DNA of 64,000 bases from an uncultured Prevotella sp. (GTDB taxonomy: Bacteria > Bacteroidota > Bacteroidia > Bacteroidales > Bacteroidaceae). How positions within the stretch are numbered: the first letter of the stretch is position 1; each line of letters begins with the position of its first letter. Below, piece by piece: positions 1 through 64,000 of the stretch. A program made the position numbers and the translations under genes. The stretch lies in assembly GCA_946998205.1 (NCBI GenBank), contig CAMPYJ010000001.1, forward strand, positions 56,618 to 120,617, written 5' to 3'. Under the pieces are notes generated by a model. The model ran no database searches, was not told where the DNA came from, and was given only the letters and a program-made list of their open reading frames with translations.

Positions 1-223
1 TCATGCGCATTCCACTCAGGCTTTGTAGCTGTCGCATCGCTCGAACCGCTTTCAGCAGTTGAGACCGTCAAGAAACACAGGCAAACACTTTCTCATGCGG
101 TTCAATCCTTGCTTGAGGTTTTTTACGCTTCCTGATGCACCTACCGCTGAATGGTTACTTGATGCCGAAGGTTTCTTGAATGAGCCAAACGTGTGTGCGT
201 ACCGAATGACATGACTTGTTTCA

Positions 224-416
224 GGGCGGTTCTATAAATTAGCTTTGACAGATTGTGAGACTATTTTTGAGGTCAATTTGTTTGTGAGTGAAGGAGTATA
301 GCGAGCTATACGACTGAACGAACAAGCAAATTGAACCAAAAAGAGGCCACAAGATGACAAAACGTACAAAGGACGTCATAAAAAAAACTTTACGGTGGTA
401 ATTTATTGAACCGCCC
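224..416 (+). mobile_element. MITE-like element, short form (about 193 bp). Terminal inverted repeats GGGCGGTTCTATAAATTA...TAATTTATTGAACCGCCC, flanked by a TTCA target-site duplication.
   Basis: The 18-bp inverted repeats are read directly from the sequence. The same element recurs at least 12 times in the window. The spurious ORF 239..475 (GGSINYHRKVF peptide) lies inside it. Confidence 0.85.
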
Positions 417-547
417 TTCAGCCTGCGAAATGGCCGTTGGGTAAATAATCGCTTGGGTATGCCAACCATATCCAATAAATTGTCTATATTTGCAGGTGAA
501 AGAAAAACATTCTTTTTAATGAGTACTAATTAGATTTATTCTTTATT

Positions 548-3133
548 ATGACTTTACAATCTTTACACCAGTTTTTGGCTGTCGTCCTGCTGTTTGCAGC
601 AGGCTGTGGCGAAGCCCATGCGACGAACAAGGTAATCAACATCCAGAAGTCAACCGGCACCTGGACAAAGACCAACCCCGCAGGCGACTGGGCCGCGCAG
701 TGGACCAGCAACGACACCGACCCCATGCTCACCCTTTCCTGCGCTAAGAACAACATGGCCTACTACGACGGGCAGGAAGTGAAGCTCTTCACGGGCGATG
801 GCTCAGTGCGGTTCAGCGCCGACTATACCTTGGCCGTGACACCCGGATACGAAATCGTGAGCTACGAGTTCTCCTTCTCATCCGAGAACGCCGGACGGAA
901 GATTGTGGTGACACCACGGGGGGCTTCCCAACTGTCGTCGGACGATCCCGCGCAATGGCAAGCCGTGAAGGTGGCAGACATCCACGCTTCCGCCGCCACG
1001 TTCAACGTGAGACACGCCACGCAGACCGAGGCTGGATTCGCACGCCTGAAGAACGTACAGGTAACCGTGGCCAAGGTCTCTGATTCACAAGGCTTCCAGC
1101 CACTGTACATCACGCGTCCCGGCCAGCATCCCTATCGCATACCGGCCTTGGCTTGCGTGCACGACGGCACCTTGCTGGCCTTCTCCGACTACCGTCCGGG
1201 TGGTTCGGACATCGGTTATGGCGAGGTTGACATTCAGTTGCGGACTTCTGCCGACCATGGTGCCACATGGACTAAGGCACGTACCATTGCCAATGGAACA
1301 GGAACGGGCACCGGACTTGACTATGGCTTCGGCGACGCCGCCGTGGTAGCCGACCGCGAGAGCAATGACGTGCTCATGGTGTGCGTGGCAGGACACATTC
1401 CCTATCAAACGGCCAACTACCAAGAAGGACGCCCCCTGCCAATGGTGCGTTACCTCAGTACCGACGGAGGCGCAACTTGGGGAACTTATACCAACCTCAC
1501 AAGTCAGGTATACGGGCTTTTTGACGGAAGCCGGGGAGGTGCCGTGAAAAGCATGTTCGCCGGCTCGGGCAAACTGTGCCAGAGCAGTACGGTGAAGCAT
1601 GGCTCGCACTACCGCGTGTACTTACCCGTGTGTGCCCGTGACGGTGGCAACCGCGTGCTGTATTCAGACGACTTCGGGGCTACCTGGAAGGTTCTGGGAG
1701 GAAAAGACGCACGCCCCGCACCTGGTGGCGATGAGCCAAAGTGCGAGGAGCTGCCCGACGGACGGGTGCTGCTCTCAAGCCGCGTCAACGGTGGACGGCT
1801 GTTCAACTTTTACACCTATACTGACGAGGCGTCGGGTGAGGGCTCGTGGGACGCAGTGGCCAAGTCGGACGCTGCCAACAAAGGCACCTCGGCTGCGAAC
1901 AACTCATGCAACGGCGATATCATGATACTGCCCGTCAAGCGGAATGCTGACGGCAAACAGATGTTCCTGGCACTGCAAAGCGTACCGTTCGGACCGAACA
2001 GAACCAACGTGGGCATCTACTACAAGGCTTTGGAGAGCATAAACGACTACCAGACGCCCGAAGTCTTCGCACGCAACTGGACGGGAAAAAAGCAAATATC
2101 ACACATAGGTTCGGCTTACAGCACCATGGTGTGGCAAAAAGACAACAGGCTGGGATTCCTCTACGAGGAGGAAACCTACGGTGCAAGCTACACCAACGTG
2201 TACAAGGCCATGACGCTTGAGCAAATCACAGACAACGCCTTTAGCTACGATTCCACGGTGCCACGCCAAACCGAGACTGCCGACCCCATACAGCAAACAG
2301 ACCTGGGTACGGCTCATTACCTGCTGGGATTCAAAGGAGTGGGATACCCCAAAGCTGATGCCGAGAGCCGAACGAGACTGCAAAGCATTTACCAGACACC
2401 AGGCAAATACAACAAGAACCAACTGTATGCTGCCATCAAGAAATATGCGAACGACGCGAACGTGGAGCTGCCGGAAGACGGAATGCTGTACACCCTGAAA
2501 TTCATAGGAAAGGATAAACAAGCGTTCTTGCTTGACTATACCGATGGCAAAATTGCCACGCGGCCAATGACGACAGATGAGACCCCGGGTGCGTCGGCCA
2601 AATTCAAGGCGCATGTTCTGTCTAATGGGAAACTGGCTTTCGAGACCATGGATGGAAAGTACCTGAGCTATCCCACCAAGACGCCAGGCCCGAGCTGGCT
2701 CACCAACTTCAGCACCAGCGGTGTGACCGACGGACTGGATGAGGATGCCAACGCACTGGATTTGCAAAAAGCAGCCGAAGGCTCTCACATAGAGTCGTCG
2801 GGCATCCTTGACCTGTTTGGCAATTTTTTCATTCATTCCAAGCGCGGAAACCGCACCGACAATCAGCAGAAGGTGATGGGATACTGGGTGATGAACACGC
2901 AGGACAACACTTTCGACGGTGCGGGAGCCCCTTTCCTTACCAACAAGTTCACGTCGATGTTACGCATCGAGTACAAGGGAAAGCCTACGGGCATTCAGCA
3001 GGTGGACAGTGATGCCGCCAAGGACACGGTAGCAATCTACAATCTGTCGGGACAGCGCATGGATACGGACAGGCTGTCAGAACTGAAGCCTGGCGTTTAT
3101 ATTGTCAACGGCAGGAAAATGGTGGTGAGATAG
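548..3133 (+). CDS. nanH: Exo-alpha-sialidase (BNR/Asp-box family) with a T9SS C-terminal sorting domain.
   Basis: It has a signal peptide, the sialidase RIP motif (YRIPALA) and several Asp-box repeats (SADHGATW, STDGGATW, SDDFGATW). The C-terminus ...IYNLSGQRMD...KPGVYIVNGRKMVVR is a typical T9SS CTD. Confidence 0.85.
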   Translation: MTLQSLHQFLAVVLLFAAGCGEAHATNKVINIQKSTGTWTKTNPAGDWAAQWTSNDTDPMLTLSCAKNNMAYYDGQEVKLFTGDGSVRFSADYTLAVTPGYEIVSYEFSFSSENAGRKIVVTPRGASQLSSDDPAQWQAVKVADIHASAATFNVRHATQTEAGFARLKNVQVTVAKVSDSQGFQPLYITRPGQHPYRIPALACVHDGTLLAFSDYRPGGSDIGYGEVDIQLRTSADHGATWTKARTIANGTGTGTGLDYGFGDAAVVADRESNDVLMVCVAGHIPYQTANYQEGRPLPMVRYLSTDGGATWGTYTNLTSQVYGLFDGSRGGAVKSMFAGSGKLCQSSTVKHGSHYRVYLPVCARDGGNRVLYSDDFGATWKVLGGKDARPAPGGDEPKCEELPDGRVLLSSRVNGGRLFNFYTYTDEASGEGSWDAVAKSDAANKGTSAANNSCNGDIMILPVKRNADGKQMFLALQSVPFGPNRTNVGIYYKALESINDYQTPEVFARNWTGKKQISHIGSAYSTMVWQKDNRLGFLYEEETYGASYTNVYKAMTLEQITDNAFSYDSTVPRQTETADPIQQTDLGTAHYLLGFKGVGYPKADAESRTRLQSIYQTPGKYNKNQLYAAIKKYANDANVELPEDGMLYTLKFIGKDKQAFLLDYTDGKIATRPMTTDETPGASAKFKAHVLSNGKLAFETMDGKYLSYPTKTPGPSWLTNFSTSGVTDGLDEDANALDLQKAAEGSHIESSGILDLFGNFFIHSKRGNRTDNQQKVMGYWVMNTQDNTFDGAGAPFLTNKFTSMLRIEYKGKPTGIQQVDSDAAKDTVAIYNLSGQRMDTDRLSELKPGVYIVNGRKMVVR

Positions 3134-3440
3134 AATGCTTGCCCTACAACACAGGGATGCAGGAGCAACCAATCGGTATGTAATGACAGCGGATGTGCGA
3201 ACCAGCACGGATAGCTCATGGAAGGACAATGTTGTAGTACAACAAACGAAACTTTAAGTGTGAATAAGCAGGAACCGCTCCCATAGAGGTTCCTGCTCAT
3301 ACTTTCCTTTTCATGCAATCCTATTCCTCGTAATGTTGCACCAGCAGAACACCACCATGTTTCAGACTGCATGGTAAAGGAGTATAAACCCCTTGAATAT
3401 CCAGAATAAAGCCAGCCTGCAAAATGAGCCACACGCCCTC

Positions 3441-3493
3441 CAAAAAAAAGGGGGAGGCAAACATCACATTAAGTTTGCCCCCACCCTTTTTTT
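3441..3493. terminator. Bidirectional intrinsic terminator between the convergent sialidase and lipoprotein genes.
   Basis: A GC-rich hairpin (GGGGGAGGCAAAC / GTTTGCCCCCCACCC) is flanked by an A8 run upstream and a T7 run downstream. Confidence 0.6.
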
Positions 3494-3545
3494 AGAAGGT
3501 GTTTATCAGCAAGTGGTGCTTATATTTCCACTTGCCCCTTTATGC

Positions 3546-6254
3546 CTACTCCGCAATAGGCAATATACCACAACTGTTGTTAAATGCATTGCCTGCTCCA
3601 AGCACACTGGAGATGTCATCGGTAGAGGGTGATGATGGCGAGAACACCAAACCGCTTAAGTTCGCTTCTTTATTTACGCACGCTGCCCAATAGAGTCCAC
3701 GCTTTCCGGCATCCTCTACCTGTCCTGTCAGATTATTGCGACCTGCTGGTGCAAACAATAGATAGTAGTTCTGCAAATTTTTCTTTATCCACCTGCCAGC
3801 GTCCCAATCACCTTTGGTATAGCTTTTGTTATTGGTGAAAATAGGAATATAAGCCACTGGCAAAACCTTGTATCCTGCGGGGCATGGGTCGTAAATTGAC
3901 TTAACTGTATTTGTCCGATCGTGTTCCTTCAAGGTTATGTTGGTTGCCCAAAGCGAATAGGTTTCTCCGTTGTTGAATTCTGAATAGAGATGATCTCCCG
4001 TATAGAAAGTACCCGGATTTTGGATGAGATCTTGTATTCGCTTACCATCTACTGCGGCAGGTTCTATCTTGAATCCATCCACAGCAATATTAGGCATTGG
4101 GTCTTTTCTACCAAATTGATAAGAGGTGGTGTTTATTTCTCTGTAGTAAACAGGCTTTTGGATAATCTCTACCGTGGCGGTCTGTCCGTTGCTGTCGTTC
4201 TGCTTAATCTTTATTCTAATGTGCCTATCCTTTAATCTATTCGTTCCATCGCTGTTCTTGCTTTGCAGCCATTTTACGTATGCAAGTCCCAGCGGCTCTT
4301 TTGACAGCACATCTATCTTGTCCTCCCCTTTTCCCAATGTAGAAGTTTCCAATTTTTCTGTAGGTCTAAACCATAGATGCCACGACCACATGACAACGCC
4401 GTATTTGTCGGTTACTGCCACAACGGCATTACCATTCTTTATATTGCTTTTTTCAACGGTAAAGACAAGATTGTTTTCTTTTATCTCAAGATTGTTGCTT
4501 ACCTGTCCGCCGTCTTGCCAAATAATCTTGGCATTCGTACCACCTTCGATATTAGGTTTGCTTATCTCTTTTCCTTGATAGTCTTTATAGCACTTGCGAT
4601 CTTTGTTGTAAGCACTTTGATTGGGTTGACCGTTCTTGATGGCGTTGCCATAGACTAATGGAATGGCGTATGTGCCATAGGCGGAAACAATATAGCAGTT
4701 GGCGGTGTTTGCTTTCGCAGTTAAATCGTACCCCAAATCTTTCGTAGCCAGGTTGAATGGTTTTAGAGGAGAGCCGTGTCGATCATTTTTTTGTAACTTC
4801 TTGTTCCTGTCAGCCACTTCGTCAACAACATCCCAATTTACGGTTGCCGTCACCTTTTCACCCAAAGTAGTGGCAGAACCTGCACCAGATGCTTTATCCA
4901 GCTTGATAATTTTGTCAGCCTCTGAAGCATTGATAGCATTCCATTGCTTGCCGCCATCGGTAGACACTTCATATCCTTCAACTGTCCATTCCAATGGCGT
5001 GCCACCTGTTTTGTAGCTTGTAACGGTAAAGGGCACAGCTTCTGTCTTGGGTTGCGTCTTTGTGTCATAAGTCAACACCTTTCCGCCATTCACCGTGAGG
5101 TGATAGTCTTTAGCACCAATCTTGCGATAAAAGCTATAGGTTTTGGTCGTGCCAGGCTTCCAGTCTGCCTTTACTTTTCCTGTAATGGTTTTTCCTCCCA
5201 CATCAATCCTGATGGTAATTTTTCCTTCTTGTGGAATCATGAACATGGTGTTGAAGTCATTCGCTATATGCTCTGACGATCCTACGATGCACACATTGTT
5301 CTCGGTTCTGAACCCATATCGACTGTTGCTGTTTCCCAGCTCAAAAAAGGTAGAGTCATTGGAAAGTTCCCATGTGCCGAATTTGTTGCTCTCATCTGGT
5401 AGAATGTATGTTCCTTTCGCCTTGACGTTGGCAATGGTCACACTTGAGATATAGTCATCATGATTAACACCCAATACGTCTTTCCCTATTTTGAAGCGCA
5501 AGGCGGTAAGCGGATGTCTGAACGTCAGCTTTATCGGAGGACATTTCTTTTCCTTTTTGTTCTCTTGGCTGAGAGTTACCACATCTGACGTAGCGGTAAC
5601 AAAATCCAACTGCTGACCAACGACATTTTTTACCTCAAAGTCTATCTTTTTCTTGCCACCCTCTTCTCGCAGGCTACCTAATCCGCCCAAGTTGGGATCG
5701 TAGGGACCGTAGGCGAAAAACCTACCGCAAGGCTGGCTACCTTTCCATATCAGCGATCCGTCTATTGGCGATCCGTCTGCATTGAAAGTCTGGTCATTGA
5801 ATTTGCTGTCCATAGCTAAAGAACCAGAATTTGCGCCAAAGAAAGCTGTGGCTTTGAATTGCTTGCTCAGTGCTCCGTTTGTAACAAACACATGCTCACC
5901 GCGGGTCGTAGTTTGAACATCGTCTATTTCGGAGGGCAATCCGGGGGTTGTCTCTTCCACGATGGTTACAGTACTGCCGTCTGAGCAGTGGCCATCGAAC
6001 GTGCGTACGGTGATGTCTGATGGCTTCAGTCCCTGCATTTCCAGGTGCGTCGCCCGGCTTGTCATCGCCTTTGCCAACGCTTCATCGGCCGTGCGCGTGG
6101 CGTCTTGGATGTTGAATGTGACGTGCATGGCACCGCTTCCATTGTTTTCGGTGTTGTCGATAACATCAGCGCATGCCGTGGGCAGGAGCGTAAAAGCGAC
6201 TGCCAGCGCACAGCTCTCCACATATCTTTTGGTTGTTAGTGTCATTTTCTTCAT
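3546..6254 (-). CDS. Large cell-surface lipoprotein, possibly a fimbrillin-family (FimA/Mfa-like) tip or adhesin protein.
   Basis: It has a lipoprotein signal (LLPTAC). The N-terminal region with ...LTFRHPLTALRFKIGKDV... resembles the Bacteroidales fimbrillin fold. No T9SS CTD is present. The product assignment is weak. Confidence 0.35.
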   Translation of the reverse strand: MKKMTLTTKRYVESCALAVAFTLLPTACADVIDNTENNGSGAMHVTFNIQDATRTADEALAKAMTSRATHLEMQGLKPSDITVRTFDGHCSDGSTVTIVEETTPGLPSEIDDVQTTTRGEHVFVTNGALSKQFKATAFFGANSGSLAMDSKFNDQTFNADGSPIDGSLIWKGSQPCGRFFAYGPYDPNLGGLGSLREEGGKKKIDFEVKNVVGQQLDFVTATSDVVTLSQENKKEKKCPPIKLTFRHPLTALRFKIGKDVLGVNHDDYISSVTIANVKAKGTYILPDESNKFGTWELSNDSTFFELGNSNSRYGFRTENNVCIVGSSEHIANDFNTMFMIPQEGKITIRIDVGGKTITGKVKADWKPGTTKTYSFYRKIGAKDYHLTVNGGKVLTYDTKTQPKTEAVPFTVTSYKTGGTPLEWTVEGYEVSTDGGKQWNAINASEADKIIKLDKASGAGSATTLGEKVTATVNWDVVDEVADRNKKLQKNDRHGSPLKPFNLATKDLGYDLTAKANTANCYIVSAYGTYAIPLVYGNAIKNGQPNQSAYNKDRKCYKDYQGKEISKPNIEGGTNAKIIWQDGGQVSNNLEIKENNLVFTVEKSNIKNGNAVVAVTDKYGVVMWSWHLWFRPTEKLETSTLGKGEDKIDVLSKEPLGLAYVKWLQSKNSDGTNRLKDRHIRIKIKQNDSNGQTATVEIIQKPVYYREINTTSYQFGRKDPMPNIAVDGFKIEPAAVDGKRIQDLIQNPGTFYTGDHLYSEFNNGETYSLWATNITLKEHDRTNTVKSIYDPCPAGYKVLPVAYIPIFTNNKSYTKGDWDAGRWIKKNLQNYYLLFAPAGRNNLTGQVEDAGKRGLYWAACVNKEANLSGLVFSPSSPSTDDISSVLGAGNAFNNSCGILPIAE

Positions 6255-7269
6255 GATGTTGTTATGTTGTTTTAATAAGATGTTATACTTTGGCGGGTCG
6301 TCTAATTTATCTCCCAGTCTACCTCCTCTTCTCCAGCATCCTCACGTTTAACCTCATTGAGGTATAACATTTGTTCCCTACTCTTTAATGGAATCTCCGA
6401 AGCTGTCATAATAGACATTTTCTGCACCGAATGGATCACGGTGCATGAAGGTTTTATGTACTTTTTCCTCATAGCTGTAATTTTTAATGATTATTGGATA
6501 ATATTTTAGTAGAAAAAATGTCATGAATACGTTTCAAGAATTTGTGTATGAACACATCTCCCGCCTGTCACATACAGATGTTTACATAGTCTAAGGAGAC
6601 CCCTGCCGAGTTCTGTCATATCCTTGATTTTTCAAGTTTTTCTGTTACGGCTGTAAATTTACGGTGTTTTTGTTTATTCACAAATTATTTGCGTTTCTTT
6701 TTTTTTTTTGAATTTGTTAACTATCTGATAACGTCAAAAAAAACACCCGCCACACCCACCAACGAGAGCATGCGGCACTTTGTATTGAAAGACAGTGGGC
6801 CGTAAGAGACAGCCATGCCACACAGCTTGACAGCGTTACGCGCCAAAGAAAGATTCACAAGAGCGACACCAGGCCGCCACCATACGGTGACGCAGCCATG
6901 CGGAAAGGAAATCACATAACTTTAAAGCAACACTTTAAAATCATTGACTTTACTACATAAACTCAATGACTTTATCAACCAAACACATTGTGTTTGGCAT
7001 GCAATCTCCATGCTTTTGAAAGCCAGCATACTCTCAGACCCTTCACTCCCCCATCCGGTTGGCCATCCACTGCCTGATAAGCGGGAACAGACGGCGACTA
7101 TGAGCGGAGTCGTTGTTGAATGCGCGCAACTGTCGCCTGCCGCCAGTGACGCACGGTGAGCGGCAACGACAATCGGAAGAGAGAGACAGAAGAGAGAGAC
7201 GGAAGCGTCGCGTTCGCAAATCGTCGTTGGCACAAAGAACAGGATTGTTGTCGACGGTAAACCACCTTA

Positions 7270-7528
7270 GGGCGGTTCTATAAATTACCGCCGTAAAGTT
7301 TTTTTGTATGTTTGACAGTTTACGTTTTGTCATCTTGCGGTCTCTTTTTATATAAAACAGGCTGCGCCTCAACAATTCAAACAAGTTTGATTGTATTCGG
7401 CTTGCTCCGTTTTTGGTTCAATTTGTTTGTTCGTTCAGTCGTATAGCCCGCTATACTCCTTCACTCACAAACAAATTGACCACAAAAACAGCCTCGCAAT
7501 CTGACAAAGCTAATTTATAGAACCGCCC
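7270..7528 (-). mobile_element. MITE-like element, long form (about 259 bp), with a CTTA target-site duplication.
   Basis: It has the same inverted repeats plus a roughly 65-70 bp internal module (CGGAGCAAGCCGAATACAATCAAACTTGTTTGAATTGTTGAGGCGCAGCCTGTTTTATATAAAAAGAGTC). CTTA occurs on both flanks. Confidence 0.85.
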
Positions 7529-7592
7529 CTTATTAATATAGACGCTCCGTGCGGATGAAACAATTTGTGTGCCTGTTGCGTCAACATTGTAG

Positions 7593-9260
<1,668 letters not shown>

Positions 9261-9366
9261 AGAAAAAACGGTGCGCGTGTGGTGGCATATCGCAAAGACT
9301 GAACGGACTGACACATGATTAAAACTTGGCAAGATTTTTGCTGTGACAAAAGAAAAAACGTAAAAC

Positions 9367-9981
9367 ATGAAGAAAATGAGCAACAAGGATAAATGTAAGA
9401 ACCAAGCGGAAGAAACAAAACTCAAAAACCAAGAGGCAGCCGCAGACACACAGGACACGGCAGAGAGCGCGGCCAGCACCGAGACTTCGGAGAAGCAGAA
9501 AGAAGCTGAAGAGACGGAAGAAACAAAAGAAGACTCGCTCGCGAAGGTTCAAGCCGAGCTTGAAGAACTGAAAGACAAGTACCTGCGCACCATCGCAGAA
9601 TTTGAGAATTACAGAAAACGCACTCAAAAAGAGAAGGCTGAACTGATTTTCAATGGCGGTGAGAAAACGATTTCAGCCATCCTTCCCGTCCTTGACGACA
9701 TGGAAAGAGCGGTGGCGAATTCCGTCAACGCAGAGGACATCAAGTCACTGGAAGCAGGCTGGGAGCTGATTTTCAAAAAACTTCAAACCACGTTAGAAGG
9801 CATGGGAGTAAAGAAAATAGAAACAAAGGACAAAGACTTTGACGTAGATTTTCATGAAGCCATAGCCAGGGTTCCGGGCGTGGAAGAAGACAAGAAAGGG
9901 AAGGTAATAGACTGCGTGCAATCTGGATACACCCTAAACGAAAAGGTTATCAGACACGCCAAAGTGGCCGTAGGACAGTAA
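9367..9981 (+). CDS. grpE: Nucleotide exchange factor GrpE.
   Basis: It has an acidic N-terminus followed by the GrpE core (...YLRTIAEFENYRKR...), and sits directly upstream of dnaJ. Confidence 0.85.
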   Translation: MKKMSNKDKCKNQAEETKLKNQEAAADTQDTAESAASTETSEKQKEAEETEETKEDSLAKVQAELEELKDKYLRTIAEFENYRKRTQKEKAELIFNGGEKTISAILPVLDDMERAVANSVNAEDIKSLEAGWELIFKKLQTTLEGMGVKKIETKDKDFDVDFHEAIARVPGVEEDKKGKVIDCVQSGYTLNEKVIRHAKVAVGQ

Positions 9982-10025
9982 ATCAGGAACAATGTATATA
10001 AGAGAGTATATATAGGATTAAATAA

Positions 10026-11195
10026 ATGGCAAAACGTGATTACTATGAAGTGCTTGGCATTGACAAGAACGCTTCAGAAGACGAAATAAAGAAAGCTTAC
10101 CGAAAACTGGCTATCAAATATCACCCCGACCGCAATCCCGGCAGCAAGGAAGCTGAGGAGAAGTTCAAGGAAGCCGCCGAGGCCTATGACGTGCTGCACG
10201 ATCCGCAGAAGAGACAGCAGTACGATCAGTTTGGCTTCAACGCTCCAGGCGCGGGAGGATATGGAGGGTTCGGTGAAACCGGCGGATTCTCCATGGACGA
10301 CATTTTCTCCATGTTCGGCGATGTGTTCGGCGGACATGGAGGAGGCTTCAGAGGATTCGGCGGATTCAGCGGCGAGAGCAACAGGCAGCACCCCCAATAC
10401 AGAGGCTCGGATCTTAGGCTGAAAGTGAAGCTCTCGCTACAAGAAATCGCAACGGGAGTTACCAAAAAGTTCAAAGTGAAAAAGGACGTCACCTGCACGC
10501 ACTGCCATGGCAGCGGTGCGGAAAACGGAAGCGGGTCGGAAACCTGTCCTACCTGTCACGGAAGTGGCGTCGTCGTGAAGACGGTAAGAACCATGCTGGG
10601 CATGATGCAAACGCAAACAGAATGTCCAACCTGCCACGGCGAAGGCACCGTCATCAAAGACAAATGCCGCCTGTGTCACGGTACCGGAGTGGTGAAAGGC
10701 GAGGAAATCGTTGAGATTAAAATACCGGCAGGAGTGGCGGAAGGCATGGTGGTGAACGTACCGGGCAAGGGTAACGCGGGGCAGCGAAACGGCATAAGCG
10801 GAAATATCCAAGTATACATCGAGGAAGAAGAAAACGACACCTTCATACGCGACGGTCAGGATGTCATCTACAACCTGCTGCTCGACTTTCCTACCGCCGC
10901 CCTTGGCGGCGAGGTGGAGATACCCACACTGGAGGGAACGCGCGTCAGAATCAAGATTGACGCCGGCACGCAACCCGGAAAAGCACTGCGGCTCAGAGGA
11001 AAGGGACTGCCCGCCGTACAAGGATACGGCAGCGGAAGAGGCGACCTGGTGGTTCATGTCAGCGTCTTCGTGCCAAAGAGATTGACCCTTGAGGAAAAGA
11101 ACTTGCTGGAGAACTTGCGCGGCAAAGACAATTTCAAAGGCGACAACGCGACGAAGAACTCCATATTCAAGAAGTTCAGAAATTATTTTGATTGA
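10026..11195 (+). CDS. dnaJ: Molecular chaperone DnaJ.
   Basis: It has a J-domain (YHPDRNP), a G/F-rich linker, four CxxCxGxG zinc-finger repeats and the C-terminal domains. Confidence 0.95.
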
Positions 11196-11204
11196 ATCAA
11201 ACCC

Positions 11205-11239
11205 GCAGTTGATGACCATCATCAACTGCATTTTTTTTC
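11205..11239 (+). terminator. Intrinsic terminator after dnaJ.
   Basis: The hairpin GCAGTTGATGA-ccatc-ATCAACTGC is followed by T8. It ends only about 8 bp before the folC start codon. Confidence 0.6.
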
Positions 11240-11246
11240 GTTTAAG

Positions 11247-12539
11247 ATGACGTATAAAGAAACGATTGATTATCTCTTTCAAGCCACACCGGTATTTGAA
11301 AACGTTGGAGCCTCAGCCTACAAAGAAGGATTGACGAACACCTTGGCGCTGGATGACCATTTTAAACACCCACACGAACAATACAAGACCATTCATGTAG
11401 CAGGCACCAACGGCAAGGGATCATGCTCGCATACGCTATCGTCGATTCTGCAGGCAGAAGGGTATAAAGTAGGACTTTACACCTCTCCTCACCTCATTGA
11501 CTTCAGGGAACGCATACGCGTCAACGGCAGATGCATCGACCAAGAGCGCGTGATCAGATTCGTTGAACAGGAAAGAAGTTTTTTTGAATCCCTTCACCCC
11601 TCATTCTTTGAACTGACGACAGCGTTGGCGTTTAAATATTTTGCAGAGCAAAAAGTGGATATCGCGGTTATAGAAGTGGGACTGGGAGGCAGGCTCGACT
11701 GCACCAACATCATCACACCCATCCTATCCATCATCACCAACATTAGTATGGACCACACTCAGTTTCTGGGGAACACGCTGCCATTAATCGCAAAAGAAAA
11801 AGCCGGCATCATCAAAGAACACATTCCTGTGGTGGTGGGTGAGACGACGACAGAAACAAAAACCGTGTTTGAAGAAGTTGCAGAACGGCGTGACGCTCCC
11901 ATTATTTTCGCTGAAGATAGCAATGAGATCATCACATCCATGTATGATAACGCCTCGCAAGAAAGAGTATATGACACGCAGTCGTTCGGAGAAATTCACG
12001 GAGACCTGATGGGTAACTATCAAGACAAAAACGCCAACACCGTCTTAAACGCAGTGAAAGTGCTGAAAGACTACGAACTCGTCAAGTTGTCTGACAACAG
12101 CATACGCCAAGGCTTCAAGCAGGTTTCGACAACCACGGGACTGATGGGAAGATGGCAATGCATTCAAAAGTCGCCCGCAACATACTGTGACACGGGACAC
12201 AACGTAGGAGGATGGACTTATCTGAGCCAGCAATTAGCACAACAAGATTGCGAGCAGATGAGAATCGTGTTCGGCATGGTGAATGACAAAGACCTGTCAA
12301 CGGTCATGAAAATGCTGCCGCGAAATGCACGATACTATTGGACACAACCATCATGCCGACGCGCTTTTCCCGTTGAAAAAGTTACACAAATCGGATGCGA
12401 AAACCACCTCAAAGGAGAATCGTTCCACACGGTGAGTGACGCATACCAAGCCGCCATGCATGACGCAGGCATGCGTGATTTCATTTTCATCGGTGGAAGT
12501 AGTTATGTGGTAGCCGATTTATTAACCTTTCTGAAATAA
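11247..12539 (+). CDS. folC: Bifunctional folylpolyglutamate synthase / dihydrofolate synthase.
   Basis: It has the Mur-ligase-type P-loop (AGTNGKGS) and the FolC family layout. Confidence 0.85.
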   Translation: MTYKETIDYLFQATPVFENVGASAYKEGLTNTLALDDHFKHPHEQYKTIHVAGTNGKGSCSHTLSSILQAEGYKVGLYTSPHLIDFRERIRVNGRCIDQERVIRFVEQERSFFESLHPSFFELTTALAFKYFAEQKVDIAVIEVGLGGRLDCTNIITPILSIITNISMDHTQFLGNTLPLIAKEKAGIIKEHIPVVVGETTTETKTVFEEVAERRDAPIIFAEDSNEIITSMYDNASQERVYDTQSFGEIHGDLMGNYQDKNANTVLNAVKVLKDYELVKLSDNSIRQGFKQVSTTTGLMGRWQCIQKSPATYCDTGHNVGGWTYLSQQLAQQDCEQMRIVFGMVNDKDLSTVMKMLPRNARYYWTQPSCRRAFPVEKVTQIGCENHLKGESFHTVSDAYQAAMHDAGMRDFIFIGGSSYVVADLLTFLK

Positions 12540-12655
12540 TGACTTTTTAATAGAATTTAACGCATAAGGGTGATGTTTTTTGGAACATAAGTTTGTCTCA
12601 TTCATTTTTTTTCAGTTACTTTGCACAAACATCAAATAACTAAAAGTTTATTTTT

Positions 12656-13747
12656 ATGACAAACACGACTGAAACAGAAAACCTCTGCGGCTTGAAGCCC
12701 AATGACTTTCAAACCACCATAGACGGAAAAAACACCAATCTTTATATCCTCAAGAATAATGTCGGAAACGAAGTCGCCATCACGAACTATGGTGGTGCCA
12801 TCGTTGCCATCATGATTCCAGACAAAGATGGCAAACTTGCCAACGTCATTCAAGGACACGACAACATTCAAGACGTCATTCATTCGCCAGAGCCATACCT
12901 GTCCACTTTGGTTGGCCGATATGGCAATCGCATCGCAAAAGGTAAATTTCATTTGCACGGAAAGGAATATAACTTGCCCATCAACAATGGTCCCAACTGC
13001 CTTCACGGTGGCATCAAAGGTTTTAACGCCAAAGTTTGGGACGCGCTTCAGATGAACAATCAAACCCTCGTACTTAAATATGTAAGCCCTTACGGCGAAG
13101 AAGGCTTTACAGGAGAATTAAGGACAACCGTTGTATACTCATTCAATGACGACAATGAACTGTCGATAGAATACATGTCGACAACCAACAAAAAAACCGT
13201 CATCAACCTCACCAGTCATGGCTTTTTCTCACTGCAAGGCATCGCGAATCCCACGCCTATAATAGAAAACCAAATCTGTGAAATCAATGCAGATTACTAT
13301 ATTCCTATCGACGACACATCCATTCCAACCGGTGAAATCAGATTTGTGGAGGGAACCCCATTTGACTTCCGCCAGCCAAAGCCCATCGGTCAAGACATCG
13401 AAGCAGACGACACGCAAATTAAAAATGGTTCCGGATATGATCACTGCTTCGTGTTGAACAAGAAAGAAGAAGGCGAACTTAGCTTCGCTGCCAGGCTGAC
13501 TGATCCCAAGAGCGGCCGCACCATGGAAGTGTATACAACGGAACCAGGCGTACAATTGTACACAGACAACTGGGCAGACGGTTACAAAGGACAGCATGGC
13601 GCCACCTTCCCGCGCCGCAGCGCCGTTTGTTTCGAGGCGCAGCATTTCCCCGACTCTCCTAATCATCCTTATTTCCCCTCAGTTGTTCTGAACCCCAACC
13701 AAGAGTACAAACAAAAGACCATTTATAAATTTTACACCCAGAAATAA
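12656..13747 (+). CDS. galM: Aldose 1-epimerase (galactose mutarotase), copy 1.
   Basis: Family motifs are present (GRYGNRIAKGKF, HGG..GF, NHxYFNL-like NLTSHGFFSL). Confidence 0.85.
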   Translation: MTNTTETENLCGLKPNDFQTTIDGKNTNLYILKNNVGNEVAITNYGGAIVAIMIPDKDGKLANVIQGHDNIQDVIHSPEPYLSTLVGRYGNRIAKGKFHLHGKEYNLPINNGPNCLHGGIKGFNAKVWDALQMNNQTLVLKYVSPYGEEGFTGELRTTVVYSFNDDNELSIEYMSTTNKKTVINLTSHGFFSLQGIANPTPIIENQICEINADYYIPIDDTSIPTGEIRFVEGTPFDFRQPKPIGQDIEADDTQIKNGSGYDHCFVLNKKEEGELSFAARLTDPKSGRTMEVYTTEPGVQLYTDNWADGYKGQHGATFPRRSAVCFEAQHFPDSPNHPYFPSVVLNPNQEYKQKTIYKFYTQK

Positions 13748-13797
13748 ACCAAGAAGAAACAACCAAAACAAATAACAAAAAATCTTTCAACTAAAAA

Positions 13798-15081
13798 ATG
13801 GAACAACAGACAAACAAAAACGGCGTCATTGTTGCAATTATCTCAATGATGTTCCTCTTTGCTATGATTTCATTCGTAACTAACCTTGCAGCACCATTTG
13901 GAAACATTTGGGGTAAAACTTACTCATGGGCTGGTATGGTTGGCAACTTAATGAACTTCTTGGCTTATCTTTTCATGGGTATACCGGCCGGCAAGATGCT
14001 CGTGAAGTACGGCTACAAGAAAACAGCCTTGATTGCTATCGCAGTCGGTTTCATCGGCTTGTTCGTACAGTACTTGTCAAGTATGTTTGGTGGCAGCAGT
14101 GAGATGTTCAGCGTTCAGGAACAACCCGTCATGCTCAACTTCATCATCTACTTGCTGGGAGCGTTCATTTGCGGGTTCTGCGTATGTATGTTAAACACGG
14201 TAGTCAACCCCATGTTGAACCTTCTTGGCGGAGGTGGCAACCGTGGAAACCAACTCATCCAAACCGGAGGTACATTAAACTCACTTGCTGCAACACTCAC
14301 CCCGTTCTTTGTTGGGGTGTTGATTGGTCAGGTCACCGACAAGACCAGCATGACAGACGTCACCCCTTTGCTTTGGGTGGCAATGGGCGTTTTCATCGTT
14401 ACCTTCCTTATCATCTCATTCGTAGCCATTCCAGAGCCACAGTCAACCGCCCCTGGCGTTAAATCTGAATATAGTCCATGGAACTTCCGCCACTTCATTC
14501 TCGGCGTGATCGCCATTTTTTTCTATGTGGGGATTGAAGTTGGCATTCCAGCCGAATTGAATTTCTACGTCACGAGACTTGATTTCCCCGGTGCGGCAGC
14601 CGTAGCTGGCGGTATCGTAGCCATCTATTGGTTGTTGATGCTCGTTGGCCGTTTCATCAGCAGTTTCATCAGCGGCAAGGTATCTTCGCGCACACAGATG
14701 CTTTTCACATCATCCCTGGCCATCATCCTTTTACTGATAGCCATCGCACTCCCGGAGAGTTCCGCCGTGTCGTTTCGCGGTTCTGAAGTGCCCATCAAGT
14801 GCTTCTTCATCATTTCATGCGGCATCTGCACATCAATCATGTGGGGCTGCATCTTCAACCTGGCGACAGAAGGCTTGGGCAAATACACGGCCGCAGCGTC
14901 AGGCATCTTTATGATGATGGTCGTTGGTGGCGGCGTGATGCCATTCATCCAAGATCAGATTGCGACCAGCCTCAACAATTACATTGCCAGCTACTGGCTC
15001 GTCATTGCCATGCTCGCATACCTGCTCTACTACGCCCTGGCGGGTTGCAAGAACGTGAACAAAGACATTCCCGTAGAATAA
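13798..15081 (+). CDS. MFS sugar transporter (glucose/galactose GluP/FucP-like).
   Basis: It has about 12 predicted transmembrane helices and lies in the galactose cluster. Confidence 0.75.
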   Translation: MEQQTNKNGVIVAIISMMFLFAMISFVTNLAAPFGNIWGKTYSWAGMVGNLMNFLAYLFMGIPAGKMLVKYGYKKTALIAIAVGFIGLFVQYLSSMFGGSSEMFSVQEQPVMLNFIIYLLGAFICGFCVCMLNTVVNPMLNLLGGGGNRGNQLIQTGGTLNSLAATLTPFFVGVLIGQVTDKTSMTDVTPLLWVAMGVFIVTFLIISFVAIPEPQSTAPGVKSEYSPWNFRHFILGVIAIFFYVGIEVGIPAELNFYVTRLDFPGAAAVAGGIVAIYWLLMLVGRFISSFISGKVSSRTQMLFTSSLAIILLLIAIALPESSAVSFRGSEVPIKCFFIISCGICTSIMWGCIFNLATEGLGKYTAAASGIFMMMVVGGGVMPFIQDQIATSLNNYIASYWLVIAMLAYLLYYALAGCKNVNKDIPVE

Positions 15082-15182
15082 CAAGCGGCAAAGGATGCTG
15101 AATGCCTGTCCCGGACAAGCGCATTCAGCATTTTTTATGATAAAACAAGATTAGATTATAAACCTCTAAACCCCTATTAATT

Positions 15183-16346
15183 ATGATGGACATAGATTAT
15201 GTAAGAAGTCGTTTCATCAAGCACTTTGATGGCCAAACAGGAAATATTTATTTTTCACCAGGTCGCATTAATTTGATTGGCGAGCATACGGATTACAACG
15301 GCGGATTCGTATTTCCTGGTGCGGTAGACAAGGGTATCATGGCCGAGGTTCGCCCCAACGGCACCGATACGGTCATGTGTTACTCCATAGATTTGAAAGA
15401 CCGCGTGGAGTTCAAGGTAGACGACCCTCAAGGTCCCCGAACCAGTTGGGCTCGCTACATCTACGGCATGGTACAAGAAATGAAGAAACTTGGCGTCGAT
15501 GTCAAAGGTTTCAACACCGCATTCTCTGGCGACGTGCCCTTAGGCGCCGGTATGTCTTCATCGGCAGCGTTGGAAAGCTGTTTCGCCTTTGCCTTGAATG
15601 ATTTGTTCGGTGAGAACAAAGTGTCAAAATGGGACATGGTCTTGGCCGGACAAGCGACCGAACACAAGTATGTAGGTGTCAACTGCGGCATCATGGATCA
15701 GTTTGCCAGTGTCTTCGGTCAGAAGGGTAAACTCATGCGCCTCGACTGCCGTAGCCGCGAATTCGAATACTTCCCATTCAACCCACAGGGCTACAAACTC
15801 ATGCTCGTCAACTCATGCGTGAAACACGAATTAGTAGGTTCGCCATACAACGACCGCCGCAATTCTTGCGAGAATGTCGTAAAACACATCGCAGCCAAAT
15901 ATCCAAATGAAAAATTTGAAACCCTGCGTGACTGCACGTGGGAGCAGTTGGAAGCGGTGAAAGCCGAAGTTGGTGAGGAAGATTACAACCGCGCCCGCTT
16001 TGTACTTGGCGAGAAAGACCGTGTGCTGGCCGTTTGTGACGCACTGGAAGCCGGCGACTACGAGACGGTGGGTAAGAAGATGTACGAGACACATGAAGGC
16101 CTGAGCAAGGATTATGAGGTGTCTTGTGAAGAGCTTGACTTCCTCAATGACGTCGCTAAGGAAAATGGCGTAACAGGCAGTCGTATCATGGGCGGCGGCT
16201 TCGGCGGCTGCACCATCAACCTTGTCAAGGATGACATTCATGACAAGTTCGCAGCCGACGTCACGGAAAAATATCTTGCCAAATTCGGTAAGAAGCCAGA
16301 AATCTATGACGTGGTCATCAGCCAGGGCTCCCATAAAGTATGCTAA
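15183..16346 (+). CDS. galK: Galactokinase.
   Basis: It has the GHMP kinase motifs (GRINLIGEHTDYNGG and GGGFGGC). Confidence 0.95.
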   Translation: MMDIDYVRSRFIKHFDGQTGNIYFSPGRINLIGEHTDYNGGFVFPGAVDKGIMAEVRPNGTDTVMCYSIDLKDRVEFKVDDPQGPRTSWARYIYGMVQEMKKLGVDVKGFNTAFSGDVPLGAGMSSSAALESCFAFALNDLFGENKVSKWDMVLAGQATEHKYVGVNCGIMDQFASVFGQKGKLMRLDCRSREFEYFPFNPQGYKLMLVNSCVKHELVGSPYNDRRNSCENVVKHIAAKYPNEKFETLRDCTWEQLEAVKAEVGEEDYNRARFVLGEKDRVLAVCDALEAGDYETVGKKMYETHEGLSKDYEVSCEELDFLNDVAKENGVTGSRIMGGGFGGCTINLVKDDIHDKFAADVTEKYLAKFGKKPEIYDVVISQGSHKVC

Positions 16347-16358
16347 TAGACAGCAAAT

Positions 16359-16398
16359 GAAGGTATCTGTTATCAACGTCGTGATAACAGGTATCTTC
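16359..16398 (+). terminator. Perfect 17-bp inverted repeat (GAAGGTATCTGTTATCA / TGATAACAGGTATCTTC) between galK and the second galM. Possible attenuator or terminator.
   Basis: The repeat is read directly from the sequence. The following T-run is interrupted (TTCGTTTTC), so termination efficiency is uncertain. Confidence 0.4.
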
Positions 16399-16440
16399 TT
16401 CGTTTTCATTCGTTCATAACATTTTTCCAAAGCATTCAAG

Positions 16441-17607
16441 ATGAAACTAACTAAAGGATTTTTCGCAGGTGCGGCATTTGTCATTGCGATGTTGTCTGCC
16501 TGCTCGTCCACCAACAACAATAATTTAACCGTTTCCGGTTTAAACCCCGCCAAATTCGACACAACGATCAATGACAAACCCGTCAAACTGTTCGTGTTGA
16601 AGAACAACAATGGCATGGAAGTTTGCGTCACAAACTTTGGCGCACGCGTCGTGTCAATCTGCGTACCCAACAAAGCAGATGTAGCCACCGACGTGGTGTT
16701 AGGATATGACAACATCGCTCAGTATGCAGACACTGTCAACAACGCCAGTGATTTCGGCGCAGCCATCGGCCGATACGCCAACCGCATCAATAAAGGTAGA
16801 ATCACTGTCGCAGGAAAGAAAATCCAACTGCCATGTAACAACTTTGGACACTGCCTGCATGGCGGCCCCTCAGGCTGGCAGTATTCCGTATACGAAGGCA
16901 AACAGCTGAACGACTCGACGCTCCAGCTTGTCTTACACTCTCCTGATGGTGACAACAACTTCCCCGGCAACGTGACGGCAACAGTTACCTACACCGTAAC
17001 CAGCGACAACACCCTGGACATGAAGTTTGAGGCTACCACCGACGCAGAAACCGTCATCAACATGACGAACCACTCGTACTTCAACCTCTCGGGCGATCCG
17101 TCTAAAGCCGGCACCAACATGGTTCTTTATGTCAATGCCGACAACTATACGCCATGCGACAGCACCTTCATGACGACAGGAGAAATCAAGTCTGTCTACG
17201 GAACGCCGATGGACTTCACCAAGCGTCACCCATTGTATCAAACCATCGGGGACACTACCTTTACGCAAATCAAATATGCAAGAGGGTACGACCACAATTA
17301 TGTGCTGAACACCTACAAGAACGGAAAAGGTGACGACACCAAGGTGGCTGCCAGCCTGTACTCTCCCGAGTCGGGCATCTACATGGAAGTATTCACCAAC
17401 GAACCGGGACTACAAGTTTATTCCGGCAACTTCCTTTCAGGAAGCGTGGTCGGCAAAAAGGGAATCGCCTACCCACGACGTGCCTCGGTTTGCCTGGAAA
17501 CACAGAAATTTCCAGATTCTCCCAACAAGAAAAACTGGCCGTCACCTTACCTCAAGCCTGGTGAAAAATACTTCAGTCACGTTGCCTATAAGTTCAGTGT
17601 AAGATAA
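16441..17607 (+). CDS. galM: Aldose 1-epimerase (galactose mutarotase), copy 2. It carries a lipoprotein-type signal and is probably periplasmic.
   Basis: The N-terminus LSACSS is lipoprotein-like. The mutarotase motifs GRYANRINKGR, HGG and NHSYFNL are present. Confidence 0.85.
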   Translation: MKLTKGFFAGAAFVIAMLSACSSTNNNNLTVSGLNPAKFDTTINDKPVKLFVLKNNNGMEVCVTNFGARVVSICVPNKADVATDVVLGYDNIAQYADTVNNASDFGAAIGRYANRINKGRITVAGKKIQLPCNNFGHCLHGGPSGWQYSVYEGKQLNDSTLQLVLHSPDGDNNFPGNVTATVTYTVTSDNTLDMKFEATTDAETVINMTNHSYFNLSGDPSKAGTNMVLYVNADNYTPCDSTFMTTGEIKSVYGTPMDFTKRHPLYQTIGDTTFTQIKYARGYDHNYVLNTYKNGKGDDTKVAASLYSPESGIYMEVFTNEPGLQVYSGNFLSGSVVGKKGIAYPRRASVCLETQKFPDSPNKKNWPSPYLKPGEKYFSHVAYKFSVR

Positions 17608-17649
17608 ACGTCAACGCGGCACCATCGTTACGCATTACCGCTGTCAAGT

Positions 17650-17692
17650 AGGAGGTAAACACCCATCATGGATGTTCACCTCCTATTTTTGT
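17650..17692 (+). terminator. Intrinsic terminator after the galactose cluster.
   Basis: The hairpin AGGAGGT...ACCTCCT is followed by ATTTTTG. Confidence 0.65.
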
Positions 17693-18664
17693 TTGTTTTT
17701 GCCGCTGCGTCCGTAGAGCACGCTCGGTGCAACGCCCGCTGTCTGCCAACGCTTGAGCATCAGTTTGACCAACAACCCTACTGCAAAAAGGCCGCATTGA
17801 TGTCGGGAGAAATTGTACCAAAAAGTTACATTGAGGTGGGCATGTAAGGGAAGATGACAGATACGAATTGAAGTAGTCACATCCACATAGGATGCAAAGG
17901 AAATTTAAATGACAAAATTGAAAATATAATTTATGTTATAAAACCTCCCCATACCGACGAGAAAACTTGTGCGGATGAAATACTTTACTACCTTTGCATT
18001 GTGTTTTTCATGGTATTAGATTATTAAGGTTAATGAAGATTGGTTGTCGTGAGACAATCAATTTTTTTTTTTGCATGCCGTAAAGACACCAGCATGTGTT
18101 CGTAACACCTTCAGATGAGACTCAGTGTTTTTAAAGGCAAGGAAGAAAACTACTTGTCCGTTTATTTCAAAATCATCAAGTTACAAAATAGAAAAAGAAC
18201 GAGAGTTGAGGTGCGTTGTCAAACGCCTCTAACCCCCAACAAGACCATCTTTCATGGCGGCTGTACGTTGTTTGAAGCCCTGTTTGCGCCACATTGCCAC
18301 GTTAGAAACAGCATATTGTCTTCCAACGAGCATGACATTGACGCATAAAAGCATGCATATTGGCCGCCAATAAGCATGCTTTTGGCACAAAAATGGATTC
18401 TCCTTTGCAACGAAAAAACGCCTCACAACAGTAACTCATTATGCCATGGTGAAATATGAAAACATCCTATAATTCGCATATTTGCGTTCTACCTTCACGT
18501 TGGTTGCAAATATGCGAGTTTTGAAGCCGCATGTAAAAACATTTCACAGAAGACACGAGCGGATGGCATGGATGACATAATGCGTCATACCCTTGCAACT
18601 CGAAACGCGATCAATCACGCCGCTATGGTTCAAAGTTCTTTTAGGCGACATGGTGTCTACAATC

Positions 18665-20803
18665 TCAGAATTTCAGAATTTTCCTTCCGTTCGACATGTA
18701 TATCCCCTTTGGCAGCGCATCAAGTTTAGTTCCTGCAAACTGACCATTGAGATTATAAATTTTTGAACACTGATGGGTGTCGGTCTTCGCATCAAGCAGC
18801 CTGATGCCGTTTTCCGTCTTGTTCGCAGGTCCTATCACCTTTACGTCATCCAAGAAAAAACGGTTGTAAGGTACAAACTGGATGGTCGACGCTCCTGTTC
18901 CCGTGAAAGAAACCTTGATGGTAGTCCACCGCCCCCTTTCTAACGTAAAGACTCCCAACAGCGAGTCGTTGACGCGCACATCCAACGTGTTAACATCTTT
19001 TCCAAAAGGTGCAGCTACGAAGATGAGCGTGTCTTTACCGTACGCATCAAATTCGGGTGTCAACACGGTGCCGTTCTTTGACGATGTGCCAAACTTCGCA
19101 CATCGGTCGCCACCGAATGCGGTGCCAGACGGCACATACCAGCCATCCATATCCGTCATGAAACCATTCTTGCTCCGAGCCACCTGCCCACCAAACCTGC
19201 CGTCATTTCCACCCGTACCCTTACACCTGTCGAATGTTTCGTGGAATAGAATGCCGTCAGACGATGCCTGATTCGGTTTTGTCGAGGCTGCGAGCACCTT
19301 GAAACGGAAGGATATGGTTCCGTCGTCATTTCTCGTAATCTCTTTCACGTCCTTATTCATGAAATAGGTTCCCCGTCTATTCGCATTGTACAAGCTGGCC
19401 GCAGGCTTAGAGTTCGCAGTCAGACTGTCGTTAGTCTTATACGGATAGGTGTCTCCAGCAATCTCCGAAGCACTATAATTACCCCACATGTTGAGATAGG
19501 CATCAGAATTGTCAGCGTGGAAAATGGTACATCTTTGATGATCTTTCTGACCGTTAACCGTATTGTCGGCCCATGCCTTGGCATCAAAATCAACATGCAG
19601 AATCAGCAACCCTTCTCCGCCAAGTCCTGCATCCCAACCTGTCTTTCGTCTGTTTTCCAACAAATAACATTCGTTTCTATTGTTTTCGTCGTAAATGACA
19701 TACGCCTCGCCTTGCTCACTGAGCGGCTTCATGTTCGTGACAGTGAGGTCGCTGGCAAGCTCAACAGGATTCAGCCAACCTAAATAAGCACGCTCATAAC
19801 TGGTATAACCAGCCGGAACGAAGCCATCACCGTTATAACATCCTTGAGCCATCAAATCCCACGAAAGCATGCCATAAGCCTCACCATCAAGCGTGTCGTA
19901 CATGTCAGGCAAACCCAACACATGCGAAAGCTCATGACAGATGGTTCCGATGCCTTCTATTTGTGTTCGTGAAGACAATTCAGGTCCGCACGCATAAGAA
20001 TCGATTGTCACCTGATCCAAGTTAAAATCAAAGTTGGATTCAGACAGCTCCGCCTGATGCGGCCACACCCGTTTGGAGTCTTGACCTTCTGTTGAATTTT
20101 CGCCTTGACCGGCATACAGCACGTACAGAACATCCACCACCCCGTCATGGTCCCAATCGTAATCTCGAAAATCCACCTCCGCATCTGCACCCATGCAAGC
20201 CTCCCGTATCATTTCTTGCGGCCTGACATCGTAGCCTTCGCGGTCGTTGGCGCCATAATAAGCATAGCCTTTCTTCATGCGTATCGGCCCCGCGACATCA
20301 AAGGTCAAGTCAAATTTTCCTCTGCTCTGGTCCAGGAAATAGTCTCTCACACTTCCCTTAAATCCCAATTCGTGCACAAATCCCTGCTTGTTGGCTATCT
20401 GTTGATAAAGCTCTTTTGTATGTTTCGCATTGAATTCGGCATCATCAAAATCCACCAAAATCATCAAACCTTTTTTCTTTCCTTCACAGTCAACATGCTT
20501 TTGTCCAAAAGAAACACGCTTTTCAGCATGTCTTCGAGCGGCAGCTCTGCATGTTTTTTCAACAGCTTTTCCAGCTAATGTTGTGAAATCGGCATGACGA
20601 TAGGCTTGAAGTTGTTCGTCAAAAACGTATCTCTTACCATCCTCAGTCTCCATGTAATGCAGGTGTTCATCGCCTTTGAGCATCGCCCGCACCTCTACTC
20701 CACTCGCAAGACGAATGACTCTCCACCCACACTTTTTTACTGGTATGGCGACACCCCATTGCATCATCCATATAAATAATAAAACGGAAAATGCTCTTTT
20801 CAT
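18665..20803 (-). CDS. Secreted zinc metalloprotease, M6 (immune inhibitor A)-like, with a T9SS C-terminal domain.
   Basis: It has a signal peptide and the motif HELSHVLGLPDMYD (HExxHxxGxxD followed by PDxYD, as in InhA). The C-terminus is ...KIYNLNGQF...KGIYMSNGRKILKF. Confidence 0.55.
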   Translation of the reverse strand: MKRAFSVLLFIWMMQWGVAIPVKKCGWRVIRLASGVEVRAMLKGDEHLHYMETEDGKRYVFDEQLQAYRHADFTTLAGKAVEKTCRAAARRHAEKRVSFGQKHVDCEGKKKGLMILVDFDDAEFNAKHTKELYQQIANKQGFVHELGFKGSVRDYFLDQSRGKFDLTFDVAGPIRMKKGYAYYGANDREGYDVRPQEMIREACMGADAEVDFRDYDWDHDGVVDVLYVLYAGQGENSTEGQDSKRVWPHQAELSESNFDFNLDQVTIDSYACGPELSSRTQIEGIGTICHELSHVLGLPDMYDTLDGEAYGMLSWDLMAQGCYNGDGFVPAGYTSYERAYLGWLNPVELASDLTVTNMKPLSEQGEAYVIYDENNRNECYLLENRRKTGWDAGLGGEGLLILHVDFDAKAWADNTVNGQKDHQRCTIFHADNSDAYLNMWGNYSASEIAGDTYPYKTNDSLTANSKPAASLYNANRRGTYFMNKDVKEITRNDDGTISFRFKVLAASTKPNQASSDGILFHETFDRCKGTGGNDGRFGGQVARSKNGFMTDMDGWYVPSGTAFGGDRCAKFGTSSKNGTVLTPEFDAYGKDTLIFVAAPFGKDVNTLDVRVNDSLLGVFTLERGRWTTIKVSFTGTGASTIQFVPYNRFFLDDVKVIGPANKTENGIRLLDAKTDTHQCSKIYNLNGQFAGTKLDALPKGIYMSNGRKILKF

Positions 20804-20981
20804 ACATTAGTTCTATTTGTTTACAAAAATAATGAAAAGATTTTTAAAAGTATCGCATGCATCCAATATTTGCATCTTTCACATGAGCAAATAACCTTTA
20901 TACGCAGTATACATAAAAGGGCTATATCATAAAATTGCAAGACGGCAAATACGGGATGCTTTCGCGTTAATTTTTCGCGAC

Positions 20982-21021
20982 AAAAAAAAGAGAGGTACCT
21001 TGTATATTGATACTCTCTCTT
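20982..21021 (-). terminator. Intrinsic terminator downstream of the OmpH gene (minus strand).
   Basis: On the minus strand a hairpin (AAGAGAG...CTCTCTT) is followed by T8. Confidence 0.5.
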
Positions 21022-21068
21022 TCATCATGTATGATGACAATATAGGAAACTGTGCAAAAGAAACTTGC

Positions 21069-21686
21069 TTATTTCTTTGCGTCAGCTTTTTTCTTTGCGT
21101 CAATAGACTTATAAGCCTTATTCAAACCGGCGATTACATCCTTGGTGATATCATATCTCTTGTCGGCATACAGCAGATTGTCTCCAGCCTTGGAAAGAAT
21201 AAGACTGTATTTCTTATCCTTGTTATAGCTTGCCAGAAAGTGCTGAATGGAGTCGCGGAGAGCCTTGTTGTACTTATCGGTCTCTGTTTGAAACTCATTA
21301 CTCAGACGCTGATTGAGAGCCTGAAGGTCGGCACTTTGCTTCTGCAATCCAGCCTGAATGGATTCAGCCTGGTCGCGTGTGTATGCGTTCTGTTGAAGCT
21401 TCTGCTGGAAGTTGGCGGCCGCTTGTTGCAACTGGCTCTGCTTTGCAGCCAATGTATTCTGAATGTTTTGTCCCTTCTTCTGCAAAATCAAGCTGTAATC
21501 CTTGCAGAACTTGTACTGAGTCATTACACTGTCTACCTCAACATAGGCGATTTTCATGTCAGCAGGAACACCTGCCGTTGCACCTTCAGACGTCTTATCT
21601 ACCTGAGGTTTTGAGTTGTCACAAGCCGCGAAAGCCAATGTTGCGAGAGCTGCAACCGCCACCGAACGGATAATCTTTTTCTTCAT
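21069..21686 (-). CDS. OmpH/Skp-family periplasmic chaperone.
   Basis: It has a signal peptide followed by a Q/A/K-rich coiled-coil of about 170 aa, the typical OmpH size and composition. Confidence 0.55.
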   Translation of the reverse strand: MKKKIIRSVAVAALATLAFAACDNSKPQVDKTSEGATAGVPADMKIAYVEVDSVMTQYKFCKDYSLILQKKGQNIQNTLAAKQSQLQQAAANFQQKLQQNAYTRDQAESIQAGLQKQSADLQALNQRLSNEFQTETDKYNKALRDSIQHFLASYNKDKKYSLILSKAGDNLLYADKRYDITKDVIAGLNKAYKSIDAKKKADAKK

Positions 21687-21763
21687 TTTATATTCTGATA
21701 TTTAATTGTTTACTTATTATTATGCTTCATGACCTTGACAGCATGCTGCCCATGACATCCACT

Positions 21764-21958
21764 TCAAAACGCCTTATCCTGCTTTCTTGCCTCTCTGTCT
21801 TGATCTACCACACAATGAATGCCTCGCTTTTTCATAGCGTCACTGTCATGTATGTGCATGGAATCAAACTTTCCATTCTTCTGAAAAATCAATTTAACAG
21901 CCATCAATGCAATACATATTGCAATTATTAACATGCTAAGAAGTAATGTTTTCAGCAT
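21764..21958 (-). CDS. Small hypothetical membrane protein (64 aa).
   Basis: It has one N-terminal transmembrane helix and lies upstream of the OmpH gene on the same strand. No family was recognised. Confidence 0.25.
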   Translation of the reverse strand: MLKTLLLSMLIIAICIALMAVKLIFQKNGKFDSMHIHDSDAMKKRGIHCVVDQDREARKQDKAF

Positions 21959-22051
21959 TTCTTATTATATTTGCAGTGTCACTTTGTCATTTTATTGTGG
22001 CAAAGATAGTGCAAATAGAGCAATATACAAAATAAAATAAGAAAAAATAGT

Positions 22052-23512
22052 ATGGAAAAGAAAGACTTACAACCAGCCTGCGTCTTTAAGCAGTTCGCCA
22101 AGATTAACGAGATACCGCGCCCTTCCAAGCGTGAGGAAAAGATGATAGAATACCTCAGAGAATTTGGCAAGAGCCACCATTTGGAAACGTCAGTAGATGA
22201 AACAGGCAACGTGATTATCCGCAAACCAGCCACCAAAGGCTACGAGGACCGTGCGACGGTAATACTTCAGAGCCACATGGACATGGTGTGCGACAAACTT
22301 GTGGACGTTGAGTTCGACTTCGATAAGGATGCCATTCAGACCTACATCGACGGCGAATGGCTCACCGCCAAGGGCACAACGCTCGGTGCAGACGATGGCA
22401 TCGGCGTGGCCATGGAATTGGCCGTACTCGAAAGTGACGACATCGAACACGGCCCGATAGAATGTGTTTTTACCACAGATGAAGAGACACAACTAACGGG
22501 AGCGTTGGGGATGAAAGCGGGATTCATGACGGGCGAATACCTCATCAACTTAGATTCTGAAGACGAAGGCAAGATATTTGTAAGCTGTGCGGGTGGACGC
22601 AGCACCATCGCCACATTCGATTACAAGGCGGAAGAGGCACCGAAAAACCACTTCTTCATGCAAATCTCACTGAAAGGTTTGGTGGGAGGCCACTCTGGGG
22701 ATGACATCAACAAGAAGCGCGCCAATGCCATCAAGGTCTTAGCGAGATTTCTTTTCAACGAACAAGAGAAGTTTGATTTGCGCTTAGCAAGTTTTAATAG
22801 TGGCAAATTGCACAACGCCATCCCGCGTGACGGAAAGGTTGTGTTCGCCGTTCCCAATGATGCGAAAGAGCAAGTGCGTGCCGATTGGAATGTTTTCCAT
22901 CATGACGTGATGCAGGAGTTTCACGTTACAGATACCGACATGGTGTTCAACATGGAAAGTACCGAGCCTCAACAGGTGCTTCCAAAGGACGTAAGCAGCA
23001 AACTGATACTGGCTCTGCAAGCCGTTGACAATGGCATCTTTGCCATGTGCCAAGATGAGTTGCTGGCTGGTTTGGTTGAAACATCAAGCAACGTGGCGGC
23101 GGTGAAGACCTTGGATGGGAAGGTTGAAATCCTGTCGTCGCAACGCAGCAACGTGATGAGCAATTTGGAAAATATGTGTAACACCGTGAAGGCTGCTTAT
23201 CAATTGGCAGGCGCTAAGGTGGAACAAACCGATGGCTATCCAGCTTGGAACATGAATCCAGACAGCAAATTAGTGAAGCTGACGGTCGAGGCTTACAAGA
23301 AATTGTTCAACAAAGAGCCGGAGGTGTTGGGCATTCATGCAGGTCTTGAGTGCGGTTTGTTCTCCGAACGTTATCCTCATATCGACATGGTTAGTTTCGG
23401 GCCCACGCTTCGTTTCGTTCATACACCCGATGAACGTTTGCTCATCCCTACCGTACAAATGGTGTGGAATCACCTTCTCGAGATATTGAAGAACATCCCT
23501 CTGCGCAAATAA
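22052..23512 (+). CDS. pepD: Aminoacyl-histidine (Xaa-His) dipeptidase, M20 family.
   Basis: It has the PepD/M20C layout and metal-ligand motifs (HMDMV, TTDEETQ). Confidence 0.85.
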   Translation: MEKKDLQPACVFKQFAKINEIPRPSKREEKMIEYLREFGKSHHLETSVDETGNVIIRKPATKGYEDRATVILQSHMDMVCDKLVDVEFDFDKDAIQTYIDGEWLTAKGTTLGADDGIGVAMELAVLESDDIEHGPIECVFTTDEETQLTGALGMKAGFMTGEYLINLDSEDEGKIFVSCAGGRSTIATFDYKAEEAPKNHFFMQISLKGLVGGHSGDDINKKRANAIKVLARFLFNEQEKFDLRLASFNSGKLHNAIPRDGKVVFAVPNDAKEQVRADWNVFHHDVMQEFHVTDTDMVFNMESTEPQQVLPKDVSSKLILALQAVDNGIFAMCQDELLAGLVETSSNVAAVKTLDGKVEILSSQRSNVMSNLENMCNTVKAAYQLAGAKVEQTDGYPAWNMNPDSKLVKLTVEAYKKLFNKEPEVLGIHAGLECGLFSERYPHIDMVSFGPTLRFVHTPDERLLIPTVQMVWNHLLEILKNIPLRK

Positions 23513-23606
23513 TGCGAGTAAACAGCGAAAATGGATTCATGGTTTCAACCGATACCGTGAATCCATTTTTCATGCTCTTTACATTCCTCTTTACCAAGAA
23601 GTTTAA

Positions 23607-23799
23607 GGGCGGTTCTATAAATTAGCTTTGTCAGATTGCGAGGCTGTTTTTGTGGTCAATTTGTTTGTGAGTGAAGGAGTATAGCGGGCTATACGACTGA
23701 ACGAACAAACAAATTGAACCAAAAAGAGACCGCAAGATGACAAAACGTAAACTGTCCAACATACAAAAAACTTTACGGCGGTAATTTATAGAACCGCCC
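23607..23799 (+). mobile_element. MITE-like element, short form, with a TTAA target-site duplication.
   Basis: It has the inverted repeats and TTAA on both flanks. It lies 37 bp downstream of the helicase gene end. Confidence 0.85.
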
Positions 23800-23836
23800 T
23801 TAAGACATTAAACTGAGCTTACAACCCTCTCTACCC

Positions 23837-26560
23837 TCATTCTTCGAAGAATTGCAGTATTGGCGTCATGAAGGGAGTGATGTCGCGCGGGTGAGAACGA
23901 TTGTAATAGTCAATCCTTGTGGTCGACCAAGCCACATAAAGTCGTTTCTTGGCCCGCGTCATGGCTACATAAAATTTACGTTTGTCTTCGGCCAACAGCC
24001 GTTCGTTGTTTTGATTGTAGTAGTTGGGATAGCGCCCGTCAACGGCATCAAAGATGATGACATTGTCAAATTCCAGTCCTTTTGCCTTGTGAACGGTTGT
24101 CACGAAGATACACTCTTGCAGCGTTTGACTGTTGCACAAGTCGGCCTCTTTCAGCGTGTTTATTTCCGTGACGTATGCCCACAACTGCTCCACCAACGAG
24201 GGTGCCGCTGCCTGGTCAATGACATCATCCGTGAGAAACTGCGTGACATAATGCAATTTATCTTGCGGTTCCAACAGTTTTTCGCTACAAAGAAACGTAT
24301 AAAAACGTTGCATTTCCCGCACCAACACAGGCTCATCGCCAGTTTTTTCTCGCTGATACAGCCGCTGTTTGGCCGCATTGTATATATCTGAATAGTTTTT
24401 TCGCAACACCTCTGCCCGCTTCTTGAACCGCGGATGGCGTATCCATTCCAACTGAGAAGGCACCATGAGTTTGGCTTTTCCATAGCAGTGGCGCACCACA
24501 TTGCACGTTGCGTCAACGTCGGCATCAGCCAAATGGGCGTTTTCTCCTTCCAAATGCAACACCGAGAGCAAGTGCTTGAGCTTGTACTCACGCAGGTTTG
24601 GTTCCAATAACCGAACGAGTTTGAGCGAATCCAGATAGCGTGGACACTGCTCTTTCAACGATATGGCGGGCAAATAGCGTTGCAGATTGAAATCCAGAAT
24701 ATGATAATCGTAGTCAGCATTGTGTCCCAACAGCATGCTGTCGCCCACATAATCCATGAACATCCGCAACCCTTCAGCGTGACTATGCAGCACATGTCGC
24801 TGCATTTCAGCAATCAATGGATTTTCTATCTCTCCCAGTTGTTGCGGGATGTCACGGTCGGTTTCCATAAAAACGACAAACGACGAGCCGGGAACCACTT
24901 TCCCCTGCCGCATCCTGACAGCTGCAATCTGCACGATGTCGTCCTCAAAAACATTCAGTCCGGTGGTCTCTGTGTCGAACACCACAATATCCTGCTGCTC
25001 GTAACACTTTACAAATTCCTGCACATAACTGCTCTCTGGATACGTCAGAAGGTCGGTTGGCAGCATCGCCCTGTCCAACAATCCCCGCACAAAGCCACGC
25101 GCTGCCGCATTGCTCTCAAAGACATGCAGCCCCTTGAACAAGCGTGACCAGCCGATGAAGTTGTGCTCGTTGGTCAAAACATTCAGGTGCGCCAACAGCA
25201 ACTTCACGCCCTGCGAGGCGAACAAATCATCTCCCGACACCTTAAAATGCGATAATGACAAGTCGTTCAACGCCCCGCTCATCAATTCTGCATCGGCATT
25301 GGCACTCACGATGACCGCCGTTGTTTCCGTCTCATCCGCAGCTTTCAACCGAGACACCACATCGGCAACGTCACGATATTCCGAGTCAATGGTCACGCTA
25401 TCCATCACTTGCAACTCATCTCCTTTGCGCTGGGGAAGATAATTGGTCGTTGGCAGCACATTTTTGTCTATTCCCAGCTGCTGTTCGGCATACACATTGA
25501 ACACGTCAAGCAGATATTGAGGTGAACGATGGTTGACAAACAGCCGGTGAAAATGTCCCTCACAACGCTCCCTCAGGGCGTCCAGCGTGCTCATCTTCGC
25601 ACCCATGAACGAAAAAATGGCCTGCTGCTCGTCACCCAGATACATCACGGTGCGGAAGTCGCTGCTTGTAAATCCGTCGACAAGTGCCAGCTGCAACGGG
25701 TTGAGGTCTTGCACCTCGTCAACCTGTATCCAGTCATACCGCTTCAGCTCATGCTTGTCGTCAGCCCGCAACGCATCGTAAGTAAGCATCAACAAGTCCT
25801 CAAAATCCAGCAGCTTGTTCTCTTTTTTGTATGCCATATAATGCCGCGCCTGCTCCATCTTTTTCAGCAAGGCGCCAATGTCACGCTGACTTCCCAGGTC
25901 GTATGCCTCGGTCTGGATAAGGTCCTCGTACACATCCGAATGCCTGAACACATCCAACATCGTGGCAGGCGACATCTCCATTTGCTGCACTTGGCACAAC
26001 GTGAGCAACGCCGTCACGTCCCTTGCCGTCACACATTCAGGGTGTAGACGCAGTTTTTTGGGATGTTCGTACACCAGTTGATGGATGAATCCCGCAAAAT
26101 GGAACACCTCTATATATTCACTTTTCGCTCGATAGTTCGCCTGCACCGCGTATTCATCCTCATCCCGATAGCGAGCCAGGATGCTGAAGGCATCTTCATC
26201 GTCAATAACCGAACTCTCGGCAGGCACCAAACTGTTGTCGAACAAGAATTTGGAACAAAAACGATGCACGTTTCCCACATACACCTCGCTCACGCCCTCA
26301 TCCACAATATGCGCCTCAATACGTTCTTTCATGCCACGGGCAGCGCGGTTGGTGAACGTCAAACACAGCATCTTATCGAACGGCATTCCTTGTTCGTGTG
26401 CCCTGCGAATGCGCTCGGTGAGAATTTGTGTCTTACCGCATCCCGGCGGAGCCAGCACCAGATGATAACCTCCCTCGGCCCGTATCACCTCTTGCTGAAA
26501 CCGGTCGGGCGTAAAAATTGTCTGAATTTCATTCGTGTTCATGGTCTGCGACCTAATCAT
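23837..26560 (-). CDS. UvrD-family DNA helicase with an embedded DnaQ-like DEDDh 3'-5' exonuclease domain.
   Basis: It has a Walker A motif (APPGCGKTQ), motif II (DEVQDL), motif III (GDEQQAIFSFMGA) and a C-terminal motif-VI region (VTTVHKAKGLEFDNVII). The central Exo I (FDTETTG), Exo II (GHNADYDYHIL) and Exo III (HLADADVDATC) motifs sit between them. Confidence 0.75.
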   Translation of the reverse strand: MIRSQTMNTNEIQTIFTPDRFQQEVIRAEGGYHLVLAPPGCGKTQILTERIRRAHEQGMPFDKMLCLTFTNRAARGMKERIEAHIVDEGVSEVYVGNVHRFCSKFLFDNSLVPAESSVIDDEDAFSILARYRDEDEYAVQANYRAKSEYIEVFHFAGFIHQLVYEHPKKLRLHPECVTARDVTALLTLCQVQQMEMSPATMLDVFRHSDVYEDLIQTEAYDLGSQRDIGALLKKMEQARHYMAYKKENKLLDFEDLLMLTYDALRADDKHELKRYDWIQVDEVQDLNPLQLALVDGFTSSDFRTVMYLGDEQQAIFSFMGAKMSTLDALRERCEGHFHRLFVNHRSPQYLLDVFNVYAEQQLGIDKNVLPTTNYLPQRKGDELQVMDSVTIDSEYRDVADVVSRLKAADETETTAVIVSANADAELMSGALNDLSLSHFKVSGDDLFASQGVKLLLAHLNVLTNEHNFIGWSRLFKGLHVFESNAAARGFVRGLLDRAMLPTDLLTYPESSYVQEFVKCYEQQDIVVFDTETTGLNVFEDDIVQIAAVRMRQGKVVPGSSFVVFMETDRDIPQQLGEIENPLIAEMQRHVLHSHAEGLRMFMDYVGDSMLLGHNADYDYHILDFNLQRYLPAISLKEQCPRYLDSLKLVRLLEPNLREYKLKHLLSVLHLEGENAHLADADVDATCNVVRHCYGKAKLMVPSQLEWIRHPRFKKRAEVLRKNYSDIYNAAKQRLYQREKTGDEPVLVREMQRFYTFLCSEKLLEPQDKLHYVTQFLTDDVIDQAAAPSLVEQLWAYVTEINTLKEADLCNSQTLQECIFVTTVHKAKGLEFDNVIIFDAVDGRYPNYYNQNNERLLAEDKRKFYVAMTRAKKRLYVAWSTTRIDYYNRSHPRDITPFMTPILQFFEE

Positions 26561-26682
26561 TTAATAATACAAATTTATCAATTTTTATTTGATTTACCAG
26601 GCATTCTCCAAAAAAATACTATATTTGCAATTGATTTATAGACGTTTAATAACCATTCACTCACAACGTAAACCTATCAAAC

Positions 26683-27582
26683 GTGATGAAAAATAAGAAC
26701 AAAATACAAGCACACAGTGCCGTGATACTGGCCAACGTAATCTTTGGTTTAGGCGTACCCGTTACCAAACTCTTGCTCGACCAATGGGTGTCGCCCATGG
26801 GATACATGCTCACCCGATGTCTCGGCGCTGCGGTGATTTTCTGGATCATCAGTCTGTTCATGCCCAAAGAGCCTGTTCAGCGCAAAGACTTGCTAATCAT
26901 CATGCTGGGCGGTTTGCTTGGATTCGTGGTTTCACAAACGCTCACCGCCTGGGCTTTGGTATACACCACGCCCGTTTACTTCTCACTGATTGCCACGCTG
27001 ACACCCGTCGCCACCATGCTGATGGCGGCAGCTTTTTTGAAAGAGACGATCAATGGCAAGAAGACGATGGGCGTACTCATCGGTATTGCCGGCGCGCTCT
27101 TGATGGTCTTCATGGGCTGGCAGGGCGGCTCGGGAACCAACGACGTGCTGGGCATCTTTCTCACTATTCTGAGTCTGCTCACCTGGGTAATCTATTTATT
27201 GATTACCCGAAACGTTTCTCAGAAGTACTCGGCAGTGACCCAGATGAAGTGGATTTTCCTCGTTTCTACCCTCGCCGTACTGCCATTTGCCGCACCCGAA
27301 TGGGGTCAGCAGAAACTTTTCTCTGCCGCATGGGCCTGGACAGGCGTAGCCGAAATGGCCTTCATCGTGCTGTTCGCCACCGTGATGGGCTACTTCGCCA
27401 TACCGTTCGCCATGCGCTACCTGCCCGCTACCACCGTAAGCATTTACACCAATCTGCAACCGGTAGTCGCTTCGTTGGTAGCCATCTACATCGGACAGGA
27501 TGTGCTGACATGGGACAAACCGGTGGCCGGCATTCTCGTTTTGCTGAGCGCTTATATCATCACCAGAAAGAACGTGGAATGA
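26683..27582 (+). CDS. EamA/DMT-family transporter (drug/metabolite exporter).
   Basis: It has about 10 transmembrane helices arranged as duplicated EamA-type halves. Confidence 0.75.
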   Translation: MMKNKNKIQAHSAVILANVIFGLGVPVTKLLLDQWVSPMGYMLTRCLGAAVIFWIISLFMPKEPVQRKDLLIIMLGGLLGFVVSQTLTAWALVYTTPVYFSLIATLTPVATMLMAAAFLKETINGKKTMGVLIGIAGALLMVFMGWQGGSGTNDVLGIFLTILSLLTWVIYLLITRNVSQKYSAVTQMKWIFLVSTLAVLPFAAPEWGQQKLFSAAWAWTGVAEMAFIVLFATVMGYFAIPFAMRYLPATTVSIYTNLQPVVASLVAIYIGQDVLTWDKPVAGILVLLSAYIITRKNVE

Positions 27583-27587
27583 TAAAA

Positions 27588-27789
27588 GGCTGGTTCTATA
27601 AATTACCACCGCACATAGTCATTAAATGTTTATGAAATACGTTTTGTTATCTTTTGGCTTCTTTTTGGTTCAAAATGTAAGTTCGTTCAGTCGTGTAGCT
27701 CGCTACACTCCTTCACTCTCTTGCATTTTGACCTCAAAAATAAGCTCAAAATCTAACAAAGCTAATTTATAGAACCAGCCAAACCACGA
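27588..27789 (-). mobile_element. MITE-like element, a diverged short copy.
   Basis: The repeats are degenerate (GGCTGGTTCTATAAATTA...TAATTTATAGAACCAGCC). It starts 6 bp after the EamA stop codon. Confidence 0.7.
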
Positions 27790-27819
27790 AAACACGCAAA
27801 AATCGTACACATCACCACT

Positions 27820-28179
27820 ATGCTCATCGTACACAACCGGCTGATACCCTTCAAAAATTATGACGCCATCAACATTCTGGGAATGTTGTTTTGCCGCAAG
27901 GGAACGACCATCACGGCCGACCTTATCCAGCATGAGCGCATCCATACCCGACAGATGATTGAACTGGGATTTGTATTCTTCTATCTTTTCTACGTCATCG
28001 AGTGGCTCGTTCGCCTGCCGATGAGCGGGCGCGCCTACCTCAACATTTCGTTCGAGCGTGAAGCGTACAGGCACATGAACGACCCCGACTATTTGCTCAA
28101 CCGACGGCCTTACGCTTGGATGGGCTATTTGAAAAAGCCAACCAAACACGGCACGAAACCCACCAGAAAATCAAATTAA
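27820..28179 (+). CDS. Small hypothetical protein with an HExxH motif and a hydrophobic segment.
   Basis: It has the motif ...LIQHERIHTRQ... followed by a transmembrane-like stretch (ELGFVFFYLFYVIEWLV). It loosely resembles minimal zinc-metallopeptidase-like domains. No confident family was recognised. Confidence 0.35.
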   Translation: MLIVHNRLIPFKNYDAINILGMLFCRKGTTITADLIQHERIHTRQMIELGFVFFYLFYVIEWLVRLPMSGRAYLNISFEREAYRHMNDPDYLLNRRPYAWMGYLKKPTKHGTKPTRKSN

Positions 28180-28393
28180 AAACGGGACTCACAGCCCCAA
28201 TGGATAGCATCCCACAAAGGCCGCCAACCAATAACGTTGACTTTGAACGCCAATCCCATACACTTTGGATCCCAAAGTCATAGAGATTGACCTCCAAAGT
28301 CAATGCTTTTAATTTCACAAGGTAATGAAGAAGAGAATATGAGGATATGCTGTACTTCAACAGAAGTAAATAACAGACTTTGTATCAATTGGT

Positions 28394-29509
28394 TTATAAG
28401 ACGTACGGTATCAGCAAATCATCACCAGCCAACGACACTTTCAAGCGATATTTATCAGTGCGCTCCACATGCATGAGTTGCTTGGGGGCGGTAGACTTAG
28501 GTTCCGTCAATGCCAAGGCCACATGCCCCATGGTACGGCGGAGGTTGAGTTCGACACAAGGATGGATGCACAATTCGGCCCGATTCTCCAACCTCACCAC
28601 CATCATGTCGATGCCAAACGGCCCTGCGTATTTGCCTTTGAAGAGCGAACCCACCAGCGAGATGACATGCTCTTGAATGAAATCGAGCAGTTCGAGGGGC
28701 ACATACCGCGCCATGATTTGGCGCTTCACCGACTCCGAAGCAATAATGTTGCCCGTATAGGCACCATGAACCGTTGAGAACAGTGACAGACCAAGGTACG
28801 ACACGCTGCCGCTGTCCATGGCCATGAATTCCATCCCAAAATCACAGACCTTATTATATTGCGGCTCAATCATGACGCCGCCCTGCTTCTTGATGAGGTT
28901 TCGGCACCACCCTTCAACATGATCGCTGAAATCATGGTCAACATATCTCAACCCCCTACCGCTACTGCTCCAGGGTGCCTTCAATACAAATCGCCCGCCA
29001 TCGGCCATGAGCAGGCCGGACAACTGAGCGGCATCGCCCGAGAAAAAAGTGCTGGTTCCTACAAAACGCTCGTGTGATGCTGCAAGAACAGGCAGCAAAT
29101 GGGTTGCAGCAAACGTGCGACTGCTCAGCTTGCGCATAACATCCAATTGCTTGGCCGTAGGCACTGTTTGCCTGAACGTCGCGTTGGAGGACACCAGATA
29201 GTGGCACAACGCCCTGTCCCATCCCCACGGCTCAACCTTGACAGTTGAGAAATCGATGGGAACACGGCACAAATCGGCATGCGAGATAAACAGCACATCA
29301 TGTGCGAAACGACCAAGATGACGCACCGATTCGAGCGCCGAAGCCACGTCATCCACCAGCACCATGTCACCGTCGTCAGCCCACAGGGCCGGCAGATAGC
29401 TCAGGTCGGCGCGCAACTCGCGCGCGGCATGCGGAGCCGTGAAAGCATCCGTGTCGCTCGCCAACGCCACATCGTGTTCAGGATTGAAGACATGTAATTT
29501 CATCATCAA
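28394..29509 (-). CDS. ATP-grasp-fold protein, hypothetical.
   Basis: The motif FVLKAPWSSSGRGLRYV resembles the ATP-grasp phosphate-binding loop. The remainder is unassigned. Confidence 0.4.
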   Translation of the reverse strand: MMMKLHVFNPEHDVALASDTDAFTAPHAARELRADLSYLPALWADDGDMVLVDDVASALESVRHLGRFAHDVLFISHADLCRVPIDFSTVKVEPWGWDRALCHYLVSSNATFRQTVPTAKQLDVMRKLSSRTFAATHLLPVLAASHERFVGTSTFFSGDAAQLSGLLMADGGRFVLKAPWSSSGRGLRYVDHDFSDHVEGWCRNLIKKQGGVMIEPQYNKVCDFGMEFMAMDSGSVSYLGLSLFSTVHGAYTGNIIASESVKRQIMARYVPLELLDFIQEHVISLVGSLFKGKYAGPFGIDMMVVRLENRAELCIHPCVELNLRRTMGHVALALTEPKSTAPKQLMHVERTDKYRLKVSLAGDDLLIPYVL

Positions 29510-29637
29510 AAAGTAACTTTTTCAAAACTGGGCACAAAAATAAAAAAAAAGATGATATTTTGCAATATAGAGTTTGCAATTATAGAAATAAATCGTATCT
29601 TTGCAGTGACGATTACGCAATTTAACAGGATTTAGAA

Positions 29638-30825
29638 ATGGAATCTTTCTTCCGCACCCATAAAAACCTTGTAGAGCACACCAAAGCGCCAGTTCGTCGA
29701 ACCCTCATGGATGAGATTGACTGGAACGACCGCTTGATAGGCATCAAAGGAACGCGGGGCGTGGGAAAGACTACTTTCTTGTTACAATACGCGCAAGAAA
29801 GGTTCGAGAGTACAGACCACCGCTGCCTGTACATCAACATGAACAACTTCTATTTCCAAGGCTGCGGAATAGATGATTTTGCGAAACAGTTTGTCCAACA
29901 GGGCGGTAAGGTTCTGCTCATCGACCAAGTGTTCAAACAGCCCAAGTGGAGTGAGGAGCTAAGGCGATGCTACGACCGCTTCCCGGAGTTGAAGGTAATC
30001 TTCACCGGCTCGAGCGTGATGAGGCTCAAGGAAGAGAATCCCGAACTGAACGGCATCGTGAAGAGTTACAACCTGCGGGGCTTCTCGTTCCGCGAGTTTC
30101 TCAACCTCAAGACCAACAACCAGTTCTCGCCATACACGCTTGACGAGATACTCACGGGACACGAACACATCATCAAGCAAATCCTGCCAAAGGCCAGTCC
30201 CGCGAAATACTTCATGGACTACATACACCATGGCTTCTACCCTTTTTTTCTGGAGAATCGCAATTTCTCGGAGAATCTGCTGAAGACCATGAACATGATG
30301 ACGGAGGTTGACATCCTGCTGATCAAGCAAATCGAGCTGAAGTACCTCACCAAAATCAAGAAACTGTTCTATCTGCTGGCCACGGAAGGACAGTGTGCGC
30401 CCAACATCAGCAATCTGGCGCATGAGATACAGACCAGCCGCGCCACGGTGATGAATTACATCAAATACCTGGCCGACGCCCGGTTGATCAACATCATCTA
30501 TCCCATAGGCCAGGATTTCCCGAAGAAACCCACCAAAGTGATGATGCACAACACCAACCTGCAGTACGTCATCTATCCGAACAAGGCGGAAACACAGGAC
30601 TTGATGGAGACCTTCTTCGTAAACTGCATGTGGAAAGACCATGCGGTGAACCACTCCGGCAAAGACCGCTTCTACATGGTAGACGGCCGGCGGAAGTTCA
30701 GAATCTGCGACGCGCAATGCGAACATAAGACACATTATAGCACCGATACCGTCTACGCCCGATACAACACCGAGGTGGGACAAGACAACCGCATCCCGCT
30801 GTGGCTGTTGGGCTTTCTGTATTGA
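29638..30825 (+). CDS. AAA-family ATP-binding protein with a DUF4143-like C-terminus.
   Basis: It has a Walker A (GTRGVGKTT) and a Walker B-like motif (LLIDQVF). This layout is common in Bacteroidales. Confidence 0.6.
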   Translation: MESFFRTHKNLVEHTKAPVRRTLMDEIDWNDRLIGIKGTRGVGKTTFLLQYAQERFESTDHRCLYINMNNFYFQGCGIDDFAKQFVQQGGKVLLIDQVFKQPKWSEELRRCYDRFPELKVIFTGSSVMRLKEENPELNGIVKSYNLRGFSFREFLNLKTNNQFSPYTLDEILTGHEHIIKQILPKASPAKYFMDYIHHGFYPFFLENRNFSENLLKTMNMMTEVDILLIKQIELKYLTKIKKLFYLLATEGQCAPNISNLAHEIQTSRATVMNYIKYLADARLINIIYPIGQDFPKKPTKVMMHNTNLQYVIYPNKAETQDLMETFFVNCMWKDHAVNHSGKDRFYMVDGRRKFRICDAQCEHKTHYSTDTVYARYNTEVGQDNRIPLWLLGFLY

Positions 30826-30947
30826 GAGACGGTGGCAACGAATCAAGAATAAGCGAACAGATAAAGACAGCGACGAAAGAACAAGAACAACAGTGAAGGT
30901 TTAAAAGATTCATACGAAACATTCATTCATATTTTATTTTTAACAAA

Positions 30948-33900
30948 ATGGCAAAAGAAAAAAAGTTTATCACTTGTGATGGTAACGAAGCCGCAGCTCA
31001 TATCAGCTACATGTTTTCTGAGGTGGCTGCCATCTACCCCATCACCCCATCTTCTCCTATGGCCGAGCACGTTGACACATGGGCTGCCAAAGGACGAAAG
31101 AACCTATTCGGACAAACCGTTACGGTACAAGAAATGCAGTCGGAGGGAGGCGCAGCCGGCGCCGTTCATGGCTCTCTCCAGTCGGGTGCGTTGACCACGA
31201 CCTATACAGCATCGCAGGGCTTGCTGCTCATGATACCAAACATGTACAAGATAGCTGGCGAACAGCTGCCTTGCGTCATCAACGTCACGGCGCGCACCAT
31301 CGCGACGCACTCGTTGTGTATCTTCGGTGACCACTCCGACGTGATGGCTTGCCGCCAAACCGGTTTTGCCATGTTCTGCTCCGGATCCGTTCAAGAAGTG
31401 ATGGACTTGTCGGCAGTACCCCATTTGGCCACATTAAAGACCAGCATACCCTTCATCAATTTCTTTGACGGATTCCGCACCTCTCATGAGTATCACAAAA
31501 TTGAGCTGATTGACGAAGAGGAAATCAAGAAGCTGGTTGACTATGACGACATCAAGCGTTTCCGCGACCGCGCAATGACGCCTGAACGGCCGGTGACACG
31601 CGGCACGGCCGAAAACCCGGAGACATTCTTCACGCACCGCGAAGCATGCAACAAGCATTACGAGGACGTGCCGGAAGTAGTGGAAGGCTATCTGAAACAA
31701 ATATCCGAACTTACCGGCCGCGAATATCACATCTTCTCCTATTACGGCGCCGAGGATGCGGAAAACATCATCATCTTGATGGGATCGGCTACCGAGGCTG
31801 CCCGCGAGGTGATTGACCACCAGCTGAAGGAAGGAAAGAAGGTAGGAATGATTTCAGTACACCTTTATCGTCCATTCTCCGTCAAGCACCTGTTGGCCGC
31901 AGTGCCCAAGACCGTAAGGCGTATTGCCGTGTTGGATCGCACGAAAGAGCCGGGCGCCGAGGGCGAGCCGCTGTACCTGGACGTGAAGAGCGCTTTCTAT
32001 GACGTAGAAAACAAGCCACTGATCGTGGGTGGACGCTACGGACTTGGTTCGGCAGACATCACGCCGAGCCACATCATCTCCGTGTTCAACAACCTGGAGA
32101 TGAACGAGCCGAAGAATCACTTTACGGTAGGTATCGTTGATGACGTGACCTTTACTTCGCTGCCATTGCTCGAAGACATTCCCCTGGGAGCAGAAGGAAC
32201 GTTCGAAGCCAAGTTCTATGGCCTGGGCGCTGACGGTACCGTAGGCGCCAACAAGAACTCCGTGAAAATCATCGGTGACAACACCAATAAATATTGTCAG
32301 GCCTACTTCTCGTACGACTCGAAGAAGTCAGGAGGTTTCACCTGCTCACACCTTCGTTTTGGAGATCAGCCCATTCATTCTACCTACAAGGTAATCACAC
32401 CAAACTTCGTGGCTTGCCACGTTCAGGCATACTTGAGAATGTATGACGTGATTCGCGGTCTGCGCAAGAATGGCACATTCCTTCTGAACACCGTCTTTGA
32501 GGGAGAAGAGTTGGCAAACTTCATTCCGAACAGACTGAAGCGCTACTTCGCTCAAAACAACATTACCGTATACTACATCAACGCGACGAAGATTGCTCAA
32601 GAAATTGGTTTGGGCAACCGTACCAACACCATTCTCCAGAGTGCCTTCTTCCGCATCACCGAAGTCATCCCCGTTGACCTTGCGGTAGAACAGATGAAGA
32701 AGTTCATCGTGAAGTCGTACGGAAACAAGGGTCAGGACATCGTTGACAAGAACTATGCCGCCGTAGAACGTGGCGTGGAGTATCAGCAATTGACGGTTGA
32801 CCCGGCATGGGCAAACCTTGCAGATGATGAAGAAGCTCCTGAAGAGGATGTTCCGGCATACATCAAAGAAATCGTACGCCCCATCAACGCGCAGAATGGC
32901 GATTTGCTGAAAGTGTCCGATTTCGTAAAATACGACATGGTAGACGGCACCATGCTGAACGGTTCGGCTGCCTACGAGAAGCGCGGCGTTGAAGCATTCA
33001 ACCCCGAATGGACATCCGAAAACTGCATCCAGTGCAACAAATGTGCCTACGTTTGCCCCCACGCAGCCATTCGTCCGTTTGTATTGGATGAGGAAGAAAT
33101 GAAGGGATTCGATGACAAGACACTGACCATGAAGGTTCCAAGACCGATGGCAGGCATGAACTTCCGCATCCAGGTAAGCGTGCTCGACTGTGTGGGATGC
33201 GGTAACTGCGCAGATGTATGTCCTGGAAACAAACTTGGTAAGGCGTTGAAAATGGTGCCTTTTACGCACGATGAGAAGATGATTGGAAACTGGAACTACC
33301 TCACCAAGAATGTAAAGAGCAAGCAGCATCTTATCGACATCCAGAGCAATGTGAAGAACTCGCAGTTTGCACAACCGTTGTTTGAGTTCTCCGGCGCATG
33401 CTCAGGATGTGGCGAAACGCCTTATGTAAAATTGGTTTCACAATTGTTTGGCGACCGTGAAATGATTGCTAACGCAACAGGATGCTCATCCATTTACTCC
33501 GCATCACTGCCTTCTACGCCCTACACGACCAACGACGAGGGCAAAGGTCCAACCTTCGCAAACTCACTGTTTGAAGACTTCTGCGAATTTGGAATGGGTA
33601 TGTCTTTGGGAAACAAGAAGATGCGTAACCGCATCTCTCTCCTGCTCAATCAATTGACTGAAAAAGACGATACCTCGAACGAGTTGAAAGAAGCCGCACT
33701 GAAGTGGCTGGAAGTGAAAGACGACGCTCAAGGTTCTAAAGAAGCTGCTGCTCAGCTCAAGCCACTTATCAAAGCGTGCGCAGAGAAAGGTTGCGGTATC
33801 TGCAAAGAACTGATGACGCTTGAGCACTACCTCATCAAACGCTCACAATGGATTATCGGTGGTGACGGTGCTTCGTATGACATCGGTTTCGGCGGGCTCG

Positions 33901-34526
33901 ACCACGTCGTCGCATCGGGAGAAGATGTCAATATCTTAGTTCTCGATACTGAAGTGTACTCGAATACGGGTGGACAGAGCTCAAAGGCAACACCGCTTGG
34001 TGCCATTGCTCAATTCGCCGCCCAAGGAAAGCGCATCCGCAAGAAGGACTTAGGCTTGATGGTTACAACCTATGGATATGTGTATGTGGCACAGATAGCA
34101 ATGGGTGCTGACCAAGCTCAAACGCTGAAAGCCATCCGTGAAGCAGAGGCTTATCACGGACCATCCGTTATCATCGCCTATTCGCCATGTATCAACCACG
34201 GATTGAAAGCCAAGGGTGGCATGGGCAAGAGCCAGGCTGAGGAAGCGCGCGCCGTCGCATGCGGATACTGGCACCTGTGGAGATACAATCCTCAGCTTGC
34301 AGATCAAGGCAAGAACCCATTCGTACTCGACTCTAAAGTACCGGACTGGAGCAAGTTCCGCGAGTTCTTATTGGGAGAAGTTCGTTACTTGTCTGTAAAG
34401 AAAGCATATCCTAATGAAGCCGAAGAACTATTCGAAGCCGCAGAAAACATGGCGAAACTGCGCTATAACAGTTATGTTCGCAAAGCGCAGGAGAACTGGA
34501 ACACTTCAGATAAAGAAACAGACTGA
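30948..34526 (+). CDS. nifJ: Pyruvate:ferredoxin (flavodoxin) oxidoreductase.
   Basis: It is 1192 aa. Two 4Fe-4S ferredoxin motifs are present (CIQCNKCAYVCP, CVGCGNCADVCP), as is the TPP-binding motif (GGDGASYDIGFGG). Confidence 0.95.
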   Translation: MAKEKKFITCDGNEAAAHISYMFSEVAAIYPITPSSPMAEHVDTWAAKGRKNLFGQTVTVQEMQSEGGAAGAVHGSLQSGALTTTYTASQGLLLMIPNMYKIAGEQLPCVINVTARTIATHSLCIFGDHSDVMACRQTGFAMFCSGSVQEVMDLSAVPHLATLKTSIPFINFFDGFRTSHEYHKIELIDEEEIKKLVDYDDIKRFRDRAMTPERPVTRGTAENPETFFTHREACNKHYEDVPEVVEGYLKQISELTGREYHIFSYYGAEDAENIIILMGSATEAAREVIDHQLKEGKKVGMISVHLYRPFSVKHLLAAVPKTVRRIAVLDRTKEPGAEGEPLYLDVKSAFYDVENKPLIVGGRYGLGSADITPSHIISVFNNLEMNEPKNHFTVGIVDDVTFTSLPLLEDIPLGAEGTFEAKFYGLGADGTVGANKNSVKIIGDNTNKYCQAYFSYDSKKSGGFTCSHLRFGDQPIHSTYKVITPNFVACHVQAYLRMYDVIRGLRKNGTFLLNTVFEGEELANFIPNRLKRYFAQNNITVYYINATKIAQEIGLGNRTNTILQSAFFRITEVIPVDLAVEQMKKFIVKSYGNKGQDIVDKNYAAVERGVEYQQLTVDPAWANLADDEEAPEEDVPAYIKEIVRPINAQNGDLLKVSDFVKYDMVDGTMLNGSAAYEKRGVEAFNPEWTSENCIQCNKCAYVCPHAAIRPFVLDEEEMKGFDDKTLTMKVPRPMAGMNFRIQVSVLDCVGCGNCADVCPGNKLGKALKMVPFTHDEKMIGNWNYLTKNVKSKQHLIDIQSNVKNSQFAQPLFEFSGACSGCGETPYVKLVSQLFGDREMIANATGCSSIYSASLPSTPYTTNDEGKGPTFANSLFEDFCEFGMGMSLGNKKMRNRISLLLNQLTEKDDTSNELKEAALKWLEVKDDAQGSKEAAAQLKPLIKACAEKGCGICKELMTLEHYLIKRSQWIIGGDGASYDIGFGGLDHVVASGEDVNILVLDTEVYSNTGGQSSKATPLGAIAQFAAQGKRIRKKDLGLMVTTYGYVYVAQIAMGADQAQTLKAIREAEAYHGPSVIIAYSPCINHGLKAKGGMGKSQAEEARAVACGYWHLWRYNPQLADQGKNPFVLDSKVPDWSKFREFLLGEVRYLSVKKAYPNEAEELFEAAENMAKLRYNSYVRKAQENWNTSDKETD

Positions 34527-35042
34527 ACAGCCAACGGGAAATCCTGATACGGCTGAAGCTACTGAAAACATAGTGGCAAGTAAGCCTAAAGAGGAACCTA
34601 AGGCCGAGCATGTCGTTGCGAAACCGTAAGCGACAGACATAGCTCACAATACATGGAAAGGAGGGTGTGTCAACACAATGGCGCCCCTCTTTTTCTTGTT
34701 TTGCGACCCATTGACGCTGAACGCATCTCGTCATGGTCATCTATGTTGACAACGTACCAGAAAGTGATGATAGCGTAAGGGGTGGGCATCACGCCTTGGG
34801 TTTGACAAATCTTTATCACAACCATTCGCCTGATGCGTCAAGCTCATTCAAACGTAAGCCAATAAATCAAAACATAGAACTACCCGCCCGGTATGTTAAC
34901 AATATTTAAAGGCATCAAAAAAAATATTGTATTGCAACGTTATTCTGCATTCTTTTTTTGTACCTTTGCCAGCGAATAAAAACATACGAAGCCGTTTCTC
35001 TTCTGAAACGCAGAAATTTCTATCAACACTTATTATACAACA

Positions 35043-37040
35043 ATGTATAGCAAAGACGAATTATCATCTAAAGATATCCAGGAATTGACGGATATCGCTC
35101 AACAAATGGGTGCCGAATTAGACGACAACAATACTCCCGAAGAAATCATATATTCAATACTCGATAAACAAGCGACGTCAGAAACAGAAGAAAATGCGAC
35201 AGGCACAAAGCGGCGACGCATACGCATACCGACGCGTGAAACTGACAGGGTTTACTCGGTAAACGGAAAAGATGGTGAGAACTTCGACATGAAAAAGAAA
35301 AAAACAGCAAGCGAGCCAGCTTCATTGTTCAAAGAGGATGACATGACCAAGGATGACAATTCGCCCCAAGAAAAAAAGAATCTGACACCAGAAGAAGAAC
35401 TTGCCGCCATACCTAAGCATAGGGGGAGAAAAACGAAACGCGAGCTTGAACTTCTTGCAATGATAGATGCCAAGAAGGAAGAAACTCGTGTTGATACAGA
35501 AAAACAAAAGAAGGACATAGAAAATAATGACAACACCGAGAAGTCACGCCCGACAGGAGTACATGATGAGGTGAATGAAAAAAAAGCAGAGAATGTGGAA
35601 GAAAATATTTCAAGCGCGAACTCAGAATACGCGACTAACAAGGACACTGGCATGACCAGCTTACTGGAACGCTTACAAGCGAAGGTGAACGCGCACAACG
35701 AAAACGAACAGGAACGCCGCGAGGCCATCGCAGATGGCATTTGGGAAGGTGATCCCGCCGACGGTACCGACTTCATCGTTGTACAGGACTTACCAATCTT
35801 GGATCAAGGAGCCGTACCCAACTATGACATGTTTGACAACCCCACCACCCCCATCATGCCATCGGTCTCATACCAAACTCCCGTAAACATGAGCGCATCA
35901 GATTCATCGGCATACGACTTCTCTGACATTATTGAAGCGAATGGGGTTTTGGAAATCATGCCCGATGGCTATGGATTCCTGCGCTCAAGCGATTACAATT
36001 ATCTGTCTTCACCAGACGATGTGTACGTGGCCAGCTCGCAAATCAAGAAATATGGCCTGAAGACAGGAGATGTGATACAATGTCATGTACGTCCTCCACA
36101 CGACGGAGAGAAGTACTTTCCATTGACCAACATTGACAAGATCAACGGAAGAAATCCGAATGAGATTCGTGACAGGATACAGTTTGAGCATCTTACTCCA
36201 CTCTTTCCTGAAGAGAAATTCACACTCTGCGGTAACAAAGCAACGACCAACCTGTCCACACGCGTGGTCGACCTCTTCTCTCCTATTGGAAAAGGTCAGC
36301 GTGCCTTAATAGTCGCTCAACCCAAAACGGGTAAGACCATCTTGATGAAAGACATTGCCAATGCCATCGCTGCCAACCACCCCGAGGCATATCTCATGAT
36401 GTTGCTCATTGACGAGCGACCCGAGGAGGTGACAGACATGGCACGCACGGTGAATGCAGAAGTCATCGCTTCCACCTTTGACGAACCTGCCGAGCGCCAT
36501 GTGAAGATAGCAGGCATCGTCTTAGAGAAAGCCAAACGCATGGTAGAATGTGGACACGATGTGGTGATATTCCTCGACTCCATTACCCGATTGGCGCGCG
36601 CCTACAACACAGTGAGTCCTGCCTCTGGCAAGGTCTTGACGGGTGGTGTGGATGCCAACGCACTGCAAAAGCCCAAACGCTTCTTCGGTGCAGCCCGAAA
36701 CATTGAGGGCGGAGGGTCGCTCACCATCATTGCCACGGCACTCATCGACACAGGTAGCAAGATGGACGAAGTGATTTTTGAAGAGTTCAAAGGCACCGGA
36801 AACATGGAGTTGCAACTGGATCGCTCGCTCTCCAACAAGCGCATCTTCCCTGCTGTCAACCTGGTGGCTTCGAGTACACGACGCGACGACTTGCTGCAAG
36901 ACAAGACCACACTCGACAGGATGTGGATTCTGCGCAAATACATTGCCGACATGAACCCAATAGAAGCAATGAACTCAATTCATGACAGAATGATAAGAAC
37001 CCGCAACAACGACGAGTTCTTGATGTCCATGAACTCATGA
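35043..37040 (+). CDS. rho: Transcription termination factor Rho with a long N-terminal low-complexity extension.
   Basis: The C-terminal core has the Rho P-loop (AQPKTGKT) and RecA-like ATPase motifs. The first roughly 290 aa are E/K/D/N-rich. Confidence 0.9.
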
Positions 37041-39880
37041 TGATGAACGGATATATTGAAATAAAAGGTGCTCGTGTCAACAATCTGAAAAACATCAGCA
37101 TCAATATTCCTCGTAACCAATTTATTGTCATTGCCGGACTTTCCGGCTCTGGCAAATCCTCGTTGGCCTTCGACACACTCTATGCCGAAGGTCAACGCCG
37201 CTATGTAGAATCGCTATCTGCCTATGCACGTCAGTTCTTGGGGCGCATGAGTAAGCCCGAATGCGACTTCATCAAGGGGCTGCCCCCTGCCATTGCCATT
37301 GAGCAACGGGTCATTGCACGCAATCCGCGCAGCACGGTAGGCACCTCTACCGAGATATACGAATACCTGAAACTGCTGTTTGCACGCATCGGCAAAACCT
37401 TTTCGCCCATCAGCGGTGAAGAGGTGAAGAAGCATTCCACCGACGACTTGGTGGACTGCATGTTGCAATATTCCGCAGGCACCAAGTTTGCAGTGGTATC
37501 ACCTCTGCACCTCATCGAGGGGCGGACACTGGAGAAGCAACTCGAAATGGAGATACAAGAGGGTTATACCCGACTGTGGCTGAACAACGAGTTTGTGCGC
37601 ATTGACGACCTCTTGCAAGACAAGGCGGCACTCAAGGCAATCCCTCTCGACCAGATTTTCCTCCTCATCGACCGCCTATCGGTGAACAATGACAAAGATA
37701 CCATTTCACGATTAACCGATTCGGCAGAGACAGCCTTCTACGAAGGACATGGCGAATGTATGCTCGTGTTCTTCCCTTCCAATATCACCTATCACTTCTC
37801 CACACGCTTCGAAGCCGATGGCATGAAGTTTGAGGAACCCAACGACAACCTCTTTTCCTTTAACTCGCCCGTAGGCGCCTGCCCTACCTGCGAGGGATTT
37901 GGTAGCATCATTGGCATTGACGAGAAGTTAGTCATCCCCAACACCACCCTCAGCGTGTACGACGGTTGTGTGCAGTGCTGGCACGGAGAGAAGATGGGCG
38001 AATGGAAAAACGAATTTTGCCGGCGGGCTGCTCAAGACAACTTCCCCATTTTCAAACCTTATCTGGAACTGTCGCGCAAAGAGAAAGACATGCTGTGGCA
38101 CGGACTGCCCTCAGAAAAGCAAAAGGACATTCACGACCAAGTGAGCATTGATGCCTTCTTCCAAATGGTGAAGGAAAACCAATACAAAATACAGTACCGT
38201 GTCATGATGAGCCGATACAGGGGCAGGACCGTGTGCCCTACCTGTCACGGCACACGATTGAAGCAAGAAGCCAGTTGGGTGAAAATTCAGGGCATGTCTA
38301 TCACCGACTTGGTGGAGATGCCCATTGTCAACCTCAAGCAATGGTTCAATGAGCTGACACTCGATGAACACGACCAGCAAATAGGCAAGCGACTGCTCAC
38401 CGAAATCAACAATCGCTTGCAATTCCTCCTCGATGTGGGCTTGGGCTATCTCACGCTCAACCGACAGTCGAACACCCTCAGTGGCGGCGAGAGCCAGCGC
38501 ATCAACCTCACCACCTCATTGGGCAGCTCACTCGTTGGCTCGCTCTACATCTTGGACGAGCCAAGCATCGGTCTGCACAGTCGTGACACGCAGCGACTCA
38601 TCGAGGTGCTGAAAAAGCTGCAAGCCTTAGGCAATACCGTCATGGTGGTAGAACACGACAAAGAAATGATGTGCGCTGCCGACACCCTCATTGACGTGGG
38701 TCCCGATGCAGGACGATTGGGAGGCGAGATTGTGTTCAATGGACCGCTCCAAGAGGTGCTACAACATCCTGCGGAAATGGCACGCAAATATCCACGTTCG
38801 CACACCATACAATACCTCACAGGCAACGAGACCATTGATATGCCCACCTCCAGACGGTCGTGGAACCATGCTATCAAAGTGGTAGGGGCACGCCAAAACA
38901 ACCTGAAAGGCATTGATGTCAGCTTTCCGCTCAACGTGCTTACGGCTGTTACGGGCGTCAGTGGTTCGGGAAAATCTACACTCGTTAAAGGCATTCTCTA
39001 CCCTGCATTGAAACGTCATCTCAACGAGGTGGCAGACCAGCCCGGCGAATACATCTCTTTAGAAGGCGACTGGAAATACATCCAGCACGTGGAGTTTGTC
39101 GACCAAAACCCCATTGGCAAGAGTTCGCGAAGCAATCCTGCCACTTATGTCAAAGCGTATGATGCCATTCGACAACTGTTTGCCGAACAGCCATTGGCAA
39201 AACAATTAGGTTTTTCGGCACAATACTTCTCCTTCAACACCGAAGGCGGACGCTGCGAGGAGTGCAAGGGCGCAGGCACCATTACCGTGGAGATGCAATT
39301 CATGGCTGATTTGGAATTAGAATGCGAGGCTTGTCACGGTCAGCGTTTTAAGAAAGATGTGTTGGACGTTCGTGTGGCAGGAAAGAATATCAACGACGTG
39401 CTGAACATGACCATTGCCGAAGCCATCGAGTTTTTCGATGCGCTGCAACAGAAGTCAATTGTCGCCCGATTGCAACCACTCTATGATGTGGGATTAGGAT
39501 ACATCAAATTAGGACAAAGCTCCTCTACCCTTTCGGGCGGTGAAAACCAACGTGTGAAACTGGCTTACTTCATCGGACGTGAGAAGCAGGAGCCCACACT
39601 GTTCATCTTCGACGAGCCTACCACAGGACTCCATTATTTGGACATCAAGCGTTTGCTGTCGGCATTCGACGCACTGCTCAATCGAGGGCACTCCATCCTT
39701 GTCATCGAACACAACTTGGATGTGATTCAGTATGCCGACCATGTCATCGACCTTGGACCCGACGGAGGAGATAAAGGAGGCAACTTGGTGGCGACTGGTA
39801 CGCCCGAAGAGATAGCGAAATGCAAAAACAGCGTGACGGGGCAATATCTCCAACGCGAGCTGCACAAAGCACAGCCCTAA
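37037..39880 (+). CDS. uvrA: Excinuclease ABC subunit A.
   Basis: It has two ABC ATPase modules with zinc-finger insertions ([24 protein letters not shown]). Its start overlaps the rho stop (ATGA). Confidence 0.95.
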
Positions 39881-39925
39881 CGACGGCCGATACCAACCAC
39901 CCACTGCACAGCGCAAACCTGAAAC

Positions 39926-40843
39926 ATGAATCGCACCGAACTCTCTATCCTCATTCCCACCTACAACGATTGTTGTGTAGAACTGGTGAACAGCTTGGCA
40001 CAACAAGCCATGCGTTTGTCGGGTTTAAGCTATGAGATAATCGTGTTAGATGATGCATCTAACCGCCCTAAAGTATTACTTCAAGCTGCTTACATTAATG
40101 AGTTAAGAAACACAAGGTTCGTACGTAGAGAGACGAATGTGGGACGTGCCAAAATACGCAACATCCTTACTTCCATGGCACGCTATCGGTGGCTGCTTTT
40201 CTTAGACAGCGACATGGAGATTGTCAGTCCTGATTTCTTGGAACGATACCTGCAAGCCCCCTCCGAAGCAACGGTGATTTATGGCGGCAATTGCGTGCAG
40301 CGTGACAGGCTGCCGCACGATGGAACCCTGAAATATCGTTATGAAAAAGCGGCTGAACAAACGCACGATGCCGCCCAGCGCAACAAACAACCTTATCAGC
40401 AGTTTAACACTTCCAACTTTTTAGTGGCAAAGTGGGTCATGGAAGCGCACCCCTTTGACGAGCGCATCCAGACCTATGGCTATGAGGACGTGCTGTTTGG
40501 AAAGACCTTGCACACGGCAGGCATTACTATTCTGCACATCGACAACCCCGTAGGCTTCGGCACGTTTGAGTCGAACCGCAGCTTTCTCGCCAAGACCGAA
40601 GAGGCAATGCACACCCTGTTTCAATACCGCAAAGAACTGGTGGGCTATTCCAACGTTTTGCATACCTATGCCCACCTGCGCCGTTTTCGGTTGGCGTGGC
40701 TCTTTCGCCTGCTCTTTCTATGCGTAAAAAAAAGGATGAGAACCCAACTCCTGAGTACTCATCCCTCTCTTTTTGTCTTCAAATGTTATAAATTAGGCTT
40801 TTATGCGTCCATTGCACATTGCACACGACAAGAAAGAAAATAA
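39926..40843 (+). CDS. Family 2 glycosyltransferase.
   Basis: It has the GT2 N-terminal signature (LSILIPTYND...LDDASN) and a DxD-like motif (LDSD). Confidence 0.7.
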   Translation: MNRTELSILIPTYNDCCVELVNSLAQQAMRLSGLSYEIIVLDDASNRPKVLLQAAYINELRNTRFVRRETNVGRAKIRNILTSMARYRWLLFLDSDMEIVSPDFLERYLQAPSEATVIYGGNCVQRDRLPHDGTLKYRYEKAAEQTHDAAQRNKQPYQQFNTSNFLVAKWVMEAHPFDERIQTYGYEDVLFGKTLHTAGITILHIDNPVGFGTFESNRSFLAKTEEAMHTLFQYRKELVGYSNVLHTYAHLRRFRLAWLFRLLFLCVKKRMRTQLLSTHPSLFVFKCYKLGFYASIAHCTRQERK

Positions 40844-41051
40844 AAGACTTTTCAACACTCTGACAAACAACGTATTAAACGACATTTCGCATCATCCCGT
40901 CATTACAGTAAAGTAACAAACCTGGTTCAATCGCAGTATTCTTCCCCATGATAACTATTCAGCTGAAGAAAAAAAACGTCTTGCCTCCGTCTTCTATTTC
41001 CCACAAGACATCCCCTCGAAAGCCTTTGAAAAAGCAGTATGTTTTCATGTG

Positions 41052-41232
41052 TTTTCAATTGCATTGACATTGAGTACCAAAGTCATGTGAATTGTACGCC
41101 AATGTCAGCGACTTTGGCATTCAAGGTCATTGACATTGATTTTCAAGTTGGATGCGCTTGCGTCCCTGCCGGACAGCTTACTCAAACTATGTGTCAGCAA
41201 ATTTTGCAAGATGGTCTACACCTAAAAAAGGT
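41052..41232. repeat. Repeat B, copy 1. An unclassified interspersed repeat of about 180 bp with conserved hairpins.
   Basis: It is about 75-80% identical over roughly 180 bp to 61637..61818. The shared 19-mer CAAACTATGTGTCAGCAAA is present in both. ORF 41039..41251 is probably not coding. Confidence 0.6.
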
Positions 41233-41307
41233 TCTTCCGTTAAATGCGTAGACAATTGTCATGTAGAGCGCACAGCTTTAACGTGAAGAACCATAAAATA
41301 GGTATTA

Positions 41308-41559
41308 GGGTGGTTCTATAAATTGCCACCGTAAAGTTTTTTTATGTCAGTCTTTCTTCTTATCTTGTTGACTCTTTTTATATAAAACAGGCTGCGCCTC
41401 AACAAATCAAACAAGTTTGATTGTATTCGGCTTGCTCCGTTTTTGGTTCAATTTGTTTGTTCGTTCAGTCGTATAGCCTGCTATACTCCTTCACTCACAA
41501 ACAAATTGACCAAAAAAAATAGTCGCACAATCTCTCTAAGCTAATCTATAAAGCCGCCC
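41308..41559 (-). mobile_element. MITE-like element, long form, with an ATTA target-site duplication.
   Basis: The repeats are GGGTGGTTCTATAAATTG...TAATCTATAAAGCCGCCC. ATTA occurs on both flanks. Confidence 0.8.
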
Positions 41560-41570
41560 ATTAAAGACTA

Positions 41571-44426
41571 CTATTCTTGATTTGCCAACTTGAACCTAAA
41601 ATGTTCTTTACCGATTTTGACAACTAAGATAACCGGTGCTTCACCTACATTCTCTATTTTCGTCAGGAAACTCCCAGTCCTCAGCTGCTGACCAGTTAAG
41701 GAATATACTGCATAACTGTCATATTTCCCATCTATCACAATATCGCCTTGTTTTAACATGGCCCTGACGGGAGCTTGCTTTACATCGCTGACGCCATCCG
41801 TGCTCATCGCTAAAACCTTTACCATAACAGGTTCGGCGCCTGGTGTCTGTACGAGGAACATGGCGGCACGTGGCTTCGTATCATCACTCTTGAAAATCAA
41901 CGAAACATATCCGCCATCCTTGGGCAGTTTGCTTGGGGTGTACGTGAAGTACCTGTTCATTGACGACGGCACGAGAGTAACGGTGATTGGGTTGACGGCG
42001 TTCTTGGCTTTCACCTCAAATACCTGAGGGGCAGTACGGAGACCAGGCCTAAACAGCAGTTGCATTTTATCTTTACTCACCTGAAGCTCCGGAAGATCCG
42101 TACGGCCGAATGTAACGTTGTCTATCATGAAATTGAGTGACGTTTCGTTACCACCCGTTTTACTGTAGAATGAAAAAGCGATATGGAACTTATCGTCTAT
42201 GTTACGGCTTATGCTGTCTATCTTGGAGAGATCCAAACGATAGTTGTACCAATTTTCTTTTTCTGCAACGACGCCCGCTGGTGAGTAGTCATTGAGATTG
42301 ACAAACTGATCTGTCACCTTACCATCTTTCTCACTGATAATATAAAACCCAAACAGCTCTCCCCCATCTTGAATGGGATTGGCATATCGTAAACTGAACG
42401 TGAGAATCTTACTCTTAGCCTGCTTATAGGAGAGTGTAGGTGACAACAGCCATGATTCGTGCTCGTGCTTGTCTTCTACACCGAATTTAAGAAAACATAT
42501 TTGAGCCACTTCGTTTTCTACGTCAGTTCTTCCCTTGTATTTCTGCTCCCACGCATAGAAAGGTCTCTCACCTCTGAGGGTTAAGTTTTGCCAGTTGGCA
42601 AGTCCTAACACTCGGGTGTGTCTAAGATTTGTGAAATCCTCGTTGAGGAGTGGTAAAGCCTCACTGTCGGCATTTTTCATCATTCCCTCTTGAATGCTGT
42701 TGAACTTCTGCCGGTCTTCTTTCGCATTTTCAAGTATGTCTACCTGGTTTACCAGAATTTCGCCTTGTGAGCTGTTGACAAATCTTATAAACGTAGGACG
42801 ATGTGTGTTTACCTTGAACTCTCCGTTGGCATCAGCTTGTTCCGCAGACATCCAATGGCCACCGCCATCTATCGAATATTCCGCTTTACAATTTTGCGCA
42901 CTGCTTGACGGATGTAGCTTAACGGCAGAAACTCCGTTGGCGAGAATTTCATCAAAATACAGAATACCATTCTTTGCAAGCAGAATGTTTCCTGCTGATT
43001 TCCAACTGCCGTCAAGACGCCAATACCCCTTGTCGAACTTAAAGAAATTTTGCCATGCTGGTTTATCTTTAAAACGATTGTCCATAGGTCGTTCAGCTTT
43101 AAAGGTTTCAGTGAGCATGCTGTTGTTGTTTTCTGCACAAACTCCTTTCAGCTCTATTTTCACCGTGTCTGACAACGGTGTAGAAACTAAAAGCGTGGCC
43201 GTATATACACCAGCAGCCTTAGGTTGAAAACTTACCTTCACCTTATTATTATAGAGCTTATCTGTTCTTGAACCATAGTAAAACTGTGTAGTATTAAGGC
43301 GGAAAGCCCCATTGGGCTTTTGATGCAGAGCAAGCGCCACATTTGTGAAGACGTTTTTTATATCAAACTCTACCTGCTGCTCATCAGTTTTGTTTACGTC
43401 AGCTTTCATTTCTCTCACCTTAACGCCTTCTTTTAGGGAGATACTTGGTTTCTTGCCTGCCGCCATAAAGTATCCCATCACGGTGAAAGAACCGGAATTC
43501 TCTTGATCTGCACCATATACCTTTAAAGCATAAGAACTACTTCCTACAAAGACTCCTTTCTTTGCTGGCGTAACAGCCAACTTGGTAAGTACCGACCCAT
43601 CCTTTTCCAACTTGGACACTCCCAGTTTAAGAACGCTTTCCGCATTGCTGCCATGATAGGATATTGTTGGCAGGTTAGAAAGATGCGACGTTTGTATTGC
43701 CACATCATATTCTTTGGTAACTCCTACCTCGCCCATAACAGTTTTGAATTGAGGAAGGATGGCAACAAGAGGAGTGCGATCCTTTGCAGACAAGCGTAAC
43801 AAGCTGAAGTCGTCAAAGCGCACGCTGCTGTTTGGGGCTATTTCAATGAAGAAGTCTAACTTATCCGCATTTTTAGGACATGTCAGTCGGAATTTTAATG
43901 TACCATAAGTTTTTAGTCTGCCAAAATACACTTGACTGTTGTTGATGAACTTTTCATCCTTGCAGGGCAATTCCCTGCCAGCACCATCCAACCAGCGAAA
44001 AGCAAGGCGCAGCGGCCCTCTTTGATCCTTGCTCTCTACGGTGCAATAGTTCAAGAGACACTCCAACTCGTCACCAAACGACACATCTTTAGACTTAAGG
44101 TTAATCGTTTGTCGCAAAAAACCCTTCTCTTCGTTGGTAGATATACCAAGGGCAAACCCCGTGTCACTACTAAAACGGCCATTCTCATCAATTTTTGTGA
44201 GTTTACCTTTTGTCTCCCAGTTAGCTGGCATGTCTCCGTTAAAAGTGTCAAAGAACTGATTGTCAAGTAGCTCCTTGGTTGGCTTGTCGTTTTCACTGAG
44301 TTTCGATATAGAGTGTTTGATACTAAAATCTGACAATTGAGCATTCATTGTCATAGATTTAAAAAAACATAACAAAACTAATGTTAACGCATGTCGCCGG
44401 TCGAAAGATCTGTGATTCATTTTCAT
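41571..44426 (-). CDS. Large secreted protein of unknown function (951 aa) with a probable T9SS C-terminal domain.
   Basis: It has a signal peptide (…FFKSMTMNAQ). The C-terminus is ...AVYSLTGQQLRTG...ILVVKIGKEHFRFKLANQE. Confidence 0.5.
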   Translation of the reverse strand: MKMNHRSFDRRHALTLVLLCFFKSMTMNAQLSDFSIKHSISKLSENDKPTKELLDNQFFDTFNGDMPANWETKGKLTKIDENGRFSSDTGFALGISTNEEKGFLRQTINLKSKDVSFGDELECLLNYCTVESKDQRGPLRLAFRWLDGAGRELPCKDEKFINNSQVYFGRLKTYGTLKFRLTCPKNADKLDFFIEIAPNSSVRFDDFSLLRLSAKDRTPLVAILPQFKTVMGEVGVTKEYDVAIQTSHLSNLPTISYHGSNAESVLKLGVSKLEKDGSVLTKLAVTPAKKGVFVGSSSYALKVYGADQENSGSFTVMGYFMAAGKKPSISLKEGVKVREMKADVNKTDEQQVEFDIKNVFTNVALALHQKPNGAFRLNTTQFYYGSRTDKLYNNKVKVSFQPKAAGVYTATLLVSTPLSDTVKIELKGVCAENNNSMLTETFKAERPMDNRFKDKPAWQNFFKFDKGYWRLDGSWKSAGNILLAKNGILYFDEILANGVSAVKLHPSSSAQNCKAEYSIDGGGHWMSAEQADANGEFKVNTHRPTFIRFVNSSQGEILVNQVDILENAKEDRQKFNSIQEGMMKNADSEALPLLNEDFTNLRHTRVLGLANWQNLTLRGERPFYAWEQKYKGRTDVENEVAQICFLKFGVEDKHEHESWLLSPTLSYKQAKSKILTFSLRYANPIQDGGELFGFYIISEKDGKVTDQFVNLNDYSPAGVVAEKENWYNYRLDLSKIDSISRNIDDKFHIAFSFYSKTGGNETSLNFMIDNVTFGRTDLPELQVSKDKMQLLFRPGLRTAPQVFEVKAKNAVNPITVTLVPSSMNRYFTYTPSKLPKDGGYVSLIFKSDDTKPRAAMFLVQTPGAEPVMVKVLAMSTDGVSDVKQAPVRAMLKQGDIVIDGKYDSYAVYSLTGQQLRTGSFLTKIENVGEAPVILVVKIGKEHFRFKLANQE

Positions 44427-44780
44427 CGTTTTTATTATTTACTATTTATAACTTAAATTCCTTGTTCACATAACGAAATACAAAATATAACACATTATTT
44501 TATATGATATATCTGTAAATAATATCAATTTCCTTAAAGAATAATATTTTTGCAAAGATATGATTTTTTACATTAGTAGCACTATTAAATGTTACTATTT
44601 AACAAAAACATATAAAATAAAAACATATATTAACATACAGTTATAACAATAGGGTGAAGATTCAAAATCGAAATGCAAAATTTGTTGGTGTTTGGATTGC
44701 ATTAAAACCATGAAAAACACCGCGGAGGTTTGCCATGCGGCCGGGGGTGCGAAGCCCCCGAAGAGCACAATCAGCAATAC

Positions 44781-44812
44781 AAAAAAAAACAAAAGGGAGA
44801 CCGCAGTCTCCC
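44781..44812 (-). terminator. Intrinsic terminator on the minus strand (GGGAGAC-cgca-GTCTCCC followed by a T-run).
   Basis: It is a perfect 7-bp GC-rich stem with a 4-nt loop. On the minus strand it is followed by CTTTTGTTTTTTTTT. It lies downstream of LRR gene 45150..47690, beyond the intervening MITE. Confidence 0.6.
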
Positions 44813-44825
44813 AAAGATTAATTAA

Positions 44826-45083
44826 GGGCGGTTCTATAAATTACCGCCGTAAAGTTTTTTGTATGTTGGACAGTTTACGTTTTGTCATCTTGCGGTCTCT
44901 TTTTATATAAAACAGGCTGCGCCTCAACAATTCAAACAAGTTTGATTGTATTCGGCTTGCTCCGTTTTTGGTTCAATTTGTTTGTTCGTTCAGTCGTATA
45001 GCCCGCTATACTCCTTCACTCACAAACAAATTGACCACAAAAACAGTCTCACAATCTGTCAAAGCTAATTTATAAAACCGCCC
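44826..45083 (-). mobile_element. MITE-like element, long form.
   Basis: Both repeats are intact. No clear target-site duplication is visible. Spurious ORF 44692..44910 overlaps it. Confidence 0.85.
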
Positions 45084-45124
45084 ATATGTCCAAAAGTTGC
45101 ATTTCTTAATTGAACTTACGACTT

Positions 45125-45141
45125 AATTTATAGAACACCCC
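45125..45141. repeat. Solo terminal-repeat fragment of the MITE (TAATTTATAGAACACCCC).
   Basis: An isolated repeat-like 17-mer lies about 40 bp beyond a full copy. Confidence 0.4.
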
Positions 45142-45149
45142 TTATTTTA

Positions 45150-47690
45150 TTACCTTATTTCTTTTCTGGTTTCTTCAGTGCCGTCAGCATACTTTGTCTT
45201 AATGATGTTTATTCCCTTGTGTGGCACATTTATTTTCATACCGTATTGGTTATAACACACTTTAGATACTATTACCTTGCCATTGTGAGTTTCTTGTATA
45301 CCCGCAGTATCCGAACCTTTGTAAACCGTCATATTTGCTGGGTTTCCATTAAGATTATATACCTGCCAATTCCTCTCGTGCGCTAAATTTACCTGTGCCT
45401 TTGTGCAATCATTTTTTTCAGCACCTAATGTTGTGTCAACAATGATAAGCATTCCTGTTGAACGACCTTTTCTGTCAGGAAGACTATTAATCATGTTTGT
45501 CATATTTTCCCCCTTGATATTATTGCCGTAACAATTTACATAGCTCAAGTCTTTGCAAGCAGAAAAATCAATCATTTCAAATTGGTTGATTTCCCCACTA
45601 AATGTTTGCAATGCTTGGTTTTTGCTTAAATCAATTTCGCTTATTTGATTCAATCCACACATCAACTCCGTCAGTTTAAGTTCGTGGGTAACATCAATGT
45701 GTGAAAGTTGTGCATAAAGAGCTTGCAGTTTTATCAATTCCGTGTATATTGTAGCAGTATTCTCTATCAGGTTTAGGGTTAAGCTTTTTCCGTTCCAGCC
45801 AGACAACGCAGCCCCCTCAATGAATGGTGCAGTAGCAGGAGTAGTCGTTTCAATAGAAATCATCGCAAACCCCTTTTCCGGGCGAGATATTTTGAAATAA
45901 GCATCACCTTTCCTTATTTGTTCAAACCTTGCAGTGATTTTTGTAGTCTCTTTTATTATAGCAGTTTTGGTCGCTGTAATATCAGTTTCGTTTGCTTTCA
46001 ATTCGGTCAATTCATATCCATTTTCAGGTATGACGTTGAACGTTAATTCTGTTCCGTATATCACTTTTGTCAAATCAACACCATTGCCTACGGTAATCTT
46101 ACCATTTTTTGCAGCTTCGATAGTTACCGTCAAATAGGTAGGATCAGAACCGTCATAGTTTATTCCCATACCATACATACCCCCATTGATATAGTCTTTT
46201 ATAGTCCAAGACTTATCATTTGCCATAACAACATCGCTCTTTAGTGCAACATTTTTTTCCGTTCCAGCTGGTGCTTGTGTGTCAATAATGTAAAGAAGCG
46301 GCTTTTTTGACTTGCCATCATACAAAGAATTTACCATTGCCGTCATCTTACTTCCTATGAGTGCGTTTCTGTAGCAATTTACTCTATACAATCCGCTTGA
46401 ACCTGTCAAGTCGAGTGTTTCCAATTTATTTTGTTGGCAATGCAATTGCAAAAGTGCGCTATGATTTTTTAAAATGAGAGTTTTTATCTCATTGTTAGAG
46501 CAATCTAAATAAGTTATAGGGCTTCCTTCGTCTGAAGAAAATTGAGTAATGTTATTTCCACTACAGGTTAACTCTCCCACGTCACCCTTGATAGTTATGT
46601 TTTGTTTGGTAAGCGTCAGCGTTTGTTTTCCAGAATAAGGCGCACTTTCGGCTACACCGTCAATTAAGATTTCAGCATCACCAACAGCCTTAATTTCTAA
46701 CCTTATTTTTTCACCAATTTGTTTTGTTGTTGTGAAGACAATATTATGCTTACTAACTTCTGGTACATAGTCTATCCCATTAAAAGTTCCTCCTATCATA
46801 CTGCCATTATCTGTTCCATCCAGCCAGTCGCACATAATCCAACCTTTTGCCTTAGCTGCTTCAACATCCTTCACATAACACTTGTTACCTTCGTTTTTAT
46901 TGCGTGTGTTCACGACATACAACATCGGAGGGCCCTGTGTTGGGCGTGGCAATTTTTTGATAAAGTCATCCATGCCTTGTCCTTCTATTTTATTGCTGTA
47001 AACCTTTATCCACCACAAAGAGGTATTTTTGCTCAAATCCAATGTTGTAAGCAGATTTTGTTCCGCATACAAGTCAGCCAATGCCGTACAATTGCTTATG
47101 TCAAGTCTCGCTAATCGATTATTGCCGCATTCCAATCGTTTCAACGCCTTATTGGCACTTCCAGTTGTAAGCGTTGTTAATTTATTGTGACAGACAACCA
47201 ATTTTTCTAAGTTCTCATTCATGCTAACGTCCAACGCTGACAAATTATTATCATGGCAATCTAAAGTGTTCAAGGTAATACATTTGTTAATTTCCAAATC
47301 GCTTAATTTATTCTCATAACATTTTAAGATTTGAAGTTTCGGAGCATCAGCAACAAGTTCTGTCAATTGGCATTTGTAGCATTCCAATTGTGTCAAATTG
47401 CCTGAAATAACAATTTCTTTTGTAGGGTCTACAACTTCATATTCACCATAGAAATCGTTCTTTTTTACGCCACCAGAAATGTTAGCCTCATTAAAAGGTT
47501 GGGTATAAATGCGTAGCTTTGTGCCAACGGGCGCTTCCGTTTTCATTTTAATAGTTGCTTGACGTTGCGCCCAAACTTTGTTTGGCAGCATGACACATAG
47601 CACATTCATAACCAGTAGCAATATCAGCTTTAGCTTGCTACAATCTTGTTTTTGCGTTTTACTAATGTAGTTTACGAATGAATGTTTCAT
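45150..47690 (-). CDS. Leucine-rich-repeat surface protein (BspA-like) with two LRR blocks.
   Basis: It has a signal peptide and repeated LxxLxCxxNxLxxLD units (…LQILKCYENKLSDLEINKCITLNTLDCHDNNLSALDVS…; the second block is …LLQLHCQQNKLETLDLTG…). The C-terminal stretch may be a T9SS CTD. Confidence 0.7.
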   Translation of the reverse strand: MKHSFVNYISKTQKQDCSKLKLILLLVMNVLCVMLPNKVWAQRQATIKMKTEAPVGTKLRIYTQPFNEANISGGVKKNDFYGEYEVVDPTKEIVISGNLTQLECYKCQLTELVADAPKLQILKCYENKLSDLEINKCITLNTLDCHDNNLSALDVSMNENLEKLVVCHNKLTTLTTGSANKALKRLECGNNRLARLDISNCTALADLYAEQNLLTTLDLSKNTSLWWIKVYSNKIEGQGMDDFIKKLPRPTQGPPMLYVVNTRNKNEGNKCYVKDVEAAKAKGWIMCDWLDGTDNGSMIGGTFNGIDYVPEVSKHNIVFTTTKQIGEKIRLEIKAVGDAEILIDGVAESAPYSGKQTLTLTKQNITIKGDVGELTCSGNNITQFSSDEGSPITYLDCSNNEIKTLILKNHSALLQLHCQQNKLETLDLTGSSGLYRVNCYRNALIGSKMTAMVNSLYDGKSKKPLLYIIDTQAPAGTEKNVALKSDVVMANDKSWTIKDYINGGMYGMGINYDGSDPTYLTVTIEAAKNGKITVGNGVDLTKVIYGTELTFNVIPENGYELTELKANETDITATKTAIIKETTKITARFEQIRKGDAYFKISRPEKGFAMISIETTTPATAPFIEGAALSGWNGKSLTLNLIENTATIYTELIKLQALYAQLSHIDVTHELKLTELMCGLNQISEIDLSKNQALQTFSGEINQFEMIDFSACKDLSYVNCYGNNIKGENMTNMINSLPDRKGRSTGMLIIVDTTLGAEKNDCTKAQVNLAHERNWQVYNLNGNPANMTVYKGSDTAGIQETHNGKVIVSKVCYNQYGMKINVPHKGINIIKTKYADGTEETRKEIR

Positions 47691-47764
47691 ACATATTTGG
47701 TTAAAAAATTGATAATATAAGTACGTTGTTGTTTTGCTTATTTAAAATAGAATTAATCTATATA

Positions 47765-48021
47765 GGGCGGTTCTATCAATCAGCTTTGACAGTTTGTGGG
47801 ACTATTTTTGAGGTCAATTTGTTTGTGAGTGAAGGAGTATAGCGAGCTATACGGCTGAACGAACAAGCAAATTGAACCAAAAACGGAGCAAGCCGAATAC
47901 AATCAAACTTGTTTGAATTGTTGAGGCGCAGCCTGTTTTATATAAAAAGAGTCCACAAGATGACAAAACGTAAAAACACTGACATAAAAGAACTTTACGG
48001 TGGTAATTTATAGAACCGCCC
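47765..48021 (+). mobile_element. MITE-like element, long form.
   Basis: It has the inverted repeats (one repeat carries point changes: GGGCGGTTCTATCAATCA). Spurious ORF 47847..48029 overlaps it. Confidence 0.85.
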
Positions 48022-48187
48022 TTATACAATCTTCAAATGAGCCTGTCTTCTTATCACCACCCTGCCCGATGTAACATTTTTACGGGCAAAGGTAGTGAAT
48101 AAAGAATACCGAACAATGGCGGTTAACGTTGGATGCTTACGATACGCAACATTCAACACCTCACAACATTTTAAATCCTTGTGAATC

Positions 48188-50302
48188 TTATTGTACCACA
48201 AACTTAAAAACACCATTATTGTTTGTTTTTACAATGTAAACACCCGGTATCAAATGCAACGTTGCACAACCCTTGTTCTTTACGCTCAATGTATCCACTT
48301 GTTTCCCTTGAATGTCATAGACATTTACAATAGCGTCTTTGTTGGCACTTAGAGTTATTAGATTACCATTTTGCCATAGTTTTATAGGTCTTTTATTTTC
48401 ATTTACATAGCTAATAGATGAAGCTGCCGCTTTCATGGTGACAGGTCTCGTTCTATATTCCTTACCTGCTATTGACAAATCAGGGAAAGCATCTGTTTGC
48501 ATGCTGCAATACATCTCCGTCTCTTCTGTCAATTTAAAAGTAAATTTACCATCTACTTCTTCATAATATAACCCTTTCACGACAGGTAGTCCAGCGACAT
48601 TCTTATTCAACCATATATAAGTTGTAGGTTGAGGGGCGTTAGTAACACCTTTCAAATGATTAAACGCAGAAAGGTCTACGACATTTCCCCTTATCAATTC
48701 GGGAGTTATAAAATAAGGACGTTGTGGAGCATAAAGATAATTTTCCATATTACGCTTTTCAGGCAACATGTACATTGGTATGGCATTATGTCCACATCTC
48801 ATCTCTTTCAACAGACTATAATCGGCTGGCAATTTTAAGTCATTAATTTGATTAAAGGCTATATTCACTCTTTCCAACTTATTCATTTTCGTTAAATTAA
48901 CAGCTGTAAGTTTGTTGCGTTCAATATTTAAATCTGTCAAATTGACGTAATCAGAAAGATTCAAAGCATTAATTTGATTACCAGCAAGCGAAAGTTTTAT
49001 TATCGTTTTAGTTTTCGGCAGTATTATTTCGCTTGCATAGCAACCATTAGCTGATAATTCTATTGCGTTTTTAAACAACGAAAAATCAACAGATTGCAAT
49101 CGGTTATTATCTAAAATTATACGTTTTGCAGGACTTTCAACCGTACCTTCATTAAAGCCACAGAATCCACTAAGCTCTGGAAATTTGAGCAAGTCTAAAT
49201 CCTTGCATTGTATTTGAACCAAATGCTTTTTATCAAATTCAGCATCAAGGAAATTGTGCTTCACGATGGTTTCTGATTTATTCAAAGTAATTTCTTGAAT
49301 AACTCCATCGCCCCAATTTATTAAACATGGACTATTATCCGTTGTGCTTGAAAGCGTTAAATCGAAAGTTAATTTTTCTGTCGTAAACTTATCTGTTGTA
49401 AATGCCGCATGAACAGCATCCAATCCTTTGGACTTTCCCGCTAATTTAATCGGCATAATACCATAACGGTCATTAATATTGTGCAGCTTTGGTAAAGCAG
49501 GGTTGTCTACAACACAATAAATTTCACAATCATAAGCTTCATTAAAAGTAAAGATTCCATCTTCTTCCTTATAAGTACTTGGATCTATGAGCATTGCTGG
49601 GTCGGCATTGTTGCCACGATTATTATAACGATACCATGAAAATTTAGAAATTGTACCTTTATATGATAAAAAGTCAGAAAGGTCAACAGTCATTCCTTTT
49701 ATTTTATTTTTCTCCAAATATACAGGACGCATCGGACCGTATGTATAGACAAAAGTCTTCTTTTCCGGAAATTCTGCTAAGGTGAGCCTATTCCTATCAA
49801 ACACAAAATTTCTTGTAGTTGGCGGCAATTTTAAGTCTTCTATCTCATTTGCATTACAAACAACATTTTCTAACTTTGGACAACCGGTAAGGTCTAATTT
49901 TTTAAGGGAACTCCATGCACATGAAAATTTTAGTAACTCCTTACAGTCAGTAAGTGTAATTTCAGATACTTTTCTATTGCTTATGATCGTAAACTCAATG
50001 AAAGGGCCACCCCAAACCTTAACTTTATGAATTTTGTTGACAGCCATGTCTGCAAAGTTATAGGACAGCAAATCAGCGTTACCATACGATATTTTCTCAT
50101 GAGTTCCTGTTCCATCACCATAATCTATATAATATTTTGTACCTGACTTGGCTTTAATTTTCATTGAAAATTGTTCTGTTGATGTTGATTTCGTTTCATA
50201 CGATGTCGTGAAATTAATTTCATCAGCATAAATTACCGTACCTATTCCCAACAGCGGAATCATAATTAATAAACTCAAAAAGTGATGTACTTTTTTCTTC
50301 AT
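48188..50302 (-). CDS. Leucine-rich-repeat surface protein with a T9SS C-terminal domain.
   Basis: It has LRR units (…NLSDYVNLTDLNIERNKLTAVNLTKMNKLERVNIAFNQINDLKL…). The C-terminus is ...NVYDIQGKQVD...IPGVYIVKTNNNGVFKFVVQ. The start is moved to the internal Met (MKKKVHHFLSLLIMIPLLGIG) that begins a signal peptide. Confidence 0.7.
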   Translation of the reverse strand: MKKKVHHFLSLLIMIPLLGIGTVIYADEINFTTSYETKSTSTEQFSMKIKAKSGTKYYIDYGDGTGTHEKISYGNADLLSYNFADMAVNKIHKVKVWGGPFIEFTIISNRKVSEITLTDCKELLKFSCAWSSLKKLDLTGCPKLENVVCNANEIEDLKLPPTTRNFVFDRNRLTLAEFPEKKTFVYTYGPMRPVYLEKNKIKGMTVDLSDFLSYKGTISKFSWYRYNNRGNNADPAMLIDPSTYKEEDGIFTFNEAYDCEIYCVVDNPALPKLHNINDRYGIMPIKLAGKSKGLDAVHAAFTTDKFTTEKLTFDLTLSSTTDNSPCLINWGDGVIQEITLNKSETIVKHNFLDAEFDKKHLVQIQCKDLDLLKFPELSGFCGFNEGTVESPAKRIILDNNRLQSVDFSLFKNAIELSANGCYASEIILPKTKTIIKLSLAGNQINALNLSDYVNLTDLNIERNKLTAVNLTKMNKLERVNIAFNQINDLKLPADYSLLKEMRCGHNAIPMYMLPEKRNMENYLYAPQRPYFITPELIRGNVVDLSAFNHLKGVTNAPQPTTYIWLNKNVAGLPVVKGLYYEEVDGKFTFKLTEETEMYCSMQTDAFPDLSIAGKEYRTRPVTMKAAASSISYVNENKRPIKLWQNGNLITLSANKDAIVNVYDIQGKQVDTLSVKNKGCATLHLIPGVYIVKTNNNGVFKFVVQ

Positions 50303-50777
50303 TACACATTTCAGTTTGTTAATAATATTTGTAATATTGCGCAAAATTAATACTATTTTGTAATAAAACAGAAAACAATAGTATTTATTTGACAAAAAAA
50401 AACACAAATATTGATTCAAGATAGAAGTACAAGGCCTGCGGGTATCTTGATATACTTAAAACCATGAGAGAGACTGCGGGGTCGCCTTTCGGTTGGGATG
50501 CTTAACCCCAAAGAGCATAACCGCCCATACAAATACAGAAAAGGGAGACACCGCGGGCTCAGCAAAGATAATTTGCCCTGTACTGTGAAACATCATCAAG
50601 CAACCGCAAGTAAAAGTTCGCAAATTTTAGTTCCGCCGATAAAGCAACTTCTTTATTTAAAATTAGATACGCCCTTACGACCATCTTACTTTTCAATCTC
50701 CATGCTTTTGCCCTCCAATCTGCATGCTATTGCACGGCAAAAGCATGCGTTTATGCGGCTAAAAGCATTGCTTTCAG

Positions 50778-50887
50778 TGCGGTTCTATAAATTAGCTTTG
50801 ACAGATTGCGAGATTGTTTTTTAGGCCGATTTGTTTGTAAGTGAAGGAGCATAGCGAGCTATACGACTGGACGAACAAGAAAATTAA
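50778..50887 (+). mobile_element. Truncated MITE: the first about 110 bp only, abutting a full inverted copy.
   Basis: It has the left repeat and internal sequence as far as ...ACAAGAAAATTAA, then breaks exactly where the next copy begins. Confidence 0.7.
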
Positions 50888-51083
50888 GTGCGGTTCTATA
50901 AATTACCATCGTAAAGTTCTTGTTCGGCAGTCTTTTTACGTTTTGTCATCTTGTTGACTCTTTTTGGTTCAATTTGCTTGTTCGTTCAGTCGTATAGCTC
51001 GCTATACTTCTTCACTCACTAACAAATTGACCTCAAAAAAAAATAGTCTCACAATCTGTCAAAGCTAATTTATAGAACCGCCC
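50888..51083 (-). mobile_element. MITE-like element, short form, arranged head-to-head with the truncated copy.
   Basis: The repeats are GTGCGGTTCTATAAATTA...TAATTTATAGAACCGCCC. Confidence 0.8.
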
Positions 51084-51323
51084 TTTATCGAGAAAGGTAA
51101 GGATTAAGAGAGGCGCGCCCTTCGCCGAGGAGACGCTGGCGTTGAAGCAAAAAAACATCGTTTCCCTGTTTCAACCACGAATGAGCGAATTTGGCAACGG
51201 CACGCGGTTGCGTTCAACCACGCCACCCGTCACTCAACGTTCAACGCCGCCGCCTTTCAATGAAGGAACCGCGTGCTTGTTTTTGACGACAATCAACTTT
51301 TTGAGACGGAAAAACCGCGGCAA

Positions 51324-53648
51324 TCATTCGTAAACATCGTCGATACCAAACCCACCTTCGTCTTGATCATCCTTGGCGCACGGATTGTACCCCTCAGGAA
51401 GTCCAAAAGAGGCGTCGGTTTTATATCCTAACGAAGCATCTTTATAAACTCTCTTCATGAAGTTGGCCCATATCGGCAAAGCCATGGTTGCCCCCTGCCC
51501 CATCCTCATGGAGTCGAAATGGATGTCACGGTCTTCACCGCCTACCCAGCACCCGCTCACCAGTTGTGGCGTGAACCCCATGAACCATGCGTCAGAATTT
51601 CGGTTCGTAGTACCCGTCTTCGCCCCAATCTCTCCTTCCATGTCGTACTTGAAGCGCAACCGGCTTGCCGTTCCTCTGTCAACGACTTCCTGGAGGAGCA
51701 CCAGCATCTTGTTGGCGCTCTCTGCGCTGATCACCTCGCTCATGCGGGGTTGGAAGGTTGCCAGCACGTTTCCCTCGTTATCTTCTATTTTAGAAACAAA
51801 CATCGGAGCGGTACGGATGCCGTGGTTGGCAAAGGCGGTGTATGCGCTGACCATTTCGCCAACCGAAACCTCGCAAGGCCCCAGGCAAAGCGCCATGGAG
51901 GGATGGATGTCTGGATTCCGGATGCCGAAGTCGTGAAGCATACTCACAAACAGCTGTGGGTTCAAGCGGCTCATCAGGTATGCCGAAATCCAATTGTTCG
52001 AGTTTGCCAAGCCCCACTTCAGCGTCACCATCGATCCGTATCGCCTTCTGTTTGCGTTTCTTGGCGTCCAAGGCCTACCCGCCACCATATACGTTCTCTG
52101 CACGTTGGGCGCCTGGTCGCAGGGCGAGAAGCCGTTCTCCATGGCCAAGGCATACAGAAAGGGCTTGATGGTAGACCCCACTTGCCGGCGTCCGGCCATC
52201 ACCATGTCATACATGAAGTGGTTGTAGTCAAGACCACCCACATACGCCTTCACTTGCCCCGTCTGCGGATCCATGCTCATGAAGCCTGCCCGAAGGAACG
52301 ACTTGTAATAACGGATGGAATCCATGGGTGTCATTATCGTATCCACGTCACCATGATAGGTAAACACCGACATGTCGACAGGCGTGTTGAACGACTTCTT
52401 TATTTCCGCGTCAGTGGCTCCCGCGGCCTTCAACACCCTATAACGCTCGCTTGCCATCATGGAGCGGTTCAATATCGACCTTATCTCTTTCGGTGTCAGA
52501 GCGTTGGTGAAGGGTGCGTTGGGGCATTTCGCCTTCTCTTTGTCAAATGCCGGTTGCAGAAACTTAGCCACATGGTTGTAAACGGCTTGTTCGGCATACA
52601 GCTGCATGCGCGAGTCGATGGTGGTGAACACCTTCAGGCCATCTGTGTAGACATTATAGGGCTTGCCGTTTTTCTTCAAATTCTTATTGCACCACCCATA
52701 AAGAGGGTCGGTTGCCCAAGCGATGGAGTCATAGACGAATTGACTCTGGTTCCATGAAGGATAATCGGAACGACGCGGATGAGAGGCCATCATGTATTGG
52801 CGAAGGAATTCTCGAAAATAGGTGGCCAATCCGTTTTTGTGATCCGTGCAATGAAAGTTCAGTTTCAGCTTCTCATCGGCATACCTGTGACATTCGGCTT
52901 TTGAAAGATATCCAGCCTTCTGCATTTGCCCAAGCACTACATTGCGTCGTTCGGTACATCGTTCGGGATAACGAATGGGATTATAAAGAGACGGATTCTT
53001 GCAAAGGCCGATGAGCATGGCCGACTCTGTGACCGTCAAGTCTTTGGGTTCTTTATTAAAATAGGTGTTCGCAGCAGTCTTGATGCCTACCGCGTTGTGG
53101 AGAAAATCAAAATAGTTAAGGTATAATGCGATGATTTCCTCCTTGGTGTAGTTGCGTTCCAACTTAACGGCGATGACCCATTCGATGGGTTTTTGCAGCA
53201 TTCGCTCCAACGTGCTCCGCGCCGTTTCTGAATAGAGCTGTTTAGCCAATTGCTGCGTGATGGTAGACCCCCCCCCTGCGTTCTCTCTTCCCAGAATCCC
53301 ACGTTTGACGATGGCGCGTCCCAATGCGAAAAAGTCGATTCCCGAATGTTCATAAAACCGCTCATCCTCGGTTGCCACCAAAGCGTGAACCAAATGTGGT
53401 GAAATTTTTGAATAAGGTATGACGATGCGGTTCTCCTTGTTAAAGTTCCAGGTTCCCAGCACCTTGCCATCTGCCGAATAGACCTGGGTCGCGAAACGAC
53501 TGATGGGGTTCTGAAGGTCTTCTACATCAGGCATGTAGCCTATCCACCCGTTCCATATCGCGACAAACGCGACCAGGACGGCACAAAATACCGCGGCCAA
53601 AGTTTTCCAAAGGAAATGAACAAATGCCTTTCTCATTCTCTGCGACAC
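51324..53648 (-). CDS. mrcA: Class A penicillin-binding protein (PBP1A), a bifunctional transglycosylase and transpeptidase.
   Basis: It has an N-terminal transmembrane anchor. The GT51 motifs are ATEDERFYEHSGID and GGSTITQQL. The transpeptidase motifs are STIKP, SNN and KTGT. Confidence 0.9.
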   Translation of the reverse strand: MSQRMRKAFVHFLWKTLAAVFCAVLVAFVAIWNGWIGYMPDVEDLQNPISRFATQVYSADGKVLGTWNFNKENRIVIPYSKISPHLVHALVATEDERFYEHSGIDFFALGRAIVKRGILGRENAGGGSTITQQLAKQLYSETARSTLERMLQKPIEWVIAVKLERNYTKEEIIALYLNYFDFLHNAVGIKTAANTYFNKEPKDLTVTESAMLIGLCKNPSLYNPIRYPERCTERRNVVLGQMQKAGYLSKAECHRYADEKLKLNFHCTDHKNGLATYFREFLRQYMMASHPRRSDYPSWNQSQFVYDSIAWATDPLYGWCNKNLKKNGKPYNVYTDGLKVFTTIDSRMQLYAEQAVYNHVAKFLQPAFDKEKAKCPNAPFTNALTPKEIRSILNRSMMASERYRVLKAAGATDAEIKKSFNTPVDMSVFTYHGDVDTIMTPMDSIRYYKSFLRAGFMSMDPQTGQVKAYVGGLDYNHFMYDMVMAGRRQVGSTIKPFLYALAMENGFSPCDQAPNVQRTYMVAGRPWTPRNANRRRYGSMVTLKWGLANSNNWISAYLMSRLNPQLFVSMLHDFGIRNPDIHPSMALCLGPCEVSVGEMVSAYTAFANHGIRTAPMFVSKIEDNEGNVLATFQPRMSEVISAESANKMLVLLQEVVDRGTASRLRFKYDMEGEIGAKTGTTNRNSDAWFMGFTPQLVSGCWVGGEDRDIHFDSMRMGQGATMALPIWANFMKRVYKDASLGYKTDASFGLPEGYNPCAKDDQDEGGFGIDDVYE

Positions 53649-53757
53649 ATATAATATTATTGATGCAAAATTACAACATTTCTTTTAATTCTCTATCGTA
53701 AATAAAAAATTATAACTAACTTAGCAGTCAGTTCCAAAAACATATTAATCATACAAA

Positions 53758-54705
53758 ATGGAAAAACGTCATTTTATCACCATCGCCGACCTCACTAAAG
53801 ACGAGCTGATGTATCTGCTGGCCATGGCCGGGCAATTTGAAGCCCACCCCAACCGCGAACTATTAAAAGGTAAAGTGGTAGCCACGCTCTTCTATGAGCC
53901 GTCAACCAGGACGCGTCTTAGCTTCGAGACGGCCGCCAACAGGCTTGGTGCCCGCGTCATAGGTTTTTCAGACGCAAAGGCTTCCAGCGTGTCCAAAGGG
54001 GAGACTCTCAAGGACACCATACTCATGGTTTCCAACTACGCCGACCTCATCGTCATGCGCCATTACATCGAAGGGGCGGCTCAATACGCCAGTGAGGTGG
54101 CTCCCGTTCCCATCATCAATGCCGGTGACGGTGCTCACATGCACCCTTCACAGTGCCTGCTGGACCTCTACTCCATCTACAAGACGCAAGGAACGCTGGA
54201 GAACCTGAACATTTACCTGGTGGGTGATTTAAAGTATGGTCGCACGGTGCACTCACTCATCATGGCAATGCGCCACTTCAACCCCACCTTCCACTTCATC
54301 GCTCCAAACGAGCTGTCCATGCCCGCTGAGTACAAGCTGTACTGCCAAGCGCACGGCATCAAATATCAAGAGCACACAGCCTTCAACAGCAAGGTGCTGG
54401 CAGACGCCGACATCCTCTACATGACACGCGTGCAGAAAGAACGCTTCTCCGATCTGATGGAATACGAGCAGGTGAAAAACGTTTACATCCTGCGCAACGA
54501 CATGCTCAAAAGTGCCAAGGAAAACCTCAAGATAATGCACCCTCTCCCGCGCATAAACGAAATTGCTTACGACGTGGATGACAATCCGCACGCCTATTAC
54601 ATTCAACAAGCCCAGAACGGACTCTATGCCAGACAAGCCATACTCAGTCATTGTCTGGGCATCACCCTTGAAGACATCAAGCAAGATAAAACAATCATCA
54701 AATAA
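53758..54705 (+). CDS. pyrB: Aspartate carbamoyltransferase catalytic subunit.
   Basis: Family motifs are present (STRTR, HPSQ, HPLPR). Confidence 0.9.
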
Positions 54706-54733
54706 GTTGTGTAACAACAATAAAAGTCTGATT

Positions 54734-55189
54734 ATGAATAAGAAAGAGCGTTTAGTCGCAGCAATAGAAAACGGTACCGTCATCGATCACATTCCTGCGG
54801 GCAAGACATATCAAGTTGTCAATCTCCTGAAACTCCAGTCATTGAACACACCCGTTACCGTTGGCAACAACTTCGTGTCAAAAAAGATTGGAAAGAAAGG
54901 CATCATCAAGGTTTCCGACAAGTTCTTCTCTGACGAAGAGATCAGCCGGCTCTCCGTGGTAGCCCCGAAAGTAGTACTCAACATCATCAAAGGCTACGAA
55001 GTGGTTGAGAAGAAAACCGTTGAGACACCGAACGAATTGCGCGGCATCGTGAAATGCAATAACCCCATGTGCATCACCAACAACGAACCCATGCAAACGG
55101 TATTCCATGTGGTAGACAAGACGCATGGCTTGCTGAAATGCCACTATTGCGACAAAGAACAAGACATCAACAAGGTAGAACTCTGCTAA
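54734..55189 (+). CDS. pyrI: Aspartate carbamoyltransferase regulatory subunit.
   Basis: The start is moved to the internal ATG ([21 protein letters not shown]). A C-terminal zinc-binding Cys cluster is present (CNNPMC...CHYC). Confidence 0.85.
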
Positions 55190-55269
55190 ACCACGGCCTG
55201 TCGAACTTCCTCAGAGGAAACCAATCGCAGACACTAAAGCGCGAACGGAACGCTGATGAAAACGAATTA

Positions 55270-55527
55270 GGGAGGTTCTATAAATTAGCTTTGACAGATT
55301 GTGAGACTATTTTTGAGGTCAATCTGCTTGTGAGTGAAGGAGTATAGCGAGCTATACGACTGAACAAACAAGCAAATTGAACCAAAAACGGAGCAAGCCG
55401 AATACAATCAAACTTGTTTGAATTGTTGAGGCGCAGCCTGTTTTATATAAAAAGAGTCCACAAGATGACAAAACGTAAAAAGACTGACACATAAAAAACT
55501 TTACGGTGGTAATTTATAGAACCGCCC
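55270..55527 (+). mobile_element. MITE-like element, long form, with an ATTAG target-site duplication.
   Basis: It has the inverted repeats, and ATTAG occurs on both flanks. It lies between pyrI and glyA. Confidence 0.85.
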
Positions 55528-55571
55528 ATTAGCCTAAACGAAACATCATTACTCAAACCAAGATAAAAGAC

Positions 55572-56852
55572 ATGGAAAGAGACCAAGAAACATTCAATCT
55601 CATTGAGCAAGAGCATCAACGCCAGCTCAAAGGTATGGAACTCATCGCCTCAGAGAACTTTGTAAGCGACGAAGTGATGCAAGCCATGGGCTCGTACCTG
55701 ACGAACAAATACGCCGAAGGACTTCCCGGAAAGCGTTATTATGGTGGCTGCCAGATTGTTGACCTGGTGGAGAACCTGGCGATTGCGCGTGTCAAAAGAC
55801 TCTTCGGTGCCGAGTTCGCCAACGTTCAGCCGCACTCGGGCGCACAGGCAAACGCCGCCGTATTGCTGGCCGTATTGAAACCCGGCGACACATTCATGGG
55901 TCTCAACCTTGACCATGGCGGCCATCTGTCGCACGGAAGCAGCGTCAACACATCGGGCATCCTCTACCATCACATTGGCTACAACCTGAACAAGGAAACG
56001 GGACGGATAAATTATGACGAGATGGAACAGCTGGCCCACAAACACCACCCGAAGCTGATTATCGGAGGAGGGTCGGCATACAGCCGCGAGTGGGACTATC
56101 AGCGCATGCGCCAGATTGCCGACGCGGTGGGGGCCTTACTAATGATTGACATGGCTCACCCGGCCGGACTGATCGCCGCCGGATTGCTGAACAATCCCGT
56201 CAAATATGCGCACATCGTCACCAGTACCACGCACAAGACACTCCGCGGCCCACGCGGCGGCATCATTCTGATGGGCAAAGACTTTGAAAATCCATGGGGC
56301 CTGACCAATAAGAAAGGTGAGGTAAAGATGATGTCGCAGCTGCTCAACAGCGCCGTGTTTCCCGGAACGCAAGGCGGCCCCCTTGAACATGTCATCGCAG
56401 CCAAGGCCGTTGGCTTCAGTGAGAATCTGCAACCTTCATGGAAAGAATATGCGCTGCAGGTTAAAAAGAACGCGGCCGTGTTGGCCGACGCTCTCTCGCA
56501 ACGCGGCTTCAGCATCGTAAGTGGCGGAACAGACAACCACTCGATGCTGGTTGACCTTCGCTCAAAATACCCCGATCTGACGGGTAAAGTGGCAGAGAAC
56601 GCACTCGTTGCCGCCGACATCACCGTCAACAAGAACATGGTTCCCTACGACACTCGTTCGGCATTTCAAACCAGCGGCGTCCGCCTTGGCACCGCAGCCA
56701 TGACGACACGAGGTGCGAAAGAAGACGTCATGCTTCTCATTGCCGAACTCATCGAAGAGGTGTTGAACGCTCCTGATGACGAAAAGGTCATCGCAAGCGT
56801 GAGACAGAAGGTGAACGAAACAATGAAAAACTATCCCCTCTTCGCTTATTAA
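55572..56852 (+). CDS. glyA: Serine hydroxymethyltransferase.
   Basis: It has the PLP-lysine motif region ([14 protein letters not shown]) and is the family size of 426 aa. Confidence 0.95.
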
Positions 56853-57011
56853 GAGCCATCTCCAGACTGTCAACGATTACCGAACCCCTCCCATGTCCGA
56901 AAGAAGAATCCTTCGAGGCATGGCGGGTGGGGATGCGGTGCTGAATCCTCCTTTTCGCCAATCAACGAGCAATGTCAACGGCAGACTTATAAATGGAATT
57001 TAAAACTCAAC

Positions 57012-57209
57012 ATGACATACGTTGTTCAATACACCATTATCACCGCTATCCTCATCGCAGCCGCAGCCTACGCAGGACGAAGAATCTACCTGACATGGAG
57101 ACACTGCGGCGACAAATGCTACGGATGCAAAGGGTGTGCCCTGCGTAAACAGATGATGAAAAAACGTGCGTCTGCCCACCGGAAGCCCGCTTGTCATGAG
57201 AAAAAGTGA
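57012..57209 (+). CDS. Small Cys-rich membrane protein (FeoB-associated Cys-rich membrane protein-like).
   Basis: It has an N-terminal transmembrane helix followed by the basic, Cys-rich stretch ...RHCGDKCYGCKGCALRK. Confidence 0.5.
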   Translation: MTYVVQYTIITAILIAAAAYAGRRIYLTWRHCGDKCYGCKGCALRKQMMKKRASAHRKPACHEKK

Positions 57210-57267
57210 GGAAAATATTTGTAAGAACGAGTTATTTACCTTATCTTTGCAAACGCAAAACCACTTA

Positions 57268-57338
57268 CGGTACCTTGGCCGATCGGTTAGGTAACGGTCT
57301 GCAAAACCGTGTAGGGCAGTTCGACTCTGCCAGGTACC
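57268..57338 (+). tRNA. tRNA-Cys (anticodon GCA).
   Basis: It was folded by hand. The acceptor stem GGTACCT/AGGTACC is 7/7 paired. A 3-bp D-stem closes the D-loop GATCGGTTA (E. coli tRNA-Cys has AAGCGGTTA). The anticodon stem ACGGT/ACCGT carries the loop CTGCAAA. The T-arm is GGCAG-TTCGACT-CTGCC. The discriminator is T and CCA is not encoded. Confidence 0.8.
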
Positions 57339-57441
57339 TCACAAATCAAAGAATCACAATCTTTTCAACGATGAACAAGATTGTGATTCTTTCGTTTATG
57401 CCCATAGATGCACACAACATTCAGTGTGCAAATGGCTCACC

Positions 57442-58476
57442 TCAAGACTTCGGCAGGGACAGGACGATGGTTTTAAACCAATCTTTCATCACCCCACCCG
57501 CCTGGTTCTGCGAGTCAGACACCAAGACCAACACCCGAGAGCCGTCGGACAGTTTGGGGCCAAGGCACATACCCTCGAAGTTGGCTATATCATGATGAAA
57601 CAAAGAAAGATGGGTGGTCCATTTCGTCACCAACCGTTTTTTCAAGTAAGGCATTGCCGCATTCAGAGAATCTGCCCCATCGACTGGAACGCCTTTTTGA
57701 GGGTGTACCAAAAACAATTTGTTGTTGACAAAGGCACCCAGTTTAGAAGGTGGCGTATAAAATTCGCGTTCCAAGACCAATACACTGCCGTCATCGAGTG
57801 CCGTGACCTCCGGTACTCCCATGCCATAGAGATAAGCCTTCCTGTTTGCTTCAGGTGCGTCCATCAGATAGGCATACTGATGTAAAGGCCGAAAATCGGC
57901 GCTGAACGATTGCAAGCGCAACCTGTTACGAACCCCATTTGTCGCTGTGGCCTGTTCGCCATCGCCCAGAAGCGTGCCTTCGTTACACGTCCAAAACGTC
58001 TGGGTGAGTTCGTTAAAGCTCAACGACTCCAACCCATAATTGCCCCTATCCCGCTGATAGACAGCTGGGACGTACAGTCTCCGGCTCATGAGATGCCCAT
58101 CCATCGCATATTCTTTGATGGTGTTGTCGGCCTCACGGGTGACATACAGAGTTTTAGATGACGGCACATAAGTGACGGCCTCCATGTCCCCGTTTTTGTC
58201 CGTGTCGCCCCTGAAGCCAAGATTCTCCACATGCAGAACGTCACCGGTGACAGGGTCGAGAGCTATTTTGAAAAGGAAGAAACCATCCTGCGGCGACTTG
58301 TCACTAACCACCGCATACACACTGTCACCGATATAGGTGATGCCACTGTAATTCCCCGCCGGTATATCCTTCGGGAAACTACGTTGCTCGTTCACTCGCA
58401 CTACCGTCAGCGAGTCTTGAGACTTTACCGAACATACAGCCAACAAGAAGGCTGCCATTAAATAAATCTTTCTCAT
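57442..58476 (-). CDS. Secreted hypothetical protein, possibly in the phytase-like (esterase-like activity of phytase) beta-propeller family.
   Basis: It has a signal peptide. The family assignment is a weak recollection and needs an HMM search. Confidence 0.3.
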   Translation of the reverse strand: MRKIYLMAAFLLAVCSVKSQDSLTVVRVNEQRSFPKDIPAGNYSGITYIGDSVYAVVSDKSPQDGFFLFKIALDPVTGDVLHVENLGFRGDTDKNGDMEAVTYVPSSKTLYVTREADNTIKEYAMDGHLMSRRLYVPAVYQRDRGNYGLESLSFNELTQTFWTCNEGTLLGDGEQATATNGVRNRLRLQSFSADFRPLHQYAYLMDAPEANRKAYLYGMGVPEVTALDDGSVLVLEREFYTPPSKLGAFVNNKLFLVHPQKGVPVDGADSLNAAMPYLKKRLVTKWTTHLSLFHHDIANFEGMCLGPKLSDGSRVLVLVSDSQNQAGGVMKDWFKTIVLSLPKS

Positions 58477-58500
58477 CTTTTAAGAATAGGACGTAGGCAG

Positions 58501-58626
58501 AGCCAGAGGCAAACTTGTTTACCGTGATAAGGCACAGCCCATCATCAGCAAAGATGGTGCAAGCCGAAGCCAAAGGAAAACTTGTTTACTATGGTAAGGC
58601 ACAGCCCATCATCTGCAAAGGTAATA
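58501..58626. repeat. Tandem duplication, two copies of about 60 bp, in the region upstream of gene 57442..58476.
   Basis: The units are AGCCAGAGGCAAACTTGTTTACCGTGATAAGGCACAGCCCATCATCAGCAAAG and AGCCGAAGCCAAAGGAAAACTTGTTTACTATGGTAAGGCACAGCCCATCATCTGCAAAG, about 85% identical. Confidence 0.7.
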
Positions 58627-58712
58627 TATTCCCAACAACAAACTTCTGCTTTTCTGCACAGATTCACAAAACTTTTGAATATTCTGAATATACCAATACC
58701 ACATGATGCACA

Positions 58713-59726
58713 CTAATTCATAGTCTGTTGTCTACCTCTTCGAACAACAGACCTGAGCGTGAAATAGAGTTCTTCTTGGATTCTGAACATCCGCCATGAA
58801 AAGCGTAGCGGCATATACCCGAATTTATATTTTAACCTTTTATATAACCTGTGCACCTCGATACCACTCCATATCCGATGAAGTTCACGCATGCCCATCA
58901 CAGACTCCTCGGCAGAAAGCCGTTTTCTGTAAGAATAATGAAAATAATATAAATCTATCAATACCAGCCAGCGCACATTTTCATAAGTTGTTAACACATC
59001 ATCGCTTACGTTAAGTTGTATCAACTGCTTCTTCATACTTTCGTTGGCACGAAGATAATCAAACCTGCTTCCACCAATAACATGTGTTACAGAGTGGGGA
59101 TTGTAGTGGTAGTAGTACTCTCCATGACAACAACTCACTTGCTTAGAAAACAAATAATGCAGTCGTGTACTGTTATCATCACTGTAGGTCTTACACGTGT
59201 CATCGTACGGGAATTGTTTGAAAAGAGCGGTTTTCGCAGCATAAACACCGTGAATTTTCCACGTCAAGCTGTCTTTGAACGCCTCGTATCCAGACCTTTC
59301 GTCAAAAAAATCCATGTCATATTCCTGTGCGGTTGAATTGTCACCTCCAAGGGTGAGGAGCTTGAAAAGCACGCAGTCTACTTGTGGGTGTTTTTCAAAA
59401 ACCTGCAAAGCCTCTTCCAAAGCATCGGGCGCAAACGTATCATCGCAATCTAAAAACGTGGTGTAATGGGCGTTGATAAATTTAATTCCTTCGTTGCGGG
59501 CATGTGCTGCTCCATAGTTTTGACTTAAATGAAGAACCTCAATTCGCCGGTCAGCAGCAGCATACAATTGTAATATTTTCCAAGAATTGTCCGTAGAGCC
59601 GTCGTCTATACAAATCACTTGAATGTCTTTGAGGGTTTGTCGCAGCAACGAATCCAAGCATCTTTTCAGATACTCGCTGCCATTATAAACCGCCACCAAT
59701 ATCGCAAATGATGCTATTTTTTCCAT
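58713..59726 (-). CDS. Family 2 glycosyltransferase.
   Basis: It has the GT2 signature (FAILVAVYNGSEYLKRCLDSL...DDGSTD) and DCDD. The start is moved to an internal Met, giving a 13-bp overlap with the upstream Wzx gene. Confidence 0.7.
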   Translation of the reverse strand: MEKIASFAILVAVYNGSEYLKRCLDSLLRQTLKDIQVICIDDGSTDNSWKILQLYAAADRRIEVLHLSQNYGAAHARNEGIKFINAHYTTFLDCDDTFAPDALEEALQVFEKHPQVDCVLFKLLTLGGDNSTAQEYDMDFFDERSGYEAFKDSLTWKIHGVYAAKTALFKQFPYDDTCKTYSDDNSTRLHYLFSKQVSCCHGEYYYHYNPHSVTHVIGGSRFDYLRANESMKKQLIQLNVSDDVLTTYENVRWLVLIDLYYFHYSYRKRLSAEESVMGMRELHRIWSGIEVHRLYKRLKYKFGYMPLRFSWRMFRIQEELYFTLRSVVRRGRQQTMN

Positions 59727-61198
59727 ACTCGTAATTTCAAACGTGTCCACAAATCGGTCTTTTTTCTCAATATGCGCAACGACACCCACAGACTCAACAG
59801 GACGACCGCCACGCCCCCACCCCAATACAACCAGCCATGGGTTGACAACACCAAGGCGTAAGTCAACAAGCCCAGCATGAGTTGGATGCCTAAATATCGC
59901 CACACCGAATTGGACATATTATATTGATAGGTGGTGTGCATAAAATAAAATAGCATAAAAAAATCCAATGCAGCTACCAAGGTGACAGCCATTCCAGCAC
60001 CTAATAACTCATAATAGTGGAATCCTGCGATAACAGCAAGCACCAACACGACATCGTAGATAGCCTCTACGAGAAGGTACAGCCTCGAATTGCCTTTTGC
60101 CAACGGAATGTAAGCAATGGGTAGTTTGACAGCTCGCCAATACATCGCCAGCACCAAGGTCTGCACCATGGCCTGAAGCGACACGAACTCTTTACTATAC
60201 AGCAGCGGCAACAACACCGGAACACCTACCATGAACATCACCAACATAGGCGAAATGAGCAACAACGACACTTCTATCTGACTGTTGACCGTTTCGTTCA
60301 ACAGCGCGCCTGTGTGCTTGATGGACGACAAGCGTGGAAAGAAATCGGTTTCCATGGCAGAAAACACCAAACCCGCATACGTCATCGTCATCATATAAGC
60401 GGCATTAAACAAGCCAACGGTCTCTACCGATCCCAACACGTTAAGGTAGCGGCGTATCAGGAAATCGGCACCGCTTCCCAAAATACCTGCCAGCACAAAA
60501 GCCACTCCAATCTTGAGCATAGGACTCCCCTGCAACAATAAAGTTTTGCTCCAGTTAAAACGTATAGTGTATTGTCTATGAGAGTAATAAATGGTGAGCA
60601 GCATTTGTGTCAAGGCGACAATGATGAGTGAAGGAACAATAGCAGCCTTACGCCAGATGTAGAACAAAGGAATGGAGGTAATCAATGCGCCTACCATGTT
60701 GAGAAAAGAGATTTTCGCCAACGACTTGAGTTGTCGTAAGGCTTTCAAAATGGCCAACTCTCCTCCCGTCACCGCCATTAGGAATACCACTACCGACAGC
60801 AAAACGAAATGCAAAGAGTGGTCGCCCCAGCCAAAGACCCACCGACTGAGCATGGGACTTATCATCATGCACACAGCCATACCCAACAATGCCGTCAACA
60901 CGCTCCACAGACGCACACAGTCAATACAACGTCTCATGTAGGCCTCGTCGTGCTGTTCGAAAACAGCAGACAGTTCCCTGACGGCACTCATGCTTAATCC
61001 AAAATTAGTGGAGTCGCTAACCAGTTTGGTTGTGGAATTGAAGAGCGACATCAGCCCCATGCCCTCGGCACCGAGAAGAAGAGCCACCAACTTATTGCGA
61101 ACAATGCCTACCAAGATGCCAAGCCCTTGCACACCGCCAAAAAGACCAGTGTATTTTAAGATATGGGTATAGGTTTTATTGCGATTCTCGTTTGTCAT
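59714..61198 (-). CDS. wzx: Wzx-family oligosaccharide flippase (polysaccharide biosynthesis protein).
   Basis: It has about 12-14 transmembrane helices and the characteristic N-terminus (...YTGLFGGVQGLGILVGIVRNKLVALLLG...). Confidence 0.7.
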   Translation of the reverse strand: MTNENRNKTYTHILKYTGLFGGVQGLGILVGIVRNKLVALLLGAEGMGLMSLFNSTTKLVSDSTNFGLSMSAVRELSAVFEQHDEAYMRRCIDCVRLWSVLTALLGMAVCMMISPMLSRWVFGWGDHSLHFVLLSVVVFLMAVTGGELAILKALRQLKSLAKISFLNMVGALITSIPLFYIWRKAAIVPSLIIVALTQMLLTIYYSHRQYTIRFNWSKTLLLQGSPMLKIGVAFVLAGILGSGADFLIRRYLNVLGSVETVGLFNAAYMMTMTYAGLVFSAMETDFFPRLSSIKHTGALLNETVNSQIEVSLLLISPMLVMFMVGVPVLLPLLYSKEFVSLQAMVQTLVLAMYWRAVKLPIAYIPLAKGNSRLYLLVEAIYDVVLVLAVIAGFHYYELLGAGMAVTLVAALDFFMLFYFMHTTYQYNMSNSVWRYLGIQLMLGLLTYALVLSTHGWLYWGGGVAVVLLSLWVSLRILRKKTDLWTRLKLRVWKK

Positions 61199-61299
61199 CT
61201 TGGTATAAACGAATAAAAGTAAATTTTATTACGTTTTTAGCGTAAAACCCCACGGTGACGCAAAACGTAAGTTCAATTAAACTTACGCTGGCTGAGATT

Positions 61300-61493
61300 G
61301 CAGGCGACTCTATAAATTACCACCGTAAACTTTTTTATGTCAGTCGTTTTTACGTTTTGTCATCTCGTGGACTCTTTTGCGTTCATTTTTTTTGTTCGGT
61401 CAGTCGTATAGCTCGCTATACTCCTTCACCCACTAACAAATTGACCTCAAAAATGATCTCGCAATCTGTCAAAGCCGATTTATAGAAACACCC
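61300..61493 (-). mobile_element. MITE-like element, a degenerate short copy.
   Basis: The repeats are diverged (GGCGACTCTATAAATTA...GATTTATAGAAACACCC). Spurious ORF 61255..61485 overlaps it. Confidence 0.65.
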
Positions 61494-61636
61494 TTAAACT
61501 GAAGTTGCCTCATATCATCAAGAGGAGTTTGATGAAGAAGCAACCCTCACGAAAGCGAGAGCGGGTCCCAAGGAAGAATTTGATTTGCTCGCACCAACCA
61601 TGCCAAGACGTGCCTGTAAAGACATGGTTTGTGCGC

Positions 61637-61818
61637 GTTTTCAATTGCATAGACTTTGAACGTCAAAGGCGTGTGAATTGAACGCCAATGCCAATGACTT
61701 TGGAAACCAATGTCATTGGCATTGGCTCGCAAGGTGGATGCGCCCGCTCGCCTGCCGAGCGGTTTGCTCAAACTATGTGTCAGCAAACATGGCAAGATGT
61801 CGCACACCTGAAAAAACG
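61637..61818. repeat. Repeat B, copy 2.
   Basis: It matches 41052..41232. It contains a perfect 14-bp inverted repeat (CCAATGCCAATGAC / GTCATTGGCATTGG) and a second hairpin (CCGCTCG-cctgc-CGAGCGG). Confidence 0.6.
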
Positions 61819-62066
61819 GATAGATAAAATGTCGTGACACATCTTTGATTTCCTGAAAGTACCGGCGGTTCCTCCTGGCAGTGACGCGAGCTGACGGGGC
61901 CTGCCGCTGAAAAGGCACCTCCCCGGGCGGTTGTTTTGTTAATATAGCTTAACAAGATGTCATTCTAAGAGATGATGTTGAGACCGATTGACTTTTTTAT
62001 CGTAATTTTGCACACGCTGTCACGAGTTGACGGCATTAATTCAAACCTAAAAATAATAAGACAAAA

Positions 62067-62606
62067 ATGGCAACAAAGATTAGATTGCAGCGCGGCGGAC
62101 GCAAAGGCTATGCTTTCTACAGCATCGTAATCGCTGACGCAAGAGCACCACGAGATGGTAGATTTATTGAAAAGATTGGAACGTATAACCCCAATACGAA
62201 TCCAGCAGCTGTAGATTTGAATTTCGACAGAGCTCTTTACTGGCTCGAGGTTGGCGCACAACCCACAGACACAGCCCGTAACATTCTCAAGCGCGAGGGC
62301 GTTTACCTCATGAAACACCTGCGCGGCGGAGTAAAGAAGGGCGCATTTGACGAAGCAGCCATGCAAACCAAATTCGATGCTTGGAAACAAGATAAGGTAA
62401 AGGGATTGCAGGCATGCGCTGAGAACGAAGCTAAAGCAAAGAAAGACGCTCAGGTAAAAGTACTTGAGGAAGAAAAGAAAATCAATGCGGAAATTGCAAA
62501 GAAAGTGGCAGAAAAGAAAGCTGCTGCCGCCAAGGCCGCTGAAGTAGCAGCTAATGCTGAAAACGCAGAAGCCGCCTCCGCAGAAGAAGCTCCCGCGGAA
62601 GCTTAA
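62067..62606 (+). CDS. rpsP: 30S ribosomal protein S16 with a Lys/Ala-rich C-terminal extension.
   Basis: The N-terminal 85 aa are canonical S16 ([18 protein letters not shown]...). The C-terminal roughly 90 aa are KA-rich and low-complexity. Confidence 0.9.
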
Positions 62607-62805
62607 GGGTGATTCTATAAATTAGCTTTGACAGGTTGTGAGACTATTTTCTGAGGTCAATTCGTTTGTGTGTGTGAAGGAGTATAGAGAGCTGTACGAC
62701 TAAACGAACAAGCAAATTGAACCAAAAAAAAGAGTCCACAAGATGACAAAACGTAAAAAAAAACTGACCCCAAAAACTTTACAGGGGTAATTTACAGAAC
62801 CGCAC
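62607..62805 (+). mobile_element. MITE-like element, short form, with a TTAA target-site duplication, inserted immediately after the rpsP stop codon.
   Basis: It begins at the base after the TAA stop. TTAA occurs on both flanks. The repeats are slightly degenerate (GGGTGATTC...GAACCGCAC). Confidence 0.8.
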
Positions 62806-62839
62806 TTAATATAAGCTTCTTAAAAAGGAATATTGAAAA

Positions 62840-62876
62840 AGGTCAACATGTATCATTACATGTTGACCTTTTTTTC
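62840..62876. terminator. Strong bidirectional intrinsic terminator (rpsP terminator).
   Basis: It is a perfect 13-bp stem (AGGTCAACATGTA-tcat-TACATGTTGACCT) followed by T7 and preceded by an A-run. Confidence 0.8.
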
Positions 62877-62919
62877 TGATAATAAGCATAAAGGTATACA
62901 ACCACTTCATTAAGATATA

Positions 62920-63113
62920 GGGTGGTTCTATCAATTAGCTTTGACAGATTGTGAGACTATTTTTTGAGGTCAATTTGTTTGTGAGTGAAGGAGTATAGCG
63001 AGCTATACGACTGAACGAACAAGCAAATTGAACTAAAAAGAGGCCACAACATGACAAAACGTAAAAACACTGACATCATAAAAACATTACGGTGGTAATT
63101 TATAGAACCGCCC
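62920..63113 (+). mobile_element. MITE-like element, short form.
   Basis: The inverted repeats are intact (GGGTGGTTCTATCAATTA...TAATTTATAGAACCGCCC). No clean target-site duplication is visible. Confidence 0.85.
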
Positions 63114-63187
63114 TTTAAGAAGTTTCCACCTTATCTTTTGTCGCACTTGGAACTAAAAGTCATCTGTTGCCATCTATCGGTATTTGA

Positions 63188-63204
63188 TTATTATAGAACC
63201 GCCC
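63188..63204. repeat. Solo terminal-repeat fragment of the MITE (TTATTATAGAACCGCCC).
   Basis: An isolated repeat-like 17-mer lies about 75 bp beyond a full copy. Confidence 0.4.
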
Positions 63205-63374
63205 ATAAATCAAAAGCATACCTACATGTATGTATGAGAAACGGCATGAAGGAACATATTGATAATTTATTATTTACCACATCATTAGGAAGACAAACAA
63301 CAGCACATGAGGTTCGCAGCATCGATACAAATCAAATTATAGCGACCGACTGATTTGTAAAAATTTCATGATAT

Positions 63375-63995
63375 TTGGGTATTTTGCGTATAAGAAAACT
63401 TTCCATACTTTTGCATCGGATACAGAAAGTTATCCTTCGTTCTTTGAATGGTGATAAGATACAATATCGTTACAATGCCGATAACGGTAAGGTTTACGGT
63501 GTGAATATTGAAGGTAAACTGGCTTTTGGACAGTTGGCTCAGCTACAAGCCGGCTTTACCGCACAGAAGAGTTTGTATAATGAAGACATCGAAGTGTTCT
63601 CAAGTGAGGATGGTAAAACGGTTATCAAGGACAATCGTATGCTGCGCACACCTGACACCTATGGCTATTTTATCGGTACCGTAACTCCTGTTCGGCACTT
63701 TAACGTTTCTCTATCTGGCAATTATACCGGTTCATTGTTAGCTCCACACCTGCAGGGTTCTGGCGCTAAGAATCCAAGCATCGTAAAAACCCCTTCGTTC
63801 TTTACATTAAGCACAAAATTGGCTTATGACTTTGAGTTGAACGACCTTGTAAAGATAGAAGTAAATGGTGGTATACAAAATATGACCAACGCTTACCAGA
63901 AAGACCTTGATACAGGTGCTTTACGCGACGCCGATTACATCTATGGTCCTAACATGCCACGCACCTTCTACATGGGAATAAAGATTGCATATTAG
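63375..63995 (+). pseudogene. Probable C-terminal fragment of a TonB-dependent receptor or outer-membrane beta-barrel gene.
   Basis: The ORF lacks a signal peptide. It has beta-barrel-like alternating hydrophobic strands and ends ...YIYGPNMPRTFYMGIKIAY (a terminal aromatic residue). It sits just downstream of two MITE copies and a solo repeat fragment. Confidence 0.35.
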
Positions 63996-64000
63996 AAGGA

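Follow-up and report, generated by a model that had tools for sequence, protein, structure and literature searches.

The window, by which we mean the whole 64-kb stretch of DNA analysed here, contains 12 full-length copies of an element bounded by the terminal inverted repeats GGGCGGTTCTATAAATTA / TAATTTATAGAACCGCCC, as detected by an nhmmer profile search, along with a half copy and two solo ends. The 18-nt terminal repeat was matched 25 times in the window with at most three mismatches, against 0.02 matches expected by chance. Each copy was assigned to the strand that reads from end A to end B, end A being the terminal repeat followed by GCTTTGACAG and end B the terminal repeat followed by CCRCCGTAAAG. 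Two size classes were found, one of about 193 bp (seven copies) and one of 252-259 bp (five copies) that carries a 65-nt internal module; copy length in the family as a whole is 190-260 bp. All window copies are intergenic, lying between long ORFs with Pfam-supported products, and they are split six to six between the two orientations, with a density of 0.195 per kb. The original prediction had counted 12 near-full copies, one half copy and two solo fragments, and the profile search combined with a repeat scan returned the same tally, with start coordinates that agreed within 1-2 nt. Its description of about one copy per 5 kb, all intergenic and in both orientations, held as well.

Reading the window from its left end, a short copy of 193 bp (224..416, plus strand, target site duplication or TSD TTCA) is followed by a long copy of 259 bp with the 65-nt module (7270..7528, minus strand, TSD CTTA), and then by a second 193-bp copy (23607..23799, plus strand, TSD TTAA) flanked by convergent genes for an M20 peptidase and a UvrD-like helicase. 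The short copy at 27588..27780 (minus strand) begins 5 nt past the stop codon of an EamA transporter gene and represents a diverged subfamily, with GGCTGG...CCAGCC ends, 71-78% identity to the other short copies and compensatory changes in its central stem. Next comes a long copy of 252 bp (41308..41559, minus strand, TSD ATTA). A gene for an LRR protein (45150-47690, minus strand) is flanked on both sides by long copies: one of 258 bp (44826..45083, minus strand), located between the stop codon of the gene and its terminator, and one of 257 bp (47765..48021, plus strand), inverted relative to the first. A solo terminal repeat with two mismatches (45124..45141, minus strand) adjoins the former and is the remnant of an older copy. 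Further on, a half copy comprising the end-A arm (50777..50887, plus strand, profile positions 3-109) is cut off at the start of the next copy, a short one of 196 bp that abuts it (50888..51083, minus strand). A long copy of 258 bp (55270..55527, plus strand, TSD ATTA) lies between pyrI and glyA, and a short degenerate copy of 192 bp (61302..61493, minus strand) has terminal repeats with three and four mismatches. The short copy of 199 bp at 62607..62805 (plus strand) is placed exactly at the rpsP stop codon, the TAA of which falls within its TSD TTAA; the rpsP intrinsic terminator, GGTCAACATGT-loop-ACATGTTGACC then T7, is found outside the element (62841..62875, plus strand). Finally, a short copy of 194 bp (62920..63113, plus strand), present in all 10 of the 10 conspecific contigs examined, precedes a solo terminal repeat with four mismatches (63187..63204, minus strand).

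We then looked at the ends of the element in the window and in other Prevotellaceae loci. Immediately next to the terminal repeats, 59 of 86 copies carry a perfect 4-bp target duplication. This duplication is AT-rich, with the consensus TTAA and the profile T / T-or-A / A-or-T / A (TWWA), and insertion frequently occurs at a gene's TAA stop codon. Across 61 aligned copies, the 18-nt repeats are conserved. In two contigs of a sister lineage (L220 and L221), the pyrI-glyA site is empty and carries a single ATTA; when the left and right flanks were aligned separately, homology of the filled to the empty site stopped exactly at the terminal repeats. Thus, the inverted repeats proposed in the original prediction are the true boundaries of the element. 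An additional copy with the TSD TGAA was found in only two of the ten conspecific contigs, and a nested insertion with the TSD TTAA was found in an old solo end. The 4-bp duplications and the empty site with its single ATTA indicate a true MITE, presumably mobilized in trans by a transposase of the cut-and-paste type. The element is therefore a MITE by its size, which falls within the range of about 50-1000 bp for this class, its non-coding nature, its inverted repeats at the true ends, its fixed-length TSD and its dispersed, polymorphic copies; none of them lies within a larger IS, which sustains the first reading of a dense MITE family. A DDE-type transposase acting in trans would bind the terminal repeats and make a 4-bp staggered cut. 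The piggyBac and IS1380-like elements have a strict TTAA target and CC...GG ends; this group was rejected, as TTAA is the commonest duplication yet makes up just 12 of the 57 perfect TSDs, and the element ends are GGG...CCC.

Stop codons occur in all six frames, and no frame is open through the element. One end of the element, when translated, gives the peptide GGSINY[HR]RKVF, which explains the recurring spurious GGSINYHRKVF ORFs that had been attributed to the element. Identity among window copies ranges from 71 to 98%. Elsewhere in the family, variants at one locus (L086) contain internal tandem repeats, and a 159-bp variant occurs in four others (L231-L234).

At least 84 loci carry the family, essentially all of them in Prevotellaceae, and the hosts are gut and oral bacteria of the Prevotella family; these loci were picked by an exact match to the terminal repeat, which favours well-preserved copies. 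The earlier pointer to Bacteroidales thus holds, with Prevotellaceae as the more exact placement. Exact 18-mer matches in Niabella and Pedobacter were discarded, as the rest of the element is absent there; we calculate that 596 Gb would contain about 17 such exact 18-mers by chance. Matches in MAGs assigned to Lachnospiraceae, Oscillospiraceae, Peptococcaceae and Acidaminococcaceae were taken as mis-binned contigs, the proteins on these contigs matching Prevotella contigs at >60% identity. In a related MAG, about 0.09 extra copies per kb were found around each match. The density in the window is unusually high. Considering these two densities and the fact that public assemblies of the host species often break at the element, hundreds of copies genome-wide are plausible, a number beyond what 64 kb can count.

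Folded as a single strand, the element forms an imperfect hairpin of about 70 pairs, in which 92.8% of cells are paired. Changes on both sides were observed for 28 pairs, and compensatory cells numbered 150, whereas shuffles gave 40.5 ± 5.1 and slid controls no more than 48, showing that the hairpin is maintained by compensatory substitutions. Within it are three conserved tandem G·A/A·G mismatches, which are retained in 84-95% of the 61 copies while adjacent pairs covary. As RNA, the A-to-B strand folds 11 kcal/mol better than its complement. Long palindromic structures are common among MITEs, and this one may serve transposition rather than the host.

To place the copies relative to transcription units, we considered the terminators at two loci. 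The 62607 copy lies upstream of the rpsP terminator and is thus within the rpsP 3' UTR, with its A-to-B strand in the sense orientation; in sister species without the element, a terminator directly follows rpsP. Likewise, the canonical terminator of the LRR-protein gene is at 44812-44795, which puts the 44826 copy in the 3' UTR of that gene, again with the A-to-B strand sense. From these terminator positions, copies located between a stop codon and a terminator are probably transcribed into 3' UTRs. The element itself was rejected as a terminator: a simple terminator scan found none inside it that was convincing or consistent, one subfamily giving a weak G-T-rich match. In tandem intergenic regions, 30 copies were co-oriented with the genes and 10 anti-oriented (two-sided binomial p of about 0.002 by our own arithmetic), a count from 40 sites at which genes were called crudely as the longest ORFs. 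Convergent regions showed the opposite trend relative to the nearest gene (4:11), which was not significant. Replication-strand bias was rejected as the source of this orientation bias, since the GC skew is mostly negative, with a cumulative skew that falls almost throughout, while the window copies are evenly divided between strands.

Between species, copies that share an insertion site differ by 0-2 nt, as against 78-96% identity (a 4-22% difference) in their flanks, and these orthologous copies are at least 7 nt away from the nearest other copies. This near-total conservation includes segments that are variable between copies. Conservation of such segments exceeds what a hairpin function needs, so another cause is possible, for instance highly localized recombination or repair that uses the other palindrome arm as its template.

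Altogether, these results are best explained by a Prevotellaceae MITE family mobilized in trans, many copies of which would have been selectively kept as structured 3'-UTR or intercistronic modules, a reading to which we give a probability of roughly 85%. The hairpin shape, the preferred orientation and the near-invariance between species suggest that the host may now use many copies, and these sequence-based signs of co-option are credible but unproven. After insertion, selection would retain many copies as structured modules in 3' UTRs or between cistrons, where they would resemble the Correia and ERIC elements in having orientation-dependent effects on mRNA stability and processing; the disfavoured orientation would be removed because it is polar or yields antisense transcripts. 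If the bias and the conservation reflect function, the element would be a dispersed natural RNA hairpin module in 3' UTRs, including that of rpsP, and post-transcriptional control in Prevotella would become directly testable. A stronger version, of a module spread by a transposon with a TTAA-like target and then domesticated, strongly maintained by purifying selection in 3' UTRs and in intercistronic positions, with a preferred orientation and three near-invariant sheared G·A tandems, and setting mRNA 3'-end stability, processing or insulation genome-wide, is in our opinion distinctly doubtful. If true, it would make the family a Bacteroidota counterpart of Correia and ERIC, and one for which the evolutionary evidence of constraint is stronger than for those two systems.

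The most serious rival, with a considerable but less than even chance of being right, is a purely selfish MITE, in which the hairpin would serve only transposition (joining of the ends, folding of single-stranded DNA), the orientation bias would reflect purged harmful insertions, and the identity of orthologues would come from recent spread or recombination. The full set of transposon hallmarks is consistent with this, as are the identity values among window copies, which fit waves of amplification, the occurrence of the same loci without the element in sister species, and the lack of a terminator or Rfam motif in the element. However, orthologues that bear site-specific substitutions and stand at least 7 nt from other copies differ so little despite the divergence of their flanks, and non-canonical G·A pairs are conserved amid covarying neighbours; neither is expected of neutral decay.

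It is also possible, although rather unlikely, that the copies derive from an annotated, already catalogued IS, as fragments of its ends or through internal deletion. IS5-group elements produce 4-bp duplications at YTAR targets and have ends starting with GG or GA. The 4-bp TSD and the ends starting with GG would suit the IS5 group or the IS701 type, according to the ISfinder family tables; compared with the IS5 group in particular, the element has a 4-bp TSD and a GGG start, and TTAA fits YTAR, but TATA, TTAT, TTTA and TAAA do not, and the scans below linked no IS5-type transposase to it. Against this origin, no transposase bounded by the repeats was found in about 1 Mb of Prevotellaceae DNA. 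Searching the Prevotellaceae loci, the window and ten 20-kb conspecific contigs for terminal-repeat pairs 0.6-4 kb apart with at most six mismatches paired only separate MITE copies, and neither proteins repeated between loci nor long-range inverted repeats with a TSD revealed a parent IS in the loci and the window. In viral contigs, an 18-mer scan gave two loci, both MITE variants or chance matches, and a 14-nt core scan gave 120, almost all due to chance, with one true MITE at a contig end. A metagenome scan for the terminal repeat followed by A or T, a suffix chosen to skip the two usual MITE ends, gave four loci and no IS, and in phage and plasmid collections neither the whole element nor either of its ends had a meaningful BLAST match. 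A 798-bp version at one locus (L017, 87-884) was rejected as a transposase carrier, its 113-aa ORF having no significant Pfam match; it also includes an unrelated GC-rich palindromic repeat. The terminal-repeat sequence was not found in the literature searched, and the accessible part of a 2024 MITE census gives Bacteroidota MITEs in bulk only (PMC11602168). The original prediction had also failed to link a parent IS, and in the DNA scanned here the search it called for, for a longer autonomous element with the same repeats, gave none. As no autonomous parent was found, we infer the transposase family and mechanism from the TSD alone; such a transposase, with its TTAA-like 4-bp target, would be a candidate genetic tool for a tool-poor group. 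Should the family derive from an annotated IS, the parent would get a name and the MITE verdict would be unchanged.

A multicopy small-RNA gene or cis-regulatory RNA family, copied by duplication without transposition, is very improbable. It would account for the strong covariation of a conserved fold and for the difference in folding energy between strands. TAnnTTTG is the Bacteroidetes -7 promoter motif, and visual inspection of the A-to-B strand showed two matches close to end A, which make a candidate promoter only; the -33 element is absent at the expected spacing from them. The precise target duplications and the empty site indicate insertion, the copies occur in both orientations relative to genes, and a covariance-model search of Rfam gave only chance-level miRNA-type matches (E >= 0.18, far under gathering scores). 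Least probable of all is a REP/REPIN-like element moved on single-stranded hairpins by a Y1 (HUH, RAYT-type) transposase instead of a DDE enzyme: the element is, like REP/REPIN, hairpin-forming, very abundant and persistent at orthologous sites, its hairpin is long and has strand-specific conserved mismatches, and in one conspecific contig (L232) rpsP lies about 8 kb from a Y1_Tnp gene (PF01797). However, REP/REPIN-RAYT systems have a single-copy Y1 transposase flanked by the repeats, and the L232 gene, the only one seen, has no flanking element; moreover, REP/REPIN and IS200/IS605-type elements have neither target duplications nor terminal inverted repeats, whereas here copy-specific 4-mers are duplicated on both sides of terminal repeats and present once in the empty site.

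Among known systems, the Correia elements (NEMIS) of Neisseria are non-coding, about 100-160 bp long, bounded by inverted repeats and present in hundreds of intergenic copies near genes; they are co-transcribed, form long hairpins and affect mRNA processing. The Prevotellaceae element is similarly small, non-coding, intergenic, bounded by inverted repeats and able to form a long hairpin. Membership was rejected, as Correia elements have a TA duplication and 26-bp terminal repeats, whereas the Prevotellaceae element has a 4-bp TWWA duplication, a terminal repeat of another sequence and length, a host in another phylum and no sequence similarity; a role in RNA processing is only inferred for it. 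The ERIC/IRU elements of enterobacteria and Yersinia are imperfect palindromes, about 127 bp long, that occupy transcribed intergenic regions and affect upstream-mRNA stability in an orientation-dependent way. They are the closest analogue for the 30:10 bias, an effect that would apply here by analogy only, and they differ in sequence, size, host range and target. Nearer in taxonomy, the Porphyromonas gingivalis MITEs (MITE239, MITE464/PgRS and BrickBuilt) are non-autonomous, with IS-like 12-nt terminal repeats of the GAGACCTTTGCA type matching IS5-family ISPg elements, 10-20 copies per genome and irregular TSDs (PMC4596501). They belong to the same order, Bacteroidales, and some contain internal tandem repeats as the L086 variants do, but their terminal repeats are unrelated to those described here. 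In a SPLASH preprint, a near-palindromic MITE-like repeat of about 159 bp in Segatella copri is described as intergenic and associated with LRR genes, with no target duplications seen (10.1101/2024.01.18.576133). It shares with our family the bacterial family, the intergenic position, the LRR-gene association seen at 44-48 kb of the window and the size of the 159-bp variant; the supplementary text examined for that preprint does not contain the terminal-repeat core, and the two repeats could not be linked.

In the human gut and oral microbiota, Prevotella and Segatella are both dominant and difficult to study. A repeat found every 5 kb or so breaks short-read assemblies, yields spurious ORF calls and marks differences in gene order between strains, and knowing its sequence and ends allows better assembly, annotation and strain comparison. 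Many near-identical copies would also serve as substrates for rearrangement. The view of the element as a major shaper of the chromosome gains support here from gene-order breaks between conspecific contigs, which coincide with element ends. The neighbourhood of rpsP is unlike that of the MITE-free sister species, and the right end of the 61302 copy is itself a synteny break between conspecific contigs.

We searched the window for the 18-nt terminal repeat GGGCGGTTCTATAAATTA on both strands, allowing up to three mismatches, and found 25 matches against the 0.02 expected from shuffles. A profile of 79 aligned copies recovered all 12 full-length copies of the original prediction, with the same starts, together with its half copy (50777-50887); its two solo ends lie at 45124-45141 and 63187-63204. 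The element density was 0.195 copies per kb. Of the two size classes, the short one (192-199 bp) had seven members and the long one (252-259 bp) five, the long form corresponding to the short form plus a 65-nt internal module that is nearly always located within such elements. Identity among the window copies ranged from 71 to 93% for the short form and from 87 to 98% for the long form. The strand reading from end A to end B, the two differing ends of the element, was the plus strand for six copies and the minus strand for six. The recurring ORF peptide GGSINY[HR]RKVF, previously attributed to the element, was indeed one reading frame of one element end, and no open frame was found across the whole element.

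Evidence for transposition was looked for in 86 two-ended copies, taken from the window and from loci of an exact-repeat scan with one genome per species. A perfect 4-bp direct repeat directly abutted the GGGCGG...CCGCCC ends in 59 of the 86. The duplicated 4-mers lay within symmetric AT-rich flanks and differed between copies, with the profile T / T-or-A / A-or-T / A and TTAA as the commonest. The copy between pyrI and glyA (55270-55527) has ATTA on both sides; it was missing from two sister-lineage contigs (GlyA 95% identical), where a single ATTA was present and homology picked up again on both sides. Since the 4-mers vary and yet are duplicated, and since the empty site has one of them, the cut would be a staggered one of 4 bp, which points to a DDE-type transposase that would act in trans on the element. 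Among ten conspecific contigs, encoding an S16 identical to that of the window, two had one more copy, whose terminal repeats are exact and whose target-site duplication (TSD) is TGAA, and in four a copy with the TSD TTAA was nested within the remnant of an older one. The abutting duplications and the empty site bear out the original prediction of a MITE with true terminal inverted repeats. All structural features of a MITE were found save a demonstrated autonomous partner, and we consider the assignment secure.

No autonomous parent was found in the window, the fetched Prevotellaceae loci, the ten conspecific contigs, the viral and metagenome scans, or the phage and plasmid collections. The 4-bp duplication and the GG-initial ends would be compatible with IS5-group or IS701-type transposases as classified in ISfinder. 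Because the same terminal repeats bound other internal sequences in L016, L075, L017 (cargo form) and L086 (minisatellite forms), all fetched loci, it seems that one transposase may serve several non-autonomous families. The L017 unit (87-884, 798 bp, flanks TTTA/TTAT) contains, besides a different palindromic repeat that is GC-rich (GGGCTGAAAGCCC, CCCAGGGCAACGCCCTGGG), an ORF of 113 aa to which no Pfam family matched significantly. This unit may represent either a derivative with cargo or host DNA enclosed by two half copies. In L086, a contig classed as viral (IMGVR_UViG_2600255111_000002), the centre of two variants (1621-1793 and 8913-9049) was swapped for short tandem repeats with GTGGGACTAGG-type units, recalling the minisatellite-bearing BrickBuilt MITE of P. 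gingivalis. The P. gingivalis MITEs are taxonomically the closest, but their terminal repeats are unrelated to those of the Prevotella element. The latter does not show the traits that define REP/REPIN or Correia elements, and its behaviour is closest to that of Correia and ERIC elements. Our literature search found no paper describing it, and it may be listed anonymously in a 2024 MITE census. A preprint on S. copri mentions a MITE-like repeat in passing (10.1101/2024.01.18.576133), which cannot be tied to the present element.

The exact-repeat scan, with one genome per species, gave at least 84 loci. Among the matches listed, almost all were from Prevotella or other Prevotellaceae, including P. 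corporis, P. ihumii, Hoylesella timonensis, Prevotella sp. BV3P1 and many gut MAGs. Full copies were also present on eight MAG contigs carrying Firmicutes labels (Acidaminococcaceae, Lachnospiraceae, Oscillospiraceae and Peptococcaceae; L003, L017, L038, L047, L053, L054, L069 and L072). Since several of these encode proteins more than 60% identical to those of Prevotella contigs, they look like mis-binned Prevotella contigs, in which case the MITE could act as a contamination marker in MAGs. Niabella and Pedobacter were rejected as hosts, their matches being at chance level in number and without the rest of the element. In gene content, the window is ordinary chromosome (pyrBI, glyA, rpsP, PBP1a, a UvrD-like helicase and an ABC-F protein), and the closest named relatives of its GlyA are from Prevotella and Hoylesella. 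Around the matches, extra copies amounted to about 0.09 per kb for one gut MAG and to nearly none for the other species. Given this and the high density in the window, the family is widespread but strongly expanded in only a few lineages. Public assemblies of the window's species often terminate at the element.

We then compared the surroundings of rpsP. Upstream of this gene, four different gene contents were found among the ten conspecific contigs. Between contigs L232 and L231, homology sets in at a copy's outer base (9171, the element starting at 9174), and between L229 and L226 it starts inside the last terminal repeat of a copy (9411). Three sister lineages, without the element, have the order epimerase - rpsP - terminator - PBP1a, while in the window's species copies bracket rpsP, which lies elsewhere relative to both epimerase and PBP1a. 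Moreover, long copies in inverted orientation stand on either side of the LRR-protein gene (45150-47690), as in a composite transposon. The homology breaks at copy ends, the altered rpsP neighbourhood and the bracketed LRR gene lend support to the earlier view that the family shapes the chromosome. The region 40000-52000 is a block of low GC content (38-40%, compared with about 47% elsewhere) with three large minus-strand genes, one for an LRR-repeat protein and two without Pfam match, and five MITE copies between them. The block holds five copies in 10 kb. In L229 (9260-9400), the MITE upstream of rpsP is cut down to its last 17 nt. Before these stands an inverted repeat, near-perfect and about 40 bp long (CCTTAATTCCGCAGCATAAATACTTGTAAGAACTCCAAGTG...), possibly a further small palindromic element sharing this junction. 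The variable region of L232 (1477-5303) contains an IS200/IS605-type Y1 transposase gene (PF01797), unrelated to the MITE ends, adjoining an MmeI-type restriction-modification gene.

The entire element is an imperfect palindrome. Past the common 18 nt the ends diverge, end A continuing with GCTTTGACAG and end B with CCRCCGTAAAG. By folding back and pairing with the terminal repeat, the end-B segment makes a small hairpin at the terminus. RNA folding of the short consensus gave -79.3 kcal/mol for the A-to-B strand and -67.9 kcal/mol for the opposite strand. The fold predicted from the consensus was checked against 61 distinct short copies in alignment: over its 70 pairs, 92.8% of cells were paired, and 28 pairs showed changes on both sides. 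Compensatory cells numbered 150, whereas shuffling the columns gave 40.5 ± 5.1 and sliding the partners by 1-3 columns gave no more than 48. Subfamilies changed in a coordinated manner (ATTGTGAGAC/GTCCACAAGAT versus ATTGCGAGGC/GACCGCAAGAT, GTATAGC/GCTATAC versus GTTATGC/GCATAAC) and yet retained the same asymmetric mismatches, a pattern that speaks for inheritance with compensating changes and against fold-back elements having arisen independently. The central stem holds three tandem G·A/A·G mismatches with 4-nt spacing, retained in 84-95% of copies, and the Watson-Crick pairs between them covary. On the other strand these mismatches would be C·T/T·C. Together with the excess of G·U cells (167 versus 100 A·C cells), the tandems mildly favour the A-to-B strand as the folding strand. 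No Rfam family matches the element.

Copies are intergenic and often in contact with a stop codon. The TAA stop of rpsP lies within the TSD (TTAA) of the copy at 62607-62805, and the rpsP intrinsic terminator follows downstream (62841-62875); in MITE-free sister species a terminator comes directly after rpsP. Lying between stop and terminator, this copy is predicted to be within the rpsP 3' UTR. Similarly, the copy at 44826-45083 is located between the stop of the LRR-protein gene and a canonical terminator (44812-44795), and both copies have the A-to-B strand as sense. L241, from a more distant relative whose S16 is 83% identical, has a copy (3105-3135) with the variant end GGGTGGTTCTAAAAATTAGCC that starts just after the rpsP terminator and runs to the contig end; it represents an independent insertion near rpsP. 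Neighbours could be called for 69 copies from crude longest-ORF gene calls, giving 40 co-directional, 16 convergent and 13 divergent regions. In the co-directional ones, the A-to-B strand was sense for 30 copies and antisense for 10 (binomial two-sided p ~0.002). Replication direction does not explain this bias, because the GC skew of the window is mostly negative, with cumulative skew falling almost throughout, while its copies split 6:6. The bias could instead come from an RNA hairpin acting orientation-dependently on the upstream mRNA, from the polarity of a hairpin and U-run, which transcription coming in at end B would meet first, or from -7-like boxes (TAGCTTTG, TATTTTTG) close to end A that would drive antisense transcription.

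Three insertion sites were shared between different species representatives (L028, L032 and L044; L050 and L077; L037, L059 and L061). Since orthologous copies were 0-2 nt apart over about 193 nt and the closest non-orthologous copy in the whole data set was at least 7 nt away, the copies at these sites are site-specific and must, by this comparison, each be inherited from one insertion. Their flanks were 78-96% identical over up to 400 nt, with differences starting 10-25 nt from the ends. In four displayed pairs, counted by eye, the element had 3 differences in about 773 nt and its neighbouring DNA about 70 in about 950 nt; the slowdown at the three sites is roughly 20-fold. The choice of loci by an exact 18-nt repeat cannot account for this near-identity. 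The simplest reading is that the inserted copies have been kept by purifying selection, yet the orthologous conservation is more complete than hairpin function alone would require, so that another cause may contribute. Altogether, structure, orientation and cross-species conservation suggest that many copies may have been co-opted.

Other repeats and RNAs were present in the window. A further repeat, about 180-200 bp long and unrelated to the MITE (41051-41229, 61637-61815, partial at 28243-28306), has two long copies 78% identical, and each of its copies has a MITE copy within about 80-460 bp. It holds a perfect 15-bp hairpin (GCCAATGCCAATGAC...GTCATTGGCATTGGC); its RNA fold has z = -5.4, and it showed no Rfam match and no convincing ORF. 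Two 53-nt direct repeats (58501-58553 and 58568-58620; 89% identical, 67 nt start to start; repeat family D13) lie in the gap between the minus-strand ORFs 57442-58476 and 58713-59903. Finally, a FopS small RNA was detected at 18001-18071 on the plus strand (Rfam RF04319, 72.7 bits versus a gathering score of 56), a family described in Bacteroides and here located in a Prevotella-type chromosome.

What the first reader, a model, noticed from the sequence alone, without database searches (positions are those of the whole stretch)
41052..41232. Second interspersed repeat of about 180 bp with conserved hairpins and compensatory changes
The regions 41052..41232 and 61637..61818 are about 75-80% identical. 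They share blocks such as GTTTTCAATTGCAT, GTGAATTG-ACGCCAATG and CAAACTATGTGTCAGCAAA. Copy 2 carries a perfect 14-bp inverted repeat (CCAATGCCAATGAC ... GTCATTGGCATTGG). Copy 1 carries the homologous hairpin (CCAATGTCAGCGAC ... GTCATTGACATTG) with a compensatory pair (C:G to T:A) and a two-base internal mismatch. A second GC hairpin (CCGCTCG-cctgc-CGAGCGG in copy 2, GTCC-ctgcc-GGAC in copy 1) is conserved in position but not in sequence. Each copy lies within about 150 bp of a MITE but on opposite sides, so it is an independent element. Structure conserved despite sequence drift hints at a structured ncRNA or a DNA-level recognition site, not junk.
Basis: seen in the sequence. Interest (0 to 1): 0.55.

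Follow-up and report, generated by a model that had tools for sequence, protein, structure and literature searches.

The report
Intergenic 22-bp palindromic repeat arrays
The two ~180-bp look-alike stretches are real, but their "hairpins" come from five back-to-back 22-bp near-palindromic units; such arrays are scattered between genes in this Prevotella-like genome and some relatives, so this looks like a dispersed repeat element rather than a structured RNA gene.

Summary
41051-41229 and 61637-61815 align over 179 nt with no gap at 77.7% identity, and the named hairpins are there. The interpretation needs changing. The first ~110 nt of each copy is a strictly phased array of five degenerate 22-bp units (CAAAnnCATTGnnTTTG + 5 nt). 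The hairpins arise because neighbouring units are near reverse complements. A motif-free scan finds self-similar regions only at lag 22 (five regions; none at lags 12-33 otherwise). A unit matrix finds six arrays in the window, all intergenic, and related arrays in other Prevotellaceae contigs; one of those gains or loses a whole unit between strains. Only the ~70-nt tail is private to copies 1 and 2. No Rfam family matches, RNAalifold gives no net covariation, no promoter or terminator frames the element, and it is not coding. Differences between the two copies avoid the motif positions (p=0.001), but polymorphisms within each locus do not. Both copies are fixed across strains while nearby MITEs come and go. 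Best reading: old copies of a dispersed minisatellite-type intergenic repeat, analogous to BrickBuilt, BOX or REP/BIME but unrelated in sequence. Mechanism and any host role remain inferred.

The parts
41051..41229 (+). Copy 1 of the ~180-bp composite repeat (array plus tail)
   Evidence: 179-nt ungapped match to copy 2 at 77.7%. Present at 97% identity next to the 949-aa T9SS-type gene in 10 other strain contigs.
41056..41165 (+). Copy 1 array: five 22-bp units starting at 41056, 41078, 41100, 41122 and 41144
   Evidence: Every unit starts with CAA in exact 22-nt register. Lag-22 self-identity 0.52. Found by the motif-free lag scan and by the matrix scan, score 61 against a shuffle maximum of 4.7.
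41166..41229 (+). Copy 1 tail: rest of the GC hairpin (whole hairpin 41162-41174), conserved 21-mer 41181-41201, A-run end
   Evidence: Shared only with copy 2. blastn and nhmmer find no other match in the window or in any fetched locus.
61637..61815 (+). Copy 2 of the composite repeat
   Evidence: Kept at 95-100% identity about 250 bp upstream of rpsP in 10 strain contigs whose upstream genes differ.
61642..61751 (+). Copy 2 array: five 22-bp units starting at 61642, 61664, 61686, 61708 and 61730. Units 3 and 4 form the perfect 15-bp hairpin.
   Evidence: (lag 22 = 0.49).
61752..61815 (+). Copy 2 tail: rest of the GC hairpin (whole hairpin 61744-61762), conserved 21-mer 61767-61787, A-run end
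28229..28316 (+). Related array of four 22-bp units. It shares TTGAACGCCAAT..CA...ACTTTGG with copies 1 and 2.
   Evidence: blastn and nhmmer partial hits, family D11, lag-22 self-identity 0.60, lag scan.
6931..7018 (-). Related array of four units
   Evidence: Tandem Repeats Finder period 22, matrix score 54, lag scan.
50689..50776 (-). Related array of three to four units that abuts a MITE end
   Evidence: Not used to build the matrix, score 32. Register. Lag scan.
18297..18384 (-). Related array of three clear units plus a weaker one. Two more CAA-phased rows follow down to 18253.
   Evidence: Not used to build the matrix, score 31. Register. Below the threshold of the lag scan.

Best explanation
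Copies 1 and 2 are two old, now immobile copies of a dispersed intergenic repeat. Its core is a minisatellite: four to six head-to-tail 22-bp units, each a quasi-palindrome (CAAA nn CATTG nn TTTG plus a 5-nt spacer), followed in this sub-family by a ~70-nt tail. Shown: (1) the 22-bp array structure; (2) a family of such arrays, all intergenic, in this genome and in some other Prevotellaceae; (3) gain or loss of whole units between strains in a related array; (4) hairpins that form because adjacent units are near reverse complements. Inferred: arrays or composites were seeded at new intergenic sites by a sequence-specific copying process (a transposase- or recombinase-like protein, or a hairpin-recognising enzyme) that needs the motif positions. 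This would explain why the two copies differ mainly outside the motif. Once in place the copies drift neutrally as passengers, with at most side effects on neighbouring genes. The DNA- or RNA-level hairpins are a consequence of unit symmetry, not a selected RNA fold.
For: The motif-free scan finds regions of at least 56% self-identity only at lag 22: five regions, and none at any other lag from 12 to 33. Units sit in exact register. The matrix scan finds six arrays in 64 kb, and only two arrays (both of this same family, L028 and L121) in 1.09 Mb of otherwise unrelated metagenomic and viral DNA. All six lie between genes although about 81% of the window is coding; my arithmetic gives 0.19^6, about 5e-5. 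Related arrays occur in other Prevotellaceae contigs (L021, L023, L025, L028, L121). A variant unit type (TTAA..CATG..TTAA) in L017/L018 has 5 versus 6 units in two strains with identical S16. Copy 1 and copy 2 differ at 3/40 motif positions against 18/48 other positions, with the motif defined from other arrays only (p=0.001). Within-locus polymorphisms show no such bias (7/190 vs 8/228, p=1). Variable positions within a unit do not covary. Homology edges are sharp. Both copies are fixed across strains while MITEs nearby are polymorphic. A gene caller names copy 1 a hypothetical protein whose only relative among 5.8 billion proteins is its own orthologue, as happens with BrickBuilt elements (PMC4596501).
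Against: No terminal inverted repeats or target-site duplications were found at the edges of copies 1 and 2. No empty site was seen for either copy. No transposase or other candidate protein is linked to any array. Arrays at other loci share no leader or tail with copies 1 and 2, so 'one element family' rests on the unit alone. Adjacent units are more complementary than random unit pairs (6.15 vs 4.97 of 11, p=0.002), and three pairs changed on both sides, so some selection or templated repair for hairpins cannot be excluded. The polymorphism sample is small (15 sites).
Confidence: 0.45

Rival explanations
1. Host-functional DNA platform. The arrays are phased operator- or iteron-like sites bound cooperatively on one face of the helix by a dimeric DNA-binding protein (a regulator, nucleoid-associated protein or partition-type protein). 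They are kept by selection where they sit.
For: A palindromic motif sits at fixed positions with non-covarying variable positions. The 22-bp phase is strict, about two helical turns, with no indel across 179 nt at 22% divergence. Between species the outer half-sites change symmetrically, CAAA/TTTG to TTAA/TTAA. Copy 2 is invariably upstream of rpsP.
Against: Three of six arrays lie between convergent genes and none is at a fixed distance from a start codon. Recent polymorphisms hit motif positions as often as others. Arrays are absent from about 20 kb each of several related species, including around rpsP. No candidate protein is known, and there is no match in plasmids.
Confidence: 0.2
2. RNA-level element. 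The ~180-nt unit is a small RNA, or a UTR module made of stacked hairpins (a REP-like stabiliser or terminator, or a protein-sponging RNA).
For: Copy 2 folds far better than shuffles on both strands (z=-5.2 and -5.8). Three pairs changed on both sides against 0.5 in shuffles (3/500). The GC hairpin keeps its loop CCTGCC while its stem differs. The edges are sharp, as for a gene. Adjacent units are more complementary than expected.
Against: No Rfam match. RNAalifold covariation term +0.76. 14 of 63 pairs include an unpaired cell with no compensating change. Copy 1 + strand z=-1.6. No TAnnTTTG box or terminator at either end. G-U versus C-A changes give no strand preference: in the unit-3/4 hairpin, 3 G-U and 2 C-A. 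The gene contexts of the two copies do not agree in either orientation.
Confidence: 0.2
3. True REP/BIME system: palindromic units mobilised by a REP-associated Y1 transposase (RAYT).
For: The units are extragenic, clustered and palindromic, and neighbours act as inverted pairs.
Against: Units carry no GTAG or CGTC tag, which is the family-defining feature in PMC3733652. No Y1 transposase domain appears in any gene table of the fetched loci. Units are in strict head-to-tail 22-bp phase, not at variable spacing.
Confidence: 0.07
4. A one-off segmental duplication of ordinary intergenic DNA whose hairpins are incidental, or a decayed or real small coding gene. Copy 1 has a 70-aa Cys-rich ORF, and copy 2 has TGA where copy 1 has TGT, just upstream of the hairpin, which resembles a SECIS arrangement.
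For: Only two full-length copies are known.
Against: The array half belongs to a multi-locus, multi-species family. Substitutions show no third-position excess (11/17/15). Peptide identity is about 48%, as expected for neutral change. The only protein relative is the orthologue of copy 1 itself.
Confidence: 0.05

Closest known systems
BrickBuilt minisatellite MITE of Porphyromonas gingivalis (Klein et al. 2015, PMC4596501)
   Same: Same bacterial order. Both are tandem direct repeats of about 22-23 nt with no spacers and with conserved and variable positions within the unit. Both have many non-identical copies, always intergenic. Non-repeat leader or tail segments are attached to the array. 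Unit number is variable. Copies are sometimes mis-called as hypothetical genes.
   Different: The unit sequence is unrelated: AGAYCATARTATCCTCTCRTRTG has 0 matches at up to 3 mismatches. The units here are dyad-symmetric. Arrays are short (3-6 units, against up to 23). No TIRs matching an IS were found. Only copies 1 and 2 share a tail.
REP/BIME elements of Proteobacteria
   Same: Short imperfect palindromes, extragenic, clustered, able to form hairpins in DNA or RNA, often between convergent genes.
   Different: No GTAG/CGTC tag. Strict head-to-tail 22-bp phasing. No RAYT seen. The stems do not covary within units.
BOX elements of Streptococcus pneumoniae (from my own knowledge, not checked here)
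   Same: A modular intergenic repeat in which a middle module is tandemly reiterated and flanked by unique modules, with strong predicted secondary structure.
   Different: Different phylum, a 45-nt unit, and no sequence similarity.
Iterons, and the contiguous 22-bp TnsB-binding sites of the Tn7 right end (from my own knowledge)
   Same: Four to five directly repeated sites of about 22 bp in helical phase that serve as a multi-site protein platform.
   Different: No adjacent rep or tns genes, no TGT/ACA termini, many chromosomal intergenic loci, and no plasmid or viral matches.

Membership tests
Rfam RNA family / structured sRNA | Match to a curated covariance model | tested here: not met
   Whole window at gathering threshold gives only FopS and one tRNA elsewhere. 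Permissive scans of both regions give only sub-threshold microRNA-type noise.
Rfam RNA family / structured sRNA | Base pairs kept through compensatory change | tested here: inconclusive
   RNAalifold covariation term +0.76. Three pairs changed on both sides against 0.5 in shuffles (3/500), but 14 of 63 pairs include an unpaired cell with no compensating change. There are effectively two independent sequences.
Rfam RNA family / structured sRNA | Own promoter (Bacteroidetes TAnnTTTG) and intrinsic terminator framing the unit | tested here: not met
   No TAnnTTTG within 200 nt of either array. No terminator-like site at either end. The boxes at -13..-6 match only 5/6 and 4/6 specified positions (read).
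REP/BIME | Short imperfect palindromes, extragenic, multi-copy, clustered | tested here: met
   A 17-bp quasi-palindromic core per unit. Six arrays in 64 kb, all intergenic.
REP/BIME | Conserved GTAG or CGTC tetranucleotide at one end of the palindrome (PMC3733652) | tested here: not met
   Units begin with CAA and end with TTG plus a variable 5-nt spacer. No such tag in 36 units.
REP/BIME | RAYT (Y1 transposase) gene flanked by the repeats | tested here: inconclusive
   No Y1 transposase Pfam in any fetched gene table, but the complete genome was not available.
BrickBuilt-type minisatellite MITE | Tandem ~23-nt direct repeats without spacers, intergenic, many loci | tested here: met
   22-nt units in exact register. 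All arrays intergenic.
BrickBuilt-type minisatellite MITE | BrickBuilt unit consensus | tested here: not met
   0 matches at up to 3 mismatches.
BrickBuilt-type minisatellite MITE | Leader and tail with terminal inverted repeats matching an IS; presence/absence between strains | tested here: inconclusive
   Copies 1 and 2 share a tail, but I saw no TIR or TSD on reading their edges (no formal inverted-repeat scan was run). Both copies are present in all 10+10 strain contigs. Other arrays share no flanks with them.
BrickBuilt-type minisatellite MITE | Variable number of units | tested here: met
   L017 has 5 units and L018 has 6 at the same locus. There is no variation in copy 1 or copy 2 themselves.
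Plasmid iterons / transposon-end multi-sites | Adjacent rep or transposase gene, or location on a plasmid or phage | tested here: not met
   No such neighbours in the gene tables. No plasmid match. Viral pattern hits are random.
CRISPR array | Repeats separated by unique spacers of similar length | tested here: not met
   Units abut directly; the only spacing is 5 nt inside the 22-nt period.
Protein-coding gene / selenoprotein with SECIS | Third-position excess of substitutions; protein homologues | tested here: not met
   Differences fall 11/17/15 over the codon positions. The only hit among 5.8 billion proteins is the orthologous ORF P0134.

The most novel reading that the evidence does not exclude
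The phased 22-bp dyad-symmetric arrays are a previously undescribed, genus-level class of chromosomal multi-site platform in Prevotellaceae. An as yet unknown sequence-specific protein would recognise them. Its specificity would co-evolve with the outer half-sites (CAAA/TTTG in this species, TTAA/TTAA in another). It would either spread the arrays or use them for chromosome organisation or gene control.
Probability: 0.2. Interest if true: 0.6.

Novelty: new variant of a known kind. Interest (0 to 1): 0.4.

Why it matters
Prevotellaceae are abundant in the human gut and mouth, and their non-coding DNA is poorly charted. A repeat family that fills intergenic space, forms long hairpins, breaks assemblies and is sometimes called as a gene affects annotation and sRNA prediction. 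If the arrays turn out to bind a protein or influence neighbouring genes such as rpsP, they would be a new regulatory or organisational element. If they are passengers, they are useful strain-typing (VNTR) markers and a caution against reading palindromic repeats as structured RNAs.

Tried and rejected
1. Coding or selenoprotein reading (TGT in copy 1 against TGA in copy 2, followed by a hairpin). Rejected: no codon-position bias and no protein family.

2. Rfam families. None matched.

3. Genome-contig scan with the 18-mer CAAACTATGTGTCAGCAA. It returned only a chance hit in a Chloroflexi MAG.

4. Metagenome-contig scan with ACGCCAATNNCANNNACTTTGG. Only L028 and L121 were real arrays.

5. Four viral-contig scans gave only chance matches.

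6. Plasmid BLAST found nothing.

7. Homology beyond the 179-nt core is not significant.

8. Copy 2 as a conserved rpsP leader. Rejected: in related species rpsP directly follows an epimerase gene. Only the proximal ~140 nt (the TAAnTTTG promoter and 5' UTR hairpin) is conserved there, and the array is not.

9. Literature. No description was found of 22-bp arrays, REP-like repeats or MITEs in Prevotella or Segatella. The held supplementary alignments of Fremin & Bhatt 2021 contain no such motif.

10. Hairpins within single units. Rejected: no covariation.

Full report
OBSERVATION. Regions 41051-41229 and 61637-61815 align over 179 nt with no gap at 77.7% identity (E=9e-37). Copy 2 has a perfect 14-bp inverted repeat (61685-61698 / 61712-61725) that extends to 15 bp. 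Copy 1 has the matching hairpin (41099-41112 / 41126-41138) with one C:G to T:A double change and two broken pairs. Both copies have a GC hairpin around a shared CCTGCC loop, and both carry the identical 21-mer CTCAAACTATGTGTCAGCAAA. Similarity ends sharply, since 100-nt flanks on either side align no better than shuffles (p=0.16 and 0.44). MITE copies lie next to both copies.

ORGANISM AND CONTEXT. The S16 protein downstream of copy 2 has its nearest named relatives in Prevotella and Hoylesella. The 951-aa gene beside copy 1 is a T9SS-sorted protein that is 51% identical to one from P. melaninogenica. Copy 1 lies between convergent genes, a glycosyltransferase on the + strand and the 951-aa gene on the - strand. 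Copy 2 lies between a flippase gene on the - strand and rpsP on the + strand.

WHAT THE HAIRPIN HALF REALLY IS. nhmmer with a profile of the two copies hit only their first ~90 nt in other places: window 28243-28306 and 6963-7025, and intergenic sites in other Prevotellaceae contigs (L021, L023, L024, L025). Reading those sequences showed a repeating unit. Self-comparison gave lag 22 or its multiple 44 as the strongest lag in all seven regions tested, at 0.43-0.60 for lag 22 against a 95th percentile of shuffle maxima of 0.39-0.44. Written in rows of 22, nearly every row of every array starts with CAA or TAA. Consensus from the 28 units outside copies 1 and 2 gives conserved positions CAAA..CAT.....TTG followed by a variable 5-nt spacer. 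The matrix built from the first 26 units, which includes copies 1 and 2, has the palindromic consensus CAAAGTCATTGACTTTG.

SPECIFICITY OF THE ARRAYS. A scan that uses no motif looked for at least 56% self-identity over 66 comparisons. It finds five regions in the window at lag 22 and none at any other lag from 12 to 33. A unit matrix scored over three phased units finds six arrays in the window. Two of them were not used to build the matrix, and shuffles reach at most 4.7 against scores of 31-61. The same scan over 1.09 Mb of otherwise unrelated metagenomic and viral DNA finds only two arrays, both of this family (L028 and L121). All six window arrays are intergenic although about 81% of the window is coding. 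So the first ~110 nt of each copy is a five-unit array, and the hairpins are pairings between neighbouring units. Only the ~70-nt tail is private to copies 1 and 2.

RNA STRUCTURE OR DNA MOTIF. Within units, the variable positions 4-6 and 12-14 do not covary. The palindrome comes from conserved letters only. Neighbouring units are somewhat more complementary to each other than random unit pairs are (6.15 vs 4.97 of 11 positions, p=0.002). This is why long hairpins such as the one in copy 2 appear. It could reflect selection, or hairpin-templated repair of quasi-palindromes.

I then aligned copy 1, copy 2 and four distinct strain alleles of copy 2. RNAalifold gives a covariation term of +0.76, meaning no net support. 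Pair counting gives three pairs changed on both sides against 0.5 in shuffles (3/500), while 14 of 63 pairs include an unpaired cell with no compensating change. Copy 2 folds much better than shuffles on both strands (z about -5 to -6). Copy 1 does so only weakly (z=-1.6 and -2.5). There is no Rfam match. No Bacteroidetes -7 box or intrinsic terminator frames the element. A structured RNA is therefore not supported, though not excluded.

NOT CODING. The 43 differences fall 11/17/15 over the three codon positions. Copy 2 has a stop codon in the only shared open frame. The TGT/TGA coincidence ahead of the hairpin is noted and set aside. The 70-aa ORF of copy 1 has a single relative among 5.8 billion proteins, and that is its own orthologue.

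EVOLUTIONARY BEHAVIOUR. Copy 2 is 95-100% identical in ten strain contigs, always about 250 bp upstream of rpsP, while the genes further upstream differ. The common block starts exactly at a MITE end. Copy 1 is present in ten other contigs beside the 949-aa gene, again with a different left context in one of them. Those contigs also carry an extra MITE flanked by a TAAA duplication that the window lacks. So MITEs are mobile here and the 180-bp element is not.

Differences between copy 1 and copy 2 avoid the motif positions, with the motif defined from other arrays only (3/40 vs 18/48; p=0.001). Polymorphisms among orthologous alleles of five arrays do not avoid them (7/190 vs 8/228; p=1). I read this contrast as follows: the motif mattered when the copies were made, not for keeping them in place. 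The sample is small.

Arrays are lineage-specific in location. None was found in about 20 kb each of a P. melaninogenica chromosome, two other relatives and an abundant Prevotella species. A different species carries arrays with the same 22-bp period and central CATG/CATTG but TTAA/TTAA outer half-sites. One of those has 5 units in one strain and 6 in another. That is minisatellite behaviour.

INTERPRETATION. The best-supported picture is a dispersed, minisatellite-type intergenic repeat family. Copies 1 and 2 are an old sub-family carrying a common tail. The nearest described analogue in the same order is BrickBuilt of Porphyromonas gingivalis: 23-nt tandem units, leader and tail, always intergenic, sometimes mis-annotated as genes (PMC4596501). 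Its unit sequence is absent here. REP/BIME elements are similar in habit, but the defining GTAG/CGTC tag is missing and no RAYT was seen. How arrays reach new sites and whether a protein reads the motif are inferences. A host-functional protein platform (about 0.2) and an RNA-level role (about 0.2) remain open.

LIMITS. I could not access the rest of this genome. Only two full-length copies are known, and no expression data were available. Literature searches found no prior description of these arrays in Prevotella or Segatella. The library lacks most subscription journals, however.

Noticed in passing
window 216-451, 7269-7528, 23599-23834, 27587-27780, 41307-41558, 44825-45083, 47757-48024, 50769-51079, 55262-55529, 61301-61493, 62599-62807, 62912-63115: A very abundant MITE of about 230-260 bp with ends GGGCGGTTCTATAAATTA...GAACCGCCC, at least 12 copies in 64 kb. 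It is actively polymorphic. Ten other strain contigs carry a copy inserted at CAG|TAAA|GTAAC upstream of copy 1 with a TAAA duplication, a site that is empty in the window at about 40901-40912. Changing gene contexts upstream of both 180-bp copies begin at MITE ends, which suggests MITE-mediated rearrangement.
   Followed up: partly
window 18001-18071 (+): Rfam hit to the Bacteroidetes FopS family of paralogous sRNAs (72.7 bits, gathering score 56), followed by a T-run. One of the 22-bp arrays lies about 250 nt downstream.
   Followed up: no
window 61925-62066; L017 9835-10000; L021 9761-10000: The rpsP promoter and leader are conserved across species: ...TTTTTATCGTAAnTTTGCA (a TAnnTTTG -7 box), then a GTCACGAGTTGAC hairpin and TTAATTCAAACC. 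In related species rpsP follows an epimerase gene directly. In the window's species that epimerase lies downstream of rpsP, so the locus has been rearranged.
   Followed up: partly
L002 7931-8095 (about 0-160 bp past the window's right end): A separate, very regular minisatellite of about 23-24 bp (AGTTGACAAGTTGACAAGGATTT, 88% self-identity at lag 23), just after the TonB-receptor-like ORF and upstream of the epimerase gene.
   Followed up: no
L017 8368-8527; L018 8343-8528 and 17882-18020: 22-bp arrays of a variant unit (GTTAACCCATGTAGATAACACC) in a neighbouring species. They are highly homogeneous (83-89% at lag 22) and differ by one whole unit between two strains. The outer half-sites have changed symmetrically relative to the window's CAAA/TTTG.
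   Followed up: partly
L024 10935-11017; L192-L194 right ends: Metagenome contigs end inside or right beside arrays or repeats. L024 stops within an array. Thirteen contigs carrying the 1210-aa homologue all end about 50 nt after the gene. This suggests that these repeats break assemblies.
   Followed up: no
window 58501-58620: Two 53-nt direct repeats, 89% identical and 67 nt apart (family D12), in the intergenic stretch between the genes at 57442-58476 and 58713-59903.
   Followed up: no
window 41092-41100 and 61678-61686: In the one frame open in copy 1, a Cys codon (TGT) aligns with TGA in copy 2, a few bases before the long hairpin. This resembles a Sec/Cys pair with a SECIS. I judged it a coincidence because substitutions show no coding pattern.
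   Followed up: yes

Follow-up and report, generated by a model that had tools for sequence, protein, structure and literature searches.

The window, that is, the whole 64-kb stretch of DNA analysed here, likely comes from a member of the Prevotella/Hoylesella group, with Prevotella sp. BV3P1 and H. timonensis as the nearest named relatives (94% and 86% identity of the PBP1a protein, respectively). Three minus-strand ORFs were confirmed at the positions given in the preliminary description, namely P951 (41571..44426), LRR1 (45150..47690) and LRR2 (48188..50302). P951 (GC content 43%) encodes a secreted protein of 951 aa that contains a choice-of-anchor J domain and ends in a divergent C-terminal domain, LRR1 encodes a secreted internalin-like LRR protein of 846 aa with a Flg_new_2 domain, and LRR2 encodes a secreted LRR protein of 704 aa, counted from the ATG of an ORF that stays open as far as 50419, with a T9SS type A sorting domain. 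Signal peptides were recognized by eye in all three. The block is followed by PBP1a (51324..53648, minus strand), which carries transglycosylase and transpeptidase domains and forms the conserved core flank; its stop codon is the point at which synteny ends in the sister species. Neither transposase nor recombinase genes were found in the 64-kb window.

T9SS export had previously been claimed for both P951 and LRR2. The C-terminal domain of LRR2 was recovered (TIGR04183, 25.5 bits against a cut-off of 23), but P951, which matched choice-of-anchor J, gave no match to a C-terminal domain model (TIGR04183 or PF18962) at threshold. Only one of 12 P951 family members has a match to the C-terminal domain, and that match is weak. 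P951 is nevertheless probably a T9SS cargo, and a homologue with 52% identity carries the NCBI name "T9SS type A sorting domain-containing". No C-terminal sorting domain match to these two models was obtained for LRR1.

The intergenic spacers contain a family of MITEs in two size forms, a short one of 195 bp and a long one of 252-258 (~260) bp. Alignment of 12 copies placed the 18-bp terminal inverted repeat (TIR), GGGCGGTTCTATAAATTA, at both ends, and this 18-mer has 25 matches in the window with up to three mismatches, versus 0.02 expected. The copies have no coding capacity, being overlapped only by spurious ORFs of at most 32 aa, and form a strong hairpin (DNA fold z = -6.1). Filled and empty sites define a 4-bp target site duplication (TSD): TAAA at 40910-40913, a site empty in the window and filled in the conspecific contig L090 and hence polymorphic between strains, TCAA within L090, and ATTA on both sides of the copy at 55270. 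L081/L084 have an additional copy near 61900, and the sister species lack the one at 55270. The family is thus real and mobile and is still transposing in the population, and 80 loci of related species are almost devoid of it. Neither the window nor the related loci retrieved were found to contain an autonomous insertion sequence (IS) whose TIRs match; nearby IS1380-family and IS701-like ISs were considered as partners and rejected, their ends being unrelated. Rfam has no family for the MITE, and the TIR was not found in the literature searched. The 4-bp TSD and the GG termini point tentatively to the IS5 family.

TIR matches at 41308, 44826, 47765, 50777 and 50888 bear out the earlier statement that a MITE sits at all four junctions of the block. 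Such occupancy is not specific to these three genes, the family being dense throughout the window, with about 12 loci in 11 of the 33 intergenic spacers, which amounts to roughly one copy in every 5 kb. Four or more occupied junctions in a row have a permutation P of 0.18-0.31, so that occupancy of every junction is unremarkable by itself.

The individual copies differ in form and preservation. MITE A (41308..41559, plus strand) is a long form with an intact TSD, ATTA (41304-41307 and 41560-41563), and lies 11 nt from the P951 stop codon on the downstream side; other strains have a short form at this site, without 41380-41439. MITE B (44826..45083, plus strand) and MITE C (47765..48021, minus strand, inverted relative to B) are long forms that lack a TSD (TTAA / ATAT and TATA / TTAT, respectively), and six other copies keep theirs. 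MITE C was found in every haplotype that carries the LRR genes. At the PBP1a junction, MITE D (50777..50887, minus strand) is partial, consisting of the cassette-proximal 107-111 nt of the MITE adjoining PBP1a, and the remainder is replaced by a short-form copy, MITE E (50888..51083, plus strand), which arose either by nested insertion followed by deletion or as a recombinant. The TTTA on the right flank of MITE E (51084-51087) agrees with the TSD of strains with a single full-length copy here. A solo TIR remnant (45124..45141, plus strand, 16/18 match), overlooked previously, is separated by 8 nt from the stop codon of LRR1; the 13-nt core of this remnant recurs after LRR1, in opposite orientation, in the L089 haplotype and in a composite transposon described below.

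The P951-LRR1 junction also holds E200, an element absent from the preliminary description, inside which MITE B is nested. It is a miniature IS30-family derivative of about 200 bp, with a left part at 44655..44825 and a right end at 45084..45120, both on the minus strand. A 31-nt stretch of the right end (45090-45120) is 100% identical to an IS30-family terminal inverted repeat (IR) and recurs at 100% identity in about 10 unrelated metagenome contigs whose outside flanks are unrelated; the ORF inside the element that bears this IR is an IS30 transposase (NF033563, 250 bits against a cut-off of 80). The left end agrees with the other IR of the IS30-type IS at 19 of 28 positions (BLAST, 85.7% over 21 nt), and the internal IR of E200 spans 24 nt at 75%; the match of this second terminus is weak and correctly placed. 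The 2-3 bp target duplication is absent (GGG on one side, ACT in the window or TAA in L081 on the other), which is consistent with a subsequent rearrangement of the termini. Upstream of LRR2 there is a second copy, E200' (50413..50573, minus strand, 68% identity), which is old and diverged. The terminator-like hairpin with a T-run reported earlier on the minus strand is present (44812-44795) and belongs to the left part of E200. As no other terminator motif occurs on the minus strand from 45150 to 44812, the proposed read-through of MITE B by LRR1 transcripts is plausible from the sequence.

Comparison with about 25 conspecific metagenome contigs from short-read assemblies revealed that the locus is variable. 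LRR1, MITE C and LRR2 behave as one low-GC cassette, which is present in L084, L085, L088 and L089/90; in L081-83, L086, L087 and L091 its place is taken by a cassette of DUF4595 and two DUF262/GmrSD_N genes, which is defence-like, with HEC-06/Orf5 matches. The latter recurs in five independent samples and the LRR cassette in at least four, and the two have GC contents of 36% and 39% versus 51% in the flanks. P951 was kept in every haplotype seen, LRR1 was split from LRR2 at MITE C in no strain compared, and neither MITE C nor the copy at 55270 was ever an intraspecific breakpoint. Between 31.5 and 64 kb, all four strain-variable junctions carry a MITE and none of the eight MITE-free junctions varies (one-sided Fisher 0.026, on a junction count made by hand from the strain comparisons).

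On the P951 side, the edges of the variants coincide to the base pair with the termini of E200. Five contigs (L090, L092, L093, L094 and L098) have a breakpoint at the left terminus (44655-44658; 44657), and the outer base of the right terminus, 45120, is the left edge both of the cassette exchange and of an inversion of the segment 44657-45120 in L082/83, which is known from one assembly deposited twice. A candidate promoter motif of P951 (44560-44553) lies outside the 44655-45120 segment. The terminal 15-mer of E200 is also found at an independent breakpoint, 61265/61266. The variants seen in single contigs (L088, L091 and L082/83) are weak observations, as short-read assemblies break and can mis-join at repeats.

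On the PBP1a side, the PBP-proximal MITE marks the start of homology between the two cassette states, which coincides exactly with its outer terminus (50777). This MITE is a mosaic: the states differ at 12 of 110 positions (11%) on its cassette side and at four of 147 (2.7%) on its PBP side, compared with 12 of 1000 in the flank (Fisher p = 0.009 and 5e-7), and the changeover falls in the central hairpin. Such a mosaic is the trace expected of a crossover within the repeat. The sequence of MITE D depends on the haplotype, with an identity of 98-100% among copies of one haplotype and of 87-89% when haplotypes are compared.

These results partly support the original interpretation, in which MITEs at the junctions mediate gain, loss or shuffling of surface-antigen genes. 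A cassette is indeed exchanged and its PBP1a-side edge is a MITE, but the P951-side edge is a terminus of E200. The constancy of P951 and the joint inheritance of LRR1 and LRR2 speak against individual shuffling of the three genes, and surface antigens are not simply traded for one another, the alternative cassette being defence-like.

Outside this locus, LRR1 homologues with 89% and 76% aa identity occur without LRR2. In L232-L234 the homologue lies inside a composite transposon, between two direct IS copies with a 6-bp duplication, GTCTTA. LRR1 alone is therefore a self-contained mobile module that has moved as a composite transposon in another lineage; its boundary in the window, at 47753, is 12 nt from the terminus of MITE C. 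The window cassette itself was rejected as a composite transposon, because it lies outside the flanking-element termini and has no common duplication.

We put at about even the chance that recombination with end-points in or at element copies makes the cassette exchanges. Under this proposal, the block would be a low-GC accessory island whose spacers were colonised by two non-autonomous elements, the lineage-amplified 195/260-bp MITE and the ~200-bp IS30-family derivative. Homologous recombination or gene conversion between MITE copies may have produced the mosaic MITE on the PBP1a side, breakage and joining at IS30-type ends (deletion, inversion, insertion) may have acted on the P951 side, and the resulting alleles would then have spread by ordinary inter-strain recombination. 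We infer that the elements cause the breaks and are not mere markers of them, and the identity of the acting enzyme is deduced in the same way. Several observations weigh against this proposal. Some coincidence is expected from the window-wide commonness of the MITE, the run of four being not significant; MITE C and the 55270 copy are never breakpoints; MITE A shows no signal of gene conversion; both cassette states keep the TTTA beside the PBP-side MITE, which a simple crossover between MITEs does not predict; and no matching autonomous partner and no transposase gene in the window were found.

The same observations leave room for a reading, to which we assign a lesser though real probability, that the elements passively mark a hotspot of integration or replacement, alleles being exchanged via the flanking core genes (PBP1a on one side, P951/UvrA on the other) or by an unrelated recombinase while debris accrues in long, AT-rich, neutral spacers. 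Besides the high MITE density and the MITE copies that are not breakpoints, it draws on the flank identities, since P951-E200 is 99.7% identical to L081 and 96.6% to L090, which implies ordinary inter-strain recombination, on the synteny downstream of PBP1a, which differs even between species without the MITE family, and on a tyrosine integrase that adjoins MITE B in L088. Passive markers do not readily explain why breakpoints in spacers of 0.7-1 kb, free to fall anywhere, coincide to the base pair with at least four independent termini (44657, 45120, 50777 and 61266), nor the mosaic of the PBP-side MITE and the loss of TSDs at MITEs B and C. That exactness would also suit breakpoints made throughout by transposases acting in trans on element ends, whether through deletion or inversion of adjacent DNA, through one-ended events or through IR-IR junctions of the IS30 type, with no homologous recombination between MITEs. 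The breakpoints fall at the termini and not within the elements, the inverted segment is bounded by IS30-type IRs and flipped in place, a 22-bp palindrome of two IS30-type termini marks another breakpoint, MITE E is nested in or replaces MITE D, LRR1 is carried by a composite transposon elsewhere, and the properties of IS30 (PMC9333248) agree with such a mechanism. We still regard this as unlikely, because crossover or gene conversion accounts better for the mosaic PBP-side MITE with its changeover in the central hairpin, E200 lacks a TSD, and neither the window nor the conspecific contigs yielded a transposase gene of the IS30 family or cognate to the MITE.

Because repeats of 200-260 bp are liable to be broken or chimerically joined by short-read metagenome assemblers, the structural variants might also be artefacts. 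Most conspecific contigs terminate within MITE A, B or D, contigs of 3.2-3.4 kb make up most of the P951 cluster, adapter sequence is present at one contig end, the variants in L088, L091 and L082/83 come from a single assembly each, and two thirds of the gaps in P. gingivalis assemblies coincide with IS/MITE copies (PMC5771137). We nonetheless think this very improbable for the set as a whole: the main variants were obtained repeatedly, from independent samples and with independent assemblers, the 44657 breakpoint being seen in all five contigs mentioned, each cassette has unique sequence at both of its junctions, the region from PBP1a to Rho is covered by one 24-kb contig (L089/L090), and the MITE copies differ by 5-12%, so that most are resolvable.

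MITEs (BrickBuilt and others) and ISs of Porphyromonas gingivalis have been linked to genome rearrangement and assembly breaks (PMC4596501, PMC5771137). The present family resembles them as a set of short, non-coding, intergenic TIR repeats of Bacteroidota associated with strain plasticity and broken short-read assemblies, but it is a different sequence family, amplified in one Prevotella/Hoylesella lineage. According to PMC9333248, the ends of IS30 give rise to deletions and inversions and have inverted repeats as targets. E200 shares with that family the identical 31-nt terminus at 45090-45120 and, with IS30 rearrangements, variants of the deletion, replacement and inversion types that end exactly at its two termini. 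It is unlike an IS30 IS in being about 200 bp long and non-coding, with a MITE nested inside, no TSD and no nearby transposase, and its activity in this host is putative. The alternation of unrelated low-GC cassettes at one site between conserved genes, one of them defence-like (DUF262/GmrSD_N), recalls defence islands and accessory hotspots, although here the alternative is an LRR surface-protein pair and the borders are transposon ends instead of tRNA genes or att sites. Composite transposons and MITE-flanked units, such as integron mobilisation units, mobilise passenger genes. A passenger gene bounded by two element copies, of which the LRR1 homologue of L232-L234 is a textbook case, is the point of likeness, whereas the window cassette departs from that arrangement at its termini. 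Transposon-bounded accessory cassettes are already known, and the locus is an example of IS/MITE genome plasticity that adds no new principle.

There is a slim chance that the MITE acts jointly with the IS30-type miniature element as a functional system for cassette exchange at fixed docking points on the chromosome. If so, the element ends and the central hairpin of the MITE would be preferred sites of recombination or transposase action, LRR adhesin-like modules would be swapped against anti-phage defence genes, and inversion of the 466-bp segment upstream of P951 would turn a terminator around and thereby control read-through into P951. Such loci are systematically fragmented in short-read assemblies, and the comparison now defines a set of junctions for long-read follow-up. 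Surface proteins of the LRR and T9SS types are potential adhesins and antigens, and their placement in transposon-bounded modules that are gained, lost or replaced by defence genes across strains offers a concrete route by which the surface of these bacteria may vary.

The preliminary description had placed three minus-strand genes for surface proteins in the block, and all three ORFs were recovered, namely P951 (41571-44426, 951 aa), LRR1 (45150-47690, 846 aa) and LRR2 (48188-50302/50419). P951 combines a signal peptide with a choice-of-anchor J domain, LRR1 resembles internalins and has an InlB-B-repeat-like domain, and LRR2 contains LRRs plus a tail of T9SS type A scoring above the cut-off. 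The T9SS assignment was thus upheld for LRR2, but P951 stayed below the threshold of every tail model and only a 52% identical homologue bears the name "T9SS type A sorting domain-containing"; no tail was detected in LRR1 with the T9SS models. The GC content is 36% in the LRR cassette, 43% in P951 and 51% in the flanking PBP1a and UvrA genes. In exact-protein look-ups, GT2, P951 and UvrA were without any match and LRR1 had a single match, a 2.7-kb contig.

Each spacer around the three genes holds a copy of one MITE family: MITE A (41308-41559), MITE B (44826-45083), MITE C (47765-48021, inverted), the partial MITE D (50777-50887) and the short-form MITE E (50888-51083). This occupancy of every junction is not special, because 11 of the 33 spacers in the window contain a copy, several of them between housekeeping genes (e.g. 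pyrI-glyA, UvrD-M20 and near rpsP), and a run of at least four occupied junctions was obtained in 18-31% of permutations. The terminal 18-mer GGGCGGTTCTATAAATTA has 25 matches in the window at up to 3 mismatches, with 0.02 expected. A long form of about 258 bp and a short form of about 195 bp, without an internal 60 bp, were defined by BLAST and a 12-copy alignment; in both, the termini are inverted and the centre folds into a long hairpin (DNA fold z = -6.1).

The MITE family is mobile. Comparison of filled and empty sites gave a 4-bp target duplication: the TAAA site at 40910-40913, unoccupied in the window, contains a copy in strain contigs L090, L092 and L095-97, TCAA is duplicated inside L090, and ATTA stands on both sides of the copy at 55270, which is absent in sister species with 87% nucleotide identity. 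Duplications are retained at MITE A and five other window copies and absent at B and C. Among 80 related-species loci one carries the family, the sequence belongs to no Rfam family (the Rfam matches were spurious plant miRNA hits to the hairpin only), and it was not found in the literature searched. No transposase gene is encoded in the window and a search for a partner IS found none, the IS1380-family IS of L093 and the IS701-like IS of L232 being rejected since their ends are unrelated. Viral contigs gave two partial matches only; the viral/prophage contig L106 (IMG/VR UViG_2600255111_000002) has a shortened MITE-like copy (1621-1796) and, 7.2 kb off, a solitary same-strand TIR (9006-9052). 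Long and short forms swap between strains at MITE A (41380-41439) and at the PBP1a-side MITE (L082 7133-7325). The 60-bp difference has TTTTT repeats at its borders, and gene conversion behind it at MITE A was rejected, as substitutions are not in excess. The MITE's right end has TAGCTTTG, a match to the Bacteroidetes -7 promoter motif (TAnnTTTG) directed into the element, at 45060-45067, 50793-50800, 51060-51067 and in most other copies.

Strain contigs encoding an identical ATCase (L081-L089) or a P951 orthologue (L090-L103) were mapped onto the window, and three well-supported haplotypes were distinguished between P951 and the conserved flank PBP1a (51324-53648, minus strand). H1 (the window, L085 and L088) has the order P951, E200 (an IS30-type element of about 200 bp) with MITE B nested in it, LRR1, MITE C, LRR2, MITE D/E and PBP1a. 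H2 (L089/90, one 24-kb contig, and L084 with L093) has an LRR cassette 96.6% identical to that of H1, and a segment of about 4 kb with a decayed IS1380-family IS stands in place of 44658-45138. H3 (L081, L082/83, L086 with L091, and L087) has P951, E200 with MITE B, DUF4595, two DUF262/GmrSD_N genes, a MITE and PBP1a; one of its two DUF262 proteins matches the PADLOC models HEC-06 and Orf5. The main caveat is that these data are short-read metagenome assemblies, a type typically broken at such repeats (PMC5771137). Three variants, each from a single assembly, are less secure: an integrase and hsdS adjoin MITE B in L088, a GlnRS context adjoins the polymorphic MITE at 40910 in L091, and the segment 44657-45120 is inverted in L082/83. 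In L088 (1-1062) the tyrosine integrase and type I restriction hsdS, a shufflon-like pair, lie directly at the left terminus of MITE B, the position of P951 in the window, and this arrangement may be a true variant or an assembly chimera. The IS1380-family IS in the H2 insert (L090 reverse-complemented, 10043-14049) is internally deleted and is intact in L093, a contig with Nextera adapter sequence at its end; the insert also includes a duplication of about 830 bp, one copy of which a MITE interrupts. On its left side (L081 892-1000) the H3 cassette begins with the palindrome AACTTACGTAAGCT, then repeated AAGCT..GAGCTTTT motifs, and a similar sequence, CGTAAGCTTT, stands after the stop codon of a 76% identical LRR1 homologue in L227.

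The exchange ends on the left at 45120, 37 nt beyond MITE B, and the H2 breakpoint is 44657/44658; the stretch between these points is that inverted in L082/83. It has a 24-nt imperfect inverted repeat near its ends, and a second, 68% identical copy of the element lies at 50413-50573. A metagenome scan with its right-end 15-mer CGTAAGTTCAATTAA gave mostly chance matches, and re-screening of these contigs provided the IS30 lead: about ten match 45085-45120 over 31-39 nt at 92-100% identity, with unrelated sequence outside the match and related sequence inside. Because they share this terminus, encode an IS30-family transposase inside (HTH_38 and rve domains, NF033563 250 bits) and have another inverted repeat resembling the left end of 44657-45120, we concluded that 44655-44825 plus 45084-45120 (E200) represent a miniature IS30-family derivative with MITE B nested within. 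Deletions, inversions and insertions beside inverted repeats are known products of IS30 ends (PMC9333248). The hairpin and T-run previously named as the LRR1 terminator belong to E200, and a transcript from the -7 motif of MITE B, if active, would run into this terminator. Promoter inversion was rejected, as the -7 motif of P951 falls outside 44657-45120. A FopS-like sRNA at 44702-44714 (GTGTTTTTCATGG) was dropped, the region having no FopS match even at E<=5; elsewhere, a full-length FopS match (RF04319, 72.7 bits, gathering score 56) is present at 18001-18071 (+), in a 1-kb spacer after galactose-utilisation genes.

The 15-mer has one further match in the window, at 61266, the exact point where L082/83 and L086/87 lose collinearity. 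This site marks a second variable region, adjoining rpsP. A 22-bp palindrome of two IS30-type termini (CGTAAGTTCAA/TTAAACTTACG), perfect in L081 and L084, occupies 61266-61287, and a MITE without target duplication begins 36 nt beyond it. A stretch of about 180 nt (78% identity) is shared by 41051-41229, in the spacer 3' of P951, and 61637-61815, in a 123-aa ORF near rpsP; it could be the remnant of a decayed gene, or a further low-copy repeat that connects the two variable regions.

On the right, a seven-strain alignment showed that H2/H3 homology begins exactly at the outer terminus of the full-length PBP1a-side MITE, and the TTTA before it is common to both. L081 and L084 differ at 12 positions in the cassette-side 110 nt of the MITE, 4 in the PBP-side 147 nt and 12 in the next 1000 nt (Fisher p = 0.009 and 5e-7 for the cassette-side part against the latter two). 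The cassette-side half is haplotype-specific, with 98-100% identity inside a haplotype and 87-89% among H1, H2 and H3, the divergence level of unlinked copies; in the window it (MITE D) is joined to the short-form MITE E in opposite orientation. These patterns are read as probable repeated recombination, conversion or nesting at this MITE. The right ends of the two cassettes were also compared for cryptic homology, and none was found.

LRR1 also occurs as a separate module, with homologues at 89% and 76% identity, neither of which has LRR2, P951 or PBP1a nearby. On either side of the former is a 1420-bp copy of an IS701/IS4-like IS, the two in direct orientation, and the 6-bp duplication GTCTTA borders the whole unit, which is complete in three contigs (L232-L234). 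Its homology to the window covers 47753-45146 only, that is, the gene with 63 nt upstream and 4 nt downstream, and the upstream limit falls 12 nt short of the end of MITE C. The 76% homologue lies in a different context near a MITE copy 98% identical to that at 27585-27783. In every version the LRR1 stop codon is followed by a 13-nt TIR core, whose orientation is reversed in the window. The window cassette as a composite transposon was rejected for the wrong geometry of its termini.

PBP1a shares 94% identity with its counterparts in Prevotella sp. BV3P1 and four MAG species, and 86% with the one in Hoylesella timonensis. Among the relatives compared, synteny covers pyrB-PBP1a only and homology ends at the PBP1a stop codon. 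The genes beyond it are peptidase C10 and RNase G in L003; in H. timonensis they are rpsP and an epimerase (L006 12504-14298, immediately 3' of PBP1a). The window has rpsP at a distance of 10 kb from PBP1a, past the 61266 breakpoint, and this difference suggests an old rearrangement between two transposon-marked junctions.

The junction elements mark the module borders at base-pair resolution. By our own tally for 31.5-64 kb, all four strain-variable junctions bear a MITE, and the eight junctions that lack one are invariant (one-sided Fisher 0.026). The proposal that junction repeats accompany cassette gain and loss passed the strain comparison, since borders coincide with elements and MITE-free junctions are invariant, and we infer that the elements cause the exchanges. 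Several parts of the proposal need revision: the IS30-type element accounts for half of the breakpoints; LRR1 and LRR2 move jointly within the species and P951 is fixed, contrary to shuffling of individual genes; and the replacement cassette is defence-like. Homologous recombination within MITEs has evidence on the PBP1a side, but not at the other junctions.

Composite transposons are well known, as are accessory modules bounded by IS or MITEs. The new findings are a lineage-amplified MITE family not described before, a nested IS30-derived miniature element, and the association of both elements with LRR/T9SS surface-protein modules in a Prevotella/Hoylesella species.
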